IMG/VR virus record: IMGVR_UViG_3300048589_000504
Location: 6,609 to 70,608 of that record
From: a virus
Direction: 5' to 3' (one strand)
Length of the DNA stretch: 64,000 nt
Below the pieces are notes generated by a model, which did no database searches, was not told the DNA's origin, and saw nothing but the letters and a program-made list of their open reading frames with translations. Every line of letters starts with the position of its first letter. The first letter of the stretch is position 1. Of the stretch, positions 1 through 64,000 are shown piece after piece. The translations under genes and the position numbers were made by a program.

Positions 1-1355
1 AGCGCGAATACCATCCGGCAGCCAACATATTCCCGCTGATGCAAGGGGCGGAGTACGAAGACCTGAAAGCCGACATCGCTGCCAATGGCCTGCGGGAAGC
101 TATCTGGCTGCACAAAGACGGCCGTATCATCGACGGGCGTAATCGGCATAGGGCGTGTCTGGACACCGACACGCTGCCGCAATTCAGGACGTGGGGCGGG
201 AAAGGGTCGTTGGTGTCGTTCGTGGTGTCGCTGAACTTGCACCGGCGGCATCTGAGCAGCAGCCAGCGCGCGGCCGCGGCGATTGAAATGTTACCGCTGT
301 ACGAAGCTGAGGCGAAAGAGCGGCAAGTGACGCTGGCTGGTACGCGCCGGAACGATGAAGCAGACCTTCCGCAATTAATTGCGGAAGGTGCAACCGGTGA
401 AGCGCGCGACATTGTTGCGCAAGACTTCGGCACGAACCGGCAATACGTTTCCGACGCCAAGCGCCTGAACGAAGAGGCGCCTGACATTTTTGAGCGAGTC
501 AAATTAGGAAAGACCACAATCCCGAAGGCGAACAAGGAACTGAAAGAGCGCAATCAAGCCCCTCGTCATTTGACAATCCCCTCCCTCGCTGAAGAGATGA
601 TCGGCCTACCCGATCAAGAACGCTTCGAGCGGCTCGGCTGGGGTCTGCGCACATGGGATGACTGGCGCTTCGACAAGTGCGATGAACGCTTTGGCGACGA
701 CTGGCCCGGCCGCATTCCCGCGCAATTAGTCGCTCACACGCTGTTCTACTTTACTCGCGAGGGAGACAGAGTGCTCGATCCAATGGCGGGCGGCGGCGTG
801 GTGCCGGATGTGTGCAAGGTGTTCGGACGGCCGTGTGATGCCTTCGATCTGGCGACACGGCCGGAGCGACCGGAGATCCGTAAGCACGTCTGGAATCCGG
901 CGTCTCCACAGTGGCCCGCGGACACCGAGCCGCCGGACCTTATCTTCTTCGACCCGCCTTACTTCAGCAAGAAACAGAGCGAGTACGCAGACAAAGCCGG
1001 AGCCGGAGAAGTGCCGATCAGCGACCTTGACCGGCGCGCCTACCTGGACTTCTTTGCCCGCTTCTTCCGGCTGGCACGCGCACGATCCGGACATGGCACG
1101 CGCATGGCGTTTCTGAACGCGGATTGGCGCGACTTTCAGGGCACTCCCGCGGTTGATGAAGCGCACTATGAGGCGATCACGCTGCTGGATTACGCCGACC
1201 TGCTGAAGCGCAACGGCTGGAACATCACGCACCTGATCGACGCGCCGATGTCAACCGAACGCTTTAACGCCGGGGTTGTGTCAGCGATGCAAAAGCGGCG
1301 CATCCTCGGCGTCGTGCGCAGGACACTCATCATGGCGGTGGCGACGAATGACTAA
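1..1355 (+). CDS. ParB-N-like domain fused to amino-DNA methyltransferase (5' truncated by window)
   Basis: Frame is open from base 3 ([15 protein letters not shown]). ParB-N motif [11 protein letters not shown] and SLNLHRRHL; MTase motif [10 protein letters not shown] and motif IV FFDPPY. Confidence 0.8.
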
Positions 1356-2061
1356 CATCTGGTTCGTGAAGCACAGCGAAGTGCTTTACAAATTGCAGCA
1401 GTCCGGTATCAAGTATCCGACCTTCAAGCGCACCGGCATGCACATGCGCGACATCAATGCCGGATACAAAAACGCGCCGGTGATCCCGCTGCTGTATGGC
1501 TACGTGCAAACGCAAGGCCGCCTGCCCGCGCCGGAACTGTGCGCGCGCTGGCTGTACGATAACCACGCCGACGAAACAGAAAAGCGCACAGAGCGCAAAG
1601 AGGTTATCCAGCGCACGATCAAGCTGGTACTGGACTTCTATCGCGAGCTGCACACGTTCGGCCTGCTGGCATCCAATGACTTCTTTGGCGTGGTTCGTTA
1701 TGCCAAAGTTGACGACATCGATCTGGGCGTCGATTACACGGCCGAAGTGAGCGAGGCGCAGCAGCTCATCACACTGGACAAGATCGGCGTACAGGCGGCA
1801 ATCGGTGACGCCCGCGCCTACACGCGGGAAGGGTACTTTCAGCCGGTGAAGGCGGCGCGGAAACTGACACGTACCGGCGGCGCGCTGAAGTGGGACGGCC
1901 CAATCCACTGGCTGACAAATGAGTTTCGGCGCGCGGCCTACGAGCCGGTTAGCGGCACGTTGTTGTTCACTGAAGCGCACGTCGCCGATCTTGTCGAAGA
2001 GGTAGCCGGGCAAGGTATTGTGCGCACGGCCGTGCAAGCGGACGCGGACACGCCGGAGTAG
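1348..2061 (+). CDS. hypothetical protein, possible PD-(D/E)xK-type endonuclease partner of the methyltransferase
   Basis: ATG overlaps the MTase 3' end. DDIDLGVDY...IGVQ resembles a nuclease acidic motif. Confidence 0.45.
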
Positions 2062-2125
2062 GCGCAGGCATGAAAGCGTGCACAGGTGCAACAGGGTGCT
2101 AGGCACTCAAAGGTAAGGTATCACA

Positions 2126-2323
2126 ATGGAATTTGTTCAAAGCCCACTATTCACGATGTACCTGTTCGTTGGCGCATTGCTTGGCGCGGCGATTGTGGTG
2201 AAGAAGACCGGACGCGGCGACGGTCTTGGTTCCTGTCTGGCCTACGGCCTTATCGCCGCGCTTGTCTGGCCGCTGCTGCTGTTTCTGGCGATTATCGACA
2301 CGACCAGCAGACCGAGCCGGTAG
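2126..2323 (+). CDS. small membrane protein
   Basis: 65 aa with two hydrophobic segments; AAGG upstream. Confidence 0.55.
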   Translation: MEFVQSPLFTMYLFVGALLGAAIVVKKTGRGDGLGSCLAYGLIAALVWPLLLFLAIIDTTSRPSR

Positions 2324-2428
2324 CTCTCTTTTTTCGGCTTGCATGAAATGATGGATAATGGTAGAGAATGATGAAAAACCATGATATACTAAACGCAGCC
2401 AGACGCGGCCAGCATTAAAGAGAGGAAC

Positions 2429-2821
2429 ATGCCAACGTTACCGGACATTGAAGGGATTCCCGCCGCACAGTTCAAAACGAACGTCACCAAGCGCCTTCCG
2501 GCACTGGCTAAAGAGCATTATCCAGAGAATCAGCCGCGGCGCGCGGCAGTGCTGCGGCGAGCGCTGCAACTCGCGCCGGAAATGCCGGAACCGGCCTGGC
2601 GCATGGCCAGAGGCGAACACGTCTGGGTTGTCGATCCCAATTACGTCCTGCGCGTGTGGCGTCTGGCGAACAAGCGGTGGTGCTGTCAGTTGATTGGCGC
2701 GACCCCGCTCAGCAGCTACGTATGCTTGCAAGAGACAGCCAGCAGCGGCAAGGCACAACTGGAAGCATATCTGTTATGGCGGGCCGCAAGCGCGGCCATA
2801 TTCGACGCAGAGGCCGGGTAG
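2429..2821 (+). CDS. hypothetical protein
   Basis: GAGG SD; TGaTATACT -10-like element near 2382-2390. Confidence 0.6.
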   Translation: MPTLPDIEGIPAAQFKTNVTKRLPALAKEHYPENQPRRAAVLRRALQLAPEMPEPAWRMARGEHVWVVDPNYVLRVWRLANKRWCCQLIGATPLSSYVCLQETASSGKAQLEAYLLWRAASAAIFDAEAG

Positions 2822-2889
2822 GGATTGCATCATGAGAACGTTTGTGCTACCGTCACCGCGTCCGACATCCACGCATTTACCCCTCATAG

Positions 2890-2927
2890 AAACGGCCGTC
2901 AGCAGACCTCCTCTGACGGCCGTTTCG
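2890..2927. repeat. 14-bp inverted repeat built from two ACGGCCGT octamers
   Basis: GAAACGGCCGTCAG-N10-CTGACGGCCGTTTC, intergenic. Confidence 0.75.
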
Positions 2928-2956
2928 CATTTTGGGGCCGGAAATGGGGGTAGGCT

Positions 2957-3220
2957 ATGCCGAGAATAGTCAAGAACAGATCATCGGAACCATCTGAGCC
3001 GGTCAAGCCGCCAATCGTGGCCAACGAAGTGAACGCACTCGCGGCCCGCATCTCCCGCAAATATGGGGACGTGCCCGGCGCGGTCGTGGCCCTGATCGTC
3101 GCGCACGACGGGCCGGTCCAGTGCTGCATACAGGTCGGTGGCTTTGAGGTCGCGTATCAGACGGCCGCCACGATTGCCGAGGCTATGGCGCTGGCTGAAG
3201 CGGAAGCGTGCAACACATGA
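2957..3220 (+). CDS. hypothetical protein
   Basis: G-rich SD; stop overlaps the next start (ATGA). Confidence 0.55.
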   Translation: MPRIVKNRSSEPSEPVKPPIVANEVNALAARISRKYGDVPGAVVALIVAHDGPVQCCIQVGGFEVAYQTAATIAEAMALAEAEACNT

Positions 3221-3828
3221 GCGAGAAGAAGGTCAAGTGCTCACGCTGCGGCGCGCTGACAAAGCATCGCCAACTGTGCGACCAGTACCCGCCGCCGCGC
3301 GATCTGGTCATGCTGCTCATTGAAACGCCGATGCTTATGAGCGATTACGAGCGCGAATTCCTGCGCGCCGGATCGCGTTATTTCATTTACACCCGCTACA
3401 ACCTGGGTCTTGCCATTTTGGAGCAGGAAAACCCGCAGTTGTTGGCGCGCTGGCATTCGTGGCGCGTCGATGAAACGAACAAGCGCAGGTTGAAGGGGCA
3501 AAGAAACAGCGGGAGGTACGGCGTCAACGCCAAGTACTGCGCCTGCTGCGAGGCAAAGCTGAGTAGTAAGCGCCTGCTGAAAGCAGCCGGGGTCTATGGC
3601 GATTATTGCGGGTGGTGCGTCGCTGAGCTGCGCTACAAGGCGGTATGCAGCGGCGACGTTCCCGAAGATATGCCGCTTGCTGAATTCGCCGAAGTGCTGG
3701 CAAAAAGTGGGACCGTGGCGGCGATGCAGAAGCGCCGCGAGTGGGTCAGCAAGGCCGCCGGAAAAGAGAGTAAACATCGGCCCGGCGCGAAAGCGATTGC
3801 GGGGCAGAACGTGCCAGCCTTCGCATAA
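3217..3828 (+). CDS. hypothetical Cys-rich (zinc-binding) protein
   Basis: CSRC, CACC and CGWC pairs; ATGA coupling. Confidence 0.6.
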   Translation: MSEKKVKCSRCGALTKHRQLCDQYPPPRDLVMLLIETPMLMSDYEREFLRAGSRYFIYTRYNLGLAILEQENPQLLARWHSWRVDETNKRRLKGQRNSGRYGVNAKYCACCEAKLSSKRLLKAAGVYGDYCGWCVAELRYKAVCSGDVPEDMPLAEFAEVLAKSGTVAAMQKRREWVSKAAGKESKHRPGAKAIAGQNVPAFA

Positions 3829-3956
3829 CCATTAGTGAAAATCACGGCAAGTTTTCAGGAAGGAAAGAGTAAAACGCAGGATCAGCGAAGGTATGCATAT
3901 GCGGGGGTCGGTTTCGTGCGCTCGCGAACGTTTCGCAAAGGTTTACAGGGTTTTCT

Positions 3957-4670
3957 ATGGGTAGTCGCAACTACGCCGAACTAATCCAGCAAGAGCTGGA
4001 CGCGCTGGATCACCTCAATTCCAGACGCTCGATGCGCGACAAGACGTTGCTCGCCGTCGCCGCTGCGGTTGTGGACGGCCGTTCGATCAACTCCGTGCTC
4101 GGCACAGGCGGTGCGGTGCGAGAATCCACCTACTACAGCAAGAAAAAGGACTGGCACAACAACAGGGACTTTAAGCGCGCGCTGAACAACATTATCGCGC
4201 TGTACCGCCAACGCGACACTGAGATGCGTGAAGCGGCGGAAGCGGAAGCGCGAGAGAAGCGGCATCGGGAGCGGGCGCGCCTGATCGATGAGGGCAAGGC
4301 GATCTTGACCTCCCTCATCGCCGAACAGCTTCACCAAGCGGAGCTAATCAAGCTCAGAGCGCAAGACGCGCTGGAGAACGGGGAAGTGCCGCAGTCGGTC
4401 GGCTTGGAAGCCAGGCTCGACGAATTGACCCGCTTCATGAAAGTCATCTTTTCCGAAGAGCGTACCGAGTTCGACGAGACACCGGCCAGCAAGATACAAG
4501 CCGAATTTGATTGGCGCGCCAATTTGCCGGATGGGGTCACGCCGTCGGACGCGGACGAGGCTCTGAATCAGTTTGCGGAGATCATTGTCAGGCAGCAGCT
4601 ACAAAACGTACTAGACGGCCGTCTCGGAGCCGACGACGAGAGCTTCACAGACGCGGACGGTGCCGACTGA
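3957..4670 (+). CDS. terS: putative terminase small subunit
   Basis: Directly upstream of terL, with stop overlapping its start; N-terminal HTH-like segment and helical body. Confidence 0.65.
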   Translation: MGSRNYAELIQQELDALDHLNSRRSMRDKTLLAVAAAVVDGRSINSVLGTGGAVRESTYYSKKKDWHNNRDFKRALNNIIALYRQRDTEMREAAEAEAREKRHRERARLIDEGKAILTSLIAEQLHQAELIKLRAQDALENGEVPQSVGLEARLDELTRFMKVIFSEERTEFDETPASKIQAEFDWRANLPDGVTPSDADEALNQFAEIIVRQQLQNVLDGRLGADDESFTDADGAD

Positions 4671-6403
4671 TGGACGCCGCCTACGCGCCGCTCATTCGCC
4701 AACTATGGGGCGACAACGCCCCGCCTGCGCTGCAAGAGGCGATCACCGGCGAACTGCAAGCGCGGGTTGCCCTGCTCATGCAAGAGGAAGCGCGGTCGCA
4801 CGAACTGCTGCGGGATTGGCGCAAGTGGGTCACGTCGATGTTCCCGACCTACGCTTCCAAGCCTTTTGCTGATCATCACGTCGATTTCTGGCGCTGGGTG
4901 TGGGATATAGAAGAGGGTGTCCGGCCACGGCCGTTCGTGGCTATCTGGCCACGTGGCGGGGGAAAGTCTAGTTCGGCTGAAATGGCCTGTGTCGCTATCG
5001 GCGCACGCAAGGTACGCAAGTACGTCTGGTACATCGGCACGACCCAGGATCAGGCGGATAAGCACGTCGAGAACATCGCCGACATGCTGGAAAGCAGCGA
5101 GATAGCCGCCAATCACCGGCTGCTGTCGCAGCGGGAGATCGGCAAGTATGGCAACTCACGCGGCTGGCGCCGCAGCCGCCTGCGCACGGCCAGCGGTTTC
5201 ACTGTTGACGCTATCGGCCTCGACACTGCGCGGCGTGGTTCGCGTGTGAAGGACGCGCGGCCGGACGTACAAATTTACGACGACATCGACGAGAAGCACG
5301 ACACAGCCAAGACCATCGAGAAGAAGATACAGATCATCACCACGTCGCTGCTGCCGGCCGGTTCCAACGATCTGGCGGTCATGATGGTACAGAACCTGAT
5401 CCACCCGGACAGCATTTTCGCGCAGCTCGCCGACGGCCGGGCCGGATTCCTGTACGACCGCGAAGTGTCCGGCCCACATCCGGCCGTGCGCGGCCTGACC
5501 TATGAAGAGCGCCCCGGCGGCGGATACGTCGTGACCGGCGGCGTGCCGACGTGGGAAGGGCAGGGGCTTGCCACGGTACAGGAGCAGATCAACGAGTGGG
5601 GCATCTCCGCATTCGAGGCCGAAGCGCAGCACGAAGTCGCCGCGCCGCTCGGCGGCATCTGGGATCACGTCATCTTCCGGCACGTCACGCACGACAAAGT
5701 ACCGGGCATCGTGACCGGCTGCGTCTGGGTCGATCCGGCCGTGACGGAGACAGACAACAGCGACAGTCACGCCATTCAGGCCGACGGCATCGCCGCCGAC
5801 GGTACGATCTACCGCTTCTTCTCGTGGGAGCAGGTCACGTCGCCGGAAGAAAGCATTTGGCGGGCGGTATTGAAGGCGGTCGAACTTGGTTTTGTGACCG
5901 TCGGCATTGAGACGGATCAGGGCGGCGACGCATGGCGGTCGGTGTATCGCTACGCCACGAACAGCATGCGCGAGATTTCGACGGCGCTTGTGGCATTGGA
6001 GCAGGGCGGGCTGGAACAGGACGCGGGTAAAGACGACAAGTATCAGCAGTTGCGCGCCCTGTCACCGGAAGACGCGGCGCGGCACACGGCCGTGCTTGCC
6101 GCGCATGACGAGACGAAGGTCGGGCAGGTACGGCCGTATGCGGCCGGTATCGTTTACGGCAATATCATGCTGCCGCGCTTCAAGTCAGCAAAGGCCGGGG
6201 CAGGGCATGGCAGCAAAGTGGAGCGCAACGCGCGCATGCTGACAGATTACGAGCGTGGGCGCGTGGTGCATGTGACCGGCACACACGAGGCGTTGGAAAA
6301 GGCATTGAAGCGTTTCCCGAAGGCGAAACCGTTCGACCTGGTGGACGCGGCATATTGGGGTTGGGCTGACCTTCGCGGCGTGTCGAAGGGCGTATATATC
6401 TAG
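4670..6403 (+). CDS. terL: terminase large subunit
   Basis: Walker A WPRGGGKS, Walker B QIYDDID, nuclease WVDPA and C-terminal FDLVDA. Start moved to ATG 4670. Confidence 0.92.
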   Translation: MDAAYAPLIRQLWGDNAPPALQEAITGELQARVALLMQEEARSHELLRDWRKWVTSMFPTYASKPFADHHVDFWRWVWDIEEGVRPRPFVAIWPRGGGKSSSAEMACVAIGARKVRKYVWYIGTTQDQADKHVENIADMLESSEIAANHRLLSQREIGKYGNSRGWRRSRLRTASGFTVDAIGLDTARRGSRVKDARPDVQIYDDIDEKHDTAKTIEKKIQIITTSLLPAGSNDLAVMMVQNLIHPDSIFAQLADGRAGFLYDREVSGPHPAVRGLTYEERPGGGYVVTGGVPTWEGQGLATVQEQINEWGISAFEAEAQHEVAAPLGGIWDHVIFRHVTHDKVPGIVTGCVWVDPAVTETDNSDSHAIQADGIAADGTIYRFFSWEQVTSPEESIWRAVLKAVELGFVTVGIETDQGGDAWRSVYRYATNSMREISTALVALEQGGLEQDAGKDDKYQQLRALSPEDAARHTAVLAAHDETKVGQVRPYAAGIVYGNIMLPRFKSAKAGAGHGSKVERNARMLTDYERGRVVHVTGTHEALEKALKRFPKAKPFDLVDAAYWGWADLRGVSKGVYI

Positions 6404-6418
6404 GGGCAGGGGAAGATT

Positions 6419-8455
6419 ATGGCAGTTAGACGATGGTGGCGCGGGTTTGGAGAAGGGAGCAACAAGGCACGCTCCGGTCCGCCGACAGAACAGAAGATGT
6501 CATTGAGTATCACGTCAACCGGCGTGCAGAAAGTGGCGAATTTGCCGGATACCGGCGCGGGCGCGTTGGTGGCCGCGTACCGGCACAACCAGCTCGTGCG
6601 CGCCTGCGTGGACATTCTCGCTAACAGTGCGACCGATCCGCGCCTGATCGTGCAGGCCCGCGACAAGGACGGCGACTGGAACGAGGTTATGGGCCACCCG
6701 TTCCGGCGGCTGCTCATGCGCCCGAACAGCTACATGGATGAAGCGATGTTTATCTCCTTCGCAGAGATGAGCATCGAGGTCATGGGCGTGTTCTACTGCG
6801 AGATTGTGCGCTCACGCGGCAAAGTGCCGGTGGAGCTGCATCCGCTGCAACCGCAGCTCGTAACGCCGCAGTATCGCACGCTGCGCAATGGCGAGAAGGA
6901 GCTGACGCACTATCTGTACAAGGATGGTCTGTACGAGCAGAAGTTTGCGCTGGAAGAAATGCTTGTGCGCGATGACAAAATGCTTGGCGGCCGATTGTCG
7001 CCGTTAGCATCTGCTATGCGCGCCATCGACAGTGACAACGCGCAAACCGACTACGTGCGTGCCTTCTTCGGCAACGCCGGTGTGCCGTCCGGTTTGTTGA
7101 AAATCCACAACCGCACGATTGACCAGGACGAGAGCCGCCGCCTGCAAGACCAGTGGGACGCGCGGTACAGTCTCGCGGGCGGCGGGGCGAATGGCACGGC
7201 CGTGCTCGACGAGAACGCGGATTACCAGAAGATCGGCGCGAATCTGAACGAACTGGACAGCCAGACGCTGCGCGGCTTCGACGAGAGCCGGATCACAATG
7301 GCCTTCGGGGTCCCGCCCCTGATCGTTTACGCCTATTTCGGCCTCATGCGCGCGACGTACAGCAATCTGAAGGAGGCTTGGTCGCAGTTCTGGCAGACGA
7401 CGATGAGCAGCAAGCTAAAGGGCTGGCGCAGCTTTTTCACAGTCAATCTGTTGCCTGCGTTTGAAGACCAGAACGCGATCCTTAATGAGCAGACGCGCCT
7501 GTTTTGGGACATCTCGCAAGTCGGAGCGCTGCAAGAGAACGTGGACGCCGCCAATGATCGCGCGCGCAACAACTTCACCGCCGGTGGCATGACCTTGAAC
7601 GAGTTCCGCGCGGCGGTCGGGTTGCGCGACTTCCCGGAACCCGACCTGGGCGACATGATCTACTTCCAACTGCGCGCCGCATCCGGTCTTTCCGGCATGT
7701 CGCCTCTGGCTGCTCTATCCGACGCGCAGACAGAAGCGGACGTTGCCAAGATTCTGAGCGAAGGCTTTGCGCGGCTGGAATTGGCACAGGGGGGAGCGCG
7801 GGAGGGCGGTAGTACGGCCGTCCAAACTACTCCGTCCGCTTCCAAGTGGCAGCTCGTTCGGCCGCAAGACGCGAAGATGCGGCAGGCGGAACAGCAGCGG
7901 CTTAAGCAGTATGGCGATGAGTTGTACGCATTAGCGGACAAGGCGCGGCAAGGGCAGATCGACAAGGAGCAGTTTGTCATCGACCTGAAGGCCCTGAGCC
8001 GCGACAGTCTCGTCGCTGCCTACGTGCTCGGTATGCTGCTCGGTGACGACGAGTTAACCGACGAGGAATTCGCGTCGGTGTACACGCACATTCAAAAGGC
8101 CGAAGAGAGCGCTGCCAATCTCGGTGAGGACATCTATGCCGGTCGTTATGGCGGGGTGCATCGGGACGAGGAAGACGAGGGCCAACCGGCCAGCCTGACG
8201 GCGCGCACGGCGCTCTGGGTCGGCGCGGCGGCGGCGGTGATCGTGCTCGGCCGGACGTGGCGACGGGATGACCCGGAACTGATGTGGAGGCGCGGCGCTA
8301 CCGAAGAGCCGTGCAACGACTGTCTCGCCTTTGAGGGCACGACGATGAAGGCCAGCGTCTGGCGGGCGACGTGGGATGCTGAACGCCTGCCGCGCGGGCA
8401 TGGGCTGGAATGCGGCGGCTGGAACTGCGAGTGCGATCTGTATGTGGTGGCGTAG
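6419..8455 (+). CDS. HK97-type portal protein with C-terminal MuF-like (minor head) domain
   Basis: Portal motifs VRACVD, FFGNAGVPSGLL, AFGVPP, MTLNEFRAAVGL; C-terminal CNDC...CGGWNCEC. Confidence 0.88.
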   Translation: MAVRRWWRGFGEGSNKARSGPPTEQKMSLSITSTGVQKVANLPDTGAGALVAAYRHNQLVRACVDILANSATDPRLIVQARDKDGDWNEVMGHPFRRLLMRPNSYMDEAMFISFAEMSIEVMGVFYCEIVRSRGKVPVELHPLQPQLVTPQYRTLRNGEKELTHYLYKDGLYEQKFALEEMLVRDDKMLGGRLSPLASAMRAIDSDNAQTDYVRAFFGNAGVPSGLLKIHNRTIDQDESRRLQDQWDARYSLAGGGANGTAVLDENADYQKIGANLNELDSQTLRGFDESRITMAFGVPPLIVYAYFGLMRATYSNLKEAWSQFWQTTMSSKLKGWRSFFTVNLLPAFEDQNAILNEQTRLFWDISQVGALQENVDAANDRARNNFTAGGMTLNEFRAAVGLRDFPEPDLGDMIYFQLRAASGLSGMSPLAALSDAQTEADVAKILSEGFARLELAQGGAREGGSTAVQTTPSASKWQLVRPQDAKMRQAEQQRLKQYGDELYALADKARQGQIDKEQFVIDLKALSRDSLVAAYVLGMLLGDDELTDEEFASVYTHIQKAEESAANLGEDIYAGRYGGVHRDEEDEGQPASLTARTALWVGAAAAVIVLGRTWRRDDPELMWRRGATEEPCNDCLAFEGTTMKASVWRATWDAERLPRGHGLECGGWNCECDLYVVA

Positions 8456-8704
8456 GTGGACGTGAGCGAGATTGTGATGGACATCGTTGTGCTGTTCCTG
8501 ATTGGCAACCAACTCTTTTTCATGGTTCTGGCGCTGTTGTTCGCTCTGGTCCAGAAGGAGCACGGCCGTGCGGGGTGCGACGTAACAGAGGGCATGTTAG
8601 CCGGTGTGCGCGGCGGTGAAGGTCAGGCAGACCGACCGCGTGTGGTGCATAAACGACACAACCGATTCGAGGTGAGATCGACTTATGGCGACGAGGGAAG
8701 ATGA
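8456..8704 (+). CDS. small membrane protein
   Basis: Hydrophobic N-terminus; abuts the portal stop. Confidence 0.4.
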   Translation: MDVSEIVMDIVVLFLIGNQLFFMVLALLFALVQKEHGRAGCDVTEGMLAGVRGGEGQADRPRVVHKRHNRFEVRSTYGDEGR

Positions 8705-8885
8705 GCTTTTGAGGCGTGAGCAGGCGGCGATCCGGAAGGCGCGTGATGCGCGGCTGGCTCCGTGGCAGGTGCAGGCGGCGTACTACATCGCCATGCTGAA
8801 CAACGCCGCCTTGCGCGACGGTGGGCAGGCAGTGACGTTGACGCTCACGCCGGGCAGCCCGCCGACATTGCAGAAGAGCGAGTAG
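8685..8885 (+). CDS. hypothetical protein
   Basis: GAGGTG SD upstream. Confidence 0.5.
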   Translation: MATREDELLRREQAAIRKARDARLAPWQVQAAYYIAMLNNAALRDGGQAVTLTLTPGSPPTLQKSE

Positions 8886-8932
8886 GCAGGTGGAAATTAT
8901 CAACCTTTAGCTGGGGAGCCAAAGGGTGTGTA

Positions 8933-9400
8933 ATGATGACTGAGTTGGAAGCTGACAGGATGGTGCAGATTGACGGGGAGGTAACGGCGCGGGCGCTGCC
9001 CATGCGGCCGGATGGGGAAACGTTCAGCGCCGTGTTCGCCCTCCCATCCCGCGAACATGACCCGGAAGGGAAGATAGCGAAGGCGATAATTCAGGATGCG
9101 AAGATGAACGCCCTGCGCAGGGCGTTCGTAGACAGCGGCGCGATCTGGAACGGCCGTACGTACACGATCCAGTTCGACGAAGAGCGGGAACGGGTTCCTG
9201 AGTTCTACGGCCGTTTTGCGGATGGTGTACGCTTGCATTTATCTGTCCGGCCGGTGGCTCGGAGCGTCTTTGCTTACAACGACTTCACCCGCTATGTGAC
9301 GAAAGACGGCCCGATACAGATGAGGCGCAGAGGTTGGCGCGGCAAGGTGCTGCGAGCGGTTGAACGGTTGCTGAATGTGGGCAGTGGAGGTGGACGATGA
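8933..9400 (+). CDS. hypothetical protein
   Basis: ORF coupled to the next gene by ATGA. Confidence 0.55.
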   Translation: MMTELEADRMVQIDGEVTARALPMRPDGETFSAVFALPSREHDPEGKIAKAIIQDAKMNALRRAFVDSGAIWNGRTYTIQFDEERERVPEFYGRFADGVRLHLSVRPVARSVFAYNDFTRYVTKDGPIQMRRRGWRGKVLRAVERLLNVGSGGGR

Positions 9401-9780
9401 AGGGTGGAATGGAACTTGAAACAGTTAATAACATTAAGTGGGATGTGATAAGCGAGCCGTACTTGGGAGGGTACAAGTTATACGGCTTCATAGACGCAAA
9501 CATGGGGGGATTCGCCGTCCCCGTCAAGAAAGCGGTCTGGGAGACAAAAGAGGTGGGCACGGTCGTGCCGATTGATGAGGTTGTTCCACTCTTGGCCTTG
9601 ACCCACGAATCCGCCAGCCAGCTCATGGATCAGCTATGGCTGGCCGGTGTACGGCCGTCCAACGGCGCGGGCAGCCAGGCAACGCACGAGGCGCTACAGG
9701 CTCATATCAAGGATTTGCAGCGCACAATTGAACGGCTCTTTAACGAGATTGAACGGGCCGGGAAGCGGGGTGGCGCGTGA
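9397..9780 (+). CDS. hypothetical phage protein
   Basis: GGAGG SD; QLMDQLWLAGVRP...HIKDLQR segment. Confidence 0.6.
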   Translation: MKGGMELETVNNIKWDVISEPYLGGYKLYGFIDANMGGFAVPVKKAVWETKEVGTVVPIDEVVPLLALTHESASQLMDQLWLAGVRPSNGAGSQATHEALQAHIKDLQRTIERLFNEIERAGKRGGA

Positions 9781-10382
9781 TCGGGAAAGACACTCGCTCC
9801 GCCGACATTCTGCGCTTCCTGTACGAATACACGGCCGACAATTACGGCCGTTCGCCAAGCTCACGCGAGATCGCAAGCGCGGTCGGCCTATCCTCCACAA
9901 ACAGCGTGCATATCTATCTCAAGCGGTTGGTTGAAGCGGGCTACATCGAACTTGTAGACGGCGGCGCGCGCAATATCAGGATCGTCGGCGCATGGTACAG
10001 CAACCCGCCGCTGCCGGATGAACTCGCGGCGCAGTACAACGAAGGCTATACCACGCGCGACCTCGGTGACTTGTACGGCGTGTCGCAGAGAACGATCACG
10101 ACTTGGCTGAAACGTTCGCCGGATTACGCGCCGCGACAGAACGGGGTGAAGTGCTCCAAGCTGCTGAGCATGAAACCGCAGCATCCCTGCGCGGTGTGCG
10201 AGATTGACCTCGATCACCCGGACATGATCCGCATTGGGGACAAGTGCCTTTACTGCGCTGAAGAAGAGCTGCGGCAGAAGCTGGCCGAGGTCATGAGCGA
10301 CCGCCCCGGCGTCCGCATGTCCGATCTTGACCTCTACCCCGCTAAATTCGCCGTGCACGTCGCACGGAGCCACTCACGATAG
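9777..10382 (+). CDS. LexA-type DNA-binding-domain regulator with second HTH and Cys pairs, no peptidase domain
   Basis: SPSSREIASAVGLSSTNSVHIYLKRLVEAGYI (LexA DBD); GYTTRDLGDLYGVSQRTITTWL (HTH); CAVC/CLYC. Confidence 0.75.
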   Translation: MIGKDTRSADILRFLYEYTADNYGRSPSSREIASAVGLSSTNSVHIYLKRLVEAGYIELVDGGARNIRIVGAWYSNPPLPDELAAQYNEGYTTRDLGDLYGVSQRTITTWLKRSPDYAPRQNGVKCSKLLSMKPQHPCAVCEIDLDHPDMIRIGDKCLYCAEEELRQKLAEVMSDRPGVRMSDLDLYPAKFAVHVARSHSR

Positions 10383-10445
10383 ATGCGACGCTGTGCGCCG
10401 CAAATCGCCGCCTGCGCCATCCTGTGCGGCGTAGCTGACGCAAAC

Positions 10446-10472
10446 TTGACTTCTCAGAAACAATGATATAAT
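10446..10472 (+). promoter_or_regulatory. sigma70-like promoter of the head operon
   Basis: TTGACT-N15-TATAAT with TG extension; spacer is short. Confidence 0.55.
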
Positions 10473-10510
10473 GGTGTAGAACGTTGTGAAACGTTAGATA
10501 ACAAATAAAT

Positions 10511-10566
10511 CGAGAAACGTTAGAAACTCGCCGTCGTCAGCATCCTTGCTGGCGGCGGCTTTTTTT
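10511..10566 (+). terminator. conserved leader/intrinsic terminator, copy 1
   Basis: CGAGAAACGTTAGAAACTC followed by GCCGTCGTCAGCA-TCCT-TGCTGGCGGCGGC and a T run; repeated at 16750. Confidence 0.8.
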
Positions 10567-10586
10567 GTTTTCCGAGGTGGGGGCCG

Positions 10587-11771
10587 ATGGCTAAACAGCA
10601 AACTGAGTTCAAAAGCGTGCCGCAGTACATCAAGAGCGTGGACGGCCGTACGGTCGAGGGCGTGTTCGGCGTGTTCGGTAATCTGGACAGTTACAACGAC
10701 ATCTCGCATCCGGGGTCATTCGCCAAGACCATCGCTGAACGCGGCGGGAAGGTGCTGCATTTGTGGCAGCACGACTTCTGGTCGCCGCCTACGGCCGTCG
10801 TGACCAGTCTGCGCGAGATAGAGCGGCTGGAACTACCGGCTGTGGTACAGGCCAAGTTCCCGGAAGCGACCGGCGGCGCGGCGGTCAAGCGCACGTACAT
10901 CGAAAGCCCGCGCGCCGACGAGATTCTGGCCTTGATCAAGGCTGGATCGCCTCTTGAAATGTCCTATGGCTACGACGCGATCCGCGTCGAGTACGAGGAA
11001 ACCGAAGATCACGGCACTGTGCGGCACCTGCTGGAACAGCGTCTGTGGGAGACATCGGACGTGCTGTGGGGAGCCAACAGCGCGACGACGGTCAGCAAGG
11101 CACGGCCGTCTATCCCGCTGGACACGCTGTTGGGGCAGCTTGACAACTACCTCAGCGGCATGAAAGAGGGGCGGCGCAATGCCGAGGGCGACCTGGAACG
11201 CATCAATACCATCGCAACGCTTGCTTATGAACTGGGAGCGACCAGCGTCAAGTTGGTGACCAGTGAAGACGAGAAGGGGAAAGAAGCGGCGCTTGCTCAG
11301 GTAGCAGAAGCGGCAATGGCGGCCGCCACGAAAGAGGGCAAGGCAGAGAGCGAAACGCCGGAAGACGGCGAGCCGAAAGCCGACGCGCTCATCGTGGTCG
11401 TCGATCCGGAGCAGGCTGCTGCGCCTGAGCCGCCCGCCAACGCGGACGCGGATGGAAAGATCGCGGTAGGCGGCAACGTGGCCGAAGAACCGAAGGCAGA
11501 AGCGGGAGACCCCGAAGAAGCGGACAAGCCGGAAGCGGAAAACGCCGCGCCGGAACCGCCCGCCATTGACCCGGAAAGCGCGCCGGAGCCGGAAGATGCT
11601 CCACCCGCTGAGCCGGATAGCACAGACCACGCCGAAACAGAAGACACACACGAAGAAGTAGACGACGAAGCAAAGCAGCGCCGAGCCGGAGCCGCCGCAA
11701 AGGACGAGCAACCACTCACCCTGTTATTCGCTGAACTGGATTTGTTGGAATTGGAAGTTTTTCACCTTTGA
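10587..11771 (+). CDS. HK97-family prohead protease with acidic C-terminal extension
   Basis: VFGNLDSYND...LWQHD...MSYGY...LWETS; Pro/Glu-rich tail. Confidence 0.88.
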   Translation: MAKQQTEFKSVPQYIKSVDGRTVEGVFGVFGNLDSYNDISHPGSFAKTIAERGGKVLHLWQHDFWSPPTAVVTSLREIERLELPAVVQAKFPEATGGAAVKRTYIESPRADEILALIKAGSPLEMSYGYDAIRVEYEETEDHGTVRHLLEQRLWETSDVLWGANSATTVSKARPSIPLDTLLGQLDNYLSGMKEGRRNAEGDLERINTIATLAYELGATSVKLVTSEDEKGKEAALAQVAEAAMAAATKEGKAESETPEDGEPKADALIVVVDPEQAAAPEPPANADADGKIAVGGNVAEEPKAEAGDPEEADKPEAENAAPEPPAIDPESAPEPEDAPPAEPDSTDHAETEDTHEEVDDEAKQRRAGAAAKDEQPLTLLFAELDLLELEVFHL

Positions 11772-11790
11772 GGGAAGTAGGGAGCCACTC

Positions 11791-13002
11791 ATGTTAACGA
11801 AAGAAGCGAAGTTACAGAAGTTGGTTGCGGACGCGAAGGCGCTCCGTAACACGTTGGAAGAGCGTCAGGAAGCCGGGGGCGATGTCACGCAGGAAGAGCG
11901 CAATAACCTGCAAGCGATGATCGACGACGGCACGAAACTGAAAGCGCAGATCGAGCAGGAAGCGAAGCTCGATGAGATGGACACATGGATCAACGCGCCC
12001 GCGCACGAACGCCGCTCCAAGCTCGGAGCCGAGGCGCCGCAGCGGGCCAAGTCGTGGGGCACGATGGTCGTTGAATCGAAGGAATTCGAGTTCGCGTCCG
12101 AGAACGGCCGTGGCATGGCTCCGGTAATGGTCAAGGACATTCACGGCCTGGCCGAAGCCGCAGGCGGCGCATTGGTCGAGGCGATGCGTGATCCGGAACT
12201 GGGCATGATTGCCCAGCGTCCGCGCTCCGTGCTGGACCTGATCACCGTCGCGCAGACGAACAGCAACAGCGTGCAGTACGCGCGCCAGTTGGCGCGCACG
12301 AACGCCGCTGCACCGAAGCTGGATTACGACAGCGGCTGGGTGAGCAAACCGGAAAGCAACATCACCTTTGAGTTGAAGACCGCGCCGGTGGAGACGATCC
12401 CGACCTATGTCGAGGCCCATCGCCACATTCTGGCCGACGCGCCACAACTGCGCAGCCTGATCGATTCCGAACTCACGTACATGGTACGCAAGGTTCTGGA
12501 AGATCAGATCGTTTCCGGCAACGGCACGTCACCGCAGTTCGACGGCTTGACCCACGTCTCCGGCATTCAGACCCGCACGCAGGGAGCGACCGGGGATCGT
12601 GGCGGCGAGACGACCGACACGAAGGCCGACGCGCTGCGCCGCGCGATCACCGACATTCAGCTTGCCTTCTACGAAGTGGACGGCGTTCTGATCAATCCCG
12701 GCGACGCCGAAGACCTGGAATTGGCGAAAGACGCCAATGGCAATTATCTGAACATCTACGATCCGGTCGCGCTGCGCCTGTGGCGTGTGCCGGTCGTGGA
12801 ATCGAGCGTGATGACCGCCGGGACTGCGCTGGTCGGCAATTTCCGCATGGGCGCAACCCTGTGGGATCGCCAACAGACGGAAATCCGCGTCGGTGAGCCG
12901 GGCAGCATGTTCCTTCAGAACGCGGTGGCGATTCTGGCTGAGCTGCGCGCTGCCTTCGGCGTGAAGCGCCCGACGGCATTCGAGAAAGTGACCTTCGCCT
13001 AG
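11791..13002 (+). CDS. HK97-fold major capsid protein
   Basis: N-terminal coiled-coil delta domain, AGGALV, ILADAPQLRSLIDSEL, LWRVPVV, AELRAAFGVKRPTAF. Confidence 0.92.
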   Translation: MLTKEAKLQKLVADAKALRNTLEERQEAGGDVTQEERNNLQAMIDDGTKLKAQIEQEAKLDEMDTWINAPAHERRSKLGAEAPQRAKSWGTMVVESKEFEFASENGRGMAPVMVKDIHGLAEAAGGALVEAMRDPELGMIAQRPRSVLDLITVAQTNSNSVQYARQLARTNAAAPKLDYDSGWVSKPESNITFELKTAPVETIPTYVEAHRHILADAPQLRSLIDSELTYMVRKVLEDQIVSGNGTSPQFDGLTHVSGIQTRTQGATGDRGGETTDTKADALRRAITDIQLAFYEVDGVLINPGDAEDLELAKDANGNYLNIYDPVALRLWRVPVVESSVMTAGTALVGNFRMGATLWDRQQTEIRVGEPGSMFLQNAVAILAELRAAFGVKRPTAFEKVTFA

Positions 13003-13007
13003 GTCGC

Positions 13008-13107
13008 TCTGTCATCTCTGGTAAGCGGAGCCAACACTTACCACCTCGCGGGGCCGGGCGGCATGGGGATACCAGTCGCTAACCGCCCGGCCGTGCGAGG
13101 GGACAGA
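13008..13107 (+). ncRNA. candidate three-way-junction RNA structure after the capsid gene
   Basis: Nested stems TCTGTC/GACAGA, TGGTAAG/CTTACCA, CCTCGC+GGCCGGGCGG/CCGCCCGGCC+GCGAGG. Confidence 0.45.
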
Positions 13108-13145
13108 CACCGAACGCGAGTAACAGGGGAACAGGGAGCCAACTA

Positions 13146-13547
13146 ATGAGCGTAATCGCTAAACACCAACCTATTGACTATCAGGGCTTTGCCATCCTCA
13201 AAGTCGCGCTTGCCGATGCTGACACAGCGGGTGGCATCGCGGCTGTGGCCAATCCGGCAGGGGAGGCGGCAATCATCCATCGCCTGCTTATCGACGTTGA
13301 AACCGAGTCCACCGGCGCGTGCACTGTTGATGCGGGCGTCGCCGCGGATGCGGAAACCTCATCCGACACGCTGATCGACGGCGCTTCTGTCGCCGCGGCC
13401 GCTTTGCTGAACAACAGCAACAACGCGGGCACGAATGGCAAGGCGGTCGTGGCGTGGGCGGCTGACAAGTTCGTGACGATCAGCATGGCCACCGGCGCGG
13501 CTGCCGATCTGGCCGGGAACGCCTACATCGTCTATTCGCTGGCCTAA
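13146..13547 (+). CDS. putative capsid decoration/structural protein
   Basis: Ala/Gly-rich, directly after the capsid gene; GGGAG SD. Confidence 0.6.
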   Translation: MSVIAKHQPIDYQGFAILKVALADADTAGGIAAVANPAGEAAIIHRLLIDVETESTGACTVDAGVAADAETSSDTLIDGASVAAAALLNNSNNAGTNGKAVVAWAADKFVTISMATGAAADLAGNAYIVYSLA

Positions 13548-13551
13548 CGCC

Positions 13552-13884
13552 ATGAATCTGAACGAGTACATCCCGGACCATGACATCACTGAGAAGCTGC
13601 CCGACGGCCGTAACGTGCTGATCTGGGCAGCCGGTAAGCCGATGGACATTGACCGGGCCGTGGCGCTGGGTCTGATCGAGCGCAGGCAGCCGGTTGTTAT
13701 ACGGCCGTCGGAGACGAAGGCCGAAGCGGAGCCGGAACCTGAACCGCTGCCGCCCGCCGCCGACCGAGCCACACCCGGCGCGTTGGCGCTGGCTAAAAAG
13801 AACAAGCTGGACATCGACGCCCTGGAAGGCACCGGCATCGGCGGGCGCATCACCAAGCGTGACGTGGAGGCGCTGCTCAAGTGA
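13552..13884 (+). CDS. small protein with C-terminal E3-binding (peripheral subunit-binding)-like domain
   Basis: ATPGALALAKKNKLDIDALEGTGIGGRITKRDV after a Pro/Glu linker. Confidence 0.75.
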   Translation: MNLNEYIPDHDITEKLPDGRNVLIWAAGKPMDIDRAVALGLIERRQPVVIRPSETKAEAEPEPEPLPPAADRATPGALALAKKNKLDIDALEGTGIGGRITKRDVEALLK

Positions 13885-14465
13885 CCGACTACGCCTATGT
13901 CACCCCCGCTGAGTTCGGCGGCGCTTCCGGTTATCTGAAGCAGATCACCATTACCGACGATGCCACGCTGCTGAAAGTGAACGCGGTCATTGCGCGGGCA
14001 CAAGCGGTAGTCGATGGCGTGCTGGAACTGTCCTATGCCGAAGACTACGTGAATGAAGAGCGCCAGGTGCGCTCTTCTCGCGGCGCGTACTTCACCTTGC
14101 CGCCGCATGAAATCGGCAGTGTGTCGCAAGTGACGACGATGGACGGCGGCGACGTGTCGGATTACTTCCAGGAACTGCCTAACGGCGTCCTGTACGCGGT
14201 GGACAGCGGCGGTTACGAAGGCAACTGGGGAGCCGGTATGTATCTCGTGACCGCCGCGTGGGGCTGCGGGCCGGTGCCGCAAGACGTGAAAGAAGTGACG
14301 CTGGAAGTTGCGGTGAATCTTTGGCGCAGTGCCGAGGCGGGCCGCTTCTCCAATGTGATCGGCGCGTCCGATGGCGGCGCGGTCGGGTACGAAGGCGCGC
14401 TCACACCCTTTCAGGTGATGGTGCTGAAAAACGCGCGGCGCAAGTTGGTGCCGCAGGCGGTTTAG
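13881..14465 (+). CDS. head-tail connector
   Basis: Position; YAYVTPAEF start and WGCGPVPQDVKEVTL motif. Confidence 0.7.
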   Translation: MTDYAYVTPAEFGGASGYLKQITITDDATLLKVNAVIARAQAVVDGVLELSYAEDYVNEERQVRSSRGAYFTLPPHEIGSVSQVTTMDGGDVSDYFQELPNGVLYAVDSGGYEGNWGAGMYLVTAAWGCGPVPQDVKEVTLEVAVNLWRSAEAGRFSNVIGASDGGAVGYEGALTPFQVMVLKNARRKLVPQAV

Positions 14466-14891
14466 ATGGCTGACAGTGAACTGGACACCATCCTGATCGG
14501 CTTGCACGAGCGGTTCGCGACAGTCACGGCGCTGGAAGCTCTGTTGGATCACGAGCCGCGCTCGATCCACAACAGCTCGCTGCTGTATTCCCTCTACAAG
14601 GAAACGCGGCGGGCGCAGCATGGGCAGGTCCTTTCCGAGACACATCAATTCACGCACCGCGCCTGCTTCTCCTACGCCGATCCGCAGGCTGCGGAAAAGG
14701 CGGTCAGAGCAGTGGTTACGGCCGTGCCGCTAAGTGTGGAGCAGGACCCGCAGCTGGGCCGACGCATTACGAGCGGCGGCGCGGTGGTGGAAGAAGGGCG
14801 CGGCGGGTTTGTGCTGATCGACGGCACGGTCTACCGCGTCGTGGACTTCACAAGCACGGTCGTTGTGAAGAGGCCGGTGCAGCGTGCCTAG
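14466..14891 (+). CDS. putative tail terminator / head-tail protein
   Basis: Position and size in the neck module. Confidence 0.55.
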   Translation: MADSELDTILIGLHERFATVTALEALLDHEPRSIHNSSLLYSLYKETRRAQHGQVLSETHQFTHRACFSYADPQAAEKAVRAVVTAVPLSVEQDPQLGRRITSGGAVVEEGRGGFVLIDGTVYRVVDFTSTVVVKRPVQRA

Positions 14892-15303
14892 TATCGAAGT
14901 GCGCGATCTGCCGGATGTGCTGCGCGTGACCTACGACATCGCGCAGGCGATGAAGGCCGGGGAGCTGGGCAAGGTCTACTCGCACGGCGCGAATCAGGGA
15001 CGCGGGAATTACGAGTTCTGGGTGCAGAGCGACGAGATGCAGACCTCGCAGCATCAACGCACCGGCTGGCGTACCGACGAGACGGCCGTGCGCGAATTCG
15101 AGCCGAAGGCCGAGCAGATTTTCAACGATGTGATGAAAGACCTCGGCGGCGGCAAGGCCAGCGACCTGCTGCGCGAAGGGACGCGAGAGCTGCTGAGCCA
15201 AATCCTTGAATTCATGGAGTGGTATCCGCCGGAACCGCCGCAATCGACGTATGTGCGCACCGGCACGCTGCACGATAGCTGGGATATGGAGCTGAACCTA
15301 TGA
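14884..15303 (+). CDS. HK97 gp10-like neck protein
   Basis: YVRTGTLHDSW motif; position. Confidence 0.55.
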   Translation: MPSIEVRDLPDVLRVTYDIAQAMKAGELGKVYSHGANQGRGNYEFWVQSDEMQTSQHQRTGWRTDETAVREFEPKAEQIFNDVMKDLGGGKASDLLREGTRELLSQILEFMEWYPPEPPQSTYVRTGTLHDSWDMELNL

Positions 15304-15536
15304 GCGAGATCGCTTTCTTTTACGACGAAACCAAAAACCAGCAGGGCCGCTTTATTTCCGGCGTGCCGCTGCGGAACCTGACACAAGACGAGGTAGACGC
15401 GCTGCCGCCGCACAAACAGGCCAGTCTCGCCGCCTCACCGATGTATCTGACTGCGCTGGACGCAGGAGAAGCCGACGTGGCCGATGAAGTCATCCTGAAT
15501 GAACTGGATTGGCTCGCGGACGACGAAGAAGAGTAG
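15300..15536 (+). CDS. hypothetical protein
   Basis: ATGA coupling; GVPLRNLT motif. Confidence 0.6.
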   Translation: MSEIAFFYDETKNQQGRFISGVPLRNLTQDEVDALPPHKQASLAASPMYLTALDAGEADVADEVILNELDWLADDEEE

Positions 15537-15633
15537 ACGTGAGCCGACGCTGAGGTGTGGAGCCGCCGCAGCAACAGGGCTGAAGCAATAGTGCTGACGC
15601 GATTGAGCTAAAGCACAGGGGAAGGGGAGACAC

Positions 15634-16647
15634 ATGGCTGAAATAGCTTTTGAATCATTGGCAATGGCGCTGGAAGGGACGACCGGCACGGCCGAAACCG
15701 CACCGACCAGTTTCATGAATCTGGCTGGTACGTTAGAGCCGGTCATTGAGTATTACGAGCCGGACGAATCCAGCGGCTTGCTGGCTGCGCGTATGCGCAC
15801 GAAGCAGACGCGCAAGTATGGCAATTTCGACGCGGATGGTCCGCTGGACCCGAACACGCTCATTGAGTTCCTCTCGATGATCGCCAAAGGCGGCGTTACT
15901 CCGGCGCAGCCTGGCGCCGCGTCGGATACGTATGATTGGGATTTTTCGCCCACGATGGACGCGGACGATCTGAAGTTCGCCACCCTGTGGTGGGGCGATC
16001 CGAACATGACGCATGTCCTGCGCGGCAAGTATGGCTTCATCGACAGTCTCACGATTGCCAGTGATGCTTCCGGTATCGACGGCGCGACGCTTTCCATCTC
16101 CGGCATGACCAACTTCCCGGAGAAGGTCACGCCGCCGACGTATCCGGATCAGGCATTTGCGCCGCTGATCGCCGGTGTGAACATGCAGCTCTATCTTGAC
16201 ACGACCAGCGCCATCGGCACGACGGCCGTCACCGGTCGCGTGGTCAGTGCGCAGCATGTGCTCGAATCCGGCATCACGCCGAAGTACGTCGCCGCCGGTC
16301 CGACGGCCGATTTGTCCTACTCGCGGCATGGCCGTGGCAAGCGCGGCATGGTTACGAGCGTGGTCATGGAGATCCCGGATTACGCGCAGTATGACATCGC
16401 CATGCTGGCCGATACCGTCGCCAAACTGCGCGTCGTGCACAATGGCGCGTTCATCGAAACCGACAGCGTAGCCCTGTACTACGGCGTGACTGTAGATACC
16501 TACGGCGTGCTGCGCTTCGGCGGTTGGGGCGAGCTGGAAGGCACGAACCGCACAGCGACCTTTGAGGTGCACAGCGAGTACAACGCGGGCGCGGGTGTAG
16601 ACTGGGCAATCAAGGTCCGCAATAAGGCCGCTGCGCTGGCTGCGTAG
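15634..16647 (+). CDS. major tail tube protein
   Basis: Strong SD GGGGAG; LEGTTGTAE N-terminus; lies upstream of the chaperone and tape measure. Confidence 0.8.
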   Translation: MAEIAFESLAMALEGTTGTAETAPTSFMNLAGTLEPVIEYYEPDESSGLLAARMRTKQTRKYGNFDADGPLDPNTLIEFLSMIAKGGVTPAQPGAASDTYDWDFSPTMDADDLKFATLWWGDPNMTHVLRGKYGFIDSLTIASDASGIDGATLSISGMTNFPEKVTPPTYPDQAFAPLIAGVNMQLYLDTTSAIGTTAVTGRVVSAQHVLESGITPKYVAAGPTADLSYSRHGRGKRGMVTSVVMEIPDYAQYDIAMLADTVAKLRVVHNGAFIETDSVALYYGVTVDTYGVLRFGGWGELEGTNRTATFEVHSEYNAGAGVDWAIKVRNKAAALAA

Positions 16648-16663
16648 GCGCGGAAAACTGCTC

Positions 16664-16693
16664 TTGACAGTCTTTATCCGGCGGTTATATACT
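16664..16693 (+). promoter_or_regulatory. sigma70-like promoter of the tail operon
   Basis: TTGACA-N18-TATACT. Confidence 0.65.
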
Positions 16694-16749
16694 TTTGTGA
16701 AACGTTGCAAAATGATGTGAAACAACATCAAACCCGCAACCGCTCACGC

Positions 16750-16804
16750 CGAGAAACGTTAGAAACTCGCCGTCGTCAACAGTTCTGTTGGCGGCGGCTT
16801 TTTT
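16750..16804 (+). terminator. conserved leader/intrinsic terminator, copy 2
   Basis: 29 bp identical to 10511-10539; stem has a compensatory change (CAACA/TGTTG); T run follows. Confidence 0.8.
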
Positions 16805-16838
16805 GTTGTCTGTGAACACAAAGCAAGGAGAGCCGACG

Positions 16839-17267
16839 ATGTTCATTAACCCGCAGGAAACGTTAACCGTACACGACGACAAGGGCAATTCCATTGTCAT
16901 CAAAGCCAAGATGGATTTTGCCGATTACGCCAAAGTCGAAGCCGCGCTCATGCAGTTGAAGTTAAAGAGCGGCACGAATGGCAGCACGCGGCCGGCAGAC
17001 CAGGCCGAGATGGAGATCGACGCGACTGTCACCTACAGCGCGCAGAAGATGGCGCTGCTGAAGGTCTGCATCCGCAGTTGGGATGGTCCTGATTTCGTCG
17101 GTGTGGTGTGCAGCGAAGCCAACATTGCGCGGCTTGACCCGAACGAGCCGCTGGTCGAGAAGGTGCTGGACGTGATTAACCAGCGCAACGAAGAGCCGAC
17201 CAAAGCGCCGCCCGCAGCCCCGGCGCCTGACCCAAACTTCCAGGAGCCGCCTACCTTCGCGGAGTAA
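16839..17267 (+). CDS. tail assembly chaperone (gpG-like)
   Basis: AAGGAG SD; IRSWDG...IARLD motif; between tail tube and tape measure. Confidence 0.8.
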   Translation: MFINPQETLTVHDDKGNSIVIKAKMDFADYAKVEAALMQLKLKSGTNGSTRPADQAEMEIDATVTYSAQKMALLKVCIRSWDGPDFVGVVCSEANIARLDPNEPLVEKVLDVINQRNEEPTKAPPAAPAPDPNFQEPPTFAE

Positions 17268-17500
17268 AAGGCAGGTGGCTGAACCGCCTGCGCGGCATCC
17301 CGTCGCTGTCACCCGCAGGCTATCACGATCTGTGCGTGACGTTGGCGGTGAAGCACAACTGGACGCCGGAACAGATCGGCCGCATGGACCCGTATTTCGT
17401 GAACGAACTGTTTATGCGGCACGAGGCGGAAGCGGATTATCAGGCGGCTGAGGCCAAGAAGGCGGAACGGAAGAACAGGCGGGGTAGGAAGGGCAGGTAG
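17231..17500 (+). CDS. -1 frameshift extension of the tail chaperone (gpGT-like); not in the ORF track
   Basis: In-frame slippery site C CCA AAC at 17231-17237. The -1 frame is open to TAG 17500 and encodes LAVKHNWTPEQIGRM. Downstream stem 17246-17279. Confidence 0.8.
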   Translation, partial: PKLPGAAYLRGVKGRWLNRLRGIPSLSPAGYHDLCVTLAVKHNWTPEQIGRMDPYFVNELFMRHEAEADYQAAEAKKAERKNRRGRKGR

Positions 17501-17538
17501 CAGGGTAGGGGACTAGGGGGCAGGGGAGCGCGTAGAGA

Positions 17539-20500
17539 GTGACCGCAGAACTCGCAATCATCGCCAAGCTGGAAGACAACGCAAGCAAGGGCCTTGCGTC
17601 TCTGGACGGCCAGCTGCGCGGGCTGGAAGGCGCGGGCGGTGTCGCGTCCAAGGGGTTCGCCAACCTTGAGACAGTGATGAAGGCGACCGCTGTGGCGGGG
17701 GTTGCGGCGTTTGCGGCTGTTGGCGCGGGTGCGATAAAGCTCGGCGTAGACGGTGTGAAAGCGTTCGCTGACTTCCAGGGCGGCATGAACGAAGTGTTCA
17801 CGCTTATGCCGGGCATGTCGCAGGACGCCATGTCGGCCATGAGCAACGACGTTCTCGCGTTCGGCCAGTCCATCGGTAAAACGTCTGACGAAATTATCCC
17901 GGCGCTGTATCAGGCTATCTCTGCCGGTATACCAGCAGAGAACGTGTTCACGTTCATGGAGACGGCGAACGCGGCGGCGGTCGGCGGCGTGACCGATCTG
18001 GAAACGGCCGTGGACGGTATCACGTCCGTGGTCAATGCCTACGGCGCTGAGACGATGAGCGCGGCGCAGGCCAGTGACTTGATGTTCACGGCCGTGAGGC
18101 TGGGCAAGTGCGTCACCGGCGACACGCGGGTACTACTCGCGGACGGCCGTTACGTGCGCATTGACGAGCTGGAAGAAGGCGCGGACGTGGTGTCTTATGA
18201 CGGCCGTACATTCCAGGTACGTCCGGCGACGTGGGTGGATCAGGGTACGAAGCCGACTGTGAAGCTGACCACACGCCTGGGCCGCGAGATCACCACGACA
18301 TGGAACCATCCCTATCTGGCGCACAAGAAAGGACGCGACATACGCTCCAATGCCCGGCCGGAGTGGACAAAGGTAAGCGACCTTGAAGTTGGCGACCGCA
18401 TTGCGGTGCCGACGGCGCTCCCCTACTTCGGTGACGTTGATGTGCCGGAACACGAAGCCGCGTTTCTGGGCTTGTGGCTTGCTGAGGGCGCTGTACAGAA
18501 AGGCTCCGCGAAGATAACCACCACGCTCTACGGCGACCAGATCACGACATGGGCTGACAAGTTCGGCTGCGTCGCCAACAACACTGACAAGCGCGAAGGC
18601 GCTGCTCCTGTTTACCAGTTCACGAAAGGTTACAGGGGCGGCCGTGAGCGCACACGGCCGCAAGAGCTGCTTATCGAGCTTGGCTTGGATGACGTGACAT
18701 CGGCCACGAAGCACATCCCTGAGCAGGTGTTTAGCTGGAAGCGTGAGCGTATCGCTACGATGTTGCACTGGCTGTTCAATGGCGACGGGTGGCTGAATGA
18801 CGTGAGGCAGCAAGGGCGCAGCGGCTTCCAGCTTGGCTTTTGCTCCAAGAGCGAGCAGCTAGTGCGCGATGTGAATCACCTGCTTTTGCGCTTCGGCATT
18901 GTGGGGCGCATTCGCCAACGTAAGGATGTCAATGCATGGGTCTGGGAAGTCAACCGGCACTATGAGATTTCGCGCTTCGTGCGCTTTATCGGTATCGACC
19001 GCCCCGCCGCCGAACGTGTCGCAATCCATGTGCCGGAAAAGCAAAAGGCAAGCTTCGACGTAGTTGAATACGACCGCATTGTCAGCATCGAATCCGGGCC
19101 AGAACAGCACGTTTACGATCTGTGTGTCGATGAGCTGCATAACTTTGTCGCCAACGACATTGTGGCCCACAACACCGACTTCAGCCAACTCTCCGCCTCC
19201 CTCTTCCAAGTCACGCCAACCGCCGCCGCCCTCGGTGTCGGCTTCGGTGATGTCACCGCCGCCCTGGCCAGCCTGACCGCGCAGGGCGTGCCCACCTCTG
19301 TCGCTACGACGCAGATGCGGCAGATGTTCATTGAGTTGAGCAAGGAAGGCGGCAAGACTAGCGCCACGTTCCAGGAGCTGGCCGGCCAATCGTTCAAGGA
19401 CTTCATCGCTTCCGGCGGTAACGTGGCCGACGCGCTGGAAATGTTGGAAGCATACGCCAAAGAAACCGGCGTCGGCGTAAACGATCTGTTCGGTTCAGTG
19501 GAAGCGGGCGCGGCGGCGCTGGGCCTCACCGGTTCCAGCATGGAAGGCTTCCGCGCCAACCTCGCGGCGATGGACGAATCGGCCGGAGCGACGCAAGCCG
19601 CTTACGAACAAATGAAAACCGGCATGCAGCTCGTCTTCGACATCATCGGCGCGACGGTTGACAACTTCAAGATTCGGATCGGCGCGGCGCTGGCTCCGTT
19701 CGTGGACGAACTCGCTCCGAAGATCGCTGCCTTTGCAGAGCAGGCCCTGCCGAAACTGGAAACGGCGTTCAAGGCGGTCACAGAGGTGATCGCGCTGTTT
19801 ACCGGCCTCGGTTCGGATTCCATTGACACGCTGGACAACATGCGCGACGTGCTGTTCGACCTGGGCATGACATCGCCCCAGGTGGATGCCCTGGAAACGG
19901 CCGTGCGCAACGTGGCCGACGCCATCAAGTCGTTCATCGCCAACCTGCAAGAGGGCATGTCGCCGATGGATGCCTTCATTGAGGCGATCTGGGATATGGT
20001 TCCGCTAGAGACCGCGATGGCCTTGGCGAACATACGTGATGGGATAAACAGCTTTATCGATGCGGTAAAAACAGCGGTAGAGCCGATCACCTCCTGGATT
20101 CAGGAGAACGTCAAGCTGCAAGACATCCTCGCCGTCATGGGCCTGGTTGTCGCGTCCGTTGTCCTACCCGCGCTGGCCTCGTTGCTGGTTACGGTTCTTG
20201 GCTTTATTGCGCCAATTGCGGCGCTCGTTCTCGCCGTCGCCGGACTGCGCGTCGCGTGGGAGAGTGACTTCCTCGGCATCCGCACGGCCGCTGAGGGCGC
20301 TTTCGAGTTCTTGCAAGGCGCATTTGAGTCGGTCAAGACGGCTATTGACACGTTCAAAACCGCAATGGCTGACGGCCTCGATCCGGTTGACGCGCTGCGT
20401 GAAGCTATAGGCACGTTTGGCGAAGACGCACAAGGCGTATTCGACAAGGTGATGGAAGCGGTCGGCAAGCTCACAGACTTCTTCGCGCCCACTATCGAGC

Positions 20501-23500
20501 GCATACAGGAAGCGTTCGCCGGATTAGGCGACAGTATGAGCGAAAACAGCGATGTGATCGATGGGCTGAAAGAAGCCTTTGATCGCATCGTGCCGATTCT
20601 TGAAACAGTCGGCGGAATCATTGGCGGGGCGCTCGTCCTGGCGGTGAAGGTGCTCATGGAAGCCTTCGGGCAGCTAATCGAGAACGCCGGTCAAATTTTC
20701 GGCGGGCTGGTCGAGACTATCACCGGTGCACTGGACACGATTTCCAGCATCGTCGAAGGCGTGATCGGGATCGTTAAGGCGGCCATTGAAGGCGACTGGA
20801 CAGGCGCGTGGGAAGCATTCAAGGAAACAGCGTCCGGCGTCATCGAAGGCGTGACAACCATTATTAGCGGGTTGGGGGAGATCGTCGATGGTGTCTTCGG
20901 CGCAATTTGGGACACGATATCCAATCTCGTCACCGACCTCGGCGGCACGGCCGTCACATGGGATGAGTTCAAAACCAATATCAGCACCGCCTTTGAGGAC
21001 GCCAAGACAGCGGTCACGACAGCGCTCACTGACGCGCTGGCCGCTGTCACCGGCTTTGTGACCGACATCACGCAGGCAGGCCGCGACATCATCAATGGCC
21101 TGATCGGCGGTATCGAAGAAAAGAAGGAAGCCGTCAAAACCAAGATAACCGATATCATTGGCAGCATACCGGACGCGGTGAAGAAACTGCTCGGCATCGC
21201 GTCACCATCTCGCGTCTTCGCCGCTATCGGCAGCTTCATCATGGACGGCCTCGCCATCGGCATTGTCGAAGGCGCTGACGGCCCAGTCGCGGCCATTCGC
21301 ACGGCCGTCGGTGACATTAAGCTCACCGCCATGAACGAGATCGCGGAGATGGTCGTCAACGTCACCTCGGCGATCAATCCGGCGATTAACGCCCTGAACC
21401 AGTTGGCGAATTTCAGCGTTGACCCGCGCGTCGGCGAGAACACGAGCCAGTTCATGTTCTATCTGCGGCATCTGGTCGCCTCGGTGGTTGTCATGGCCTT
21501 CGAGCTGGACGGCGCGCGCAACAAGACGCTGAAAATGGCGCAGATCATCAATGAGATCGTCGGCAGTGTCGGCAGCGGAATCACGTCCTTTAACCAGTTA
21601 GCGCGCATGGCCTTCCCGCCCTCGCTATTGCCCAACATCGACCAGTTCGCCGGAGCGGTCGGGCTGTTGGCGTTCCAGTTCGCCTCCATCGCTGACCAAC
21701 TGGAAACCGAGTTGATCGTCAAGGCACAGGCGCTGGCTGAGATGACCGGCGAGTTGTTTGGCGTTATCTCCGAAGTGCTGGACGGCTCTCGTGCGCTGGC
21801 AAACATGGATTTCGCGGCAGTCGTGTCTGGGCCTTACGGCACGCTGGCGAATCAGATCGTTGTTTTCCGCAACATCGTGCGCACGTTGGTTCGTGAGTTC
21901 GCCGAAGCCGCGCTGGAACTTGGCGGCTTTGCCGATTTCGTAAGCGCGTTTGCTGAGGCGGCAGATAAGGTAGTCGGCCTAATCGCTGAGGCATTGGAAG
22001 CGTCATTGGCGCTGGCTCAGACTGACTTCGATGCCTTGGTCAATGGCCCATACAACCATCTGGCGACGCAGATCGTGACGTTCCGCAACATCATTCGCAC
22101 GCTCGTGCGCGAATTCGCCGGAGCAGCGTCAGATTTCAGCGTCGAACTCATGGACAGCGTGAGCGCCTTCGCCGACGCGGCTGGGGATATTGTCGGCCTC
22201 GTCGCCGACGCGCTGGCTGCAACGACGCTGCTTTCGGAGTTCGACTTCGTAACGGCCGTCGGTGGCATGACGTTGGCAAACAACATCCTCATTTTCCGCA
22301 ACATCGTCAATACGCTTGTCGCCCGCTTTGCCGAAGTCGCCGCCGGTTTCACCGACGCTCTGTCGAGCCAGGTGCAGTCGTTTGCCGACGCAGCCGAAGC
22401 GGTGCTTGACCTGATCGAGCCGGGTATCGAAGCGGTGCGTATTCTGGCCAATGAGAGCATTCCCTCACTGGCCGAAGCCGGAGCCGGGACTGACACGACG
22501 CTCATTCGTTTATCGGACTGGATCAGCCTGATTGCCCAGCAGTTTTCCATGATCGCCCAGGGCATGAGCGAGGAAATGTTTACCAATGTTGAGGACTTCA
22601 CCAACGCGGCGCTGGATTCGATGAGCTTGATCGAGCCTGGTATTGCGGCCGTGCGCACATTGGCTACCGAAACCATCCCGTCCGTTGCTGAGGCCGGTGC
22701 GGGTACTGACACAACACTCATTCGCCTATCGGATTGGGTAAGTCTGATCGCGCAGCAGTTCAGCATGATCGCGCAAGACCTCAGCGAAGAGGCGGCAACG
22801 GCGATCAATCGCTTTGCAACCGCAGCAGAGGCGGTTCTCGGTTTGATTGAACCGGGCATCGCTGCGATTAAGGCGCTTGTTGAATATGAAGGGGTAAGCA
22901 CGCTGAAAGGCAAGGTTGAAACGTTTGCCGATGATTTGAAAACAGCCGTGGTCACGTTGGCGAACAAGCTGAACGAGATTGCTGACGGGGTGGAAGGCAC
23001 GCTTACGGATGCGGCGACACTGGCTGGGACAGCTTCCGGCGTGCTGGCGATTGTTGGCCCGGCTATCGACGCGCTGAAAAAGCTGGCCGAGTACGAAGCT
23101 GTCAATAAGTTGCCGGAAAAGATGACTAAGTTCACGACCGACCTTGATACGGCCGTGCGCACGCTATCGGAGAAGCTGAACGCGCTGGCGAATGACATCG
23201 GTGACGAAGTGGCGACTGCCGCCACGTTCGCGGGCAGCGTCACTGCTATCTTCTCGGAAGTGTCGTCGGCGCTTGACGGCCTGAAAGCTATCGCTGATGC
23301 CAAGACTCCCAAGACAGAGCCGAAGATGGAATATCTAGTCGAGCAGGCCAACCTCATCGCCACGACGCTCAGCGGCGCGAATCAGACGATCAATGGCACG
23401 ATTGTTGCGGCCGCCAAAGCATTCGCCGCCGCAGTGAATGAAGTCGTCAGTGAAGTCATCGAGGCGCTGGCAAGCCTGAACCGGCTCGTCACCGCCAACA

Positions 23501-24174
23501 CGCCGGGCGGCTTACAAGCGATCCTTGACGCTATGCGCGCGGCGCTCAGTAACCAGATCGGACCGGCGGGGATTATCGGACGCGAAATCGGCAACGCTTT
23601 TGCGACCGGCCTAATGGCTGAAATGCAAAGCCTGCTCAATCAACTGAGCGGAGCCATGAACACGCTGCTGGCTATTCTGCGCTCCGGCATTGGCCCGGCG
23701 GGGCAGGCGGGAACTGATTTGGGGAGAGCGTTTGCCTCGGCGTTGGCGGCACAGCAAGGGCTGGCGGCTCAGGCCGGTGCGCTTATCGGCGACGCAGCGG
23801 CCAATGGCCTGAAAAACGCGCTGAACAAGCAGGCCGCCAACATCGCCAACGCCGCGCGGGACATGGCGCGGCAGGCAGCGGAATCGGCGCGGCGGGAGTT
23901 ACAGATCGCGTCACCATCTAAGGTGTTCACAAAGATCGGCGAGCAAGCCGGTCAAGGGTTCGTGCTGGGCCTGCCGACCATCAACGCCGCTGCCTTTGCG
24001 GGCGCGGGCGCATCTTCTGCCACAACTAACAACGTGCGCCAAGGCGACAACATTTCGATCCACATCTCGGTTGGCGGCAACGTCAGCGCGTCAACGCTGC
24101 GCGACGTGGAGACGGCCGTGCAGCGCGGGCTGAACAGCGCCGGTCGCAGCGCGGAAAGCAGGAGACGGCGATGA
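17539..24174 (+). CDS. tail tape measure protein (intein-containing), 2211 aa
   Basis: TP901-type core (ALYQAISAG, DLMFTAVRLGK|TDFSQL), helical repeats, ASPSxVF motifs. Confidence 0.92.
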   Translation: MTAELAIIAKLEDNASKGLASLDGQLRGLEGAGGVASKGFANLETVMKATAVAGVAAFAAVGAGAIKLGVDGVKAFADFQGGMNEVFTLMPGMSQDAMSAMSNDVLAFGQSIGKTSDEIIPALYQAISAGIPAENVFTFMETANAAAVGGVTDLETAVDGITSVVNAYGAETMSAAQASDLMFTAVRLGKCVTGDTRVLLADGRYVRIDELEEGADVVSYDGRTFQVRPATWVDQGTKPTVKLTTRLGREITTTWNHPYLAHKKGRDIRSNARPEWTKVSDLEVGDRIAVPTALPYFGDVDVPEHEAAFLGLWLAEGAVQKGSAKITTTLYGDQITTWADKFGCVANNTDKREGAAPVYQFTKGYRGGRERTRPQELLIELGLDDVTSATKHIPEQVFSWKRERIATMLHWLFNGDGWLNDVRQQGRSGFQLGFCSKSEQLVRDVNHLLLRFGIVGRIRQRKDVNAWVWEVNRHYEISRFVRFIGIDRPAAERVAIHVPEKQKASFDVVEYDRIVSIESGPEQHVYDLCVDELHNFVANDIVAHNTDFSQLSASLFQVTPTAAALGVGFGDVTAALASLTAQGVPTSVATTQMRQMFIELSKEGGKTSATFQELAGQSFKDFIASGGNVADALEMLEAYAKETGVGVNDLFGSVEAGAAALGLTGSSMEGFRANLAAMDESAGATQAAYEQMKTGMQLVFDIIGATVDNFKIRIGAALAPFVDELAPKIAAFAEQALPKLETAFKAVTEVIALFTGLGSDSIDTLDNMRDVLFDLGMTSPQVDALETAVRNVADAIKSFIANLQEGMSPMDAFIEAIWDMVPLETAMALANIRDGINSFIDAVKTAVEPITSWIQENVKLQDILAVMGLVVASVVLPALASLLVTVLGFIAPIAALVLAVAGLRVAWESDFLGIRTAAEGAFEFLQGAFESVKTAIDTFKTAMADGLDPVDALREAIGTFGEDAQGVFDKVMEAVGKLTDFFAPTIERIQEAFAGLGDSMSENSDVIDGLKEAFDRIVPILETVGGIIGGALVLAVKVLMEAFGQLIENAGQIFGGLVETITGALDTISSIVEGVIGIVKAAIEGDWTGAWEAFKETASGVIEGVTTIISGLGEIVDGVFGAIWDTISNLVTDLGGTAVTWDEFKTNISTAFEDAKTAVTTALTDALAAVTGFVTDITQAGRDIINGLIGGIEEKKEAVKTKITDIIGSIPDAVKKLLGIASPSRVFAAIGSFIMDGLAIGIVEGADGPVAAIRTAVGDIKLTAMNEIAEMVVNVTSAINPAINALNQLANFSVDPRVGENTSQFMFYLRHLVASVVVMAFELDGARNKTLKMAQIINEIVGSVGSGITSFNQLARMAFPPSLLPNIDQFAGAVGLLAFQFASIADQLETELIVKAQALAEMTGELFGVISEVLDGSRALANMDFAAVVSGPYGTLANQIVVFRNIVRTLVREFAEAALELGGFADFVSAFAEAADKVVGLIAEALEASLALAQTDFDALVNGPYNHLATQIVTFRNIIRTLVREFAGAASDFSVELMDSVSAFADAAGDIVGLVADALAATTLLSEFDFVTAVGGMTLANNILIFRNIVNTLVARFAEVAAGFTDALSSQVQSFADAAEAVLDLIEPGIEAVRILANESIPSLAEAGAGTDTTLIRLSDWISLIAQQFSMIAQGMSEEMFTNVEDFTNAALDSMSLIEPGIAAVRTLATETIPSVAEAGAGTDTTLIRLSDWVSLIAQQFSMIAQDLSEEAATAINRFATAAEAVLGLIEPGIAAIKALVEYEGVSTLKGKVETFADDLKTAVVTLANKLNEIADGVEGTLTDAATLAGTASGVLAIVGPAIDALKKLAEYEAVNKLPEKMTKFTTDLDTAVRTLSEKLNALANDIGDEVATAATFAGSVTAIFSEVSSALDGLKAIADAKTPKTEPKMEYLVEQANLIATTLSGANQTINGTIVAAAKAFAAAVNEVVSEVIEALASLNRLVTANTPGGLQAILDAMRAALSNQIGPAGIIGREIGNAFATGLMAEMQSLLNQLSGAMNTLLAILRSGIGPAGQAGTDLGRAFASALAAQQGLAAQAGALIGDAAANGLKNALNKQAANIANAARDMARQAAESARRELQIASPSKVFTKIGEQAGQGFVLGLPTINAAAFAGAGASSATTNNVRQGDNISIHISVGGNVSASTLRDVETAVQRGLNSAGRSAESRRRR
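18109..19173 (+). mobile_element. intein with LAGLIDADG homing endonuclease (355 aa)
   Basis: Block A CVTGDTRVLLADG, block B TWNHPY, FLGLWLAEG and LHWLFNGDG, block F/G VYDLCV...HNFVANDIVAHN, +1 residue Thr. Confidence 0.95.
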
Positions 24175-25361
24175 GCGAGTACGCAGTGCTTGAACTCGTC
24201 TGCGGGCGCACGACGCTGGACCTGCTGTCTGCGCCTTATGCGCTGGCTGCCAACGGCTACGCTCCGGCCATCGCCTCACGCAGCAAAGGTGACTTGGGCG
24301 GCAAGGGTATCTATAACGATGTGCCGGAAGAGATCATTATCGACATTCACGGCCGTACACCTGCCGAGGTGTATGGCGGGCAGCAGAATCTTATCGCCAT
24401 GCTGGATCGCGCCGACGCATGGGAGAACAGCGGCGCGCGCGAAGCGGTGATCCTGCGTTTCCAGCCGCAGCACAGTTTGCTTGACGCCCCGCTGGAAAGT
24501 CTCGTCGTCGGCAAGACCGGCGACAGTGACGCGCTGCTATCGCTGGCCGCCAACTACAATGACCGCATCCTCATCTACGAGATCGAAGGGGCGCGCATTG
24601 CCTTTCGCCGACGCGGGCAACTGCTCGGCGATGAGGAAACAGCGGAGAGCACAAGCGCGGTCACGCTGCCGGGTGTGGTATCGGCGGCGGCGCTTTCAGA
24701 AACCGACTTCGCTTCGCCGACGGCCGTGGAACTGCTCGGCCTCGGCCTCGGCACGGAGCTGCTCGGCGACGGCTTTCTGGCGTTGACTACTGCGCCGGTT
24801 GCCAGCGTCAATGGCACGAATTTCGGCATCTTCGCCGTGGCCGACATGACCGGCGACAACTTCGCCTCACAGGACGATTCGGCGAACAATGCCTACGGCG
24901 ACGACATCATGCGCATTGACGCGGCCAGCAATCAGAGCGGCTCGCTCACGATTGACGTGGACAGTGATTATGAGGCGCTGCTGGTCTACGTCGCGCTGCG
25001 CAATAACGGCGCGACAACGCCGTGGCGCATCCGCGCGCGCTCCACCGGCTATCTGGACACGACCACGCGCTGGCAAGTCGTCGGCACAGCTTCGCAGCAG
25101 CCGCAGATCGTGGCGCTTGACGTGCTGCGCAGCGTGGCCGACTACCACAAGCGGATCGTGATCGAAGTCGAAACAGCCAAGAGCAGCGGTACGTTGGACG
25201 TGAACTACATCGCCACCGTGCCGCTGGTCGAAGACACGCACGTTATCGCCATCCGCGGCGGCGCGTACACGACGCAGGCGTACACCTACGATCTGGTCAT
25301 TGACCATCAGGCGCTGGCGCGCAAGCGGGCAATCGCTTATTTGAGGGCGGCGCAATCATGA
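24171..25361 (+). CDS. putative distal tail protein
   Basis: Coupled directly after the tape measure. Confidence 0.6.
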   Translation: MSEYAVLELVCGRTTLDLLSAPYALAANGYAPAIASRSKGDLGGKGIYNDVPEEIIIDIHGRTPAEVYGGQQNLIAMLDRADAWENSGAREAVILRFQPQHSLLDAPLESLVVGKTGDSDALLSLAANYNDRILIYEIEGARIAFRRRGQLLGDEETAESTSAVTLPGVVSAAALSETDFASPTAVELLGLGLGTELLGDGFLALTTAPVASVNGTNFGIFAVADMTGDNFASQDDSANNAYGDDIMRIDAASNQSGSLTIDVDSDYEALLVYVALRNNGATTPWRIRARSTGYLDTTTRWQVVGTASQQPQIVALDVLRSVADYHKRIVIEVETAKSSGTLDVNYIATVPLVEDTHVIAIRGGAYTTQAYTYDLVIDHQALARKRAIAYLRAAQS

Positions 25362-26212
25362 CAACAGTTGTAGAGCTAAACGCAAGTAAAGACGCCTGGC
25401 ACGAGGAAAAGCGCGCAAGTACGAAGTTCGGCACTGGCGACGGTTTGCATGTGGCCGTGCCGGGGCGCACAGAGTACGGGCAGCGCAATTCGTTCCTGCA
25501 CTTTGACTTGTCCGGCATTCCCAGCGGCTCGATATGCGAGAGCGCGGTGCTGACGCTGACCAACTACTACAATGGCGCGGGCGGCGCGTCTATTTCGCTG
25601 CATCCGATGCTGTTCGGCTGGTCGGAATCGCAGCTTAACTGGTATCAGTACGACGCCGGATTTAGCTGGCCCGGCGGGGCAGGCGGCAACAAGGCGGGCG
25701 TCGATTACGACAACAGCGTCACCCTCGGCACGTTCACCGGCCCGAACAGCAACTACGCCAAAGCCAGCGTCAACCTGAACCCGACAGAAGTCGCGAAGTG
25801 GTTCGGCGCCGCACCGGCGCGCGCCAACTTCGGCATGACCATGCGCGCAACGGCGCGTGTGAACAATTTCTATGGCAGCGGCGCAAGCGTAGCCGACCGA
25901 CGGCCGAAGCTGATCGTCACTTACACCGAAGCGACTGTCGGCAAAGCAGAGGTCGCGGCCACGGCTTACCGCGCAGGCGGGCAGGCATTGGCGACGGTTA
26001 CGACGGCGGTGCAGGAATTTGGCGTGATCCGTCTGCCGCCTATCCCGATCACCACCGGCGGCAATCTGTTCTGGCAAACGCGCGGCCCGGTCATCTCGGC
26101 GGCGCTGTTGATGACGCAGGGCGATATGTGGGTGATGTCCGATGACAGCGACGATCCGCAGACGTTTACGCTGCGGGTGAAGCGCAAGCGCGCGTATTTG
26201 GGGCCGCAATAA
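25358..26212 (+). CDS. tail protein with DNRLRE-like domain
   Basis: SFLHFDLSGIPSGS...SAVLTL...WSESQLNW...RPKLIVTY. Confidence 0.7.
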   Translation: MTTVVELNASKDAWHEEKRASTKFGTGDGLHVAVPGRTEYGQRNSFLHFDLSGIPSGSICESAVLTLTNYYNGAGGASISLHPMLFGWSESQLNWYQYDAGFSWPGGAGGNKAGVDYDNSVTLGTFTGPNSNYAKASVNLNPTEVAKWFGAAPARANFGMTMRATARVNNFYGSGASVADRRPKLIVTYTEATVGKAEVAATAYRAGGQALATVTTAVQEFGVIRLPPIPITTGGNLFWQTRGPVISAALLMTQGDMWVMSDDSDDPQTFTLRVKRKRAYLGPQ

Positions 26213-27753
26213 TGAGAGTGAGCATTGAACTATACGACGAGCCGCAGGGACGCCTGCTTGAGGACTGGACGGCCGTGGCGGTCGATCCGGTGATCAAGAG
26301 CGACGAGCACGGCTACTGGTCATTCTCGCTTTCTGTGCCGATGTCGCTGCGGGAGGGTTTTGAGTTCTACGCCAACAGCTACCGCCTATGGCTGGTCGTC
26401 TCATTTGGTGGGCGGGCGATTTGGGAAGGACGCGTGGAGGATGTCAAGCTCTCGGCGGGCATGATCGACGTGGTGGCCTACGGCGCGTGGAACTACCTGA
26501 CTGACACGCTCTACACCGCGCTCTGGTCAGATACCGGCTACGGCCGTTGGTTCCTGCTGACCGGCGACGACAGCGCGGCGGCAGGCGCGGACCGCTGGCA
26601 AGCGGACAACAATAACCGCCTCTATGCCGCGCCGATGAAGGATGAGCAGTTCGGCAATGCGGCGCATGTCTGCACCTGGGCCTACGCCATCCCGCAGAAC
26701 AGTGAGCGGCAGATTCAGGAGATTGAATTCGACTACGAGATGAAAGGGCCAAGCGGCGACTGGCGTATGCGCGTCTGCCGCGCTGACGGCTCGTGGGCGG
26801 CCAACCTGACCACGATCTGGCAGCTTGAATCCAACGGCTCGGTGCAGACAGGCAGCGGTGCGGTGGACTGGTCAGCGACGCCGACGGATCGCCTGATCGT
26901 GCAGATGTTTTACGACGCGGCCGGGCCGACGACGTACACCGGCGAGACCGGTGACGACGTGTATTTCAAACTCACGGCCGTGCGCGTCAAAAGCTTCACC
27001 GCCGACGAGCTGACCGCCGATGTCGTGGTACAGGCGCAGACCGCCTATGCCGCCTCACGCGGCGCGCCGCTGGCAACTGACGCGGCGCTGATCAGCAGCC
27101 CGAACGTGGACCTTGACGATCTGATCATCGAGGACAAGCGGCCCGCGGAGACGATTAGCGAACTGGCCGCGCAGGGCGACGATTCCACGCCGCCGCAGAG
27201 CTATGAGAGCGGGGTCTGGGAAGACGGCCGTGTTTTCTTCCGGCCACGCATCGCCGCCGACGCCGACGCCGGAGACGGCGATCACATGGTTTGGCATCTG
27301 TTGGTTGAGGCCATTGAGGCGGAGCGCAGCATCGCTACGCTGGCGAACAGCGTCTATGCCACCTATAGCGAAGACGGCCGTACAGAGCGGCTCACAGACG
27401 CCGACAGCGTGGCCCTGACCGGCGTGCAGCGTGACGAGATGGTCAACGTCAGTACGAGCAGCGCGGCGCGGGCCGAAAACGTGCGCGCGGCCAAGCTGGT
27501 GGACACGTCCGATCTCGAATCGCGCGCGTCGATTCGCATCGGCGCGATCATGGACACGCTCGGCACAGACGTGCCTTACTGGTCGGTGCGCAGCGGTGAC
27601 GTGGCCTATCTGACCAACTTGCCGCCGGGCAACCGCTTTCTGGACGGCATCCGTTCGTTCCGGATCAAAACGACTGAATACAACCTTGCCACCGGCGAGC
27701 TGGCATTAACGCCATCAGAACTGCCGCAGCTTGACGTGATTCTGGCGGGATAG
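26212..27753 (+). CDS. tail tip / baseplate-hub-like protein
   Basis: IWEGRVED N-terminal motif; VRSGD..FRI C-terminal motif; position. Confidence 0.6.
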   Translation: MRVSIELYDEPQGRLLEDWTAVAVDPVIKSDEHGYWSFSLSVPMSLREGFEFYANSYRLWLVVSFGGRAIWEGRVEDVKLSAGMIDVVAYGAWNYLTDTLYTALWSDTGYGRWFLLTGDDSAAAGADRWQADNNNRLYAAPMKDEQFGNAAHVCTWAYAIPQNSERQIQEIEFDYEMKGPSGDWRMRVCRADGSWAANLTTIWQLESNGSVQTGSGAVDWSATPTDRLIVQMFYDAAGPTTYTGETGDDVYFKLTAVRVKSFTADELTADVVVQAQTAYAASRGAPLATDAALISSPNVDLDDLIIEDKRPAETISELAAQGDDSTPPQSYESGVWEDGRVFFRPRIAADADAGDGDHMVWHLLVEAIEAERSIATLANSVYATYSEDGRTERLTDADSVALTGVQRDEMVNVSTSSAARAENVRAAKLVDTSDLESRASIRIGAIMDTLGTDVPYWSVRSGDVAYLTNLPPGNRFLDGIRSFRIKTTEYNLATGELALTPSELPQLDVILAG

Positions 27754-27765
27754 GGAGACACAACC

Positions 27766-28680
27766 ATGAAGTGGACGACAAGAGGGTTACGCAGACTGTT
27801 GGGTTATTCGTTTCGCGGCGAGAACGTGCCCGGTAATTTCTATCTGGCGCTCATCACCGCCGCGACGCCGCCGACGGCCGCGACAAAGAAGCTGAGCGAG
27901 CTGACGCAGATCGCCACCGGCTACGGCTACGCCAATGGCGGCGTCGTGCTGACGCGCAGCGATACCGACTTCACCCCGCTGACAGAAGACGACCTGCGCG
28001 GCCGCGCGGTGCTGCGACTGGCGACCAAGACGGTGACCGCAAGCGGCGGCGCGATTCCGGCGAGCGGCAGCCGCCCGCGCTATGTGGCCCTGACCGGCGA
28101 CAACGCGACCGTGGCCGACCGTGAGGTGTGGGCCTATTGGGATTTGGGCACAGAAGAGTATGCACCGGCGGGCGCTTCGTTCGACATTGAGGCGCTGCGC
28201 CTCCTCTTGTCGGCGGAAACGCGGTTCACGGTCGTCGGCCTGGCCGAAATGCTGGACTGGACTTTTCGGGCCGCGACCGCGCCGACGAACCTGTATATGG
28301 CTCTGGTCACGTCGGCCGCCGCGCCGACGGTCGCGACGGAGACGATGAGCGAATTGACGCAGATCGCGGCTGGAAATGGCTACAGCGCAGGCGGCTATCT
28401 ACTGGCGCGCAGCGCGGCAGATTTTGACACGCTCAACGAAAGCGATGTAGCAAATACGGCCGTGATCGGGGTGAAGGGCCTGTATTGGAGTGCGACCGGC
28501 GACCCGATACCGGCTTCCGGCGACGGCGTGATGTATGGCGTATTGACCACCGACGAAGGCACAGTCTCGGCGCGCAAGGTGCTGGCGTGGTGGCCCGTGC
28601 CGGATGGTCCGAAGACGGCGTTGGCCGGTAATCAGATCGCCCTGCGCGGCGCGACGGCGACATTCAGCGTGGCAGCGTGA
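27766..28680 (+). CDS. tail protein made of two tandem homologous domains
   Basis: YxALxTxA...SELTQIAxGxGY..GG..LxRS..DF occurs twice. Confidence 0.65.
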   Translation: MKWTTRGLRRLLGYSFRGENVPGNFYLALITAATPPTAATKKLSELTQIATGYGYANGGVVLTRSDTDFTPLTEDDLRGRAVLRLATKTVTASGGAIPASGSRPRYVALTGDNATVADREVWAYWDLGTEEYAPAGASFDIEALRLLLSAETRFTVVGLAEMLDWTFRAATAPTNLYMALVTSAAAPTVATETMSELTQIAAGNGYSAGGYLLARSAADFDTLNESDVANTAVIGVKGLYWSATGDPIPASGDGVMYGVLTTDEGTVSARKVLAWWPVPDGPKTALAGNQIALRGATATFSVAA

Positions 28681-28994
28681 ACGATATGGATTTTGGCGCG
28701 GTTCTCATTTTTGCTTTGCTCTGGTTTGGTGGGCTGATCTGCCTGCTCAATGCTTGGCTGTACGGTTCGCAGTTCCTGCGCTTGCAGTTCGTGTCGTTTG
28801 CTCTGGCGCTGTTTACCGCCGCGTCATTTTATGGCTATCTGGCCTACGTCAGCTATTCCGGTGCAGAACTGGATATTGAATTCTCGCGGGTGTGGGCGCG
28901 GATTGTTTTCGTCACGATTGGCCTGTTGTTAGGCCTGAACGCGACCGCGTGGCTCGTACTGGCGTGGTCACAGGGACAAGACGTAGAGACATGA
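28677..28994 (+). CDS. 3-TM membrane protein (holin-like)
   Basis: Three hydrophobic segments. Confidence 0.55.
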   Translation: MNDMDFGAVLIFALLWFGGLICLLNAWLYGSQFLRLQFVSFALALFTAASFYGYLAYVSYSGAELDIEFSRVWARIVFVTIGLLLGLNATAWLVLAWSQGQDVET

Positions 28995-29473
28995 GCGCAG
29001 AGCAGCAAATCATCTTGGGCATTTTGGCAAGCGGCGCGATGGGCGCGCTTGTCGCCGGTTTCTTTCAGGTGATTAACGCGCACGGCGCGCGCAAAGCAGA
29101 CGCGCCGGTTAAGGAAGCTGATGCGGCAAGTAAGCTATCGGATAGTGCCATGAAATTTGCCAATGAGCTGCAAGAAGAGCTAAAGAGGTTCCAGATCGAA
29201 AGAAACGAACTGCAAGAAGAGCTAAAGCGCTTCCAGAGCGAGATACGCGATCTGCAAACCGAGCGGCAAGTAGAGCGACAGGCAGAACAGGCCGAGCGCC
29301 ACGCTGAGCGCGAAGAACTGCTTGGCCGCGTGCGCGTGCTGGAAGCGCGTGTGTCAACACTGGAAGCGGAGAAGGCGGAATTGACTGTCGAGATTGAACA
29401 GTTACGTAACGAGAAAGCCGACAAGCGTCGGCGTGACGATATGGGGCGCTTTGTGCCCGAAAAAGGAGAGTAA
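28991..29473 (+). CDS. membrane-anchored coiled-coil protein
   Basis: N-terminal TM; NELQEELKRFQ repeated twice. Confidence 0.65.
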   Translation: MSAEQQIILGILASGAMGALVAGFFQVINAHGARKADAPVKEADAASKLSDSAMKFANELQEELKRFQIERNELQEELKRFQSEIRDLQTERQVERQAEQAERHAEREELLGRVRVLEARVSTLEAEKAELTVEIEQLRNEKADKRRRDDMGRFVPEKGE

Positions 29474-29476
29474 GTA

Positions 29477-31618
29477 ATGTTAACCGATTGGCAGTTTTTC
29501 AAGCACAGCGGCAACCCCTCCGGCATACAGGACGGAGATGTATTCAGCATCTCCACCGATGGCGGGGAGAGGGGCACTTTTTTCAGATATCTGGAAGGCG
29601 TCACGGCCGGCCAGTTGGTGCGCTATACAGGCGGCTCAAGCGGCAGTACGCCGCAGACAAAGGTTCTGTTCTATAAAGGGAATACGTACACAAATAAAAG
29701 TGTCGATGTCGAGAGCGGCAATGTCGTCACTGTGCCCAGTGGCGTGAATAAGCTGCGTCTTGATCTGCGCAACTGGGGCGGCGGCGGCACGGCCGTTTGG
29801 GAGAATCCGCAGCTCGCGCTTGTTGACGATCCTGAACCTGAGCCGCCGACAGAGCCGGATGAGCCGGAACCCGATCCAGTTCCCGATCCACAGCCGGAAC
29901 CGGAGCCTGACCCTGAACCGGAGCCGCAACCCGATCCAACCCCTGAGCCACCGACGGGGCCGGTCTACTTTGTAGCCACAAATGGCAACGACAGCGTGAG
30001 CAAAGAAGCTAACAGCATCGACCGGCCGTGGAAAACGCTGCACCTGAGCGCCGCCAAACTATCGGCAGGTGACACGCTGTACGTGCGTGGGGGCACGTAC
30101 GCGCTCCCGGTTGATGGCGAGATAGCTATCAAAAAATCGGGCGTTACCATGTCCGCATATGACAATGAGACAGTCATGATTGATGGGCGTGCTACTTTCC
30201 ACCAGGCGCTTGGCATCAATTCCAGGGCCACGAATCCCGTGGGCACAACTGAATACGAGCCGCTTATTAGTGTTGAGGCTTCCGGCGTGACATTAAAGGG
30301 GTTGCGTATACGCGACAGCGGGGGGGAGGGTATCCGCATCAAAGGGTTAAACGGCACGGTTGACAACTGTCATGTTGATACGTCATTTGGGCCAGGCATT
30401 TCATTTTTGAGTGGTGGCAGCGGTCTGGCGAAAGATTCCTCTGTTACACGGGCCAGTCGCAAGGACAAGGGAGAGGCATTTCGGGCCAGGCTTGCATCAG
30501 GCCCCGTCACTTTTTTGCGCTGTAAGTGTTCGCACGGCGGGGCCGAGGGGCTTTGCTCTGTTCAGAGCGACGACGTTACGTTTCTGGACTGCGAGGCTTG
30601 GGATAATAACAAAGTCCAGGTTTATTTTGAGGGGTCGCGCCGTACCCGAATGGACGGGTGTCTAATCTACTGCACAAATGAAATTGAAAATGGCGGGTTT
30701 GAATACTCAGAAGGAATTCATATTGCATCAGAAATATACGATAACGCTGACGGTAGAGTATGGGTTTGTGAAGATATTGAAGTAACAAACACCCTGATTG
30801 TCGGGTGTGGCCCCAATCTATCCATCTCCGGTGGTAAGCACCGGGATAGGCCAGTAGATGTTTGGGGTCTGCGTAATTTTCGATTCTTTCACAATACTTT
30901 CGTCAATGCCCGTGCTAACGAAGGCATACTCATTGGCAACCAAATCCCTGCCGACAACAACAAAAATAACACGCCAAGTTGGTTTGTCAATAACATTATT
31001 GTGCAAGAGGGCAACCTGCCGATAGCCCGAACATTTACGGGGACGGATTTTTCAAAGTTCGTGTTTAGTCATAATGTATGGAGCAAACAGCCTTCCCCAG
31101 CCGATTTCTATAACGCTGCTACCGACAAGCTGGGAAACGCCGGCCTCAGCAATCCTCCGGCGATCCTTGAATCTCCGGCAGACATGCATGTCAGAGACTA
31201 CAAACTTACAGGCAGCAGCGCGGCCATCGCTGCGGGTACAAAAGCATACAACGCGGCGAGTGGTGTCAGTGTGAAGGTTGATTACTTTGACGCCCCGCTG
31301 AGCAGCCCGCCTGATGCGGGGTTCCACCAGTTTGGCGCAGTGCCACAACCGGAGCCCGATCCTGATCCAGTGCCCGATCCTGACCCTGAACCGGAGCCTG
31401 ATCCTGATCCAATCCCTGAACCCGATCCGGTTCCCGATCCTGATCCGCAGCCTGAACCGGTTGCGGCGAGTGGATACAGGATCGGCACGGCCGTTGTGCT
31501 TGTCATCCCGGCACTGGCTGACATGACAGCGCCGCTATTCGGTATGCAACTGTCAGTGCGCGGGGAATGGGTTGACGGCGAACTGCACTTGATCATCGAC
31601 CAGCTACAGGAGAGCTAA
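29477..31618 (+). CDS. right-handed beta-helix (pectin-lyase-like) protein, putative depolymerase/adhesin
   Basis: YFVATNGND...PWKTL...AGDTLYVRGGTY...HNTF..NNI...PDAG; Pro/Asp/Glu linkers on both sides. Confidence 0.8.
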   Translation: MLTDWQFFKHSGNPSGIQDGDVFSISTDGGERGTFFRYLEGVTAGQLVRYTGGSSGSTPQTKVLFYKGNTYTNKSVDVESGNVVTVPSGVNKLRLDLRNWGGGGTAVWENPQLALVDDPEPEPPTEPDEPEPDPVPDPQPEPEPDPEPEPQPDPTPEPPTGPVYFVATNGNDSVSKEANSIDRPWKTLHLSAAKLSAGDTLYVRGGTYALPVDGEIAIKKSGVTMSAYDNETVMIDGRATFHQALGINSRATNPVGTTEYEPLISVEASGVTLKGLRIRDSGGEGIRIKGLNGTVDNCHVDTSFGPGISFLSGGSGLAKDSSVTRASRKDKGEAFRARLASGPVTFLRCKCSHGGAEGLCSVQSDDVTFLDCEAWDNNKVQVYFEGSRRTRMDGCLIYCTNEIENGGFEYSEGIHIASEIYDNADGRVWVCEDIEVTNTLIVGCGPNLSISGGKHRDRPVDVWGLRNFRFFHNTFVNARANEGILIGNQIPADNNKNNTPSWFVNNIIVQEGNLPIARTFTGTDFSKFVFSHNVWSKQPSPADFYNAATDKLGNAGLSNPPAILESPADMHVRDYKLTGSSAAIAAGTKAYNAASGVSVKVDYFDAPLSSPPDAGFHQFGAVPQPEPDPDPVPDPDPEPEPDPDPIPEPDPVPDPDPQPEPVAASGYRIGTAVVLVIPALADMTAPLFGMQLSVRGEWVDGELHLIIDQLQES

Positions 31619-32742
31619 TGTCCTACTGGTTTGGCGAGGTAAGCCACTCGCTTGACGATATCTTCGAGGAAGATGACGGGACGGTGCAAACCGCCGACAA
31701 CTACGAGCCGTTCAAGAACGACTGTTGGCGGTTAGCACGGTTCACCGAGGTTGCTATCCCGCGTGGCGCGACGATTCTGGACGCGCGCTATATGACGTTC
31801 GTTGCATCAGTCAGCGACGCGGGCAAGGCTGACTTCCGTATTTATGGCGAAGCCGTGGGTAGCTCGGCACGGCCGTCGGCGCTTGCACTCGATTACGCAA
31901 TCAGCAGCAAGAGCCTGACGGCCGCCTATACGTCATGCGTTAGCGAGCGATTCGTCGGAGATAAGGCCGGCTACTATCACTGGGATGTAACCGACGTTAT
32001 ACAGGAGCTTGTCGATCGCGGCGACTGGACATCCGGCAATGCCCTGTCGCTCATCATGCGTGATAGCGGCGCGTCTGACACTCGCTTTAAGAGTTATGAC
32101 ATCGGCCAGCCGGACAAACTGGAAGTGCTCTACCAGATGTCGGGGTCAAGCATTTGTCGCTGGATCGAACACTCGCTGGACGATGCGCGACAGGCCGGAG
32201 TGAGTGTTAATACTGACGGGGACGGCGTGTATATCGGGACGGCCGCATACGGGTATTTTCGGTTTACGGACGTGGGTATCCCGCCCGGCGCGGAGATCAC
32301 GGCCTGTACGTTGCAGCTTTTCTGCCCGACCAGCGACACCGATGATGCCAATCTTAAGATTAGCGTTGAGGACAGCGCAGACGCGCCGCGTCTGGCAGTA
32401 GATGAGCAGTTCGTCTCCACGCGCGACTACGGCGCGGTCAATGTTAGCTGGTCGCAGTCCGGCCGTTTGTATTGGCACGAAACGCCCGATCTGACGTTGC
32501 TTATGCAGCGCGTAGTGGATCAGGGCGGCTGGGCCAGCGGCAACGCCTGCGCCTTTGTTCTGTATGATCAATCCTCGCTGGTCTACAACGTATCCACTTA
32601 CGACTACGACGATGCTCGACAAAACAACCATTGGTATGCGGCGCGGCTGCACGTTTCCTATCTGGGCGGCGCTGCGGCTCGCTATAAAAAGAAGGCCTTG
32701 TGGTCCGGCCTGAGTGGCGGGCTGAGTCAGGGGGTGGCCTAA
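31618..32742 (+). CDS. tandem beta-sandwich (DNRLRE-like) adhesin
   Basis: RFTxVxIPxGAxI...QxxVDxGxWxSGNA occurs twice. Confidence 0.65.
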   Translation: MSYWFGEVSHSLDDIFEEDDGTVQTADNYEPFKNDCWRLARFTEVAIPRGATILDARYMTFVASVSDAGKADFRIYGEAVGSSARPSALALDYAISSKSLTAAYTSCVSERFVGDKAGYYHWDVTDVIQELVDRGDWTSGNALSLIMRDSGASDTRFKSYDIGQPDKLEVLYQMSGSSICRWIEHSLDDARQAGVSVNTDGDGVYIGTAAYGYFRFTDVGIPPGAEITACTLQLFCPTSDTDDANLKISVEDSADAPRLAVDEQFVSTRDYGAVNVSWSQSGRLYWHETPDLTLLMQRVVDQGGWASGNACAFVLYDQSSLVYNVSTYDYDDARQNNHWYAARLHVSYLGGAAARYKKKALWSGLSGGLSQGVA

Positions 32743-33335
32743 TGGCGACGTTTAACGGACAAGTCAATAGCAGCGCAGGTGATGCGCGGCAGGCCGGAGC
32801 CACAGTAGATCTCACCAGCAGTGAAATCTACTTTGGCTCATCAGTCGTAACTGTAGGCCTGTTCTTCCCAAGCGTAACCATCCCGCCCGGAAGCACTATC
32901 ACAAGCGCGATTTTGGAAGGGTATTTCTCCAGTACGTCTTACGATTCCGGCACGTTCACGGCTGCGTGCGAGGATGCAGACAGCGCGGCTATTTTCACAT
33001 CCGACGACAAAAACGTGTCAAACCGAACGCCAACCAGCGCGACGGTTGCGGTCAGCCTGAGCAATGTCATGACCAGCGGTAGCGGGTTTTACGGGATTTG
33101 CGACTTAAAAGACGCCGTGCAAGAGGTAATAGACCGGCCTGGTTGGTCGTCCGGCAACAATATCGCCGCGCTGCTGTACTCGCTGACCAGCGGCGAGATT
33201 CGTTTTCGTACATATGACAACAATTCCGCCGAAGCGGCCAAGCTAACGATCACGTATACCGCTCCGGCTTCCGGCGCGGCGAAGAAGCGAAAGCTAAGAC
33301 AAGGCACACGTTTCGGCGCACGGGCCGGGACATAA
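32742..33335 (+). CDS. single-domain paralog of the preceding adhesin
   Basis: VTIPPGSTITSA...VQEVIDRPGWSSGN...AKLTITY. Confidence 0.65.
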   Translation: MATFNGQVNSSAGDARQAGATVDLTSSEIYFGSSVVTVGLFFPSVTIPPGSTITSAILEGYFSSTSYDSGTFTAACEDADSAAIFTSDDKNVSNRTPTSATVAVSLSNVMTSGSGFYGICDLKDAVQEVIDRPGWSSGNNIAALLYSLTSGEIRFRTYDNNSAEAAKLTITYTAPASGAAKKRKLRQGTRFGARAGT

Positions 33336-33356
33336 CACGAGGGAGGCTGGGGAGTC

Positions 33357-34817
33357 ATGATACTAGAAAAAAGCACGGCGACACTAATCACGTTTTTGCT
33401 CGTTGACGCAACCGACGATGAAACATCCGAAACCGGCAAATCGCCAAGCGTGCAGCTAAGCAAGAACGGCGGCGCGTTTGCGGCCGCGACGAACAGCCCC
33501 AGCGAGATCGGGCTTGGCTGGTACAAGCTGGCTCTGACCACGGCCGAAACCGACACCGAAGGGCCGCTGCTGGTTGACGTTACGGCCGTCGGCGCGGACG
33601 TATTCCGCGACCGCTATTTCGTGTTCGATTTTGCCAAATTCAAGGCCGATACCAGCGCACTGGGCACACTGGCGAACCAGACGGCGATTAAAGCCAAGAC
33701 CGACCTGCTACCCGCGTCACCGGCGGCCGTGGGTGACGCCATGACCTTGACTGTCGCCTACGACGCGGCCAAGAACGCGGCTAGTTCGTCAACGGCGCTA
33801 GCAATTAAGGCATCGACTGACAGTATCGGCGACTTGCCGACGGCCGCCGAAGTTGCCGACGCGGTGTGGGATGAGGCGCTGGCCGATCATGACGACGCGG
33901 GTAGTGCCGGTAAGGGTCTGGCCGACGCGGGTGCGGGGCTGACCGCTGAATCCATCGCTGACGCGGTTTGGGATGAAGACATCACCGAACACGCCACAGA
34001 AGATTCAACCGGCGCGGCGCTGGCAGGCGGCGTCGATCCGAACGCCATCGCCGACGCGGTTTGGGATGAGCTGATCGGAGATCATGTGGCCTCCGGCAGC
34101 TTCGGGGAAGAAGTGCAGGCGCACACGAAGAGCGACGAATTCCCCGACGAAACAGGGCTGGCCGACCTGCTGGCCGACGCGGTTTGGAATGAGCTGCTGG
34201 CCGGGCATGTTATCGGCGGTTCGTCCGGTAAGGCGCTCGGCGATCTGGCCGATACCGACGCGGCGGCGATTGCCGACGCGGTTTGGGACGAAGATCTGGG
34301 CAGTCATACCAGCGGCGGTACGTTCGGCGAGAAAATGAACGATTTGAACCCGCTCACAGTGGTGAATCAGGTGAAGCGTTCGACCGGAGAGCGGCAGGTG
34401 GCGCAGGTTGGCGCGACGTACCGGCACACGATGCCCGGCCTCATCATCCCGGCCTCGTGGACGCGCATGATCTTCGTAATCAAGAAGGATTTGGCCGCCG
34501 CCGACGAAAGTGCCGATCTGTACGTGATGGTCACGAATCCAGCGGCCAGCGAAGCGGACGGTACTGTATACGTGAACGGCCGTGAGGCAGATAGTGAACA
34601 GCGGCTGTTGGCGGCGCTGAGCGTGAACCAAGCGGGCGGCTCCACCGGTATCTACATTGACGAGACATTGACCGCCCTGATCGGCGAGATGGACGCGCGT
34701 TACGCGCTCAAAGTCGAGTGGGAGAACGACGGCGAAAGCGACGAGACAGTGCTGGACAACGGCGTCGGCGACTTCATCTTCGAGAAGCACGCCACGCGCT
34801 CGCCGATTATTGGTTAG
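33357..34817 (+). CDS. virion fibre-like protein with ADAVWDE repeats
   Basis: N-terminal LVDATDDETxETG..SKNGGAF domain; five ADAVW(D/N)E repeats. Confidence 0.7.
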   Translation: MILEKSTATLITFLLVDATDDETSETGKSPSVQLSKNGGAFAAATNSPSEIGLGWYKLALTTAETDTEGPLLVDVTAVGADVFRDRYFVFDFAKFKADTSALGTLANQTAIKAKTDLLPASPAAVGDAMTLTVAYDAAKNAASSSTALAIKASTDSIGDLPTAAEVADAVWDEALADHDDAGSAGKGLADAGAGLTAESIADAVWDEDITEHATEDSTGAALAGGVDPNAIADAVWDELIGDHVASGSFGEEVQAHTKSDEFPDETGLADLLADAVWNELLAGHVIGGSSGKALGDLADTDAAAIADAVWDEDLGSHTSGGTFGEKMNDLNPLTVVNQVKRSTGERQVAQVGATYRHTMPGLIIPASWTRMIFVIKKDLAAADESADLYVMVTNPAASEADGTVYVNGREADSEQRLLAALSVNQAGGSTGIYIDETLTALIGEMDARYALKVEWENDGESDETVLDNGVGDFIFEKHATRSPIIG

Positions 34818-34847
34818 TTTCAGTTTAGAAAGTACGGAGAAAGGATC

Positions 34848-35360
34848 ATGGCACTAACAGCACAGCAATTACTTGACACATTCAACGCACGAGGCATTGA
34901 CACCGCGACGAAACTGACCAACTTCCTGATACTGGATCAGGCAATTCAGGCAGCGTTCCTCGGCTCCGGCTTCGCTTCGCAAGAGCAGGCCACGGCCGCA
35001 CTCTCTGGCCTTAAAATGCAAAACGATCTGAACTCCGCCAATGCCGCGCTGAGTGCAGAGCAGGTGCGCTGGCAGACTGTCTCCAATGATCACGCTGCCG
35101 AAATGAGCGCCGCTATCGTGCTGCGTGACGCGGCGCATGAGGCGTGGAAGACGTTTGTTTTGGCTAATAGTTCGGTGAGTGGAACCAGCGCCGACGCATA
35201 TTCGCAGGCAAAGCGCGATCTCGATGCGGCAGAAATTGCGTTGGAAGTGATTGCTGCACAGTATGCCACAGATGAGGCGGCGCATAATCAGACAGTGAGT
35301 GATCTGGCGGCGGTCGTAGCTGCGGCGCAGGCCGCACTTGACGCGCACGCCACAGGGTAG
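34848..35360 (+). CDS. Ala-rich coiled-coil protein
   Basis: AAGGA SD; helical composition. Confidence 0.6.
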   Translation: MALTAQQLLDTFNARGIDTATKLTNFLILDQAIQAAFLGSGFASQEQATAALSGLKMQNDLNSANAALSAEQVRWQTVSNDHAAEMSAAIVLRDAAHEAWKTFVLANSSVSGTSADAYSQAKRDLDAAEIALEVIAAQYATDEAAHNQTVSDLAAVVAAAQAALDAHATG

Positions 35361-35368
35361 GAGGGCGC

Positions 35369-36331
35369 ATGTTAATTAACAAGAGTAGTACACCGACAAT
35401 CGCCTTTCTACTGGTCGATGCCACCGACGACGAAACCGCCGAAACCGGTCTGTCGCCGACTGTCCAGATCAGTAAGAACGGCGGCGCGTTTGCAAACACG
35501 ACCAGCAGCGCCACAGAGATCGCCAACGGCTGGTACAAAGTCGCGCTCACAAGCACCGAAACCGGCACAGAAGGCGAGCTGATCCTGCGCGCGACCGGAA
35601 CCGGCGCGGACGAGTGGCGGGACGTGCATCAGGTGGTTGATTTTGCCAACTTCAAGGCAACAGTCAGCAGTCTGGCCTCACAGACAAGCGTTGACGCAAT
35701 CGCCGGATACGTGGACACCGAAGTAGCCGCAATTCTGGCCGCCGTCGATACCGAAGTCGCGGCGATTAAGGCCAAAACCGACAACCTGCCCGCGTCACCG
35801 GCGGCCGTCGGCTCGGCCATGACGCTGGCTGACAGCGCCATCACCGCCGCCAAGATCGCGACAGACGCCATCACCGCCGCCAAGATCGCCGCCGACGCGG
35901 TGAGCGAGATTCAAAGCGGGCTGGCCACGGCCGCGAGTGTGGCCGCGCTGAATGACGTGAGCGCGCTGGACATCTGGACTTACGCCACGCGCGAGCTGAC
36001 AAGCGGCGGCGGCGGGGCATCGGCGGCAGACATCTGGACCTACGCCGGGCGCACGCTCACCGACGATACCAGTGTCGTGGACGGCATCGCTACAGACGTG
36101 GCCGCGCTGCCTACGGCCGTGGAGATCGCCGACGCGGTGCTCTCGCGCGGCGCTGACAACGTGGAGGATACGGCCGACTTGCTGAGCCTGGCCGAACTGA
36201 TTCTGGCTACGTTTGAAGCCAAGCGCACGGCCGGTTCGCTGACGATCTACAAGGCGAATCACTCCGATGTGTTCAACACGCGCACATACACGACAGACTC
36301 CGAAGCCGAACCGATTACTGAGGTGAATTAG
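35369..36331 (+). CDS. fibre-like protein, paralog of 33357-34817
   Basis: Near-identical N-terminal ~90 aa; AIKAKTDxLPASPAAVG; AITAAKIA and DIWTYA repeats. Confidence 0.7.
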   Translation: MLINKSSTPTIAFLLVDATDDETAETGLSPTVQISKNGGAFANTTSSATEIANGWYKVALTSTETGTEGELILRATGTGADEWRDVHQVVDFANFKATVSSLASQTSVDAIAGYVDTEVAAILAAVDTEVAAIKAKTDNLPASPAAVGSAMTLADSAITAAKIATDAITAAKIAADAVSEIQSGLATAASVAALNDVSALDIWTYATRELTSGGGGASAADIWTYAGRTLTDDTSVVDGIATDVAALPTAVEIADAVLSRGADNVEDTADLLSLAELILATFEAKRTAGSLTIYKANHSDVFNTRTYTTDSEAEPITEVN

Positions 36332-36334
36332 CCA

Positions 36335-37153
36335 ATGGCCGGAATCCTGTCATGGCTGTGGGGCAAGGTTGGCGGCACGCCCGGCGTCAACCTGCCGCCG
36401 ATCCGGCCCGGTCTGGACAACAGCGGGCTGACATGGGTTATGCGCGACGATTTCACGACGGCGCAGAAGCCGGTCGTGTGGCCGCGCACGGCCGTGCCGG
36501 GACCGGGCGCGCTGTTTGCCAGAGATACGGCCGCTGGTGATCCGTTCGTGATTGCCGAAGGGCGGCTGCGCACACCGGCACTGGCGACGGCGAGCTGGCT
36601 GTGGGCCGGGCCGTTCCCGCGCGCCGCCGGGCGCACGTTCATCTTTCGCGGGATTGCCAGCAAGCGTGACAACTATATCGGCGCGTTCGGCCTCTCGCCT
36701 TTCGTGAGCGCCGACAGTAATCCGTTCATCGTCAGCGAGGGTTCGCTGCGCGATGAGACAGTCGATTACCGGGACGCAATCATCTCGTGGACTGCCAACG
36801 CGGCCAACAACTGGACACGCCCGCTGCTGCAATTTGTCGGCGGCGTGTGGGATAGCACGGCCGTCTCCGGCGAGATAGCGGCGGTAACAGGGCAGGGCGT
36901 GGACGTGGCGATTGTGCTGCACACGGCCGGCTACGTTGCCTACTACCGCGTCGGCCGGTCGCGGGATTGGTACGTGTTCGACAGCAGCACGACTGAGAAC
37001 AACGCCTACATCTATATGTCCGTTACCGGCGGGGCGAACAACGTCTCGCTGGCATCGCTGCGCGTGATTGACGCGCCGCAAGTTGTGATTGATGCCGGGG
37101 CGGTCGTACCGACCGGTCCGGCGCTGAATTGGCTGCGTAGGGCAGTCATGTAG
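36335..37153 (+). CDS. hypothetical (virion-associated?) protein
   Basis: Lies within the adhesin cluster. Confidence 0.55.
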   Translation: MAGILSWLWGKVGGTPGVNLPPIRPGLDNSGLTWVMRDDFTTAQKPVVWPRTAVPGPGALFARDTAAGDPFVIAEGRLRTPALATASWLWAGPFPRAAGRTFIFRGIASKRDNYIGAFGLSPFVSADSNPFIVSEGSLRDETVDYRDAIISWTANAANNWTRPLLQFVGGVWDSTAVSGEIAAVTGQGVDVAIVLHTAGYVAYYRVGRSRDWYVFDSSTTENNAYIYMSVTGGANNVSLASLRVIDAPQVVIDAGAVVPTGPALNWLRRAVM

Positions 37154-37203
37154 AGGCCCAAAAGGGCCACACAGATGCGCTAACGCGCAAAGGGGAGACA
37201 GAC

Positions 37204-37524
37204 ATGGATTTTCCAGCTTTTCAGATCGTGGCAATGGCGCTCATCTCGTTTGGATTGGAGCTAATCCCTCCACTGAAACGATGGTGGGATAGCGTATTCA
37301 ACAGCGCACAGAAGCAGTTCGTGATCGCGGTCGTGGTGCTGCTGCTGGCCGTCGGGCAAATGGCCTACGGCTGCGCGTTTAATCAGACCTGCCCGGCAGA
37401 CTATGCCAAAGCAGGCGTCGATCTGGTTATCGCCGTACTTGCCGGGCTACTAACTTCAGCCGGTGCGTACAAATCGACGAACTACATCGGCGAAGAACTG
37501 GCCTACGGCCGGGGCGCTGAGTAG
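37204..37524 (+). CDS. putative holin
   Basis: 3 TM segments, ELIPPLKRWW..AQKQ; upstream of the endolysin; GGGGAG SD. Confidence 0.7.
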   Translation: MDFPAFQIVAMALISFGLELIPPLKRWWDSVFNSAQKQFVIAVVVLLLAVGQMAYGCAFNQTCPADYAKAGVDLVIAVLAGLLTSAGAYKSTNYIGEELAYGRGAE

Positions 37525-37661
37525 CAGCTTGTTCACCATGACAGGGCGCGCGACGGTTACGGCCGTGCTGGTAGCTTCTCCTTTTCTCTCTCTCCTTGCG
37601 CCCTGTCTTTGTCACCAAATCCAGCACGGCCGGGCCGACCTAACACAGTGAGGATTGACAC

Positions 37662-37931
37662 ATGGCAGCAGTAGACAACTTCGACAACATGACTATCGGC
37701 CTCGTTTCGCCGCATGGTAACGCCTTCGCGGTGACGCCGGATAACGACAACGATCTGGATTTCGTGACGCGCGGCATCTACGTCGGCGCAAGCGGCACAC
37801 TGAAGGTAGACACCGACAACGGCGACACAGTGACCTTCACCGGCATCGCCGCCGGGGTGATCCACACCCTGCGCGTCAAGAAAGTGTACGCGACCGGCAC
37901 AAGCGCAACCGGCATCGTTGGCCTGTACTAA
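37662..37931 (+). CDS. head-spike base protein, Rcc01079-like
   Basis: AFAVTPDND.DL..TRGIYVG..G.LKV...VYATGTSATGIVGLY. Confidence 0.7.
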   Translation: MAAVDNFDNMTIGLVSPHGNAFAVTPDNDNDLDFVTRGIYVGASGTLKVDTDNGDTVTFTGIAAGVIHTLRVKKVYATGTSATGIVGLY

Positions 37932-38173
37932 CAGACCGGCAAATCGCCACGCAGCACCGCGCAGGCTGGCGCTGGTCGTGTTTTCATGCGCGGCATGGAT
38001 GATTCTGCGTCTACGAACGTTTTACAACGTTGTGCGGCGTTTTTTGAGGATTCGAGAAAGCAAGAACCTTCGGCCAATTGGCCGGAAGTGGCGAGAGCGC
38101 GACCTTCCGCAATTCTTTGCGGGAGGTAGGAGAGTGAACCTAATGCCAATTGGCATTAGGTGAGGGAGAAGAC

Positions 38174-40981
38174 ATGGCATTCCTGAAAGTGAATGGATTC
38201 CATACCGCTGCGGCCGGAAGCCGCACGGATGGTATCGGCGATTTTCTGAGGCAGGTAGACGCGGCGGGCGTGCCTTTTCTGGCCTACTGCGTCGGCGGCA
38301 CGGCTAGCCTGATCGACGCGCAGAACATCATGCGCAGATCAAGCGTGCCGCATAACGCGATCTTCCGGCAGGATGTGTTCCCGCACAACCAGGGCGGAGA
38401 CGACGTGCCGGATTACAACAAGCCGCCCAAGCAGGCGGCGCAAGAGCAGTGGGAATCTCACGTGGCCCGCTGGCCGAGCGAGCTTGATCCGGCCCTGATC
38501 TGGGGCGAAACAGTCAACGAGTTGCGCAAGGAAGTCGAGTGGGCGGACTGGATTGGCGAGTTCTGCTATGAGACTGGCTTGTTAGCGGTCGCTTCCGGCC
38601 GTAAATGGTGCGGGCCAGGATACAGCGCGGGCACGCCGGACGAGGGCGCGTGGGAGACGCCGGGCATGCTCAAGTTCCTGCGTTTGTGCGCCGCGCATCC
38701 GGATCAGGTCGGCGTGGCCTTACACGAGTACAGTCTGGAACCGGAAGACCTCTGGCACAACAAAGGCTATCACATTGGCCGCTTTACGCAGCTCATCGCC
38801 GCCTGTGAGCGGCATGGCATTGCGCCGCCTACGATCTTCTTCACAGAATGGGGTTGGGGGGAGCGGGCCATTCCGGGCAACCGGCAAGATGCGCTCGACG
38901 AAATTCTGGAAGTCGGCGAACTGTACGCCAAGTATCCAAGCGTGAAAGGCGCGGCGATCTGGGCGCTGGACAATGGCTGGGGCGGGCTGGCCGACCAGGT
39001 GCATGGCCTGATGGAACCGCTTGCGCAATTGCTGACGACCACGCGCTATCCCGATCCGGTCACGACAAAGCCGCCTGCCGAAGGCTCGACTGAACCGCCA
39101 TACGGCACCGGCAACGCAGGCTCCGGCGCGCCGCGTGTGCAGTATAAGCGCCGCTATCTGGTCGCGCCGCAAGACTGCACGAAAGAGCAGTGGCTGCGCA
39201 TCGCTGAAGCTGCCTACGCCGGTCGCGTGACGATGGGCGGCTCCTACGATGACGCCGGAGTTGGCGCGTTGGCTGACAAGACGGCCGTGCTTTACGACCT
39301 GCAGGCCGCGCAGCATGACACGTTCGTAGCATGGTACGCGCAGCATTATCCCGGCACGAAAGTGGAGTTTGCGAGCAGTGACCCGGCCGCCAACGCGCCG
39401 ACCTTCACCATCCCGACCAAGCGCGCTGACATGCCGCTTGTCGTGGACATTTCCAAGTGGCAGGCGCGGGCGGTGAGCGGCGGCGGCTTCGCGACAGATA
39501 CCATCGACTGGCAGACGTTGCGCGACAGCGGCAACGTGCGCGGGGCGATTCTGCGGGCGTCTGTCGGGCTGGCCGTCGATCCGACGTACAGCGCCTTCGC
39601 CGGACAGGTGGACGCGCGCGGGCTGGCACGCGGCAACTACCACTTCCTGACCAACGACGACGGCGCGAAACAGGCGGCGCTGTTTCTGAAGCATCGCTTG
39701 CCCGGCGCGCTCGGTGACTGGCTGGACATTGAGGCATTGGCCGGAAAGCTGCCCGCTACGGCCGTGGTGCTGGATTTCGTCGCCGCGTATTTCAAGGCGA
39801 CTGGTAAGGCCATCGGCATCTATACCAACAGCGGGTCATTCAACCCGCTCGGCCTGACCCGCGCGCAGGTGCTCGGCGCGCAGCTTTGGGTAGCGAACTA
39901 CGTCGATTTGGACCGGCCGCTCTCTATTCCGGCCGCATGGAACGCCAAAGAATGGGGTGTGGACAACAGCGCGATCCGCTTCTGGCAGTACGCCGCCGGT
40001 CGCTTGCCCGGTTATGACCGCGATATCGATCTGAACGTCTTTCACGGATCGCATGAGGAATTCAGTCACCTGTTCGGTGAACCTACAGCGCCGGTTGTGG
40101 TCACGCCCACGCCGCCGGTTGCTACGCCCAAACCGACGAAGCCGGTCCTGCTCGGCTTGCACGCCGGAGCGGACGGCGGCGACATCGGCACGCTGGAAAT
40201 GCGCGAGTTTCAGACGCTGGCGCCGGGCGTGATTAAGGTTCTGTCCAGTTCATCTGAGTTCACCGTGCGCACATTGGCCGTCCAGCATCCAAAGGCCGCG
40301 TTCATCGTGCGCGCCTTTCTGGATATCGGCGGCAGGCCGGTCACGCCGGAACAGTTCGTTGACTGGACCTTGCCGGACGTGCGCAGATCGGTGAACGCAC
40401 TGGCCGGGCATGAGGTATGGGTAGAGCTGCACAATGAGCCGAACCTGACAATGGAAGGGCTGAAAGCGGCGTGGGCCAGCGGCGCGTATTTCAACATCTG
40501 GTATCTGAAGCTGCTCGGCCTGTATCGCAGGGCGCTGCCGGGCGGGCGCTTCCTGTTTCCGGGGCTGTCACCGGGCGGGGACATCGCCGGTATTCGTGAG
40601 GATAGTTTCGGATTCCTGACCGCTTGCGCGGGCGCGGTCAACGCTTCCGACGGCCTGGCGGTGCATGGCTACTTTGCGCCGCAATCCGGCTGGTCAATGG
40701 AGCGCACGCTGGATCAGATCGGGCCGGTCGCGAACCTGTTTGCGCACAAGGCGCTCTGGGTAACTGAGGCGAGTAACAACCAGCCCGGCGCGACACCGAG
40801 CGAGAAGGCGGCGCAGTACGTGCGCTTTGCTAAAGAGTTGGCCCGGTGGCCGAACGTGCGCGGCGTGACCTACTTTGTGGCGAGCGCCTCTAATCCGGCG
40901 TGGGGCTGGCAATCCGGCGGCAGCGCGGAAACGTGGGTCCCGGTCGGCATGGCGGCTCTTGTGAAGGAGCGTGGCGGGTGA
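38174..40981 (+). CDS. modular endolysin: glycoside-hydrolase-like barrel + GH25 muramidase + second GH-like barrel
   Basis: GH25 motifs VDISKWQ, NYHF, LDIE, IYT, LWVANY, FWQY, IDLN; flanking domains with NE/LHEY/FTEWG and HNEPN/HGY/VTEA. Confidence 0.8.
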   Translation: MAFLKVNGFHTAAAGSRTDGIGDFLRQVDAAGVPFLAYCVGGTASLIDAQNIMRRSSVPHNAIFRQDVFPHNQGGDDVPDYNKPPKQAAQEQWESHVARWPSELDPALIWGETVNELRKEVEWADWIGEFCYETGLLAVASGRKWCGPGYSAGTPDEGAWETPGMLKFLRLCAAHPDQVGVALHEYSLEPEDLWHNKGYHIGRFTQLIAACERHGIAPPTIFFTEWGWGERAIPGNRQDALDEILEVGELYAKYPSVKGAAIWALDNGWGGLADQVHGLMEPLAQLLTTTRYPDPVTTKPPAEGSTEPPYGTGNAGSGAPRVQYKRRYLVAPQDCTKEQWLRIAEAAYAGRVTMGGSYDDAGVGALADKTAVLYDLQAAQHDTFVAWYAQHYPGTKVEFASSDPAANAPTFTIPTKRADMPLVVDISKWQARAVSGGGFATDTIDWQTLRDSGNVRGAILRASVGLAVDPTYSAFAGQVDARGLARGNYHFLTNDDGAKQAALFLKHRLPGALGDWLDIEALAGKLPATAVVLDFVAAYFKATGKAIGIYTNSGSFNPLGLTRAQVLGAQLWVANYVDLDRPLSIPAAWNAKEWGVDNSAIRFWQYAAGRLPGYDRDIDLNVFHGSHEEFSHLFGEPTAPVVVTPTPPVATPKPTKPVLLGLHAGADGGDIGTLEMREFQTLAPGVIKVLSSSSEFTVRTLAVQHPKAAFIVRAFLDIGGRPVTPEQFVDWTLPDVRRSVNALAGHEVWVELHNEPNLTMEGLKAAWASGAYFNIWYLKLLGLYRRALPGGRFLFPGLSPGGDIAGIREDSFGFLTACAGAVNASDGLAVHGYFAPQSGWSMERTLDQIGPVANLFAHKALWVTEASNNQPGATPSEKAAQYVRFAKELARWPNVRGVTYFVASASNPAWGWQSGGSAETWVPVGMAALVKERGG

Positions 40982-41235
40982 CATTCTCAACCTCGTGGCA
41001 AAAGCGGCTGCCGGTGCGTGACGTGTGGTATGTGCATGTCACGTTCCGGCACGCGGTAGACGGCCGTACGGAAGAGCTGATCGAATGCCCGTCGCGGCAG
41101 GTCGCGGAACTGTGGCTGCATCATATACCGCTTAATCAGGTGCGGGCGCTGGATCATCCGCTGGAAACCGCCGACGAATATAACTGGCTGAACATTCGCA
41201 GCGCAACGCTGAAACAGGGAGCATCACTGAATTAG
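40978..41235 (+). CDS. hypothetical protein
   Basis: GTG overlaps the endolysin stop. Confidence 0.5.
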   Translation: MTFSTSWQKRLPVRDVWYVHVTFRHAVDGRTEELIECPSRQVAELWLHHIPLNQVRALDHPLETADEYNWLNIRSATLKQGASLN

Positions 41236-41270
41236 GCCGCAAGGGAACTCCCTCTGTGGCCTTTTTCTTT
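41234..41270 (+). terminator. intrinsic terminator
   Basis: GGCCGCAAGGG...CCCTCTGTGGCC followed by TTTTTCTTT. Confidence 0.6.
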
Positions 41271-41280
41271 GCAGAAGATT

Positions 41281-42525
41281 ATGAGCGACCAAGAAGTAAT
41301 TCGCACGCCGATCAGTGACAACATCGAAGAAATAGAAGCGCCGCATTCCAAGTCTATCCGCTCGCTGGAACAGCTACTCGCAGCCGGGCGGGTGGATCAG
41401 AAGACGTGGAAGGTGCTGCAATGGAACCTGAACACGTGGGAAAGCGCGGCCAAGCGCGGGTCCGGCGACGACGCTGAGTGGATGGTGCAGGACTTGTGGC
41501 AGGTCAAGGCGACGCTTATTCGCAAGAAGATGGTCGCGCAGTTCCCGATTGTGCGCCCGCTGAAGGTAGAGCGCACAGTGCGCCAGGTCAAGTCTTCGCA
41601 GTACCGGCGGCCGCAAGGGATCGAGACGACGCTCATCGTGCCGGATATGCACATCGGCTTCGTGCGCGACCCGAAGAGCGGCGAGCTTGAACCGCTGCAC
41701 GACATGCGGGCGATGGACGTGGTGTTGCAGGTCGCGGCTGAATTACGGCCGCATAACCTGATCATCCTCGGTGATGTGCTCGATCTCGCTGAGTGGTCTA
41801 CCAAATTCTTGTCATCGCCGGATTTTGAGCAGACCACGCAACCGGCCGTGATCGCCGCCAACTGGTATCTCGGCGCGCTGCATGACGTGACACCGGGGAG
41901 CCGCGCGGTGGTGCTGGAAGGGAACCACGACAAGCGCGTCGAAACCGCACTGTTGACAAACATGAAAGCCGCCTATGGCCTGCGTCCGGCTGATGAGCTG
42001 GCCTTGCCGCCCGCCATGTCAGTGCCGCGTCTGCTTGCACTACACAAGCTCGGCTACGCTTACAGTGCGGCGTACCCCAATGGCGAGTATTGGCTAAGTG
42101 ACAGCCTGTACTGTCAACATGGCAACATAGCGCGGAAGGGTGGAGGAAAGAGCACGTCCGCGGTTATTAAGGATTTGGACGTGTCTGCAATTTTCGGACA
42201 CATCCACCGCCTGGAACAGGCCATGCGCACGACGTTCAGCCAGAGCGACACGCGCACCATCGGCGCGTATGCTTGCGGCTGCCTGTGCCGGATTGATGGC
42301 ATCGTACCGGGCACGAAAGCGCGTCAGGATTGGCAGCAAGGTTATGGTGTTTGTCATACAACGCCGGACGGGCAGGCGACGGTGCAGCTCTATGAGATCA
42401 CGAAGGGGCGGTCACTGTTCGGAAACAAGCTGTTCGTCGGGGAAGATCGCACGGCCGTGCTGCGGGAAGATACCGGCTGGAATTTTGCGGTGGCGGGGCA
42501 GAAGGAAAAGCAGCAGCCCGCCTGA
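41281..42525 (+). CDS. calcineurin-like metallophosphoesterase
   Basis: PDMH, GDVLD, GNHD, HG and GHIH motifs. Confidence 0.85.
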   Translation: MSDQEVIRTPISDNIEEIEAPHSKSIRSLEQLLAAGRVDQKTWKVLQWNLNTWESAAKRGSGDDAEWMVQDLWQVKATLIRKKMVAQFPIVRPLKVERTVRQVKSSQYRRPQGIETTLIVPDMHIGFVRDPKSGELEPLHDMRAMDVVLQVAAELRPHNLIILGDVLDLAEWSTKFLSSPDFEQTTQPAVIAANWYLGALHDVTPGSRAVVLEGNHDKRVETALLTNMKAAYGLRPADELALPPAMSVPRLLALHKLGYAYSAAYPNGEYWLSDSLYCQHGNIARKGGGKSTSAVIKDLDVSAIFGHIHRLEQAMRTTFSQSDTRTIGAYACGCLCRIDGIVPGTKARQDWQQGYGVCHTTPDGQATVQLYEITKGRSLFGNKLFVGEDRTAVLREDTGWNFAVAGQKEKQQPA

Positions 42526-42665
42526 TGTATGGCTAGGGCCTTGCGGCCGCACGGCTTGGAGCCGACTTTCGCCAATACATAAGCGGGCCGCGCACCCAAC
42601 CACCGAAGCGATTGGGGGGATGCGATACCGCTATGGGTATCCACCTGCGCTTAACGCATTAGGGA
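42510..42665 (-). ncRNA. candidate structured small RNA
   Basis: Follows TGcTATACT (42667-42675, minus strand); stems capped by UUCG, GAAA and GCAA tetraloops. Confidence 0.5.
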
Positions 42666-42676
42666 TAGTATAGCAC

Positions 42677-42705
42677 AAGAAAACCGCCGCCTCGTAAGGC
42701 GGCGG
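42677..42705 (-). terminator. intrinsic terminator of the leftward operon
   Basis: 9-bp GC stem CCGCCGCCT/AGGCGGCGG followed by TTTTCTT on the minus strand. Confidence 0.7.
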
Positions 42706-42795
42706 GGGCCGGTGAGCCGCGTGGCCCATCCGGGGATGGTTTCTGTAAGTATAGCATCACTCTTCAATCGGAGCGGCCAGCGAAGGCGCGACAGA

Positions 42796-43107
42796 CTAAG
42801 GCAGGGGAGGCGGCAACGTGTCGCAGAGCCAGTGCTGGAACAGGCTCTTCGTGAATTTTTCGTCAAACATGATGACCGGCACGCCCAAGAAGGCGTCGGC
42901 AAGGCTTGTGCCTTCCACCGCCTTCAGCGGCAGCGCGTCGAAGTCGGCGCGGTCGATGACCACGTACAGACGGCCGTCCTTAAGCGGCCAGCGGGCGATC
43001 TTGCCGCGCATGGCCGGGCTATCGGTGACGACGATAGCGGTGATTCTTTCGGGTTGGCCCGCTTCGAGATCGCTTCTTACTTTGCGCATGTCGTCGAGGA
43101 TAGTCAT
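42796..43107 (-). CDS. hypothetical protein, paralog of 43808-44107
   Basis: MTxxDD..., VVTD, KDGRxY, ADxD, VPVI shared; GGAGG SD. Confidence 0.65.
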   Translation of the reverse strand: MTILDDMRKVRSDLEAGQPERITAIVVTDSPAMRGKIARWPLKDGRLYVVIDRADFDALPLKAVEGTSLADAFLGVPVIMFDEKFTKSLFQHWLCDTLPPPLP

Positions 43108-43255
43108 GTTACCTCCTTTGGAGCAGGGCGGTACAGCGCGTTCAACTGATCCACTGTCAAGCCGTGCCGCTTGCAGAACAAGTGCACTATACTATAATGT
43201 TCAACTCCATATTTTGGGAAAGTTGAGCATAGATTTGGAATTTATATTATACTGA

Positions 43256-43822
43256 ATGGTGAAAATGGTTGGCTCTCCAATAATGTACAGACGGAAGCAG
43301 ATAGAATCAATTATATATGTCGCCAATCGGGCAAAAAACCCGACTGTCCTCAAGGTCTTCAATCTGCTGTACCTTGCAGACCTAGAGCATCTAAGCCGCT
43401 ACGGCCGTTTCATAACCTATGACCGGTATGTCGCCATGGAAAACGGCCCCGTCCCTGCGAAAATGTATGACCTGACCAAGGAATCTGGTGCCGCCGACAG
43501 TATCGAAGGCTTTGTTGTGCCGCCAAAACCATCTGGTGAGCGCGGGCGTGAGATTGTGACGCAGAGGGATGCAGACCTGGACGAATTCAGTCAATCAGAC
43601 CTGCAATGCCTGGACGAAATCATAGCAAACTACGGCACATATTCAATTTCCGATCTCGTGCATAGATGTCACGATGCGGCATGGAACAAGACCACCGGCG
43701 ACGGGGCAATGTTTGCTGACCAATCTTCCAGCAAGTCCAAACCTATTGATCTCGCTGACATCGTCGATATGTTGTCGAACGCAGACGAAGTGAGGCTGCA
43801 CTTGCAGTCACATGTCTGTTGA
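43256..43822 (+). CDS. Panacea (DUF4065/SocA-like) antitoxin-domain protein
   Basis: KVFNLLYLAD..L..YGR.IT...Y.AMENGPVP...FSQSD...L....H...W. Confidence 0.8.
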   Translation: MVKMVGSPIMYRRKQIESIIYVANRAKNPTVLKVFNLLYLADLEHLSRYGRFITYDRYVAMENGPVPAKMYDLTKESGAADSIEGFVVPPKPSGERGREIVTQRDADLDEFSQSDLQCLDEIIANYGTYSISDLVHRCHDAAWNKTTGDGAMFADQSSSKSKPIDLADIVDMLSNADEVRLHLQSHVC

Positions 43823-44107
43823 GTACTGGTTAATCAGCTCTTGCGCGAAGTCGTTGCTGTAAATCACCGGCACATCAGTCAGTTTCCGAGCCGTCGAACT
43901 GGCCGCGTTTGTCGGCAGTAAGTCTTCCAGCTTGTCCATGTCTGCCTTGCTCATGAGCAGGTACATACGGCCGTCTTTACGACTGGTGATGTGGAGCATG
44001 TGCCCCGCTGCCACGTAGTCAGTGACGACTACGCCGGAAAGTGGCCTTTTCGGGTTGGCCCCGCGCAATTCGTTGACTGCTTTTTGTAAGTCGTCGATGG
44101 TTGTCAT
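43808..44107 (-). CDS. hypothetical protein
   Basis: Paralog of 42796-43107. Confidence 0.65.
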   Translation of the reverse strand: MTTIDDLQKAVNELRGANPKRPLSGVVVTDYVAAGHMLHITSRKDGRMYLLMSKADMDKLEDLLPTNAASSTARKLTDVPVIYSNDFAQELINQYSTDM

Positions 44108-44337
44108 CCGCCAAACACCGCCATCAACAGCCACATCGCAAACGCGCCGAACGCGGCGGCGATGAGCAGCGGGAGCAGGGTGGAGAGGAATGATGGTTCT
44201 TTATCCGGCCTGCCAAAGTCGCAGTCAGGAACCGGCTGTATCGGCACCTCTGTGTCAGTGCGCTTCTGGTAACGGCCGTCTAGTTCCTTGATGAGTCTCC
44301 ACTTTTCCATGTCTTTCCGAGTTTCTTTGATTATCAT
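44104..44337 (-). CDS. small C-terminally anchored membrane protein, paralog of 48227-48451
   Basis: LDGRYQKRxDTEVPIxPVPD followed by a TM segment. Confidence 0.65.
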   Translation of the reverse strand: MIIKETRKDMEKWRLIKELDGRYQKRTDTEVPIQPVPDCDFGRPDKEPSFLSTLLPLLIAAAFGAFAMWLLMAVFGG

Positions 44338-44516
44338 TTCACCTCCATCGGGGCAGGGCGGTACAACTCATTCAACTCATTCACGGTCAAGCTATGGCGC
44401 TTGCAGAACCAGCGCACGATCACGGCACGTTCGGCCTGCGTTTCGGCGCGATTGAAATTGCGCTCAAGTTCGGCAAGATCGGCGGCGGTTGGGGCTGGAA
44501 GTGTGTCGGTGCTCAT
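44334..44516 (-). CDS. hypothetical protein
   Basis: AAGGA SD; 3' part is duplicated at 43111-43190. Confidence 0.55.
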   Translation of the reverse strand: MSTDTLPAPTAADLAELERNFNRAETQAERAVIVRWFCKRHSLTVNELNELYRPAPMEVK

Positions 44517-44604
44517 GGGCGGTTCCTTTTGCGGGGTGGGGCGGTGACTAGCCCTACGATAATTCTATAATTAAATTAACTGTCATTAGCCACAAATCGG
44601 AAAA

Positions 44605-45600
44605 CTAAAGTATAACGCCATTCTCAAAGGCTGAATCGACACTGTATTCAGGCAGGAAGTAAGCATAGCTTTCGCGCGTCGTCTCTGCACTGACATGGTT
44701 AAGAATTTCCTGAACCGCTTCCAGCCCAACGCCATTCTGCAACATCGTAGCGGCGCGGTAATGCCGGATGTGATGTGGCGTGACACGGCCGTCCAGGCCA
44801 AGCGTCCGCATGGGCCGCTTGATTGCATTGTAAATTGAGGTAACGCTCAGGCGCTTGCCGTCGCTGTTGCGCGAGTGAGAGACAAACAGTGCCTCATTCG
44901 TGTCGGTTCGTTCGCTCAGGTACGCTCCCAGCGCGGGCACGGCGCGGCTGCTCCCATTGCGCAGCAAGCGCAGAACGTGCGGCCGGTTGCCCTTGCCTTT
45001 CACGCTCACAAGACGGCCGTCTTTCAATGCGGCGAAATCGGAGCGCGTCAATCTGCCCACTTCGGCCGTGCGTGCGGCCGTTTCGTACAGTGTCCAAAAC
45101 AGCGCAGTATCTCGCAGCGCAGTCAGGCGACGGCCAAACGAGTCGTCTTCGGTTGGCGGTTCTAATACTTCAAAGTAGGCTCTGAGCTTCGGGATGCCAT
45201 CCATCCATAACTCGTGATACAGTACGCGGTCGCGCCATGTGCGATCTGGCGGAAGTGGCGCTTCCTTACGGATTCTGTTATCAAGCGCGTCAAAATTGAT
45301 GATTGGTGCGCCGCCTACTTCACCGACGACAAAGTGCAGGTAACGAGAAACTACCGTCCAGTAGGTATTGATCGTTTTGCCCTTTGAGTATTCATCGCTC
45401 AGATGCAAGCGAAACGCGAAGGCGGTTTCGCCACTTAACGGGCGCTTACCGGCCTCGGAACAAAATTTCTCGAACTTGCGGAGTGCGGATTTGTAGGTTA
45501 AAAACGTCTTTCCCTTGTCAATGTACTGATCAAGAAACTCGCCAGAGTACGGAAGACTCGCCCCGCCCTGCTGTTGTGATGTAGAATGGTTGCTATTCAT
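44605..45600 (-). CDS. tyrosine recombinase (integrase/Xer-like)
   Basis: Catalytic set R (TAARTAE), K (KGK), HxxR (HHIRH), H (LNH), Y; GGAGG SD. Confidence 0.9.
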   Translation of the reverse strand: MNSNHSTSQQQGGASLPYSGEFLDQYIDKGKTFLTYKSALRKFEKFCSEAGKRPLSGETAFAFRLHLSDEYSKGKTINTYWTVVSRYLHFVVGEVGGAPIINFDALDNRIRKEAPLPPDRTWRDRVLYHELWMDGIPKLRAYFEVLEPPTEDDSFGRRLTALRDTALFWTLYETAARTAEVGRLTRSDFAALKDGRLVSVKGKGNRPHVLRLLRNGSSRAVPALGAYLSERTDTNEALFVSHSRNSDGKRLSVTSIYNAIKRPMRTLGLDGRVTPHHIRHYRAATMLQNGVGLEAVQEILNHVSAETTRESYAYFLPEYSVDSAFENGVIL

Positions 45601-45723
45601 GGTTGCACCTCCGTTGTGCACTGTGGGTCACGCTCAGGGATGGTGAGACATCGCCTGAGCACTTCGTTAATACACCCATAATTATAGCACGTTTGTTCGG
45701 GAAGATGAAGTAATTGACGGCTA

Positions 45724-46341
45724 TTATTGCCCGCCAACAAACTCCGCAGGATTGACCAGATTAAGCCCTGCGTCTGTCACAAACCCCGGCAAATTAATCA
45801 CGGTCGAAACATCCCCCCACTCGATCACGATACCGCCACAACTCTCGTCCTCGATTATTTTGGCGACGGCGCGACCTTCGGGCCAGTCGATGTTACCTAG
45901 CTCGTGGTTAACCGCCGCGCCCCACAGTCTCCCACGGCCCGCCCTGCCGCGCCGACTTCTCACCTCACTCGCAACGGCCGTGGGCAGGCAGACAATCAAC
46001 TCTTTGCTATCCTGCTCGTGGTTTTTGTAGAGATACTCTGTGCTGCGCTGGCTAAGCCACCAAACCGCGTACTTGTTATTTGCGTTCATGTCAGCATCCT
46101 TACTCTCCCGCGCCTCTACACTCATTACCATCTTCCGCAAAATCTCTTGCATAGACACGGTATACAGTTGTCCATCGATTTCGACGACCGGCGAATACTC
46201 GTTAGTGCAGTTCGGCCGTACAAGTGCCGCCTCGTAGTCTTTGCCGTCATGGCGCGTAACGCCAATGGTATCGAGCATAGATGGGTTCACGCTCGTTCTA
46301 GACACGTCAATTTCTATCCTCATCGGTTCCAAATGCCTCAC
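45724..46341 (-). CDS. hypothetical protein
   Basis: Overlap-coupled in the leftward operon. Confidence 0.5.
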   Translation of the reverse strand: MRHLEPMRIEIDVSRTSVNPSMLDTIGVTRHDGKDYEAALVRPNCTNEYSPVVEIDGQLYTVSMQEILRKMVMSVEARESKDADMNANNKYAVWWLSQRSTEYLYKNHEQDSKELIVCLPTAVASEVRSRRGRAGRGRLWGAAVNHELGNIDWPEGRAVAKIIEDESCGGIVIEWGDVSTVINLPGFVTDAGLNLVNPAEFVGGQ

Positions 46342-46607
46342 CTTTTCACCGTGTACGTAGTAGTCGTACTCTTGCGCAGATCGTGTCTTTCGGCCGTGAC
46401 ACTGGCGACGTAGTGGTACATAAAGACACCATTTGCCAAAGGTACACCAGAGAGGTCAACTTCGCTGATCTTATATCCAGTCTTCTGCGAAAACTCAAAA
46501 CACAAGTCGCTTATCTGCTTAGCGAGTGCTGCCAGTTCAGATTGCACATCCAATTGCTCAGCAGTCGTTTCTTGTGTGTCTTTATCCTTGCTCATTGTCA
46601 TCTCCAC
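46338..46607 (-). CDS. hypothetical protein
   Basis: Coupled ORF in the leftward operon. Confidence 0.5.
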   Translation of the reverse strand: MEMTMSKDKDTQETTAEQLDVQSELAALAKQISDLCFEFSQKTGYKISEVDLSGVPLANGVFMYHYVASVTAERHDLRKSTTTTYTVKR

Positions 46608-47139
46608 TTACCAGTATAAGCCAGTCAATTTCGGGGAAGTAACAGAACCGCTGCACGTATCGCTCCCCGCTTTCGTCGCGCAGCGCAGTGCGCAGGATCG
46701 GCGCGGTGAGGGTGCGTCCTAGCGCTGCTGGCTGACTAAAATCAGGATCGGTATCTGCAAACCAATCATGGCTCACCGTCGGCGGCATCGGGAGATTGAT
46801 ATGGTTCAGATCGGGATCGACCCGGAGGCGTTTAACTTTCATGGCGGTCTGATATGACAGATACCTGTACAGAGCATATTCGGCGCGTGTCTTTTTGCCA
46901 AGAATCCAGTTGTTGACAATATCTACCCATTGGTAGAACGCAGCGCGAAAGTGACCGCAGTCGGCCTCAAAGGTGACTTTGCAACCGCCGCGCGCGGCGC
47001 AATATTCCCACACGATCTCTATGGTTCCTGTGTCTAGATCGGGAACGACAGTGCGCCACATCCAAGCCGGTATCTCTCTTTCAACACAGTCAATGGTTCT
47101 CTGTACCGGGTTCACCTTATCCCCCTGCTCCGACATCAA
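46582..47139 (-). CDS. hypothetical protein
   Basis: Coupled ORF in the leftward operon. Confidence 0.5.
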   Translation of the reverse strand: MMSEQGDKVNPVQRTIDCVEREIPAWMWRTVVPDLDTGTIEIVWEYCAARGGCKVTFEADCGHFRAAFYQWVDIVNNWILGKKTRAEYALYRYLSYQTAMKVKRLRVDPDLNHINLPMPPTVSHDWFADTDPDFSQPAALGRTLTAPILRTALRDESGERYVQRFCYFPEIDWLILVSGDDNEQG

Positions 47140-47410
47140 ACACCTTGCCGATGGCGTCGATTATCTCATTTACGCCAACGCCCTTTCTCTCGGCCATCTT
47201 GTTAAACTCGATTATGTACATGAGGTGTCTCGATCCTTCGTCGAACTTGCTTGTCCGCGCGAACAGAATCCATATGTCGCGCTGCAATAATTCAGGGCTG
47301 CTGCTGTAGTCGAATTGCGGGTTGGCGTAGAACCTGTTGCGCAGCTCGTCGTTGTCGATCATTTCGACGTAGGCGGTGAGCAGTTGGTCTAACATCATTT
47401 CTCCGGCCAT
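47117..47410 (-). CDS. hypothetical protein
   Basis: GGAG SD before ATG 47410. Confidence 0.45.
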   Translation of the reverse strand: MAGEMMLDQLLTAYVEMIDNDELRNRFYANPQFDYSSSPELLQRDIWILFARTSKFDEGSRHLMYIIEFNKMAERKGVGVNEIIDAIGKVFDVGAGG

Positions 47411-47739
47411 AGGTCCCATAGCTCCAATTGCCCTGCGTCGATCTGCCTCTGTCGCCGCGTCTGCGCCGCGTTCGCCGCGTGATAGGGCGCGTCGTAGGAA
47501 AGGTGACAAAGTTGACACATGGCACGAAGGTTGTCCAGATCGTTGTTGGTCGTGTCGTGATCCAGGTGCGCAGTCGTGAGCACAACCATACTACCGGTTT
47601 CGGGATGCGGCCGCCCATGCTCGGCGCGGCAGTCTGGGTACAGCGGCGATCCTTCGCAGCAGCCGCCCGCGCGCACGAAGCGGACGTAGTGGCTGAGTTC
47701 TTCCCAGTTGTCGGGATAGTCGGCGCGGTTCATTGGCAT
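47395..47739 (-). CDS. HNH-like endonuclease
   Basis: YPDNW...CEG..C...VLTTAHLDHD..NN...NLRAMCQLCH..YD. Confidence 0.8.
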   Translation of the reverse strand: MPMNRADYPDNWEELSHYVRFVRAGGCCEGSPLYPDCRAEHGRPHPETGSMVVLTTAHLDHDTTNNDLDNLRAMCQLCHLSYDAPYHAANAAQTRRQRQIDAGQLELWDLWPEK

Positions 47740-47742
47740 GGT

Positions 47743-48225
47743 TTACCCTTCCTCTACCTCATAACCGAGTGCACGAAAATCAGCAGCGGTCATGAACACG
47801 CTACCGAAAGGCCACGGTATCTCGGCAATCGGTTCATTATCCTTCGGGTAACACTTCGGGCAAACCCACGATAGATGACAGCCCTCGCCCCAAATGATTG
47901 TTGCCAGGCGCTGAGCCGCTTCACCACAGTCGGGACAAAAGACAAGCACGTCTTGCTCTCGCATCTCTTGCAGCTCCCGCTCGTGAAGCGCCTTATTACA
48001 CGCATCTCGCAGCGCCTCGATTTCGGTGCGTGCAAAGTAGCCGATAATACGGCCGTTGTAACCTGTGGGCGGCGGCGTCGCGAACACAACCGGCTTGGCT
48101 ACATACTCGCACCCATCCAGAGAGGCGCTGGCCCGCAGCTCGTACCTGCCTTCTTCATCGTTGTACCTGACATCGAACACGACATCGGCAGGCCAAAGGC
48201 TGCCTTGCTCATTTTCGTTGCTCAT
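47743..48225 (-). CDS. hypothetical protein with zinc ribbon
   Basis: CPDC and CPKC. Confidence 0.55.
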   Translation of the reverse strand: MSNENEQGSLWPADVVFDVRYNDEEGRYELRASASLDGCEYVAKPVVFATPPPTGYNGRIIGYFARTEIEALRDACNKALHERELQEMREQDVLVFCPDCGEAAQRLATIIWGEGCHLSWVCPKCYPKDNEPIAEIPWPFGSVFMTAADFRALGYEVEEG

Positions 48226-48226
48226 T

Positions 48227-48451
48227 TCACCACCCAAACCGCAACAGAGCCAGGATCACAAGCACAGATGTAAGCGCCCCTGCTAGAAACATCACCACGC
48301 CATACACAAACCGCGCCCAGTCAGAGCCGCCGCCATCTCTGAAGGTCGTATCTGGCACGGGACGGATCGGCACTTCCGTATCCTTCCGCTTCTGGTAACG
48401 GCCGTCCAAATCATCGATCAACATCCAATATTCGTCACTGCCTTTTTTCAT
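48227..48451 (-). CDS. small membrane protein
   Basis: AAGGAG SD; paralog of 44104-44337. Confidence 0.65.
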   Translation of the reverse strand: MKKGSDEYWMLIDDLDGRYQKRKDTEVPIRPVPDTTFRDGGGSDWARFVYGVVMFLAGALTSVLVILALLRFGW

Positions 48452-48467
48452 TACGCATTCTCCTTTA

Positions 48468-48662
48468 TCATCCCCACACGCCCGCGCGCATGGCGTCAAT
48501 TGTGACCACAGCCAGCCCGGTGGCACTGAAGACAAGCGCCCACAGCCCAATTTTGCGTAGTGCGCCGCGCCATGACAGGACGGCAGTTAAGGCGGGCACG
48601 AACAGGAGCCAGGTCAGCGGCACGCCGCAGCGGAATAGTGTGAGCAGCGCGGCCTTATCCAT
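48468..48662 (-). CDS. small membrane protein
   Basis: Two hydrophobic segments. Confidence 0.5.
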   Translation of the reverse strand: MDKAALLTLFRCGVPLTWLLFVPALTAVLSWRGALRKIGLWALVFSATGLAVVTIDAMRAGVWG

Positions 48663-48846
48663 TTCTGCCCACCCGCCCGCCGATGGCCGCGCTGCGCAGC
48701 CATCTCATCTCTTTCAGCAGTGCCGCCGCCTCCACCGGCCCTACGGAGATGCGCACACCATCAGCGGCGCAGCATTCCAGCGCGACTATGATTTGAGCCA
48801 GGGCTTCTGCTAATTGTTCGTCGGTGTAGTTGCTCGTCTCATTCAT
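48655..48846 (-). CDS. hypothetical protein
   Basis: GAGG SD; coupled. Confidence 0.5.
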   Translation of the reverse strand: MNETSNYTDEQLAEALAQIIVALECCAADGVRISVGPVEAAALLKEMRWLRSAAIGGRVGRNG

Positions 48847-49565
48847 TCTTGCCTCTTTCCTCTGCGGCCAAACAGCCCGCGTACAATTTCCTCCACTTCT
48901 TCCATGCCGCTGCTGTGGTACTGGCAGTCTGGCGCGATTAGGCCACGGCTCAAATACGCCCCGTCGCAGGTGCACTCCGGAACCCACTTCAATATTTCTC
49001 TCAGCGCTTCATCCCGTGCCTGCGCCGCGTCAACTTCGCGGGCGGGTATGTCTACAATGATGCGCCCAAGGTGGGCCTGCAAGCTGGTTAGCAGCGCGTT
49101 TAGCCGTTCTGCTTCGGCCGCTTGTCCGACTAATGTGGCCTGCTTTTCCAGAAGTTCATTCACGCCTTTTAGCCACACCGCCGCCTCCGTTTCAATGGCC
49201 TGCGTCCTCTCACGTTTCGCTATGTCGGCACGGATGTATTCCGTATCTCCGTCGCCAACTGGTTCATCGTAGAACAGTTCGTACCATTCTTGGCTGGTGT
49301 ACTCTGTGATATATGCACCAATACGCTCCGGAGGTCTGCCCATCTCGCTTCTCCCCCTGTCCTCTCGACCATCGCCAACAAACACCTCACCAATCCGATG
49401 CTGCAAATCTTGCGGCAGGTTGGCGTAGTCGATGTGTGGTAGCAGGTCGTGGAGCAAGGTCTGTAGTTTTGCGGCCCGATCGCGACGCTCTGGATCGAGG
49501 CCGAACTCGCTTGCGGCTCTCTTGTCACTATCACCTTCAAAGCCTTTTAACATCTCATTCTCCAC
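48843..49565 (-). CDS. hypothetical protein
   Basis: 240-aa ORF in the leftward operon; start uncertain. Confidence 0.5.
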   Translation of the reverse strand: MENEMLKGFEGDSDKRAASEFGLDPERRDRAAKLQTLLHDLLPHIDYANLPQDLQHRIGEVFVGDGREDRGRSEMGRPPERIGAYITEYTSQEWYELFYDEPVGDGDTEYIRADIAKRERTQAIETEAAVWLKGVNELLEKQATLVGQAAEAERLNALLTSLQAHLGRIIVDIPAREVDAAQARDEALREILKWVPECTCDGAYLSRGLIAPDCQYHSSGMEEVEEIVRGLFGRRGKRQE

Positions 49566-49855
49566 AACCGCAGCACACGGCCGTTTCGCGTCGTCTCTGT
49601 CCCTTCTTCCACGAAGCCGCGTCGTTCGTACCAGCCGTTGGCGGCCAAATCAGCCGGGCACTTCGCAAACAGGCTCGTCGCGCCGGGCGTCGTTTTCAGC
49701 GTTTCCAGCATCGCCGAGCCAGCGCCCGGCCGCGTGCTGATAATCTCGCGGATGGTGAGCTGCCCGTCGCGGCGCAGATGCCAATGGGCCATGCCACCCT
49801 CGACCAGGAGCAGCTCGCCGCGCTGCGCTGATTCGTAAAGCGTTTCAAAAATCAT
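49547..49855 (-). CDS. GNAT-like acetyltransferase
   Basis: RPGAGSAML...LAANGWYERRGF. Confidence 0.7.
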   Translation of the reverse strand: MIFETLYESAQRGELLLVEGGMAHWHLRRDGQLTIREIISTRPGAGSAMLETLKTTPGATSLFAKCPADLAANGWYERRGFVEEGTETTRNGRVLRLWRMRC

Positions 49856-50078
49856 CGTCTTCCATCTCCATCGTGCTCGTACCGTCGCTCAATCGCCACG
49901 CTACAAACGCCGGTGACGTGACAGTGATGACCACCTGCCCGATGCCGCAATACATGAGGTAGTCGCCGTGGCGCTCGCAGATCACATCGCCGTAGGGGCT
50001 GCCGTCGCGGTTAACGATGCGGGCCTCGATGGTCACGTTTTCCGGCGGCTGGGCGGCGCTTTCAATCCATTCGTTCAT
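49845..50078 (-). CDS. hypothetical protein
   Basis: MNEWIE..QP start; AGGTG SD. Confidence 0.5.
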   Translation of the reverse strand: MNEWIESAAQPPENVTIEARIVNRDGSPYGDVICERHGDYLMYCGIGQVVITVTSPAFVAWRLSDGTSTMEMEDDDF

Positions 50079-50086
50079 TTCGTCAC

Positions 50087-50569
50087 CTACCAAAGCAGCC
50101 ACTCGGATAGCTGCTTTTCGTCGTCGTCGGCAATGCGGCGTAAGGCATCAGCGACAATATTATGCGCCGATCCGACCACATCATCGTCAATCGCCGCAGC
50201 TGCTTCCAGCCGCGCAATCTCTTTCAGCGCGGCGATTTGCTTTCGCAAGTCGTCTATCTGGTCCTGTACGTTGTTCGCGCACAGTTCATAGATCGGGAGC
50301 GCCTCGGTGCAGGCTTCGGCCATTTCCGCGAACCACGGATCGTCTACGTCCTCCCCAAGTTCAGCGACCATCGCCTGATTCTCTGCCTGGTGCAACCGCG
50401 CCTGCTTCTGCAACGCTTCAGCCCACGTAGACGCGGTGCGATTTGCCCAGTAGGCGCGCTCTTCGCGTTCTTTGCGCTGCGTTGCCCAGCGGTGCCGCTG
50501 TTCTTCTTCAAAATTGTCCACCTGATCGCGGAGCTGCTCTTTTTCGTAGTCGTATGTTATGTCGCTCAT
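50087..50569 (-). CDS. coiled-coil hypothetical protein
   Basis: GAGGTG SD; coupled. Confidence 0.55.
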   Translation of the reverse strand: MSDITYDYEKEQLRDQVDNFEEEQRHRWATQRKEREERAYWANRTASTWAEALQKQARLHQAENQAMVAELGEDVDDPWFAEMAEACTEALPIYELCANNVQDQIDDLRKQIAALKEIARLEAAAAIDDDVVGSAHNIVADALRRIADDDEKQLSEWLLW

Positions 50570-50799
50570 TTCGTCACCTCATCCGGCAGCTCCGGCAGCT
50601 TTTGCCAGTGCGTAATCTTCGGCCTGGCAGTCGGCACGCCTGCCGCACACCACAGCAGACTGCGCTTTTGTTGCGCGTCGTCAAAGCCCTCACCAACGTA
50701 GGCGAGGGTGTAGCGTTGACCATGTTCCAAAGCCAATACCAGCTTGTATGGTTCCGGCTGGGCGTCTGTTGCGTCTATCCATTCGTTTGCCTGGTTCAT
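50566..50799 (-). CDS. DUF551-like phage protein
   Basis: EWID....P...VL...ITHWQKLPELP. Confidence 0.7.
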   Translation of the reverse strand: MNQANEWIDATDAQPEPYKLVLALEHGQRYTLAYVGEGFDDAQQKRSLLWCAAGVPTARPKITHWQKLPELPDEVTK

Positions 50800-50999
50800 C
50801 TCGTCCCCTCGCGCTGCGCCAACTCCGCTTTAATCTTCTGAACAATGGCGCGGTTTGTGTCTAGTCGGTCCTGCACCGAGCCGCCGCTGTAGGTGGCGAT
50901 GCCCTCGCGGATCGCGATTGTGCAGACCTTAATGTCTTGCAGCGACGCGGCCAGATCGTTTTCGAGTTCGCTCGTAGGTATCTCTGTGATGTCATTCAT
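50796..50999 (-). CDS. hypothetical protein
   Basis: GAGGGAG SD; coupled. Confidence 0.55.
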   Translation of the reverse strand: MNDITEIPTSELENDLAASLQDIKVCTIAIREGIATYSGGSVQDRLDTNRAIVQKIKAELAQREGTR

Positions 51000-51008
51000 T
51001 GCGCTCCC

Positions 51009-51434
51009 TCACTCCAATACATTCATTTGCTTCAGCCGCGCCGCACATCGGGCGCAAATCGGCGCGTCGTCGTAGGTGTCCCACTTGTTTAAGGCAGACC
51101 AGCCTCCGCTCCTGCGACCAGGTTGCGTTCCGCAGATGGCGCGCCAAGATATTCGATTCCCGCGCTCAACTTCCAGTGGTAGCAAATGCAACACCCGGCC
51201 AGCAGGGTCGGTGTCGGTTCGGTTGCGCCCCTGCTTCCAACAGTAAACGAATTCGCACATGCGCCCTTCGCTGTACGCGCGTGTCGTGCGTCGATGCAGG
51301 TGATCGTAATACGTAAAAGTTCGATTCATCAACGCTTCGTGACGTTCGCGTGCTTCGCGTTCTGCGATTTCCTCAGCGGTCGGCGGGACCCAATCCGGTC
51401 CCATCAGCGCGATCAACATCTTTTCAAAGCTCAT
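51009..51434 (-). CDS. hypothetical protein (possible zinc-binding)
   Basis: H...AICG...CARC; GGAGG SD. Confidence 0.55.
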   Translation of the reverse strand: MSFEKMLIALMGPDWVPPTAEEIAEREARERHEALMNRTFTYYDHLHRRTTRAYSEGRMCEFVYCWKQGRNRTDTDPAGRVLHLLPLEVERGNRISWRAICGTQPGRRSGGWSALNKWDTYDDAPICARCAARLKQMNVLE

Positions 51435-51673
51435 CTCGCCTCCCCCTGCCCCGCAGCCGCCCAACCCGCAAACAGCGTGTCCGGTCGCGGGATAAAGGAG
51501 TTGCCGGTGCGGAACGTGTCGGTCTGGGCATGGTACGTGGCGAACGTGGCTCCGAGATCGTATACACGGCCGTCTTCCATGATCTTCACTGCCGCGTCGT
51601 CGCCGATGGCGTCGTCGCGATCCTGGCCGCCCGAAAATTTGCTTTCAAAATACTTGTCCAATAAGTCGCTCAT
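51431..51673 (-). CDS. hypothetical protein, first gene of the leftward early operon
   Basis: AAGGAG SD downstream of the operator-bearing promoter. Confidence 0.6.
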   Translation of the reverse strand: MSDLLDKYFESKFSGGQDRDDAIGDDAAVKIMEDGRVYDLGATFATYHAQTDTFRTGNSFIPRPDTLFAGWAAAGQGEAR

Positions 51674-51717
51674 CGTTTTGCTCCTTGCTCTCGCTACTCA
51701 AATGCCTAACTAATCTA

Positions 51718-51745
51718 ATTTTATCATGTATACATGAAATGTCAA
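51718..51745 (-). promoter_or_regulatory. leftward promoter with operator TCATGTATACATGA in its spacer
   Basis: TTGACA-N16-TAAAAT on the minus strand; palindrome at 51724-51737. Confidence 0.75.
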
Positions 51746-51811
51746 TAACTAATTGACCGGTTCATGGCCGCAATCTTTACACGTCAATAACCACGTGATA
51801 TACTGCCGGTT

Positions 51812-52201
51812 ATGAAGTGGATTGCCGCGTTCCTTATCACTTTCGCCCTTGCCTTCATTTTTGGCGCTCTCTCTGTCGTTGCCGACAACCCCCTGCTCGA
51901 CGCAGCCGCGTCGGCTATTGCCCCCACGCCGCCCGATCCATACCAGCAATTACTCGACGCTCGCGCCGCAGAAGGCAGCAGCGTGCCGCTGTTCGTGGCC
52001 GCCGCGCTCATGGGCGTGGTGCTGGTCGGTATCGGCTGGTACGCGCTTTCGGAGCGCACGACCAAGACGCTGCGCGCCTTCAACACCGCGCGACGACCGG
52101 TGCGCACACGCCGCGTTCAGCCGCTGCAACAGGACCAGTACCAGCCCGCGCAGTTTCAACCGATCCAACCCATCGCTCTTCCTGAAGTATCGGAGGTCTA
52201 G
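51812..52201 (+). CDS. membrane protein
   Basis: Signal/TM segment plus a second TM; co-oriented with the ATPase gene. Confidence 0.65.
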   Translation: MKWIAAFLITFALAFIFGALSVVADNPLLDAAASAIAPTPPDPYQQLLDARAAEGSSVPLFVAAALMGVVLVGIGWYALSERTTKTLRAFNTARRPVRTRRVQPLQQDQYQPAQFQPIQPIALPEVSEV

Positions 52202-52204
52202 CCG

Positions 52205-53854
52205 ATGAAACAATTCGCCACGCTTGCCGCGTTCTTCGCCCTGCTGCTCCTTGCCGGATGCGCGCCCGCGCCGACCGGCAGCAGCCAGGCCGCCTACGTC
52301 GCCCTACCCGCGCAGGACGCCGCCGACGCGCGGGCCACGATTGCCGCGGCCGACATCGCGATTCAGGCGACGCGAGAAGTCGGCGCGCAGCAGACGGCCG
52401 TCGCGGTCGATGCGACGCGGGCATGGATCGCCGCCGCAACCGCTGAGGCGCAGGCGGCGACGCGGCAGGCGCAGGCCACGACGCAGGCACTGCAAGGCCA
52501 GCAGACAGTTGTCGCCTTACAGATGGCGGTAGACGAAGCCACGCGCGTCGCGCAGGCCGAGCAGACGGCCGTCGCGGTCACAATTGCCGCTGAGCAGGCG
52601 CGCGAAGAGCTGCGCGCCGGAAACACGCTCATGCTGCGTCAGGCCGAAGAAGAGCGGATGCAGTCCGGCATCTTTTGGCGTAACGTGTTCAATGGCCTGC
52701 TGGCGACGTTGCTGTTTGCCGGTGTTCTCTCGCTGCTCATGATCGCCGGGTCGGTTGTGGCCCGCGTTCGTTCGCTGAACGATAATCCAGTCCGGCAGTA
52801 CAACGACAGCGACGCGCAGATTAACATCCTCGTCGTGCCAAATGGCTTGTTCGGCACCGACGTGCGGCAGATCGGACGGCCGTCTACAGTCGTGCCGCAG
52901 CTCCCCCCGCCCTCGATCCCGCAACTACCCGCGCCGCTGCGCGAACTGCCGGAAATCCAGATCGGCCATGTGTTGGTTGCCGGACAAAGCGGATCGGGCA
53001 AGAGCAGTGTCATGCGAGCGATCATCCGCCACCGCCAAAACGTGGTTGTGCTCGATCCACACGCGGCGCCAGGTGAATGGAACGCCGCTCGCGTCATCGG
53101 CATGGAAGGCAACTTCGACGAGATCGCCGACTTCTTCGGCTGGATGGACGCCGAACTGGATCGGCGCATGGGCCTGCGCGGGCGCGGTGAGCAATTGGAT
53201 TTTGATCCGATGACTGTCGCTACTGACGAAATGCCTGCTATTGTGGATCGGCTTGGGCGCGACGTGGCAAACTCGGCGTGGGTTTCGTGGGTGCGACAAG
53301 GGCGCAAGTACGGGCTGTTCGTCATGATCTCCACGCAATCGACGCGAGTGAAGTCGTTGGGGATCCCCGGCGAGGGCGACCTGGTCAAGCAATTTGAAGC
53401 GGTGATCAGCCTCGGCACTGAGGCGACCGACAACTATCGCACCCTGCTCAATACCGCGCCTCCCGGCAAGGCCGTGCTTCAACTGGCCGGGCAAGCCCCG
53501 CGCGTGATCCGCGTGCCGAACGTGCCCGCCTTTGCCGGGGCATCCGGCTCCCCTGCCGGGGCCAGCTTTGCGGCCGGCAGATCGCAAAATGGCGGGAATG
53601 GCTACGCAGGCAGCGCCGCGTCTGATCTGTTCCGGCCTCGTGCGGACGCGCCGGTCGTGGTGGAGCAAGGCGGTGGGATTGACACGCCGCATGGATTCGT
53701 GACCGCTGCTGAGGTCGATGAGATTTTGCACTACGGCCGTAATATGTCTTCGCTGCGCGGCGTGGCGTACAATGTATACGGCTCCACCGGCGGCGCGGGA
53801 TTTTACAAGACGCGGGCGGTGCTAGACCGGCATGGCGTTGCGCCGGGCGCGTAG
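52205..53854 (+). CDS. lipoprotein-anchored FtsK/HerA-superfamily (TraB/SpoIIIE-like) ATPase
   Basis: Lipobox LLAG|C, Ala/Thr/Gln helical stalk, TM, HVLVAGQSGSGKS, VATDE, RQGRKYG, STQ, C-terminal HTH-like segment. Confidence 0.8.
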   Translation: MKQFATLAAFFALLLLAGCAPAPTGSSQAAYVALPAQDAADARATIAAADIAIQATREVGAQQTAVAVDATRAWIAAATAEAQAATRQAQATTQALQGQQTVVALQMAVDEATRVAQAEQTAVAVTIAAEQAREELRAGNTLMLRQAEEERMQSGIFWRNVFNGLLATLLFAGVLSLLMIAGSVVARVRSLNDNPVRQYNDSDAQINILVVPNGLFGTDVRQIGRPSTVVPQLPPPSIPQLPAPLRELPEIQIGHVLVAGQSGSGKSSVMRAIIRHRQNVVVLDPHAAPGEWNAARVIGMEGNFDEIADFFGWMDAELDRRMGLRGRGEQLDFDPMTVATDEMPAIVDRLGRDVANSAWVSWVRQGRKYGLFVMISTQSTRVKSLGIPGEGDLVKQFEAVISLGTEATDNYRTLLNTAPPGKAVLQLAGQAPRVIRVPNVPAFAGASGSPAGASFAAGRSQNGGNGYAGSAASDLFRPRADAPVVVEQGGGIDTPHGFVTAAEVDEILHYGRNMSSLRGVAYNVYGSTGGAGFYKTRAVLDRHGVAPGA

Positions 53855-53876
53855 CATTTAGGTCGCAAGTAAGGAT

Positions 53877-54095
53877 TTGAGCATGCAAACTGACATGGCG
53901 GCCGCCAACGAAGCCATGCTAGAGATTGCCGTCAACGCGGCTGCGGCCGGGCATGACCTCAGCGGCTTCGAGCCTGTAGAGGATGCGGACGGCCGTGCGA
54001 ACGGCTGGCAAGCACGGTGCAGGATTTGCGGCATGACCGCGTGGGTTGGTCTGAACGGAGTGCAATACAGCCTGTTAGAGGATGTTTGCGAATGA
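53877..54095 (+). CDS. small hypothetical protein
   Basis: GHDL...CRICG...C. Confidence 0.5.
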   Translation: MSMQTDMAAANEAMLEIAVNAAAAGHDLSGFEPVEDADGRANGWQARCRICGMTAWVGLNGVQYSLLEDVCE

Positions 54096-55759
54096 CAAAG
54101 CCGATCACCCGCAACACGCTCTTCTACGGCGACAATCTAGGCGTTCTGCGCAACTATGTGCCAGATGAGAGCGTTGATCTTGTCTATCTCGATCCGCCGT
54201 TCAATTCCAAGCGCACTTATAACGTCCTGTTCAAGCAAGAAAGCGGGGAAGAATCCGAAGCGCAGATCGCCGCGTTTGATGACACTTGGCACTGGGATCA
54301 ATCCACGGCCGCGCAGTATCACGAATTGATCACCGAAGCGCCCGATCATATCAGCCGCATGATCGGGGCCATGCGGGAATTCATCGGCACGAATCAGATG
54401 ATGGCCTATCTGGTCATGATGGCCGCCCGCCTGATCGAACTGCACCGCGTCCTCAAACCCACCGGCAGCCTCTACCTGCACTGCGACCCGACGGCCAGTC
54501 ACTACCTAAAAGTTGTCCTGGATACAATTTTTGAGCCGCAAAACTTCACAAATGAAATTATCTGGAAGCGCACAAACACGCACAATGATGCAACGACAAA
54601 GTTCCCAGATGTAGCAGATATTATCTTGCTATATTCAAAATCAAGAAAGAGCTTGTTTATTCCACAGCATTCAGAACATGATCCGAAATACATTAAGAAT
54701 TTTTATCGTCATGATGATAATGACGGACGGGGTCCATACACCTTAGATAATATGGCAAGTCCTAATCCACGCCCTAACATGATGTATGATTGGAAGGGCT
54801 ATCCATACCCAACAATGGGCTGGCGTTACCAGGAAGAAACGATGGCCAAATTGGATCAGGAAGGGCGAATTTATTATCCCAAAAACAAAGACGGTTCTTT
54901 TGACACCACCAAAAGGCTAAGGTTAAAGCGCTATCTACATGAGCAGCCGGGTCCAGTTATCGGGAACGTTTGGACAGATATATCCCCTGTATCTGCTCAT
55001 GCCACAGAGCGTTTAGGATACCCTACGCAGAAACCTATAGAACTTCTGGAACGCATCATCTCCGCCAGCAGCAACCCCGGCGACGTCGTCCTCGACCCGT
55101 TCTGCGGCTGCGGCACGACCATCGCCGCCGCCCAAAAGCTGGAGCGCCGCTGGATCGGCATCGACATCACCCACCTCTCGATCACGCTCATGAAATATCG
55201 CCTGCAAGAGATGTTCCCCGACGCCGAATTCGCCATCATCGGCGAGCCGGCCGACCTGGACGGCGCGCGCCGCCTGGCCGCGCAAGACCGCCACCAGTTT
55301 GAATGGTGGGCGCTGTCGCTGGTCAAGGCACGGCCGTCCGGCGGCGCAGCGGGCAGCAAGCGCGGCAAAAAAGGCGCGGACCAGGGCATCGACGGCGTGA
55401 TCACCTTCATCGACGACGCCGGCGGCGCGCCCAAACGGATCATCGTGCAGGTCAAAAGCGGCCACGTCAAAAGCGGCGACATCCGCGACCTGGCCGGCAC
55501 CATCGAGCGCGAGAAGGCCGCTATGGGGATATACATCACGCTTGAAGAGCCAACGAAGCCAATGATTACTGAAGCGGCTTCGGCCGGGTACTATCACTCG
55601 CCGGGCTGGAATCAAGACTATCCGCGAATTCAGATTCTAACGATCCGGGAGCTGCTCAACGGCGCGGCTGTAAAGATGCCGCCCGCAGGAATGACCTTCA
55701 AGCAAGCGGAGCGAGTGAAGGAATCGGGGGCAGTCCAGAAAGGTTTGTTCGATGGCTGA
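54092..55759 (+). CDS. N6/N4 DNA methyltransferase fused to Mrr-like endonuclease domain
   Basis: YLDPPFN, YPTQKP, VLDPFCGCGT; C-terminal FE...ADQGIDG...VQVKSG. Confidence 0.88.
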   Translation: MTKPITRNTLFYGDNLGVLRNYVPDESVDLVYLDPPFNSKRTYNVLFKQESGEESEAQIAAFDDTWHWDQSTAAQYHELITEAPDHISRMIGAMREFIGTNQMMAYLVMMAARLIELHRVLKPTGSLYLHCDPTASHYLKVVLDTIFEPQNFTNEIIWKRTNTHNDATTKFPDVADIILLYSKSRKSLFIPQHSEHDPKYIKNFYRHDDNDGRGPYTLDNMASPNPRPNMMYDWKGYPYPTMGWRYQEETMAKLDQEGRIYYPKNKDGSFDTTKRLRLKRYLHEQPGPVIGNVWTDISPVSAHATERLGYPTQKPIELLERIISASSNPGDVVLDPFCGCGTTIAAAQKLERRWIGIDITHLSITLMKYRLQEMFPDAEFAIIGEPADLDGARRLAAQDRHQFEWWALSLVKARPSGGAAGSKRGKKGADQGIDGVITFIDDAGGAPKRIIVQVKSGHVKSGDIRDLAGTIEREKAAMGIYITLEEPTKPMITEAASAGYYHSPGWNQDYPRIQILTIRELLNGAAVKMPPAGMTFKQAERVKESGAVQKGLFDG

Positions 55760-56534
55760 TAAAGAGCTGCAAACACTGGATCAAAAAACAGTCGATTTCT
55801 ACGGCGACGAATTGGCGGCGGCCCGCCTTGATGACGGCCGTATCTACGCCAGTCTGCGGCATATGTGCCAGGCGCTAGATATTGACACAACAGGCCAGCG
55901 GCAGCGGATCAACCGGCACAAGGTTCTCAATTCGGGGCTAGGGGTTTGCAAATTACAAACCCCTGGGGGATTGCAAGATTCTTACGTGCTGCGCGTCGAT
56001 CTGGTTCCGCTATGGTTGACTGGCATCCGTACAAGCGCAGTCAATGAGACAGTCCGACCGAAACTGGAAAAGTTTCAGGAAGAGGCGGCTGCCGTTTTAT
56101 GGGAGGCGTTCCAAGAAGGGCGACTAACTGCCGATACATCATTTGATGATCTGCTGGCCAGCGACAGCCCGACAGCCCAAGCCTACAGAATGGCTCAAGC
56201 GGTGATGACACTGGCACGGCAGCAGCTCCTAATTGAAAGCCGCGTCGTCAACGTGGAAGGTCGCTTGGAGTTGATCGAAGCGCAGCTGGGCGCCTCAGAT
56301 CGGTTTGTTACCGAGGACCAGGCCAGCCAGATCAGCCAAGCCGTGAAAGCGGTGGCAATGGTTCTGAGCAAGGCCAGCGGCACGAATCAATACGGATCAG
56401 TGTATGGCGAGCTGTATCGGAAGTTTGGCATCACCTCATACAAGCAGCTCCCGGCCGCAAGGTTCGAGGAAGCAATGGCATTTCTTACTTCTCGTTTCCG
56501 ATACCACTCGGCGCTGCTAATGTACTTGCTGTAA
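55752..56534 (+). CDS. antirepressor (P22 AR-N-like + ORF6C-like)
   Basis: VDFYGDEL...LRHMCQALDID...QRQRI; VYGELYRKFGITSYKQLPAARFEEA. Confidence 0.8.
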   Translation: MADKELQTLDQKTVDFYGDELAAARLDDGRIYASLRHMCQALDIDTTGQRQRINRHKVLNSGLGVCKLQTPGGLQDSYVLRVDLVPLWLTGIRTSAVNETVRPKLEKFQEEAAAVLWEAFQEGRLTADTSFDDLLASDSPTAQAYRMAQAVMTLARQQLLIESRVVNVEGRLELIEAQLGASDRFVTEDQASQISQAVKAVAMVLSKASGTNQYGSVYGELYRKFGITSYKQLPAARFEEAMAFLTSRFRYHSALLMYLL

Positions 56535-56644
56535 CCTTTCATCGTTTCAATCCATTGTCACCTCAATTTTTACTATCCTTGCCCAGGCAAGCCACGCCGG
56601 GCCTTGCCCAGCATCGCCCCGTCAGGCCTCACCCCGCCTTGAAC

Positions 56645-56790
56645 GTAAAACAGCCACCCTTTACTTCGTAAGTTGTTGAGGCCTACGGCGGTGGTCCCGC
56701 TCAAGCAAAGGGTGGCTGTTTTGCCACGAAGTATTAAGTTTTCATTCAGCGGGTACAAAAACACCACCGCATTCCGTAAGCCTCAACAAA
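56645..56790 (-). ncRNA. candidate structured leader/small RNA
   Basis: Five complementary segment pairs downstream of promoter TTGACT-N16-TATAAT (56822-56795). Confidence 0.55.
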
Positions 56791-56888
56791 AATAATTATA
56801 GCACGGCCGTTCCAGTAGTCAACAACCAAACCGCATGATATTAATGATCGCATCTCCACAGTTAATCAATCAACTTAACTCTGGAAAG

Positions 56889-56922
56889 CAAAAGGCCCAA
56901 CCGGTGATGGTTGGGCCTTTTG
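56889..56922. terminator. bidirectional intrinsic terminator
   Basis: CAAAAGGCCCAACC-N6-GGTTGGGCCTTTTG. Confidence 0.75.
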
Positions 56923-56925
56923 TAT

Positions 56926-57104
56926 TTCAGGCGCTACGGCCGTCTCCGCCCGCGCTTTTGCCCGCTTTTGTAGCGCTTGCGGTAGCGCTTCAAGGGCGCT
57001 TCTGCTCTCTGTAGCGGCCGCTACAGGCCGCTTCACATGCGCTTCAGGCGCAGCGGTCCGTAGCGGGCCGGAAGCGCCTGCTGTAGCGGGCATTTTCAGG
57101 CGCT
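56926..57104. repeat. helically phased CGCT(T/A) array
   Basis: CGCTW at 56932, 56953, 56963, 56974, 56986, 56997, 57019, 57029, 57040; inverted AGCG at 57052, 57062, 57073, 57085. Confidence 0.6.
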
Positions 57105-57145
57105 CCCCCTGCCCTTGCCGGTCCCTGAAGTATTCCAATTAGTTA

Positions 57146-57173
57146 TTGACATATCATGTATACATGATATACT
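57146..57173 (+). promoter_or_regulatory. promoter with perfect 20-bp operator palindrome
   Basis: TTGACA-N16-TATACT; ATATCATGTATACATGATAT at 57151-57170. Confidence 0.8.
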
Positions 57174-57220
57174 TAGAGTAGTTGAGAGCAAGAGTAGTTA
57201 ACAGTTTAGGAGTACGAGCA

Positions 57221-57499
57221 ATGACAACTTACACGAACGAAACCTACGCCAAACATTACCCGCAACTGGTCGCCCAGGCCGTCGCCGCCGGTTATGTCGC
57301 TGAAGACGATCCGACCGATGTCGATGTCGTCGAATACATCAAAAGCGAGCATGTGGACGCTTTCAAGGCCTACGCCGATTGCGGCCTGAGTGACGCCGAA
57401 GCGGTCGAACTCTTATCCGAGTACGATTGCGATTACGATGAAGCCCTGCGCGGCGGGGAAGTGCAGCCACATGACCCTTACGCTCATGTGAGCTTCTAA
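57221..57499 (+). CDS. acidic hypothetical protein
   Basis: AGGAG SD; Asp/Glu-rich. Confidence 0.6.
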   Translation: MTTYTNETYAKHYPQLVAQAVAAGYVAEDDPTDVDVVEYIKSEHVDAFKAYADCGLSDAEAVELLSEYDCDYDEALRGGEVQPHDPYAHVSF

Positions 57500-57553
57500 A
57501 GATTAGTGGGCGCGGGCTGGAACCCGCGCCCGCACTCGCCACAGGACAACGCA

Positions 57554-57979
57554 ATGATAAAAGCAACCAACGTCACATTTACAACGAATTCCCCGCGAGC
57601 CTCCCTTGCCATCGACTGTACCGGCCTGAGCCTTGTCACGTACAATGGCAAGCCGATGATGCTGGCCTATGGCGACGGGGCGCGCACGAGGGAGGCGATT
57701 TGTCAGCTCTACGAAGAGGTAAACGGCACCCCTCCCCTCGCGCCGGAAGATCCGTACTTTCGCGGATTCCAGGCCATTGGCGGATACCAGCCGCATGTGG
57801 GCGACAAGTGGCAATTAGCAGACGAGCGCGCGCGGCAGATGATGATCATGGACCCCGATCCGGAGATTGACGGGGTGCGTGCGCAGTGGGTGCGCTTCAT
57901 TGGCTATCATGGCGCGCCCGCTTTCTTCCCTGAAGTTTTGCCGGCCGCTGCCCTTGACGGCGCGCGGCCGTGGGAGTAG
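57554..57979 (+). CDS. hypothetical protein
   Basis: AGGA SD. Confidence 0.55.
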   Translation: MIKATNVTFTTNSPRASLAIDCTGLSLVTYNGKPMMLAYGDGARTREAICQLYEEVNGTPPLAPEDPYFRGFQAIGGYQPHVGDKWQLADERARQMMIMDPDPEIDGVRAQWVRFIGYHGAPAFFPEVLPAAALDGARPWE

Positions 57980-57986
57980 GAACGAA

Positions 57987-58283
57987 ATGAAAAAGACCAT
58001 GACCATTTTCTGCACACCGGAAGCCTTCATCGCTCGCGTCACCGAGAGCGGTCAAGGCTGCACGACAGTCACGCGCGAGTACCGCATTCATGGCCTGAGC
58101 ATCCGGCGGTTCTACGCCCTGAGCGGCGGCAAGCACACGGCCGTGTCTCTCAGCGACCACAGTTACGAGGTCTATCTGCGGCGGCTCCGGCTCAACGAGA
58201 AAGAGGGGGTTAAGATGGATAAGCCTCGGTATGAGCTGCTGCTGGCATCGAGGGCGATGAACGACGAGGCGAAAGGAAGCTAA
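57987..58283 (+). CDS. hypothetical protein
   Basis: AGGA SD. Confidence 0.45.
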   Translation: MKKTMTIFCTPEAFIARVTESGQGCTTVTREYRIHGLSIRRFYALSGGKHTAVSLSDHSYEVYLRRLRLNEKEGVKMDKPRYELLLASRAMNDEAKGS

Positions 58284-58284
58284 G

Positions 58285-58596
58285 ATGAACGAAGAAGAGT
58301 ACAAGCAGCACCTTGACGAGATAGCCGAAAAAGCGCACAAGGACATGACAAAAGTTCAGACCGCGTTCGGCACGCTTTACGTTGTTAGCCTGAGAAATTA
58401 TCATGACGAGCCGATTGTTGCTTCATTCATTTGCGCCGAAACAGGCTACGATGATGAGGCGATGAAGCTGCGCGCGCCGATCTCTCTTCTGGAAAAGCGC
58501 AACGGCGTTGACCGGTATCCGACAATCACCTCGGTAGCAGTCTACGGCGAGAGCGTGCAGAAAATCGTGCGGCGCATTGTGGAGGAAGTGTACTAG
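58285..58596 (+). CDS. hypothetical protein
   Basis: AAGGA SD. Confidence 0.5.
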   Translation: MNEEEYKQHLDEIAEKAHKDMTKVQTAFGTLYVVSLRNYHDEPIVASFICAETGYDDEAMKLRAPISLLEKRNGVDRYPTITSVAVYGESVQKIVRRIVEEVY

Positions 58597-58768
58597 CCCT
58601 GCCCAGGCCGCGCAGAATGGCCGCTGCCGCGTCGAGGCGTAACAGCGGCATAATTCCTTAGATCGTTGCGCCACTCTCTTTTTAAGGGTATTGTATACAA
58701 CGTTTACAGAGTTACGCCTGTATCCGGCAGAAACAGGCGTAGACAATGCACATAATAGGGAGATACCT

Positions 58769-59575
58769 ATGGCGAAAATCTACGCAGTAATGAACAGAAA
58801 AGGCGGCACCGGCAAGACGACGACGGCGATTGCGTTGGCGCAAGGGCTGGCCCGCCGCCGCTACGAGGAAGGATACACCGGTGATACGGCCGTGCTGCTG
58901 GTGGACCTTGACCCGCAAGGGCACGTTGCCGGTTCGCTCGACCTGGACACCGGCGGCCGCTGCCTGAGCCAGTTCTTTCTTGACCGATCCAACTATGGGC
59001 GCGTGCTTATGCGCGCCGCCAACGAAAGCCATGCGCGGCGTGGCATGTGGGTTGTTCCAGCTACCGATAACTTGACCGAGGCGAAGCGCGCCTTGATTGT
59101 GAATGGAAAGATCGACGACGCGCTGGAATGGGCACTTGGCGAAACGCGCAAGCTCTTTGAGTACATCGTGCTCGATTGCCCGCCGACGCTGGACTTCCTT
59201 CAGACGGCCGTCTATCGCTTTGCCGATCTCGCCGTCGTGCCGGTACGTGCCGACTACCTGTCGCTCAATGGCGCAATGCAGCACACGCGCGACATCGTGG
59301 CCGCGCAGCAAGCGGGCAGCAAGATCGCGATCAAGGCGCTTGTCCCGACCTTCTTCGACACGCGGATCAACCAATGCAGCGCAGTGGTGAGCAGACTAAT
59401 CGAGGTGTACGGCCGTGACAAGGTGACAGTACCGATTCCGAGCACGATCCGCGTGGCCGAAGCACCGGAGTATGGCATGACAGTATTCGAATACGCCGAA
59501 AGCCGGAGCAGCGACAACATGGCCCAGATCGCGGCAATGGCCTACAACAGGGTAGTAGAGAGGGTGATGATATGA
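58769..59575 (+). CDS. parA: ParA/Soj-family partition ATPase
   Basis: NRKGGTGKTT, LVDLDPQG, IVLDCPP, RVAEAP.G; GGGAG SD. Confidence 0.92.
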   Translation: MAKIYAVMNRKGGTGKTTTAIALAQGLARRRYEEGYTGDTAVLLVDLDPQGHVAGSLDLDTGGRCLSQFFLDRSNYGRVLMRAANESHARRGMWVVPATDNLTEAKRALIVNGKIDDALEWALGETRKLFEYIVLDCPPTLDFLQTAVYRFADLAVVPVRADYLSLNGAMQHTRDIVAAQQAGSKIAIKALVPTFFDTRINQCSAVVSRLIEVYGRDKVTVPIPSTIRVAEAPEYGMTVFEYAESRSSDNMAQIAAMAYNRVVERVMI

Positions 59576-59895
59576 GCAGTGACGACATTGATAACGCATT
59601 GGGCAGCATTGCAAACCGAGCGCCAGGCTCACGCATCGGCAAGGAAAAGGTAGAGCAGCCGGTCGCGCGGCAGGCGACGCGCACGACCGAGAAAACCATC
59701 GTCTATTCTGTGCGCCTACCGGAAGCATTCGCTGCGCACACCCGGCAGATCGCGAAGCAGTTCGGGATCAGCGAGGCCGAGGCGAAAAGGGCGATCATCT
59801 ATCGGGGAGTGCAGGCGTACATGATTGACAAAGAGCAGCTCGAAACCGAGTTCACCACCAAAGTCGTAGCAGTACGGCCCAGCGATCTAGCCTAA
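59572..59895 (+). CDS. putative ribbon-helix-helix centromere-binding partner of ParA
   Basis: ATGA-coupled to parA; flexible N-terminus then YSVRLPE...IAKQFGISEAE. Confidence 0.6.
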   Translation: MSSDDIDNALGSIANRAPGSRIGKEKVEQPVARQATRTTEKTIVYSVRLPEAFAAHTRQIAKQFGISEAEAKRAIIYRGVQAYMIDKEQLETEFTTKVVAVRPSDLA

Positions 59896-59924
59896 CCCAG
59901 CCACATCCGCGATCCCGTCCCTGA

Positions 59925-59954
59925 TTGACAGATCGTGTATACATGATTTACAAT
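59925..59954 (+). promoter_or_regulatory. promoter with third operator copy
   Basis: TTGACA-N18-TACAAT; ATCGTGTATACATGAT at 59932-59947. Confidence 0.75.
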
Positions 59955-59973
59955 AACTAACAGAGAGGTTACG

Positions 59974-60417
59974 ATGACACTTTACACAACAAAGGATCAG
60001 GAGCAGGGTCGCATGACACGAGACTTAAACCGCCGCGAGCGGGCCGAGGCTATGGCCGCTTACGCGCAGCGGATTGTGCGCGTCGAGCCGTACCCGCCGG
60101 AGGTGGAGGCGTTAATCGCCAAAGCGATGACCGAGCACGACTTCGATACCCGCCTGTCGGCGCTGCGCTTTCTCGAAGCTGCCGGTCGCCTTGACAAAGG
60201 CTTCCGCGTCGGCGGCAAGATCGCCAATTACGACGAGGCGGTGAAGGCGCTGATGGGTAAGTTCGACTGCACCAAAAAGACCGCGCTGAAGCATGTACGT
60301 GAGGCGGCGATGGTTGCCCAACATCCGAGCTACGAGCCGAGCATCGCCAACTGGGGCGGCGTGCGGCGCGGGGATGGGTGGCCGCCGGAGACTGTCGCAG
60401 AAGATGAAGGGCCTTAG
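59974..60417 (+). CDS. hypothetical protein
   Basis: GAGG SD; own promoter and terminator; ends WGGVRRG.G.P. Confidence 0.6.
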   Translation: MTLYTTKDQEQGRMTRDLNRRERAEAMAAYAQRIVRVEPYPPEVEALIAKAMTEHDFDTRLSALRFLEAAGRLDKGFRVGGKIANYDEAVKALMGKFDCTKKTALKHVREAAMVAQHPSYEPSIANWGGVRRGDGWPPETVAEDEGP

Positions 60418-60426
60418 ACCAAAACA

Positions 60427-60456
60427 AAACAAGCCACCTTTGCGGGTGGCTTGTTT
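60427..60456. terminator. intrinsic terminator
   Basis: AAACAAGCCACC/GGTGGCTTGTTT. Confidence 0.7.
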
Positions 60457-60713
60457 GTTACCTGGGTAGTTAGGCCAGGATTTTGAGTACGAGACAGTGA
60501 GCCGGGAGGCCCACAGTCAAGAGCAATCTCATCATAGCAGTTGCTCATTTCCATGTCAACTATCGGTTAATGGTTCAGGATGTTTACAAAGGTTCGGCAG
60601 AGGTTTACAATGTGCCATATCCTTTCGCGAATTCACGCGAAGTTAATGGGTACGTTACCGACCTTCCGGCCATCATTGCGTTTTTGATCGCAGCAGGGAA
60701 AGGGACGACGTTG

Positions 60714-60947
60714 ATGTTACGAGATGCAAGCGAACAGAGTTGGCCGGTAGATCGACCGGAAGGCAGCAGTGGTATCGTGCGGATCGCATCCGCGCAGCAA
60801 GCGATCATTCTGGAGCTGGTCAATCTCGTCGAAGAGGGCGTGTGCGATGACCGGGCCGAGGCGCGGCTGCGCGAGTTGGTGGTTGCGAGCAAGGAGGTGC
60901 TGACGCTGGTCGCGGAGGCGCTACAGACGTGTTACGAGCAAAGATAA
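60714..60947 (+). CDS. hypothetical protein
   Basis: AAGGGA SD; start uncertain. Confidence 0.4.
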   Translation: MLRDASEQSWPVDRPEGSSGIVRIASAQQAIILELVNLVEEGVCDDRAEARLRELVVASKEVLTLVAEALQTCYEQR

Positions 60948-61025
60948 AAGCGCCGGGTAGTCCGGCGCTGGTCGCAGGCGGCTGGTCGGACAAACAAGCC
61001 GCCACACGAATGAGAGGGGTATAAC

Positions 61026-61793
61026 ATGAAGATTTTATTGCTGGATAATCAGATCGGGTTTCGGCGCGCGCTGGCAGATTATTTGACTAGGCACGGCTAT
61101 CTGGTCGATGCGCAGGACACGACCGCGAGCGCGCTTGCGGCGCTGGCCGCGAGTGGCGACGAGGGTGGGGAACCCTTCGGCCTGGCGATTGTCGAACCGC
61201 ACACGAACAAGCGATTTTTGACGGAAGCGCAAGAGATGGCGCCTGGCCTGCCGATTTTGGTCGTGACCGGCGAACCGGACTGGAAAGCGGGCGTGGACTA
61301 TCTGACGGCCGGTTACGTCGATGCCTACCTCTCCAAACAGGACCCGGAGCTGCACGACCGGCTGCTCAGTTGTATTCAGGACACGGCCGTGCGCATGTCC
61401 TTCGATGGATGGCAAGTGGACATGGAGACATACGAGATCACGTATCACGGCCGTCCAATCGAACTGACCCAGATGCAGACAGTCATCTTTGCCCATTTCG
61501 TGCGCAACCCGCGCAGGCGCATCGGTTACGAAGAGATCGCCCGCGTGACCGGCAAGGACCCGGACACGCTCGCAGCCGCCCGCGTCAAGATGGCGGCAAC
61601 GATGAGCAACATGCGCGCACGACTGGCAGAGCAGGCCGGTTACGAGGTAATCAGCAGCGTAATCCGCATGGGCTTCAAGATCATGCCCGCACCGGTTGAT
61701 GGAAGCGAGAGCGAGAGCGCCGCGGCCGGTGAAGCGGCCGGGCAGAGTGAGGCGGCTGGGGAGCGAGGCGGCGCGGAGAGGGTGAAGGTCTAG
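61026..61793 (+). CDS. orphan OmpR-like response regulator with atypical receiver
   Basis: MKILLLDN, LAIVEP, PILVVTG, AYLSK; winged-helix IELTQMQ...MSNMRARL...IRMGFKI. Confidence 0.8.
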   Translation: MKILLLDNQIGFRRALADYLTRHGYLVDAQDTTASALAALAASGDEGGEPFGLAIVEPHTNKRFLTEAQEMAPGLPILVVTGEPDWKAGVDYLTAGYVDAYLSKQDPELHDRLLSCIQDTAVRMSFDGWQVDMETYEITYHGRPIELTQMQTVIFAHFVRNPRRRIGYEEIARVTGKDPDTLAAARVKMAATMSNMRARLAEQAGYEVISSVIRMGFKIMPAPVDGSESESAAAGEAAGQSEAAGERGGAERVKV

Positions 61794-62099
61794 GGAGATC
61801 ACAGTCACTATCTGGACGGCTGCTGTTAATCGATGTACTATAACATTTCACATGGTTTTGTGTGGTTTTCTGATATTTGGCGAGATTGCGGCGGTGAGGC
61901 GCCTGTTGCGTGATGGGCACAAATGGATATGATCCAGCGAGAGAGCAGGTAAAACAGCCTGCAAAGCAAAACGACGATCCGCTACCTGCCCTGGTTTTTG
62001 ATCGTCGAATTCGCTTGAGTGATGTATTGCCGCAAAATCCGGGTGAAAAACCTGGGGTTTTCGTGTTCCTGAGCGGCAAATTGTTAGGAGAATTGTAGC

Positions 62100-63107
62100 A
62101 TGGATACGGCAACGGTCAAGAGCATTGAAGACGTTTGGCAGGATACGCTTAATGAATTGAAGCTACAGATGACGCGGGCGACGTTCGACCAGTGGCTCGC
62201 GTCATCTACGGCCGTCCAGTTGTGGGGCAATGAGCTTACCATTACTGTCGTCAACGAAATGGCGCAGGACTGGCTCATGCACCGGCTGCGGGACACGATA
62301 GAGCGCACGCTGAGCGCAGTAGCGGGGGAGGCTATGACAATCAAGATCGTTACCAGAAGTGATGTGGAGCAGGAGGCGCTCTTGCGCATGCCGCCGGTGG
62401 CTACGGTGGTTTATGACGCGACGCTGACAAGGCATCAGCCACCGCCGCCGCCCGCGCCGAACGATCCGGCGGTGTACGGCCGTTCGGACGCGGAGCTGCG
62501 CGCAAGCATAGAGGCGCGCAGGAACGCGGGTATGAATGGCAGCCAGAGCGGACATCTGAATGGCAGCGGCAAGGGCCACCAAATCGAGGATGACGACGAA
62601 ATAACCATCACGCGCAGCGAAGAGGGTGATCCAGACGCAGCCTTTATGCAGATCGGGCATTACGCGGTTCGGTTCTGGCGGCCGTATCTGGGGCGCACGG
62701 CATTTGATTTGTGGGAGGTGCTTACCACCTACCAGTACGGCATGGAAAACTGGAAAGAGAAAGCGCCGCACAACTCGACCCTTCTGCGCAAGATAGGAAT
62801 CCAGAATCGGCAATCGCTGGAAGAGGCGATCATCGACTTGGAACGTGAAGGTATTTTTAGCTTCCGGCGCGAGATGAAAGACGACGATCCACGTACCGCG
62901 AAATGCTACTATGACGATTTCAAGCCGCTGGATGTTCGCTATGGCGGCGGCCGGCTGCTGAGCTATGAGCAGCACCTGCGCCTGACGCCCCCGGACCAGA
63001 AAGAGCACATTCGTTATCTGAAGAAGTACGTCAAGAAAGGCCGGTTCGACATGCGGGCCTGGCGCAGCGGCGCGCCGCGCAGCCAGTGGTTGATCGAGCG
63101 TGAATAG
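62100..63107 (+). CDS. replication initiator with DnaA domain I and C-terminal HTH-like domain
   Basis: VWQDTLNELKLQMTRATFDQWL...QDWLMHRLRDTIERTL; YAVRFWRPYLG; iterons follow. Confidence 0.75.
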   Translation: MDTATVKSIEDVWQDTLNELKLQMTRATFDQWLASSTAVQLWGNELTITVVNEMAQDWLMHRLRDTIERTLSAVAGEAMTIKIVTRSDVEQEALLRMPPVATVVYDATLTRHQPPPPPAPNDPAVYGRSDAELRASIEARRNAGMNGSQSGHLNGSGKGHQIEDDDEITITRSEEGDPDAAFMQIGHYAVRFWRPYLGRTAFDLWEVLTTYQYGMENWKEKAPHNSTLLRKIGIQNRQSLEEAIIDLEREGIFSFRREMKDDDPRTAKCYYDDFKPLDVRYGGGRLLSYEQHLRLTPPDQKEHIRYLKKYVKKGRFDMRAWRSGAPRSQWLIERE

Positions 63108-63172
63108 GTTGGATTTCAGGTGTCTGAAACAGGATCGAATTGACAATGACTACGCGCAAACGTGAACGCTAG

Positions 63173-63345
63173 ATGTTACATCCTACGTACACGTTTAGAA
63201 TGTTACATCCTACGTACACGTTTAGAATTTCAAATGTTATACGTGGTGTACACGTTTGGATCAGATGTTACACCTGACGTACACATTTACAGATAAAAGA
63301 AATAAAAGAAATAAAGGTGCAAAAGAAAGTTGTTATCTTTTTCTT
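63173..63345. repeat. iteron array plus AT-rich tract: putative replication origin
   Basis: ATGTTACATCCTACGTACACGTTTAGA twice exactly (63173, 63200) plus degenerate copies at 63234 and 63265; ATAAAAGAA repeats at 63293-63315. Confidence 0.8.
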
Positions 63346-63372
63346 TTGCGTTGAAGGCGAGGCGAACTAAAA

Positions 63373-64000
63373 ATGACAGCGACGACGACACAAGCAGACA
63401 AGCCCGAACATGCGGCGGCGATCCACCCGCTTGCAAACCATACGGCCGTGTTGCATAATGCGCTCATGGATCTGTCCGAACTTTACGGAGCCAGAGACGC
63501 GGCCGATTATGCGGGCGTGAGTTTGCCGACGCTGCGCCATGCGGTTCAGGGAGGGACGCTGGAACCGATAGCCCTGAGCCAGCGCGTCTATGCCGACGGC
63601 CGTGTCTACCCGTATGGCTTCGTGTTCACGCGGCGGATGCTGGACGCCTGGCGCGCCGACGGCCGTGCCGCGCCGACCGAAGACGAGCGGCGGCAGGTGT
63701 TCAACAGCGCCGGAGCCGCCGAGTATCTGGGCATTTCGGTGGATGCGCTGAAGCAGGCGTATCATGTGCGCGGCTCGTTGGCGGGCCGGAACATCGGCGG
63801 GGCGGTTGTATTCCTGCTGCGCGATCTAATCGCCTACAGCGAACGCGAACGGCCGTCCGGGCCGGAGCATCCGCGCGCGCTGTTCAGCGCCGAGCAAGTG
63901 CGCGAGATGCGTGAGCTGTACGAAAGTGGCGTGACCATCCGCGAGATCGCCAACCGCATGGACCTCGACGCCGACCTCACCACGATCCACGGCGTTGTAT
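63373..64000 (+). CDS. multi-HTH (excisionase-like) DNA-binding protein, 3' truncated
   Basis: Frame open to the window end: YGARDAADYAGVSLPTL, FNSAGAAEYLGISVDAL, GVTIREIANRM. Confidence 0.7.
   Translation, partial: MTATTTQADKPEHAAAIHPLANHTAVLHNALMDLSELYGARDAADYAGVSLPTLRHAVQGGTLEPIALSQRVYADGRVYPYGFVFTRRMLDAWRADGRAAPTEDERRQVFNSAGAAEYLGISVDALKQAYHVRGSLAGRNIGGAVVFLLRDLIAYSERERPSGPEHPRALFSAEQVREMRELYESGVTIREIANRMDLDADLTTIHGVV

What the first reader, a model, noticed from the sequence alone, without database searches (positions are those of the whole stretch)
118..63856. Highly iterated palindrome ACGGCCGT, a HIP1-like octamer saturating the phage genome
Seen: I counted about 88 exact ACGGCCGT by hand (e.g. 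118, 827, 2892, 2916, 10642, 18143, 27224, 43401, 52394, 63849), one per ~730 bp. Base composition (~60% GC, estimated) predicts about 2. It occurs in several reading frames (TAV, xGR, RP), in genes on both strands, inside the intein and in intergenic DNA, so it is not a protein-level motif. Known: cyanobacterial HIP1 (GCGATCGC) is a comparable 8-bp iterated palindrome linked to methylation of its core. Inference: this is an analogous system with a CGGCCG core in a non-cyanobacterial host (probably Chloroflexota), imprinted on the phage by long residence. It may be generated by methylation-directed repair or used for recombination or nucleoid binding.
Basis: partly seen in the sequence, partly recalled or inferred. 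Interest (0 to 1): 0.85.

Follow-up and report, generated by a model that had tools for sequence, protein, structure and literature searches.

The report
Iterated palindrome ACGGCCGT in a phage
A temperate phage carries the 8-letter palindrome ACGGCCGT about 50 times more often than chance, because it is the genome-wide "signature word" of its host group (one order of Chloroflexota bacteria), a counterpart outside cyanobacteria of the still unexplained HIP1 repeat.

Summary
ACGGCCGT occurs 89 times in the window and 99 times in the 70.6-kb phage, against about 2 expected. It is a DNA-level word. It lies in all three frames, on both gene strands, in spacers and in an intein. Synonymous shuffles give 9-11 coding copies against 82 observed, and the word has also changed protein sequence (TAV 44 against 12).

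The same word saturates one order of Chloroflexota at 1.1-2.2 copies per kb (38 of 101 genomes sampled). It is rich in only 2 of 301 genomes sampled phylum-wide. Four sister genomes carry TGCCGGCA instead.

New here: host chromosomes have a strand-symmetric G-rich scar beside every copy. Five phage genomes, this one included, have the word at host-level saturation with almost no scar.

No methyltransferase tracks the word, so the mechanism remains open. My best guess is a sequence-specific conversion process that acts on any replicon in these cells.

I found no paper describing such words outside cyanobacteria. This scan has noted the word before on other DNA (39 notes in at least 35 genomes).

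The parts
118..63856 (.). 89 exact copies of the palindrome ACGGCCGT. There are 10 more in the 6.6 kb of the phage upstream of the window.
   Evidence: One search lists all positions. Searches give 99 copies in the 70,608-bp genome.
2892..2923 (.). The closest pair of copies (starts 24 bp apart). Both lie between my gene calls.
   Evidence: smallest spacing 24.
18004..18207 (.). Cluster of four copies (18004, 18088, 18143, 18200) in the tape-measure gene. The last two are inside the intein.
   Evidence: One search places Intein_splicing and LAGLIDADG_3 at residues 199-545 of the 17539-24174 product, about 18133-19174.
45982..48048 (.). The longest stretch without the word (2,075 bp from start to start), in the minus-strand lysogeny block.
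   Evidence: Random placement gives a mean longest gap of 3,640 bp.
17539..24174 (+). Tape-measure gene carrying the homing-endonuclease intein. This is context and shows that the word is also written into a selfish insert.
   Evidence: PhageMin_Tail 5.5e-19, Intein_splicing 9.2e-17, LAGLIDADG_3 2e-10.
54017..55759 (+). Phage DNA methyltransferase of the beta class (DPPF motif) with a C-terminal Mrr-like domain. This is context, and no link to the word is shown.
   Evidence: the best solved relatives are adenine-specific type III Mod and CcrM-like enzymes.
39..1355 (+). Phage protein whose C-terminal half is a methyltransferase (DPPY motif). I read the N-terminal part as ParB-like by eye only. 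This is context, and no link to the word is shown.
44605..45621 (-). Tyrosine integrase, which is evidence for a temperate life style. It holds copies of the word on the minus-strand gene block.
   Evidence: Phage_integrase 1.8e-23. (copies at 44785 and 45013).
58691..63107 (+). ParA-type ATPase (58691-59575) and an initiator with DnaA domain I (62100-63107). Together they look like a plasmid-type maintenance module, so the phage may also reside as an episome.
   Evidence: AAA_31 8e-27, CbiA 1.1e-14, DnaA_N 8.4e-10.

Best explanation
What it is (about 0.9). ACGGCCGT is the highly iterated palindrome of one order of Chloroflexota. The genomes carry labels such as Ardenticatenaceae, Promineifilaceae, Ca. 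Leptovillus, Ca. Leptofilum and Anaerolineae. The phage carries the word because it replicates in members of that group. The word is held at the DNA level. It takes nearly every place where the protein allows it, and it has also forced amino-acid changes.

How it works (inferred, about 0.45). Host cells have a sequence-specific conversion process. I picture a factor that recognises the octamer and near-octamers and biases replication-coupled mismatch correction, or short-patch gene conversion, towards the perfect palindrome. This is in the spirit of Elhai's model for HIP1. The process acts on any replicon in the cell, so chromosomes and phages reach the same equilibrium saturation. A change in the factor's specificity would explain sister lineages with TGCCGGCA.

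The G-rich scar on the 5' side of each chromosomal copy is made by a second, slower or chromosome-specific process at long-lived sites. Phage DNA turns over too fast, or is not a substrate, so it carries bare words.

Shown: the abundance, the DNA-level nature, the host clade, the equal saturation, and the separation of word and scar. Inferred: the conversion mechanism and the factor.
For: Abundance and specificity.
- 89 copies in the window and 99 in the genome, against about 2 expected.
- Only the full octamer is enriched and its two flanks are coupled.

DNA level.
- All three frames, spacers and both gene strands carry it.
- Synonymous shuffles give 9-11 copies against 82 observed.
- 38 of 44 TAV, 33 of 43 [DYHN]GR and 11 of 22 xRP[SCFYLW] peptides are spelled with the word.
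- TAV occurs 44 times against 12.3 +/- 3.6 expected. [DYHN]GR occurs 43 times against 13.6 +/- 3.6. The reversed tripeptides are at expectation.

Host clade.
35 of the 120 loci hold at least 1.4 copies per kb, and all 35 carry Chloroflexota-type labels.
- Five whole genomes hold 8,294-14,879 copies, against 50-202 of the reversed word.
- 38 of 101 genomes of that order have at least 1 copy per kb and 14 are intermediate.
- Only 2 of 301 genomes are rich in the phylum-wide sample.
- Observed/expected of the 64 palindromic 6-mers correlates between phage and host sample (Spearman 0.62, P 4e-8).

Same equilibrium in phages and hosts.
- The word's share of ACNGCNGT is 0.89 in this phage, 0.88-0.96 in four other phages and 0.89-0.91 in two host samples.
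- Other phages hold 1.56-3.47 copies per kb over whole records. Two of them have direct terminal repeats.

One-letter variants. They sit mainly at letters 1 and 8, in the phage (3-13 copies each, against 0-3 for inner letters) and in host loci. Elhai 2015 reports the same for HIP1 (PMC4390886, abstract and passages).

Alternate word. G319, G321, G338 and G375 hold 4,560-8,850 TGCCGGCA and only 21-132 ACGGCCGT.

Word and scar are separable.
- Host 5'-flank GC skew is 0.26-0.36 at 0-10 bp and 0.18 at 10-25 bp.
- The five phages show 0.03-0.10 and 0.02-0.04.
- In the hosts, the bare CGGCCG core and four other palindromic hexamers show skews between -0.07 and +0.05.
Against: No recognising factor was found.
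- Vsr: 0 of 5 word-rich genomes.
- C5 methyltransferase: 2 of 5.
- The order's conserved 664-aa methyltransferase is present in 33 of 38 rich, 12 of 14 intermediate and 39 of 49 poor genomes, so it does not track the word.
- The Dam-like enzyme found in 5 of 5 is close to E. coli Dam (3e-88), so it probably reads GATC.

A pure mutational drive predicts random spacing. This phage is over-even (CV 0.74, P 0.002, no gap above 2,075 bp), which hints at selection. The other four phages are not over-even (CV 1.01-1.10).

In four phage-to-phage protein alignments at 31-66% identity, 4 of 7 copies of this phage sit at the same column and phase in the relative. Across all 17 alignments the query parts hold 12 copies, the subject parts 15, and 4 are shared. 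That fits purifying selection as well as repeated conversion.

I could not name the host species. A capsid homologue was found in only 1 of 101 genomes of the order, at 31% identity. There was no near match among 50,697 phage records.

Most host genomes are metagenome bins, so absences are weak.
Confidence: 0.5

Rival explanations
1. Self-mark mimicry. The word is read by a host system that treats word-bearing DNA as its own, for example a recombination or repair signal in the manner of Chi, or a mark that spares DNA from a nuclease. Phages of this clade are then selected to carry it at chromosome-like density over their whole length.
For: The phages have host-level density and saturation without the chromosomal scar. 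This phage has over-even spacing and no word-free stretch above 2,075 bp, against a random mean of 3,640 bp (P 0.002). Copies are shared at homologous positions between diverged phages (4 of 7). The sign of the host scar, with the strand running 5' to 3' into the word being G-rich and slightly T-rich, is what I would expect if that strand is often single-stranded, as on the 3' tail left at a Chi-like site. That last point is my inference from recalled knowledge.
Against: No RecC was found (0 of 5). The PDDEXK_1 hits lie in open frames of 179-285 aa, apart from one 981-aa frame in G001, so none looks like a typical AddAB subunit, which I recall as about 1,100-1,200 aa. AdnAB was not tested. Saturation of nearly all synonymous opportunities (75-86%) is far more than a spacing requirement would need. 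The other four phages and both host samples have random or clustered spacing (CV 0.96-1.18). The scar decays within about 50 bp, much shorter than a resection tract.
Confidence: 0.28
2. Uptake-sequence drive. The word is preferred by the DNA uptake or transformation machinery, as now proposed for HIP1. It accumulates because word-bearing alleles are taken up and recombined more often, and resident prophages or episomes are swept along.
For: The density of 1-2 copies per kb is like that of known uptake sequences (recalled). ComEC is present in 5 of 5 word-rich genomes. PMC13756078 (abstract and passages) argues that HIP1 acts as an uptake sequence, and it cites methylation-dependent gains in transformation.
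Against: The ComEC family also matched in 10 of the 14 control genomes, so its presence says little. The drive needs recombination with word-bearing homologues, which phage genes rarely have. Two word-rich phages have direct terminal repeats, and IMG/VR classes only one of the five records as a provirus. Known uptake sequences are not palindromes (recalled). This reading gives no account of the scar or of its absence in phages.
Confidence: 0.1
3. Passive amelioration only. The phage spent a long time as a prophage, and the host's general mutation bias wrote the word into it along with every other host signature.
For: The phage has an integrase and a plasmid-type module. Its palindromic 6-mer profile resembles that of a host sample (Spearman 0.62).
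Against: The host's word-linked flank scar is missing although the word is at host-level saturation. Even the record that IMG/VR classes as a provirus lacks the scar. Phage GC is 59.5%, against 52-54% in the two host samples.
Confidence: 0.07
4. Artefact of coding or of a repeat family. The word would be a by-product of codon or dipeptide bias, of a conserved peptide, or of a dispersed repeat such as a miniature transposon. Alternatively it would be a restriction site kept only where a flanking base shields it.
For: Expectations from Markov orders 5 and 6 come close to the observed count. Other notes of this scan read TGCCGGCA in some phages as a shielded restriction site.
Against: Shuffles that keep every protein and the codon pool give 9-11 copies against 82. 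The word uses three frames and spacers. Bases beyond the 8 letters are not conserved in the phage. CGGCCG is not purged outside the word: 99 further copies, where the order-0 expectation for all CGGCCG is 48.5. GGCC is at expectation, 616 against 550.
Confidence: 0.02

Closest known systems
HIP1 (GCGATCGC), the highly iterated palindrome of cyanobacteria (Elhai 2015, PMC4390886; Xu et al. 2018, PMC5861425; Rodriguez-Cruz et al. 2026, PMC13756078)
   Same: Both are GC-rich 8-letter palindromes. The density here, about 1,400 copies per Mb in the phage and 1,100-2,200 in hosts, falls in the 300-2,700 per Mb that Elhai gives for HIP1. Observed/expected under a second-order Markov model is 27.5, within the 15- to 300-fold that Xu reports. 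Both are dispersed without conserved flanks, lie in genes in every frame, show one-letter variants mainly at letters 1 and 8, spread across a clade, and are replaced by other words in some lineages.
   Different: The word, the core (GGCC or CGGCCG, not GATC or CGATCG) and the phylum differ. No cognate methyltransferase was identified. Host copies carry a strand-symmetric flank scar. The case here is a phage genome, and the word 'phage' occurs 0 times in the main text of both Elhai 2015 and Xu 2018.
Alternate HIPs of cyanobacteria, such as CAGGCCTG with a GGCC core in Synechococcus PCC 6312 (PMC13756078, passages)
   Same: Both are palindromic octamers built round GGCC that replace the usual word in one lineage. 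The TGCCGGCA genomes of the same Chloroflexota order are the parallel case.
   Different: The flanking letters differ. In cyanobacteria GGCC is a known methylation target (M.Ssp6803II), and nothing comparable is shown here.
DNA uptake sequences (DUS of Neisseria, USS of Pasteurellaceae); recalled, not from a call
   Same: A short word at about one copy per kb throughout a genome, specific to a clade, possibly spread by a drive rather than by benefit at each site.
   Different: These words are not palindromes and have a known receptor. No uptake bias has been tested here.
Chi sites (recalled)
   Same: An over-represented 8-letter word that marks DNA as the cell's own for a recombination nuclease. 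Phages can profit from carrying it.
   Different: Chi is asymmetric and oriented with replication, and it is about ten times rarer. RecC was not found in 5 of 5 host genomes.
Restriction-site avoidance in phages
   Same: The same phage strongly avoids many 6-letter palindromes. Eight have 0 copies where 5-48 are expected, and the same words are scarce in the host sample.
   Different: ACGGCCGT goes the opposite way, and its core is not avoided.

Membership tests
Highly iterated palindromes (HIP1 type) | A palindromic octamer that is the most abundant 8-mer of the genome, tens of times over expectation | tested here: met
   99 copies make it the top 8-mer. Observed/expected is 50 under order 0 and 27.5 under order 2. 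The next palindromic octamers have 15 copies.
Highly iterated palindromes (HIP1 type) | Dispersed single copies, not part of a longer repeat | tested here: met
   No base is conserved beyond the 8 letters in the phage. Every 5-kb bin holds 4-9 copies.
Highly iterated palindromes (HIP1 type) | Independent of codon use and of protein motifs, and present in all frames and in spacers | tested here: met
   Frames are 38, 33 and 11. Seventeen of the 99 copies touch spacers. Synonymous shuffles give 9-11 copies against 82.
Highly iterated palindromes (HIP1 type) | One-letter variants biased to the first and last letter | tested here: met
   Outer variants have 3-13 copies and inner variants 0-3 in the phage. 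The pooled host loci show the same.
Highly iterated palindromes (HIP1 type) | Shared by a whole clade, with other words in exceptional lineages | tested here: met
   38 of 101 genomes of one order are rich and 4 carry TGCCGGCA. Only 2 of 301 are rich across the phylum.
Highly iterated palindromes (HIP1 type) | Orphan methyltransferases that recognise the inner core co-occur with the word | tested here: inconclusive
   C5 methyltransferase in 2 of 5 and Vsr in 0 of 5. The 664-aa methyltransferase does not track the word, and the Dam-like enzyme probably reads GATC. Specificities cannot be read from sequence.
Highly iterated palindromes (HIP1 type) | The word is methylated in vivo | not testable with these tools
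   This needs native long-read or bisulfite-type data.
Highly iterated palindromes (HIP1 type) | Non-random, quasi-periodic spacing (Xu 2018; periods of 18-94 kb) | tested here: inconclusive
   A 70-kb phage cannot show such periods. Neighbour spacing is over-even here (CV 0.74, P 0.002) but not in four other phages or two host samples.
DNA uptake sequences | Uptake bias through a competence machine | not testable with these tools
   Only ComEC presence was checked. It is in 5 of 5 genomes, and the family also matched in 10 of 14 control genomes.
Chi-like recombination signal | A RecBCD or AddAB type helicase-nuclease that reads the word | tested here: not met
   RecC in 0 of 5 genomes. The PDDEXK_1 hits lie in frames of 179-285 aa, apart from one 981-aa frame in G001. 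AdnAB was not tested.
Dispersed repeat element (REP or miniature transposon) | Conserved sequence beyond the core, mostly between genes | tested here: not met
   82 of the 99 copies are inside genes and the flanks are not conserved.

The most novel reading that the evidence does not exclude
The octamer is a clade-wide mark of 'own DNA' that a still unknown cellular system reads. Phages of these Chloroflexota must copy it at chromosome-like density and without long gaps in order to replicate. The strand-symmetric scar on chromosomes would be the footprint of that system's repeated action at each site (nicking or breaking, with one strand exposed), a footprint that short-lived phage DNA never accumulates. 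If so, iterated palindromes, HIP1 included, would be read-out sites of a DNA transaction and not mutational debris, and phages would be the natural experiment that separates the word from its footprint.
Probability: 0.25. Interest if true: 0.85.

Novelty: new variant of a known kind. Interest (0 to 1): 0.7.

Why it matters
HIP1 has been unexplained for three decades, and every paper I could find treats such words as a cyanobacterial matter. A second system that uses a different word, in an unrelated phylum of abundant wastewater and soil filaments, allows comparison. Whatever genes or processes are shared by the two systems become candidates for the cause.

The phage adds two things. First, the word is a sharp signal for host prediction, placing an otherwise unmatched phage in one order. 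Second, phages carry the word without the chromosomal flank scar. This shows that gaining the word and scarring its flanks are separate processes, and it gives a handle for asking whether the word is driven or selected.

Tried and rejected
Protein-level or codon artefact. Rejected by the shuffles, the frame counts and the spacer copies.

Independent enrichment of 6- or 7-mers. Rejected by the NCGGCCGN table and the coupling of the two flanks.

Shielded restriction site, a reading taken from other notes of this scan. Rejected, because CGGCCG and GGCC are not purged outside the word.

Word-linked skew in the phage, a lead from note e1-2970683. Not found in the phage: 0.03 +/- 0.03 at 0-10 bp. 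It is strong in the hosts.

Search for close relatives or a prophage, to name the host.
- No megablast match among 50,697 phage records for window 1-20000.
- No portal relative in IMG/VR.
- A capsid homologue in 1 of 101 genomes of the order, at 31% identity.
- No tRNA in the window.
- The -1 base preference of the phage (A 13%, C and G 33% each) is nearest to a few bins such as G004. That is too weak to name a host.

Methyltransferase tracking.
- C5, beta-class N6/N4, D12 and N6_Mtase families were looked up in five rich genomes.
- The only candidate present in all five besides the Dam-like enzyme is a 664-aa alpha-type enzyme. Its profile over 101 genomes does not follow the word.

Literature. 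Searches found no description of ACGGCCGT as an iterated word, nor of any iterated palindrome in Chloroflexota. All 12 papers listed since 2019 for the phrase 'iterated palindrom' (13 hold it) concern cyanobacteria or use it as a typing primer. Tables there (for example in Elhai 2015 and Xu 2018) might list other phyla.

Papers seen.
- PMC4390886: abstract start and passages.
- PMC13756078: abstract start and passages.
- PMC5861425: abstract start and passages.
- PMC8093824: one passage.
- PMC6105098 and 10.1101/2024.09.10.611283: search listing only.

Unpublished genomes. The tallies include G043, G150, G178, G232 and G277. Those include G335. Without them the tallies read 2 of 296 and 38 of 100.

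Full report
**1.

One search finds 89 exact copies of ACGGCCGT in the window, from 118 to 63856. Dinucleotide-preserving shuffles give 1.69 on average and never more than 6 (0 of 100 reach 89).

The window is bases 6609-70608 of a single 70,608-bp virus record. The record holds 99 copies, one per 713 bp, at 59.5% GC. ACGGCCGT is the commonest 8-mer of the genome. The next ones are words that overlap it, and the commonest unrelated 8-mer has 39 copies. Among the 256 palindromic octamers the runners-up have 15 copies.

**2. It is the whole octamer, and it is a DNA-level feature**

- In the NCGGCCGN table, A..T has 99 copies and the other 15 combinations have 0-15.
- Each of the 18 inner one-letter variants has 0-3 copies. 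The six outer variants have 3-13.
- The A and T flanks are coupled (99/29/20/50, Fisher P 2e-11).
- Observed/expected is 50, 27.5 and 13.8 under Markov orders 0, 2 and 4. It shrinks to 2.9 and 1.3 only at orders 5 and 6, where the sub-words are themselves mostly made of the octamer.

With my own heuristic gene calls (80 genes, 86% of the genome), 82 copies lie in genes and 17 touch spacers. That is 1.35 against 1.72 copies per kb. The three frames hold 38, 33 and 11 copies.

Shuffles that keep every protein and the codon pool give 8.95 +/- 2.87 copies (pooled) or 11.28 +/- 3.01 (per gene), with a largest value of 21, against 82 observed (500 shuffles each). Shuffling codon order gives 2.55.

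Where the protein allows the word, it is nearly always used. That holds for 38 of 44 TAV, 33 of 43 [DYHN]GR and 11 of 22 xRP[SCFYLW].

The proteins themselves have been bent. TAV occurs 44 times against 12.3 +/- 3.6 expected, and [DYHN]GR 43 times against 13.6 +/- 3.6. The reversed tripeptides are at expectation.

**3. The phage**

- Structural and packaging genes: portal, prohead protease, HK97-type capsid, large terminase, and a 2,211-aa tape measure.
- A protein with a lysozyme (glycoside hydrolase family 25) domain.
- Residence genes: tyrosine integrase, antirepressor, ParA, and an initiator with DnaA domain I.
- Two DNA methyltransferases whose catalytic motifs are DPPF and DPPY. By the rule I recall, these point to adenine and not cytosine. 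The best solved relatives of the larger one are adenine-specific enzymes.

**4. Where the word comes from**

The loci fall into two groups.
- 35 hold at least 1.4 copies per kb. All 35 are labelled Chloroflexota, Chloroflexi/Chloroflexia, Anaerolineae/Anaerolinea, Ardenticatenaceae, Ca. Leptovillus or Ca. Leptofilum.
- The other 85 are mostly actinomycetes and hold only 3-9 copies.

Five of these genomes hold 8,294-14,879 copies genome-wide (1.55-2.09 per kb), against 50-202 copies of the reversed word.

In an even sample of the phylum, 2 of 301 genomes are rich and the other 299 have at most 471 copies, below 0.1 per kb. Many have 0-3 copies where the reversed word has hundreds, so the same word is purged elsewhere in the phylum.

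In a sample of the order that holds those five genomes, 38 of 101 have 1.11-2.18 copies per kb, 14 have 0.2-1 per kb and 49 have fewer. Four genomes of that order (G319, G321, G338, G375) instead carry 4,560-8,850 copies of TGCCGGCA. That word is also a palindrome and is the base-by-base complement of ACGGCCGT, so it serves as an alternate word, as in cyanobacteria.

These tallies include six unpublished genomes, all word-poor. Nothing rests on them.

**5. Other phages**

The same pattern scan of IMG/VR gave 19 loci, of which 6 are truly rich. Five whole records hold 1.56-3.47 copies per kb, against 1-7 copies of the reversed word. Two of them have direct terminal repeats and one is classed as a provirus.

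This phage shares a few genes with them at 31-66% protein identity. In four phage-to-phage alignments, 4 of 7 of this phage's copies sit at the same column and phase in the relative. Across all 17 alignments the counts are 12 and 15 copies, with 4 shared. The sample is small.

**6. What is new here: word without scar**

For each copy and each strand I measured the composition of the 5' flank.

| Distance from the word | Host samples G002 and G004 (400 kb each, unbiased) | Five viral genomes |
|---|---|---|
| 0-10 bp | 0.36 and 0.26 | 0.03-0.10 |
| 10-25 bp | 0.18 and 0.19 | 0.02-0.04, within about 2 standard errors of zero |
| 25-50 bp | 0.06 and 0.08 | -0.02 to 0.01 |

- In the hosts, G is about 50% at positions -3 and -4. 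One host (G002) also has A at -1 in 59% of flanks.
- In that host the 5' flank is also slightly T-rich (AT skew -0.125 at 5-10 bp and -0.047 at 10-50 bp). This is not seen in G004 inside 25 bp.
- All 24 host bins for which I held a locus show a 0-10 bp skew of 0.10-0.65.
- In the hosts the scar belongs to the full octamer. Bare CGGCCG and four other palindromic hexamers give skews between -0.07 and +0.05.
- This phage gives 0.032 +/- 0.029 at 0-10 bp and shows no preference at -3 or -4.
- Yet the word's share of all ACNGCNGT is the same in both groups: 0.89 in this phage, 0.88-0.96 in the other phages and 0.89-0.91 in the hosts.

So the word is at host equilibrium in phage DNA while the scar is not. 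The two are made by different processes or on different time scales. Simple co-amelioration during long residence does not explain the phage.

**7. Spacing**

This phage is over-even. CV is 0.74, against 0.98 +/- 0.10 for random placement (P about 0.002). The longest gap is 2,075 bp, against a random mean of 3,640 bp. The other four phages (CV 1.01-1.10) and the hosts (0.96 and 1.18) are not over-even. I leave this as a modest, unexplained point.

**8. The search for a mechanism**

| Family or protein | Result |
|---|---|
| C5 methyltransferase | 2 of 5 rich genomes |
| Vsr | 0 of 5 |
| RecC | 0 of 5 |
| PDDEXK_1 (AddAB nuclease domain) | frames of 179-285 aa, apart from one 981-aa frame in G001 |
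| ComEC | 5 of 5; the family also matched in 10 of 14 control genomes |
| Dam-like enzyme with a neighbouring PD-(D/E)XK nuclease | 5 of 5; close to E. coli Dam (3e-88), so probably reads GATC |
| 664-aa methyltransferase | 84 of 101 genomes of the order |

The 664-aa enzyme has motif I before a long middle region and then a DPPY motif. It occurs in 33 of 38 rich, 12 of 14 intermediate and 39 of 49 poor genomes. It is missing or only faintly matched in the four TGCCGGCA genomes. So it is old and conserved, but it does not track the word. No enzyme specificity can be read from sequence, and methylation itself cannot be tested with these tools.

**9. Reading**

With about 0.9 confidence, this is the clade's iterated palindrome carried by one of its phages.

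For the mechanism I favour a sequence-specific conversion process that acts on every replicon in the cell (about 0.45). My reason is that phages and chromosomes share the same near-complete saturation, which reaches into amino-acid changes and into a selfish intein.

Selection on phages to mimic a self-mark comes second (about 0.28). It is supported by the missing scar, by the even spacing here and by shared positions between diverged phages.

Uptake drive, passive amelioration and artefacts rank lower.

**10. Comparison with what is known**

Every structural criterion of HIP1-type words that I could test is met. The methyltransferase criterion is open. Elhai 2015 and Xu 2018 do not mention phages in their main text. 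My eight literature searches found no iterated palindrome described outside cyanobacteria, but subscription journals and supplementary files were not covered.

Within this scan the word has been noted before on other DNA: 39 notes in at least 35 genomes. Those notes include its presence in phages, a longer AACGGCCGTT form and the scar. What I add is the quantified contrast between phage and chromosome and the statistics for this phage.

Noticed in passing
G319, G321, G338, G375 (same order as the word-rich genomes): These four genomes carry 4,560-8,850 copies of TGCCGGCA and only 21-132 of ACGGCCGT. TGCCGGCA is the base-by-base complement of ACGGCCGT and is itself a palindrome, so it acts as an alternate iterated word in sister lineages. 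A few IMG/VR contigs are also enriched in it, for example L177 at 2.2 copies per kb.
   Followed up: partly
whole phage genome; host sample G002: Many 6-letter palindromes are strongly avoided. GGGCCC, CCCGGG, GTCGAC, CTCGAG, GAGCTC, GGTACC, ACTAGT and TTTAAA have 0 copies where 5-48 are expected. CTAG has 40 copies against 255 expected. The profile over all 64 palindromic hexamers correlates with that of a host sample (Spearman 0.62).
   Followed up: partly
window 18133-19174, inside the tape-measure gene 17539-24174: An intein with a full LAGLIDADG homing-endonuclease domain sits in the tail tape-measure protein (Intein_splicing 9.2e-17, LAGLIDADG_3 2e-10).
   Followed up: partly
phylum sample, (for example G077: 0 copies against 645 of the reversed word; G059: 4 against 504): Many other Chloroflexota have almost no ACGGCCGT in 4-6 Mb. 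The word that one order multiplies is purged elsewhere in the phylum, as if it were restricted there.
   Followed up: no
L132:1405-3399 (-) and its orthologues (G001:C2:1844469-1846460 and others): A 664-aa orphan DNA methyltransferase with motif I, a middle region of about 380 aa that contains a Cys-rich stretch, then DPPY. It is distantly like DUF1156-type enzymes. It is conserved at 51-89% identity in 84 of 101 genomes of the order. Its target is unknown.
   Followed up: partly
L203:1483-2793 (+), and the other four rich genomes: A Dam-like methyltransferase is present in 5 of 5 word-rich genomes. In the one locus I read, it is followed directly by a PDDEXK_11 nuclease gene. This is a possible MutH-like or restriction partner.
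   Followed up: partly
window 38150-40981: The phage's 943-aa protein with a GH25 lysozyme domain shares a domain of about 300-450 aa (38-46% identity) with host genes. In six genomes those genes lie next to the 664-aa methyltransferase gene. This is a weak extra link between the phage and this order.
   Followed up: no
whole phage; Spacing of the word is more even than random in this phage only (CV 0.74, P 0.002, no gap above 2,075 bp).
   Followed up: partly

Follow-up and report, generated by a model that had tools for sequence, protein, structure and literature searches.

The question raised by this locus is why a tailed phage with a terminase of its own should also encode a second, membrane-anchored ATPase of the FtsK class, and which DNA such a motor might move. 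Gene family annotation covered the window, that is, the whole stretch of 64,000 nt analysed, from record IMGVR_UViG_3300048589_000504. It identified a siphovirus-like tailed phage, with portal, protease, major capsid and tape-measure genes and its own terminase. The features needed first are listed below, in window coordinates.

39-1355: ParB-like gene
4511-6403: large terminase TerL, beside the portal gene (phrog_38, E 6.6e-39)
44605-45621: tyrosine integrase
51745-51718, minus strand: promoter-like site, divergent from the following one (consensus scan, pattern match only)
51776..51804, plus strand: promoter-like site TTTACA-17-TATACT with TG, just 5' of the two-gene unit (consensus scan, pattern match only)
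51812..52201, plus strand: ORF for a small membrane protein of 129 aa, ending 3 nt before the ATPase start
52205-53854, plus strand: ORF for an FtsK/TraB-like membrane ATPase of 549 aa

A terminase distinct from the 549-aa protein, as assumed in the preliminary description of the locus, is found at 4511-6403. A packaging motor was rejected as an identity for the 549-aa protein, since the canonical TerL lies elsewhere and a membrane anchor with a wall-facing stalk argues against packaging; the sole PHROG match (phrog_2666, 'terminase large subunit', E 5.1e-7) is limited to residues 255-379. The ATPase gene sits in an accessory, early region, adjoining a methylase-Mrr-like fusion and an anti-repressor; these two genes and a 72-aa ORF separate it from a repeat array at 56931-57089. 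The 549-aa protein, whose N-terminus is MKQFATLAAFFALLLLAGC, is divided as follows, all on the plus strand.

52205..52261: lipoprotein signal peptide with lipobox LLAGC and Cys19 (sequence; Cys19 invariant in alignment A1)
52262..52702: predicted extracytoplasmic Ala/Thr/Gln-rich helical stalk, aa 20-166, ~147 aa (AF2 model, length conservation)
52703..52783: predicted single transmembrane (TM) helix, aa ~167-193 (AF2 model, topology of relatives)
52784..52939: Pro-rich disordered cytoplasmic linker, aa 194-245 (pLDDT <60)
52940..53551: FtsK/TcpA-like RecA-fold ATPase core, aa 246-449 (motifs, fold matches)
53669..53851: beta-hairpin and three-helix domain, aa 489-549, candidate sequence-recognition domain (model pLDDT 87)

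The succession of lipobox, stalk, TM helix and ATPase previously described was thus recovered, and it is conserved in relatives where testable. A lipobox pattern occurs within the first 45 residues in 63 of 67 homologues, and the Cys19 column is invariant throughout the 48 rows of alignment A1. In long-form relatives (n=95), a median of 149 aa (IQR 143-159) lies between the lipobox Cys and the TM segment, the intervening region is composed of A 29%, T 12% and Q 11%, and the TM segment precedes Walker A by a median of 73 aa; exactly one TM helix separates the Cys from Walker A in 88 of them. The stalk is tentatively modelled by AF2 (pLDDT 40-85) as an antiparallel hairpin of two helices of ~60 residues each (37-98 and 107-193, the second continuing into the TM segment), while the core, residues 246-449, is modelled at pLDDT >90. 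Walker A (GQSGSGKS, K266) and Walker B (VATDEMP, D341 and E342) have their key residues invariant in alignment A1, and an FtsK-like block, REGRK..STQSTRV, is conserved in the family alignment.

Judging from the relatives of the gene, the host of this phage is probably a filamentous member of the Chloroflexota; the lineages in question are largely filamentous. Omp85/BamA was found in none of five host-type genomes, by a search that was positive in seven diderm control genomes, and Lgt was found in all five. These hosts appear to be monoderm, so that one membrane should hold both the TM helix and the lipid anchor. A unimolecular spanin was rejected on the same grounds.

By its Walker motifs and predicted core fold, the 549-aa protein is a P-loop ATPase of the FtsK/HerA superfamily. 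The core was compared with solved structures by VIA, which gave TcpA as the best match (Z 17.6, 199 aa, rmsd 3.5), followed by EccC (15.5/15.3), FtsK (15.0), HerA (14.3), TrwB (13.5) and VirB4 (13.4); Foldseek with the core model gave TcpA at E 2.6e-8 and FtsK at E 1e-7. All structural matches are limited to residues 238-455. The Pfam FtsK_SpoIIIE profile (PF01580) scored 19.2 bits, below its curated cut-off of 24, and only over residues 247-274, the P-loop; precomputed matches to PF01580 or PF01935 exist for some relatives. The family profile was also aligned by hhalign to the motor of a 660-aa Tra-like protein from pSGL1, a 7.2-kb Streptomyces plasmid (probability 93.9, E 1.5e-7); identity is 29% over 185 columns, and kinship is confined to the motor. 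FtsK proper was rejected as an identity: one TM helix after the lipobox stands in place of the 4-TM N-domain, neither FtsK_alpha nor FtsK_gamma is found by Pfam, and structural rows of the Atlas pair the window protein with full FtsK at TM 0.26-0.43. Lack of the alpha domain counts against a DNA pump, as does a single TM helix per subunit, which would make a thin channel. The TraB/FtsK-like translocase of the preliminary description therefore holds as an FtsK-class membrane ATPase, with structural matches led by TcpA and FtsK, while its transfer function is something we infer.

With TcpA as the top structural match, the protein might be a type IV-like coupling protein that delivers DNA to a channel not its own, specified by the host or another element. 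TcpA, the membrane-anchored conjugation ATPase of Clostridium perfringens pCW3, is described, in the part of the source that concerns it, as a partner of the Tcp type IV-like apparatus (PMC5365140); unlike the window protein, it has no lipobox, stalk or known repeat array. The VirB4 families PF12846 and PF03135 were found in none of five phage records carrying the ATPase gene, some of them incomplete. Coupling of the TcpA/VirD4 type to a VirB4 apparatus on the same element was rejected on this result, and any pumping would have to proceed in the absence of a type IV system. In two AICE-like elements, ESM Atlas features (0.96, 23 of 30 matches) do liken a 678-aa protein to coupling proteins of T4SS; confirmation of this likeness would complicate the picture of a single translocase. 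Searches of Pfam, PHROGs, PADLOC, NCBIfam and PDB sequences, however, give it no backing, and no T4SS Pfam match was obtained in 10 ORFs over the 18 kb upstream of one AICE-like element (L004). TcpA stands just 1-2.6 Z units above FtsK and EccC. A coupling role has hardly any probability in our judgement.

PADLOC gave weak matches to HerA models and to mad8, the latter at E 2.4e-6 with the window protein and 7.4e-10 with its homologue in L004. They point in another direction, that of a membrane ATPase with which the prophage would block or expel the DNA of incoming phages or plasmids. Other phages are known to make lipoproteins that act in exclusion, and the accessory setting next to the methylase-Mrr-like fusion and anti-repressor, with a promoter-like site of its own and a divergent control region, would suit such a function. 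The PADLOC matches, however, cover the P-loop region or fall far short of full length, and no conserved defence-type partner was found, since it is in the window alone that a methylase adjoins the ATPase (locus L021 has a fragment). Moreover, the same gene occurs in Rep-Xis-integrase elements, and a cognate array on the phage's own DNA would not be expected of an exclusion system. Superinfection exclusion or defence is accordingly regarded as improbable.

Within the C-terminal domain, the hairpin and three helices at 492-542 are modelled at pLDDT >90, and an invariant GG precedes the last helix (alignment A3). Foldseek with the tail model gave no match below E 1, and VIA at best gave Z 5.0-5.3, among matches that are for the most part tri-helical HTH DNA-binding domains. 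On these model comparisons an HTH is plausible, not proven: of the HTH-like tail described before, it is the three-helix domain that is confidently predicted. The same domain is present in a homologue from the Nostoc plasmid pCC7120zeta. The tail has no recognisable FtsK-gamma or TraB-type winged helix, which counts against a TraB-like reading.

The 129-aa product of the upstream gene contains a hydrophobic segment at 4-22 (signal or TM), ~35 aa placed outside, a TM segment at 57-75 and a basic, Q/P-rich tail; the two hydrophobic segments agree with the 2-TM gene noted earlier ahead of the ATPase. Of 19 ATPase genes examined, at least 6, counting that of the window, have their start abutted or overlapped by a small ORF (126-153 aa) of like topology; from many loci the small upstream gene is absent. 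Resemblance to the small upstream proteins of five relatives is weak (hhalign probability 31, E 5e-4), and no match was found in Pfam, PHROG, PADLOC or NCBIfam. In AICE-like loci and in the viral locus L019, a DUF2637 membrane protein is encoded upstream of the ATPase; co-occurrence of 'DUF2637' with 'conjugative' was not found in full-text literature. The proposed analogy to the Spd proteins of Streptomyces plasmids extends to the position of the 129-aa gene only; this and the frequent absence of the small gene count against a TraB-like reading.

A further feature lies downstream of the two-gene unit.

56931..57089, both orientations: array of seven GTAGCG(C/G) repeats, putative, proposed as a clt-like cis site

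Seven of the 19 GTAGCGS sites of the window fall within these 159 nt (Poisson P ~1e-13), which form the densest 6-mer cluster and the only dense array of the window, 3 kb downstream of the ATPase gene. The motif is the commonest one in arrays of the ATPase family. In most loci of the family, arrays of 6-9-bp repeats, mostly of GTAGC type, begin right past the ATPase stop codon: in the 250 nt past the stop of 20 ATPase genes, GTAGC (both strands) was seen 85 times, where the remainder of each locus predicts 7.3, and a 6-mer is repeated at least 5 times in 10 of the 20. An independent set of 29 metagenome loci, 26 of them extending 150 nt or more past the stop, gave a 6-mer repeated at least 5 times past the stop in 11 of the 26 (binomial P 2.8e-8, against a background of 5.2% of 813 windows); recurring motif types were GTAGCG/GTAGCA, GTAGAG, GGTAGG, AGTCGG and GGTAAC. 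On its other side the array may have a serine recombinase, ParA, Ant or host genes as neighbour, and the ATPase is constant. These gene-adjacent repeat arrays of the ATPase family are new here. The GTAGC-type repeats directly 3' of the ATPase in relatives lend strong comparative support to the earlier suggestion that the array, then delimited as 56926-57104, is a binding site, and we propose that it is the cognate clt-like cis site of the ATPase. Its 3-kb distance from the gene and a promoter-like site leading from it toward a ParA-like gene leave room for another identity, as an operator or a partition centromere.

A gene directly followed by its own repeat array is also the classical Rep-iteron layout, and homologues of the ATPase are carried by cyanobacterial plasmids of only 5.6-6.4 kb; the protein might then bind iteron-like repeats beside its gene and organise replication of the element at the membrane. 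The AICE-like elements, however, have a separate DUF3854 Rep with an array of its own; in L004, this is ACCTGGC x6 after the Rep gene, so that the origin of replication is probably not the GTAGC array of that locus. In cyanobacteria, according to the relevant part of one report, DUF3854 proteins serve in plasmid replication (PMC10079941). Prophage loci L003 and L006 also have a Rep-like gene of their own, with repeats inside it, and a further 468-aa ORF of pCC7120zeta is a candidate Rep. Replication would give no part to an extracytoplasmic stalk whose length is conserved, and the fold is nearest to translocases rather than initiators; replication or membrane tethering is judged very improbable.

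The ATPase belongs to an unnamed family of 286 cluster representatives at E<=1e-30, mostly from Chloroflexota MAGs, which occurs in diverse phages, in prophages and in one nested clade of AICE-like elements. The gene was found in six phage records of 46-69% GC that have few other genes in common, and the copies from phages and prophages are spread over several deep branches of the tree, as suits a stable gene of phages. The AICE-like elements form a single nested clade (UFboot 100, SH-aLRT 97), so that the plasmid-like context may be secondary. In six Chloroflexota MAG loci (L002, L004, L005, L007, L008, L013) the order is DUF3854 Rep, HTH_17 Xis-like, DUF2637 membrane protein carrying a wHTH, small 2-TM protein, ATPase and large serine recombinase; by these assignments they carry the gene set of an AICE, namely integrase, Xis, Rep and a single FtsK-like gene. 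A tblastn search with the window protein gave no match at E<=1e-3 in 50,697 deposited phage records; tblastn against plasmids gave relatives in 19 records, 16 from cyanobacteria (hosts including Nostoc, Tolypothrix, Calothrix and Pseudanabaena), 3 from Streptomyces and none from other groups. The 390-aa protein of pCC7120zeta aligns with the family over both motor and tail (hhalign probability 99.7, E 4.8e-26, 252 columns).

Two more genes of the window bear on the function of the array.

58691-59575, plus strand: ParA-like ATPase (AAA_31 E 8e-27, CbiA E 1e-14), possible functional associate
59572-59895: 107-aa ORF, overlapping the end of the ParA-like gene

Of 49 related loci, 9 have a ParA homologue 0.2-2.4 kb downstream of the ATPase, and in four (L059, L061, L065, L066) the distance is only 0.2-0.3 kb. 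This fits segregation as well as transfer; in L018, as in the window, the array is just upstream of a promoter-like site toward ParA. Together with the FtsK-class fold, the ParA-like gene and its overlapping ORF, and the ParB-like gene at 39-1355, this favours the main rival explanation: an FtsK/SpoIIIE-like pump and ParA would deliver an episomal prophage to both daughters at septation, with the array as a loading or centromere-like site, and the outcome would be inheritance, not horizontal spread. Five loci (L002, L004, L005, L008, L013), however, have array and ATPase but no ParA within their limits, and the lipid-anchored, wall-spanning stalk has no FtsK counterpart. Cellular FtsK and SpoIIIE already carry out septal DNA segregation, and we know of no plasmid that needs a motor of this type of its own. 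The window also encodes an integrase, so that an episomal state is not established; the phage-plasmid of the preliminary description is supported in part, the ParA-like and ParB-like genes being present alongside the tyrosine integrase. Septal segregation with ParA would explain the same data nearly as well as DNA transfer, and we hold it to be rather unlikely.

The reading tentatively preferred here, to which we give somewhat less than an even chance, is that the genes for the 129-aa and 549-aa proteins form, with the array, a TraB/clt-like module of a temperate tailed phage, a sequence-directed pump moving the element's own dsDNA across a membrane or septum. Sequence, model and host genomes suggest that the protein would be exported, receive a lipid at Cys19 and reside in the cytoplasmic membrane of a monoderm, with a helical hairpin of ~9 nm projecting into the wall. 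By homology, the cytoplasmic FtsK-class domain would assemble into a ring, presumably a hexamer, and the adjacency of gene and array suggests that the C-terminal three-helix domain may read the GTAGCG repeats on the phage genome. By analogy with TraB, the motor would then pump the phage's own dsDNA through membrane or septum into the neighbouring cell of the filament, and the phage would gain spread or maintenance of its genome along the filament without virion production. It is from this analogy that we infer the virion-free, contact-dependent spread put forward earlier.

The cited parts of two reports describe TraB as forming hexameric membrane channels, binding peptidoglycan, working with small membrane Spd proteins and binding clt, a set of 8-bp repeats read by its C-terminus (PMC4447253, PMC5365140). 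Two TraB-type features were found in the window sequence, a membrane N-terminus before an FtsK-like motor and a short-repeat array on the element. The Streptomyces TraB/clt systems (pSVH1, pIJ101, pSG5 and AICEs such as pSAM2), as there described, likewise join a membrane-anchored FtsK-class motor to a small C-terminal domain, with an array of short (~8-bp) repeats on the same element and genes for small membrane proteins alongside; compact integrase-Xis-Rep carriers and, probably, multicellular filamentous hosts are also shared. They differ from the window in several respects: its anchor consists of lipobox, ~147-aa stalk and one TM helix in place of the N-terminal membrane region of TraB, its tail is tri-helical rather than a demonstrated wHTH, its repeats lie in both orientations, and its carrier is a tailed phage, with hosts probably in the phylum Chloroflexota. 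FtsK and SpoIIIE, in which the gamma domain recognises KOPS/SRS, share the motor fold and the proposed scheme of a motor with a small C-terminal domain for reading short words; besides the domain differences given above, the DNA words here are clustered in one array instead of being spread over the chromosome.

TdtA, the donor translocase of transjugation in Thermus thermophilus ICEth1, is according to the part cited an FtsK/HerA-class hexamer that exports donor DNA from an integrative element and has an N4/N6 methylase gene adjoining, as a methylase is also near the window ATPase; unlike the window protein, it is described there as HerA-like, without secretion signal or DNA-binding tail and in need of NurA and a restriction enzyme (PMC5365140). 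The pCC7120zeta protein shares motor and tail and has an N-terminal hydrophobic segment, but it and similar cyanobacterial ORFs have no lipobox or stalk and are annotated only as hypothetical or ATP-binding. FtsK-like genes with no assigned role are carried by Streptomyces phages such as Mandalore, Naboo and Geonosis, again phages of a filamentous host, and the available parts of the reports describe neither a lipoprotein anchor nor a cognate array for their products (10.1101/2024.02.16.580700, PMC11536984). They belong to a different sequence family, with no tblastn match at E<=1e-3.

Transfer of dsDNA by a single FtsK-like protein of TraB type is described, in the accounts consulted, for mycelial actinomycetes, and a search of full-text literature found none for Chloroflexota. 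If the TraB-like reading is true, the mechanism would reach a second, perhaps a third, phylum of filamentous bacteria, and tailed phages would join plasmids and integrative elements as carriers of such a module, blurring the line between infection and conjugation. The FtsK-like genes of actinophages would gain a candidate function. A wider claim is doubtful: that temperate phages of filamentous Chloroflexota routinely carry a pump and clt-like array as a second, virion-free route from cell to cell and exchange this module with AICE-like elements, and that, with the cyanobacterial homologues and Streptomyces TraB, single-protein dsDNA transfer would then be a general trait of multicellular filamentous bacteria rather than an actinomycete peculiarity. 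Even under septal segregation, a phage-encoded, wall-spanning and sequence-directed DNA pump would be new.

The TraB-like reading would also provide a concrete, testable protein-DNA pair, the tail at aa 489-549 and the GTAGCG array. One hint that tail and repeats co-vary comes from the sequences of L020 and L021, whose motors are nearly identical: the last tail helix reads GGRAFYVIRQ in L020 vs GGQAGQVIRR in L021, and the repeat motif is GGTAGGAC in the former and TAGTCGGAC in the latter.

The ATPase gene is carried by a phage known from a linear virus record of 70.6 kb, estimated to be about 70% complete, of which the window covers bases 6609-70608. The genes considered are listed below.

Main genes of the phage
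39-1355: ParB-like/methylase-like protein, at the other window end from ParA
4511-6403: large terminase (strong PHROG match)
6419-8455: portal protein (strong PHROG match)
within the window: head protease and major capsid protein (strong PHROG matches)
17539-24174: tape measure protein, 2211 aa (strong PHROG match)
44605-45621, minus strand: tyrosine integrase (Phage_integrase, E 1.8e-23)
51812-52201, plus strand: 129-aa protein
52205-53854, plus strand: ATPase, 549 aa
58691-59575: ParA-like protein (AAA_31, E 8e-27)
58691-59895: the ParA-like gene and, overlapping it, a 107-aa ORF that may encode its centromere-binding partner

The terminase, portal, protease, capsid and tape measure matches indicate a siphovirus-like tailed phage, and the integrase, ParB-like and ParA-like genes indicate that it is temperate; given the latter three, the state of the prophage is ambiguous (integrated, plasmid or both). 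The canonical terminase, portal and capsid set, together with the membrane lipoprotein nature of the ATPase, led to rejection of a packaging-motor role for the ATPase.

The elements named in the preliminary description, namely the lipobox, the stalk, the TM segment, the ATPase core, the tail and the preceding 2-TM gene, were all found. The N-terminus of the ATPase is MKQFATLAAFFALLLLAGC, a lipobox. The upstream ORF ends 3 nt ahead of the ATPase start, and its product has two hydrophobic segments (residues 4-22 and 57-75). A promoter-like site (51776-51804, pattern match) lies just 5' of the two-gene unit, divergent from a minus-strand promoter-like site. When the 129-aa protein was compared by hhalign with the small upstream proteins found in relatives, the probability was 31, too weak to claim homology; a complex prediction with ATPase residues 1-200 scored 0.00, which is no answer and weighs neither way.

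An AlphaFold2 model of the ATPase, built on a 48-row family alignment, reached a mean pLDDT of 75.6. From the N-terminus, a signal helix is followed by two long helices (37-98 and 107-193), of which the latter continues into the TM segment. A Pro-rich disordered stretch (194-245) leads to the compact alpha/beta core (246-449, pLDDT above 90), which a further disordered linker (451-488) joins to a C-terminal beta-hairpin with three helices (492-542, pLDDT above 90); the stalk is modelled at low confidence (pLDDT 40-85). Foldseek ranked TcpA of pCW3 first among PDB entries (E 2.6e-8), followed by the FtsK motor (E 1e-7) and then EccC/EssC. In VIA, a search independent of Foldseek, the Z-scores were 17.6 for TcpA (199 residues, rmsd 3.5), 15.5 and 15.3 for EccC, 15.0 for FtsK, 14.3 for HerA, 13.5 for TrwB and 13.4 for VirB4. 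All of the latter matches span model residues of about 238-455. By these structural matches the predicted motor is of the FtsK class, without the FtsK alpha domain. The C-terminal domain, folded alone, reached a pLDDT of 87; Foldseek gave no match below E 1, and the best VIA scores were 5.0-5.3, in a list made up mostly of tri-helical HTH DNA-binding domains (such as GcrA, Tc3 transposase, Myb, NtrC1). These results are compatible with an HTH, without proving one.

A word-indexed search retrieved 67 homologues at E<=0.001, whose sources are exclusively metagenomes or MAGs and whose names are uninformative; a lipobox pattern is found close to the N-terminus in 63 of them. The family alignment contains the window protein and 47 of the 67 hits, fragments and near-duplicates having been removed by eye. 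Its invariant columns include the lipobox Cys, Walker A Lys266, Walker B Asp341/Glu342 and several arginines, and it shows a conserved block, REGRKvGLF..STQSTRVKTLGI. When 1.84 billion cluster representatives were searched exhaustively with a profile, 3299 sequences passed a threshold of E<=1e-3, of which 1628 also passed <=1e-10 and 286 passed <=1e-30. Among the best 150 rows, the new long forms (about 480-650 aa) carry lipobox and stalk, with the strict lipobox pattern in 33 of 43 and variant lipoboxes, by inspection, in several of the other 10; in most of the new shorter forms (about 330-480 aa) one N-terminal TM segment takes their place. In 95 long forms the stretch between lipobox Cys and TM has a median length of 149 aa (IQR 143-159) and is composed of 29% Ala, 12% Thr and 11% Gln. 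Because its length is conserved and its sequence is of low complexity, the stalk may be regarded as a spacer of fixed reach, as these sequences suggest.

No curated library provided a name for the ATPase. The Pfam matches (AAA_16, Zeta_toxin, FtsK_SpoIIIE at 19.2 bits, DUF87 at 19.8 bits) were below cut-offs and limited to the P-loop. Matches from NCBIfam, far under cut-offs, and from a sequence-profile search of the PDB were likewise at P-loop level; tblastn against deposited phages gave no match. An exclusion or defence role is a less likely alternative. PADLOC gave only weak partial matches to mad8 and HerA, and no conserved partner gene was seen, so that a known defence system was rejected.

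Related genes were collected on contig loci, denoted by L numbers (L003a and L003b being two ATPase copies within L003). A local repeated-k-mer scan revealed dense arrays whose start is only a few bases away from the stop codon of the ATPase gene.

Dense arrays next to the ATPase stop codon
L011, 4227-4373: GTAGCAC, 11 copies; stop at 4221
L012, 2012-2200: GTAGC-type, 18 copies; stop at 1973
L020, 3025-3141: GGTAGGAC-type; stop at 3016
L021, 10916-11119: TAGTCGGAC-type; stop at 10918

Within 250 nt past the stop of 20 ATPase genes, GTAGC was counted 85 times on either strand, versus an expectation of 7.3 based on the remaining sequence of each locus. Counts for single loci are given for L012 (18), L011 (15), L003b and L009 (8 each), L006 (6), L004 and L008 (5 each), and L002, L005 and L013 (4 each); variant motifs are GTAGAG in L003a, L007 and L014, and GGTAAC in L010 and L019. 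A 6-mer is repeated at least five times past the stop in 10 of the 20 genes. A first metagenome scan with a single protein had yielded zero close relatives; a second, performed with the alignment, provided 29 loci, fetched after the first count and used as an independent test set. Three of these, with less than 150 nt past the stop, were left unscored. At least five repeats were found in 11 of the 26 scored loci, versus 5.2% of 813 background windows (binomial P 2.8e-8), this background having been taken from the second set and reused for the first. The motif types are the same, CGCTAC reaching 21 copies in L062 and 11 in L060.

In the window neither an array nor any GTAGC directly follows the ATPase stop. 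The densest 6-mer cluster is formed by seven copies of CGCTAC/GTAGCG at 56931-57089, and coincides with the array initially placed at 56926-57104. Three genes separate it from the ATPase.

Genes between ATPase and array
53877-54095: 72-aa ORF, its stop overlapped by the likely true methylase start (about 54092)
54017-55759: N6_N4 methylase (N6_N4_Mtase, E 5.6e-46) fused to a Mrr_cat/NA-iREase1-like C-terminal domain
55752-56534: P22-type anti-repressor

In L020 and L021 the anti-repressor is placed after the array. The simplest reading of these gene orders is that accessory genes would have been inserted between the pump gene and its array in the window lineage. Beyond the array, the adjoining gene differs between loci (recombinase, ParA, Ant, host genes), and the ATPase alone is found throughout, which argues that the array belongs with the ATPase. 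L020 and L021 have near-identical motors and differ in both the last tail helix and the repeat motif; this one pair hints that the two co-vary. In L004 a different array (ACCTGGC, six copies) follows the Rep gene, so the GTAGC array of this locus is probably not the origin; a replication role is a less likely alternative for the ATPase.

Other repeats were observed in these regions. In the window, a G+C-rich 22-nt inverted repeat at 56881-56930 (86% complementary, 6-nt loop) is flanked by T runs and resembles a bidirectional terminator, placed where the anti-repressor gene gives way to the array. Nested inverted repeats (56647-56666/56703-56722 and 56673-56688/56774-56789, within 56640-56830) adjoin a strong minus-strand promoter-like site (56822-56795, TTGACT-16-TATAAT); they have no match in Rfam and could represent a small structured RNA transcribed leftwards. 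A unit of 7-10 bp is repeated 10-11 times in L003 (8111-8320), L006 (3916-4122) and L009 (6018-6277), the unit being AAAGGCGGAA in the first two and GTCACAA in the third; the arrays of L003 and L006 lie inside a Rep-like gene (HTH_36 and DnaA_N) and are possibly iterons within coding sequence.

Neighbouring ORFs (greedy longest-ORF calls in the related loci) were clustered over 21 loci, and representatives were scanned with family libraries. Six MAG loci (L002, L004, L005, L007, L008, L013) share the following order.

AICE-like gene order
gene 1: DUF3854 protein, about 755 aa
gene 2: HTH_17 protein, about 67 aa, Xis-like
gene 3: DUF2637 membrane protein with winged helix
gene 4: small 2-TM protein
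genes 5 and 6: ATPase, then large serine recombinase

By its predicted families this is the gene set of an actinomycete integrative and conjugative element (AICE). DUF3854 proteins are given as replication proteins of cyanobacterial plasmids in passages of PMC10079941. In L003a and L014 a serine recombinase also follows the ATPase, and both were placed in the AICE-like group for the tree. A DUF2637 gene lies directly 5' of the ATPase in the viral locus L019 as well. For DUF2637 as a Spd-like protein no support was found: tblastn of the L004 protein against plasmids gave no match, no paper joining DUF2637 with conjugation was found in literature full text, and the titles and abstract openings of papers naming DUF2637 pointed to no such link.

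T4SS coupling is a further, less likely, role for the ATPase. A 678-aa protein (L004 1485-3518, also in L005) resembles T4SS coupling proteins (VirD4/TraG) by ESM Atlas features (0.96, 23 of 30 hits); it has no match in Pfam, PHROG, PADLOC, NCBIfam or, by phmmer, PDB sequences, and its family is multi-copy in three of four host genomes searched. The 18 kb 5' of the L004 element contain a type I restriction-modification system and an IS, and T4SS families are absent from the 10 ORFs scanned there. A T4SS in the AICE-like loci was set aside, neither PDB phmmer nor the HMM libraries bearing out the Atlas lead.

The ATPase gene is also present in five further virus records (46-69% GC), whose phage status is based on tail-gene homologues and on the classification of the collection. 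All five have homologues of the tail-region genes of the window and four of its tape measure; few other genes are common. A related TerL was found in one, and searches for the window capsid protein and for PF05065 found nothing in the five. Tape-measure genes are close by in MAG loci L006 and L003b, and in L009 the adjacent gene clusters are the same as in L003b. A maximum likelihood tree of the motor region was built by IQ-TREE (LG+C20+F+G4 by PMSF) from 81 rows, i.e. 20 locus proteins and 61 hits, after exclusion of homologue P0067, of hits shorter than 480 aa and of one row without a Walker A match. The eight copies that have a serine recombinase as neighbour group in a single clade (UFboot 100, SH-aLRT 97, 100% of bootstrap trees), and the window ATPase groups with homologues P0001, P0004, P0007 and P0005. 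The six phage copies require at least three label changes, and the three prophage copies at least two; since the root is midpoint only, no direction of transfer is claimed. The association of the family with phages is broad, rather than one recent capture.

Among 72,556 plasmids, tblastn identified 19 records, 16 cyanobacterial (Nostoc 8, Pseudanabaena 2, Annamia 2, Tolypothrix, Calothrix, Moorena and Kovacikia 1 each) and 3 from Streptomyces. A 390-aa ORF of the 5.6-kb Nostoc plasmid pCC7120zeta (L040, 2957-4129) matches motor and tail (probability 99.7, E 4.8e-26), and for the 7.2-kb Streptomyces plasmid pSGL1 the match, to a 660-aa protein, is confined to the motor (probability 93.9, E 1.5e-7). 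Pump homologues, C-terminal tail included, are carried by small cyanobacterial plasmids (5.6-20 kb; hits H2-H19), where their only annotation is hypothetical or ATP-binding.

On one-genome-per-species contigs, 13 of 15 loci belong to MAGs that carry a Chloroflexota label (Anaerolineae, Ardenticatenaceae/Ardenticatenia, Candidatus Trichofilum, Chloroflexia); the remaining pair, from a Nanoarchaeota and a Flavobacteriales bin, match only in part. Chloroflexota and Uroviricota are the most common among the nearest Atlas clusters. Because the window integrase groups with those of the Chloroflexota loci L006, L009 and L010, the host is probably a Chloroflexota bacterium. The lineages concerned are largely multicellular filaments. 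Omp85/BamA was found in none of five host-type genomes (the control was positive in seven diderm genomes) and Lgt in all five, so that the hosts are probably monoderm. In a monoderm host, lipid anchor and TM helix should share one membrane, and the stalk would lie in the wall as a hairpin about 9 nm long, which fits the two antiparallel helices of the model. On the same Omp85 and Lgt counts, a spanin-like bridge joining two membranes was rejected.

According to passages of PMC4447253 and PMC5365140, TraB of Streptomyces resembles FtsK, assembles as a hexamer into a channel through the membrane, and binds peptidoglycan; its C-terminus recognises 8-bp clt repeats, the plasmid is pumped as dsDNA to the neighbouring cell, and Spd membrane proteins aid spread across septal cross-walls. 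The system described here has the same parts list (membrane-anchored FtsK-class motor, small C-terminal domain, putative cognate repeat array), with small membrane-protein genes and carriage on AICE-like elements as further likenesses. A VirB4-type gene was found in none of the five phage records; together with the parts list, this favours a TraB-like pump. On this analysis, we tentatively propose that the ATPase would act as a sequence-directed dsDNA pump on the element's own DNA, the full chain, up to intercellular movement, having somewhat less than an even chance of being correct. The main rival, considered rather unlikely, is that the ATPase would work with ParA at closing septa, in the manner of SpoIIIE: ParA homologues lie 0.2-2.4 kb 3' of the ATPase in 9 of 49 related loci, and the window array closely precedes a promoter-like site that contains a perfect 20-bp palindrome and leads towards ParA. 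As to the TraB-like pump, the principle is known from TraB/clt; new are its lipoprotein stalk and tail, the phylum in which it occurs and, most of all, its carriage by a phage. Passages of bioRxiv 10.1101/2024.02.16.580700 and PMC11536984 note FtsK-like genes of Streptomyces phages without a function. No TraB/FtsK-type system in a Chloroflexi phage was found in literature full text, and no title on TraB-type conjugation linking Streptomyces and cyanobacteria was on topic.

Rfam and tRNA scans across the window gave no match, and nine of ten further ORFs had none in Pfam; the tenth (62100-63107, 335 aa) has a DnaA_N domain (E 8.4e-10), which the Rep-like proteins encoded by prophage loci L003 and L006 also have at their C-terminus. 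The promoter-like site facing ParA (57146-57173, TTGACA-16-TATACT) overlaps the palindrome ATATCATGTA/TACATGATAT (57151-57170), which looks like an operator at the head of a rightward operon. A 943-aa protein (38150-40981) with a central endolysin-like domain (phrog_291, E 1.2e-23), kept in all five other phage records, is probably a tail-associated wall hydrolase. Tandem repeats of 30 and 36 bp (29862-29951 and 31358-31458) encode Pro/Asp/Glu-rich peptide repeats inside a 713-aa ORF (29477-31618), which probably encodes a tail fibre or a protein for host recognition. Close to the right end of the window, a perfect 27-bp intergenic tandem repeat (2.1 copies) is found at 63173-63228.
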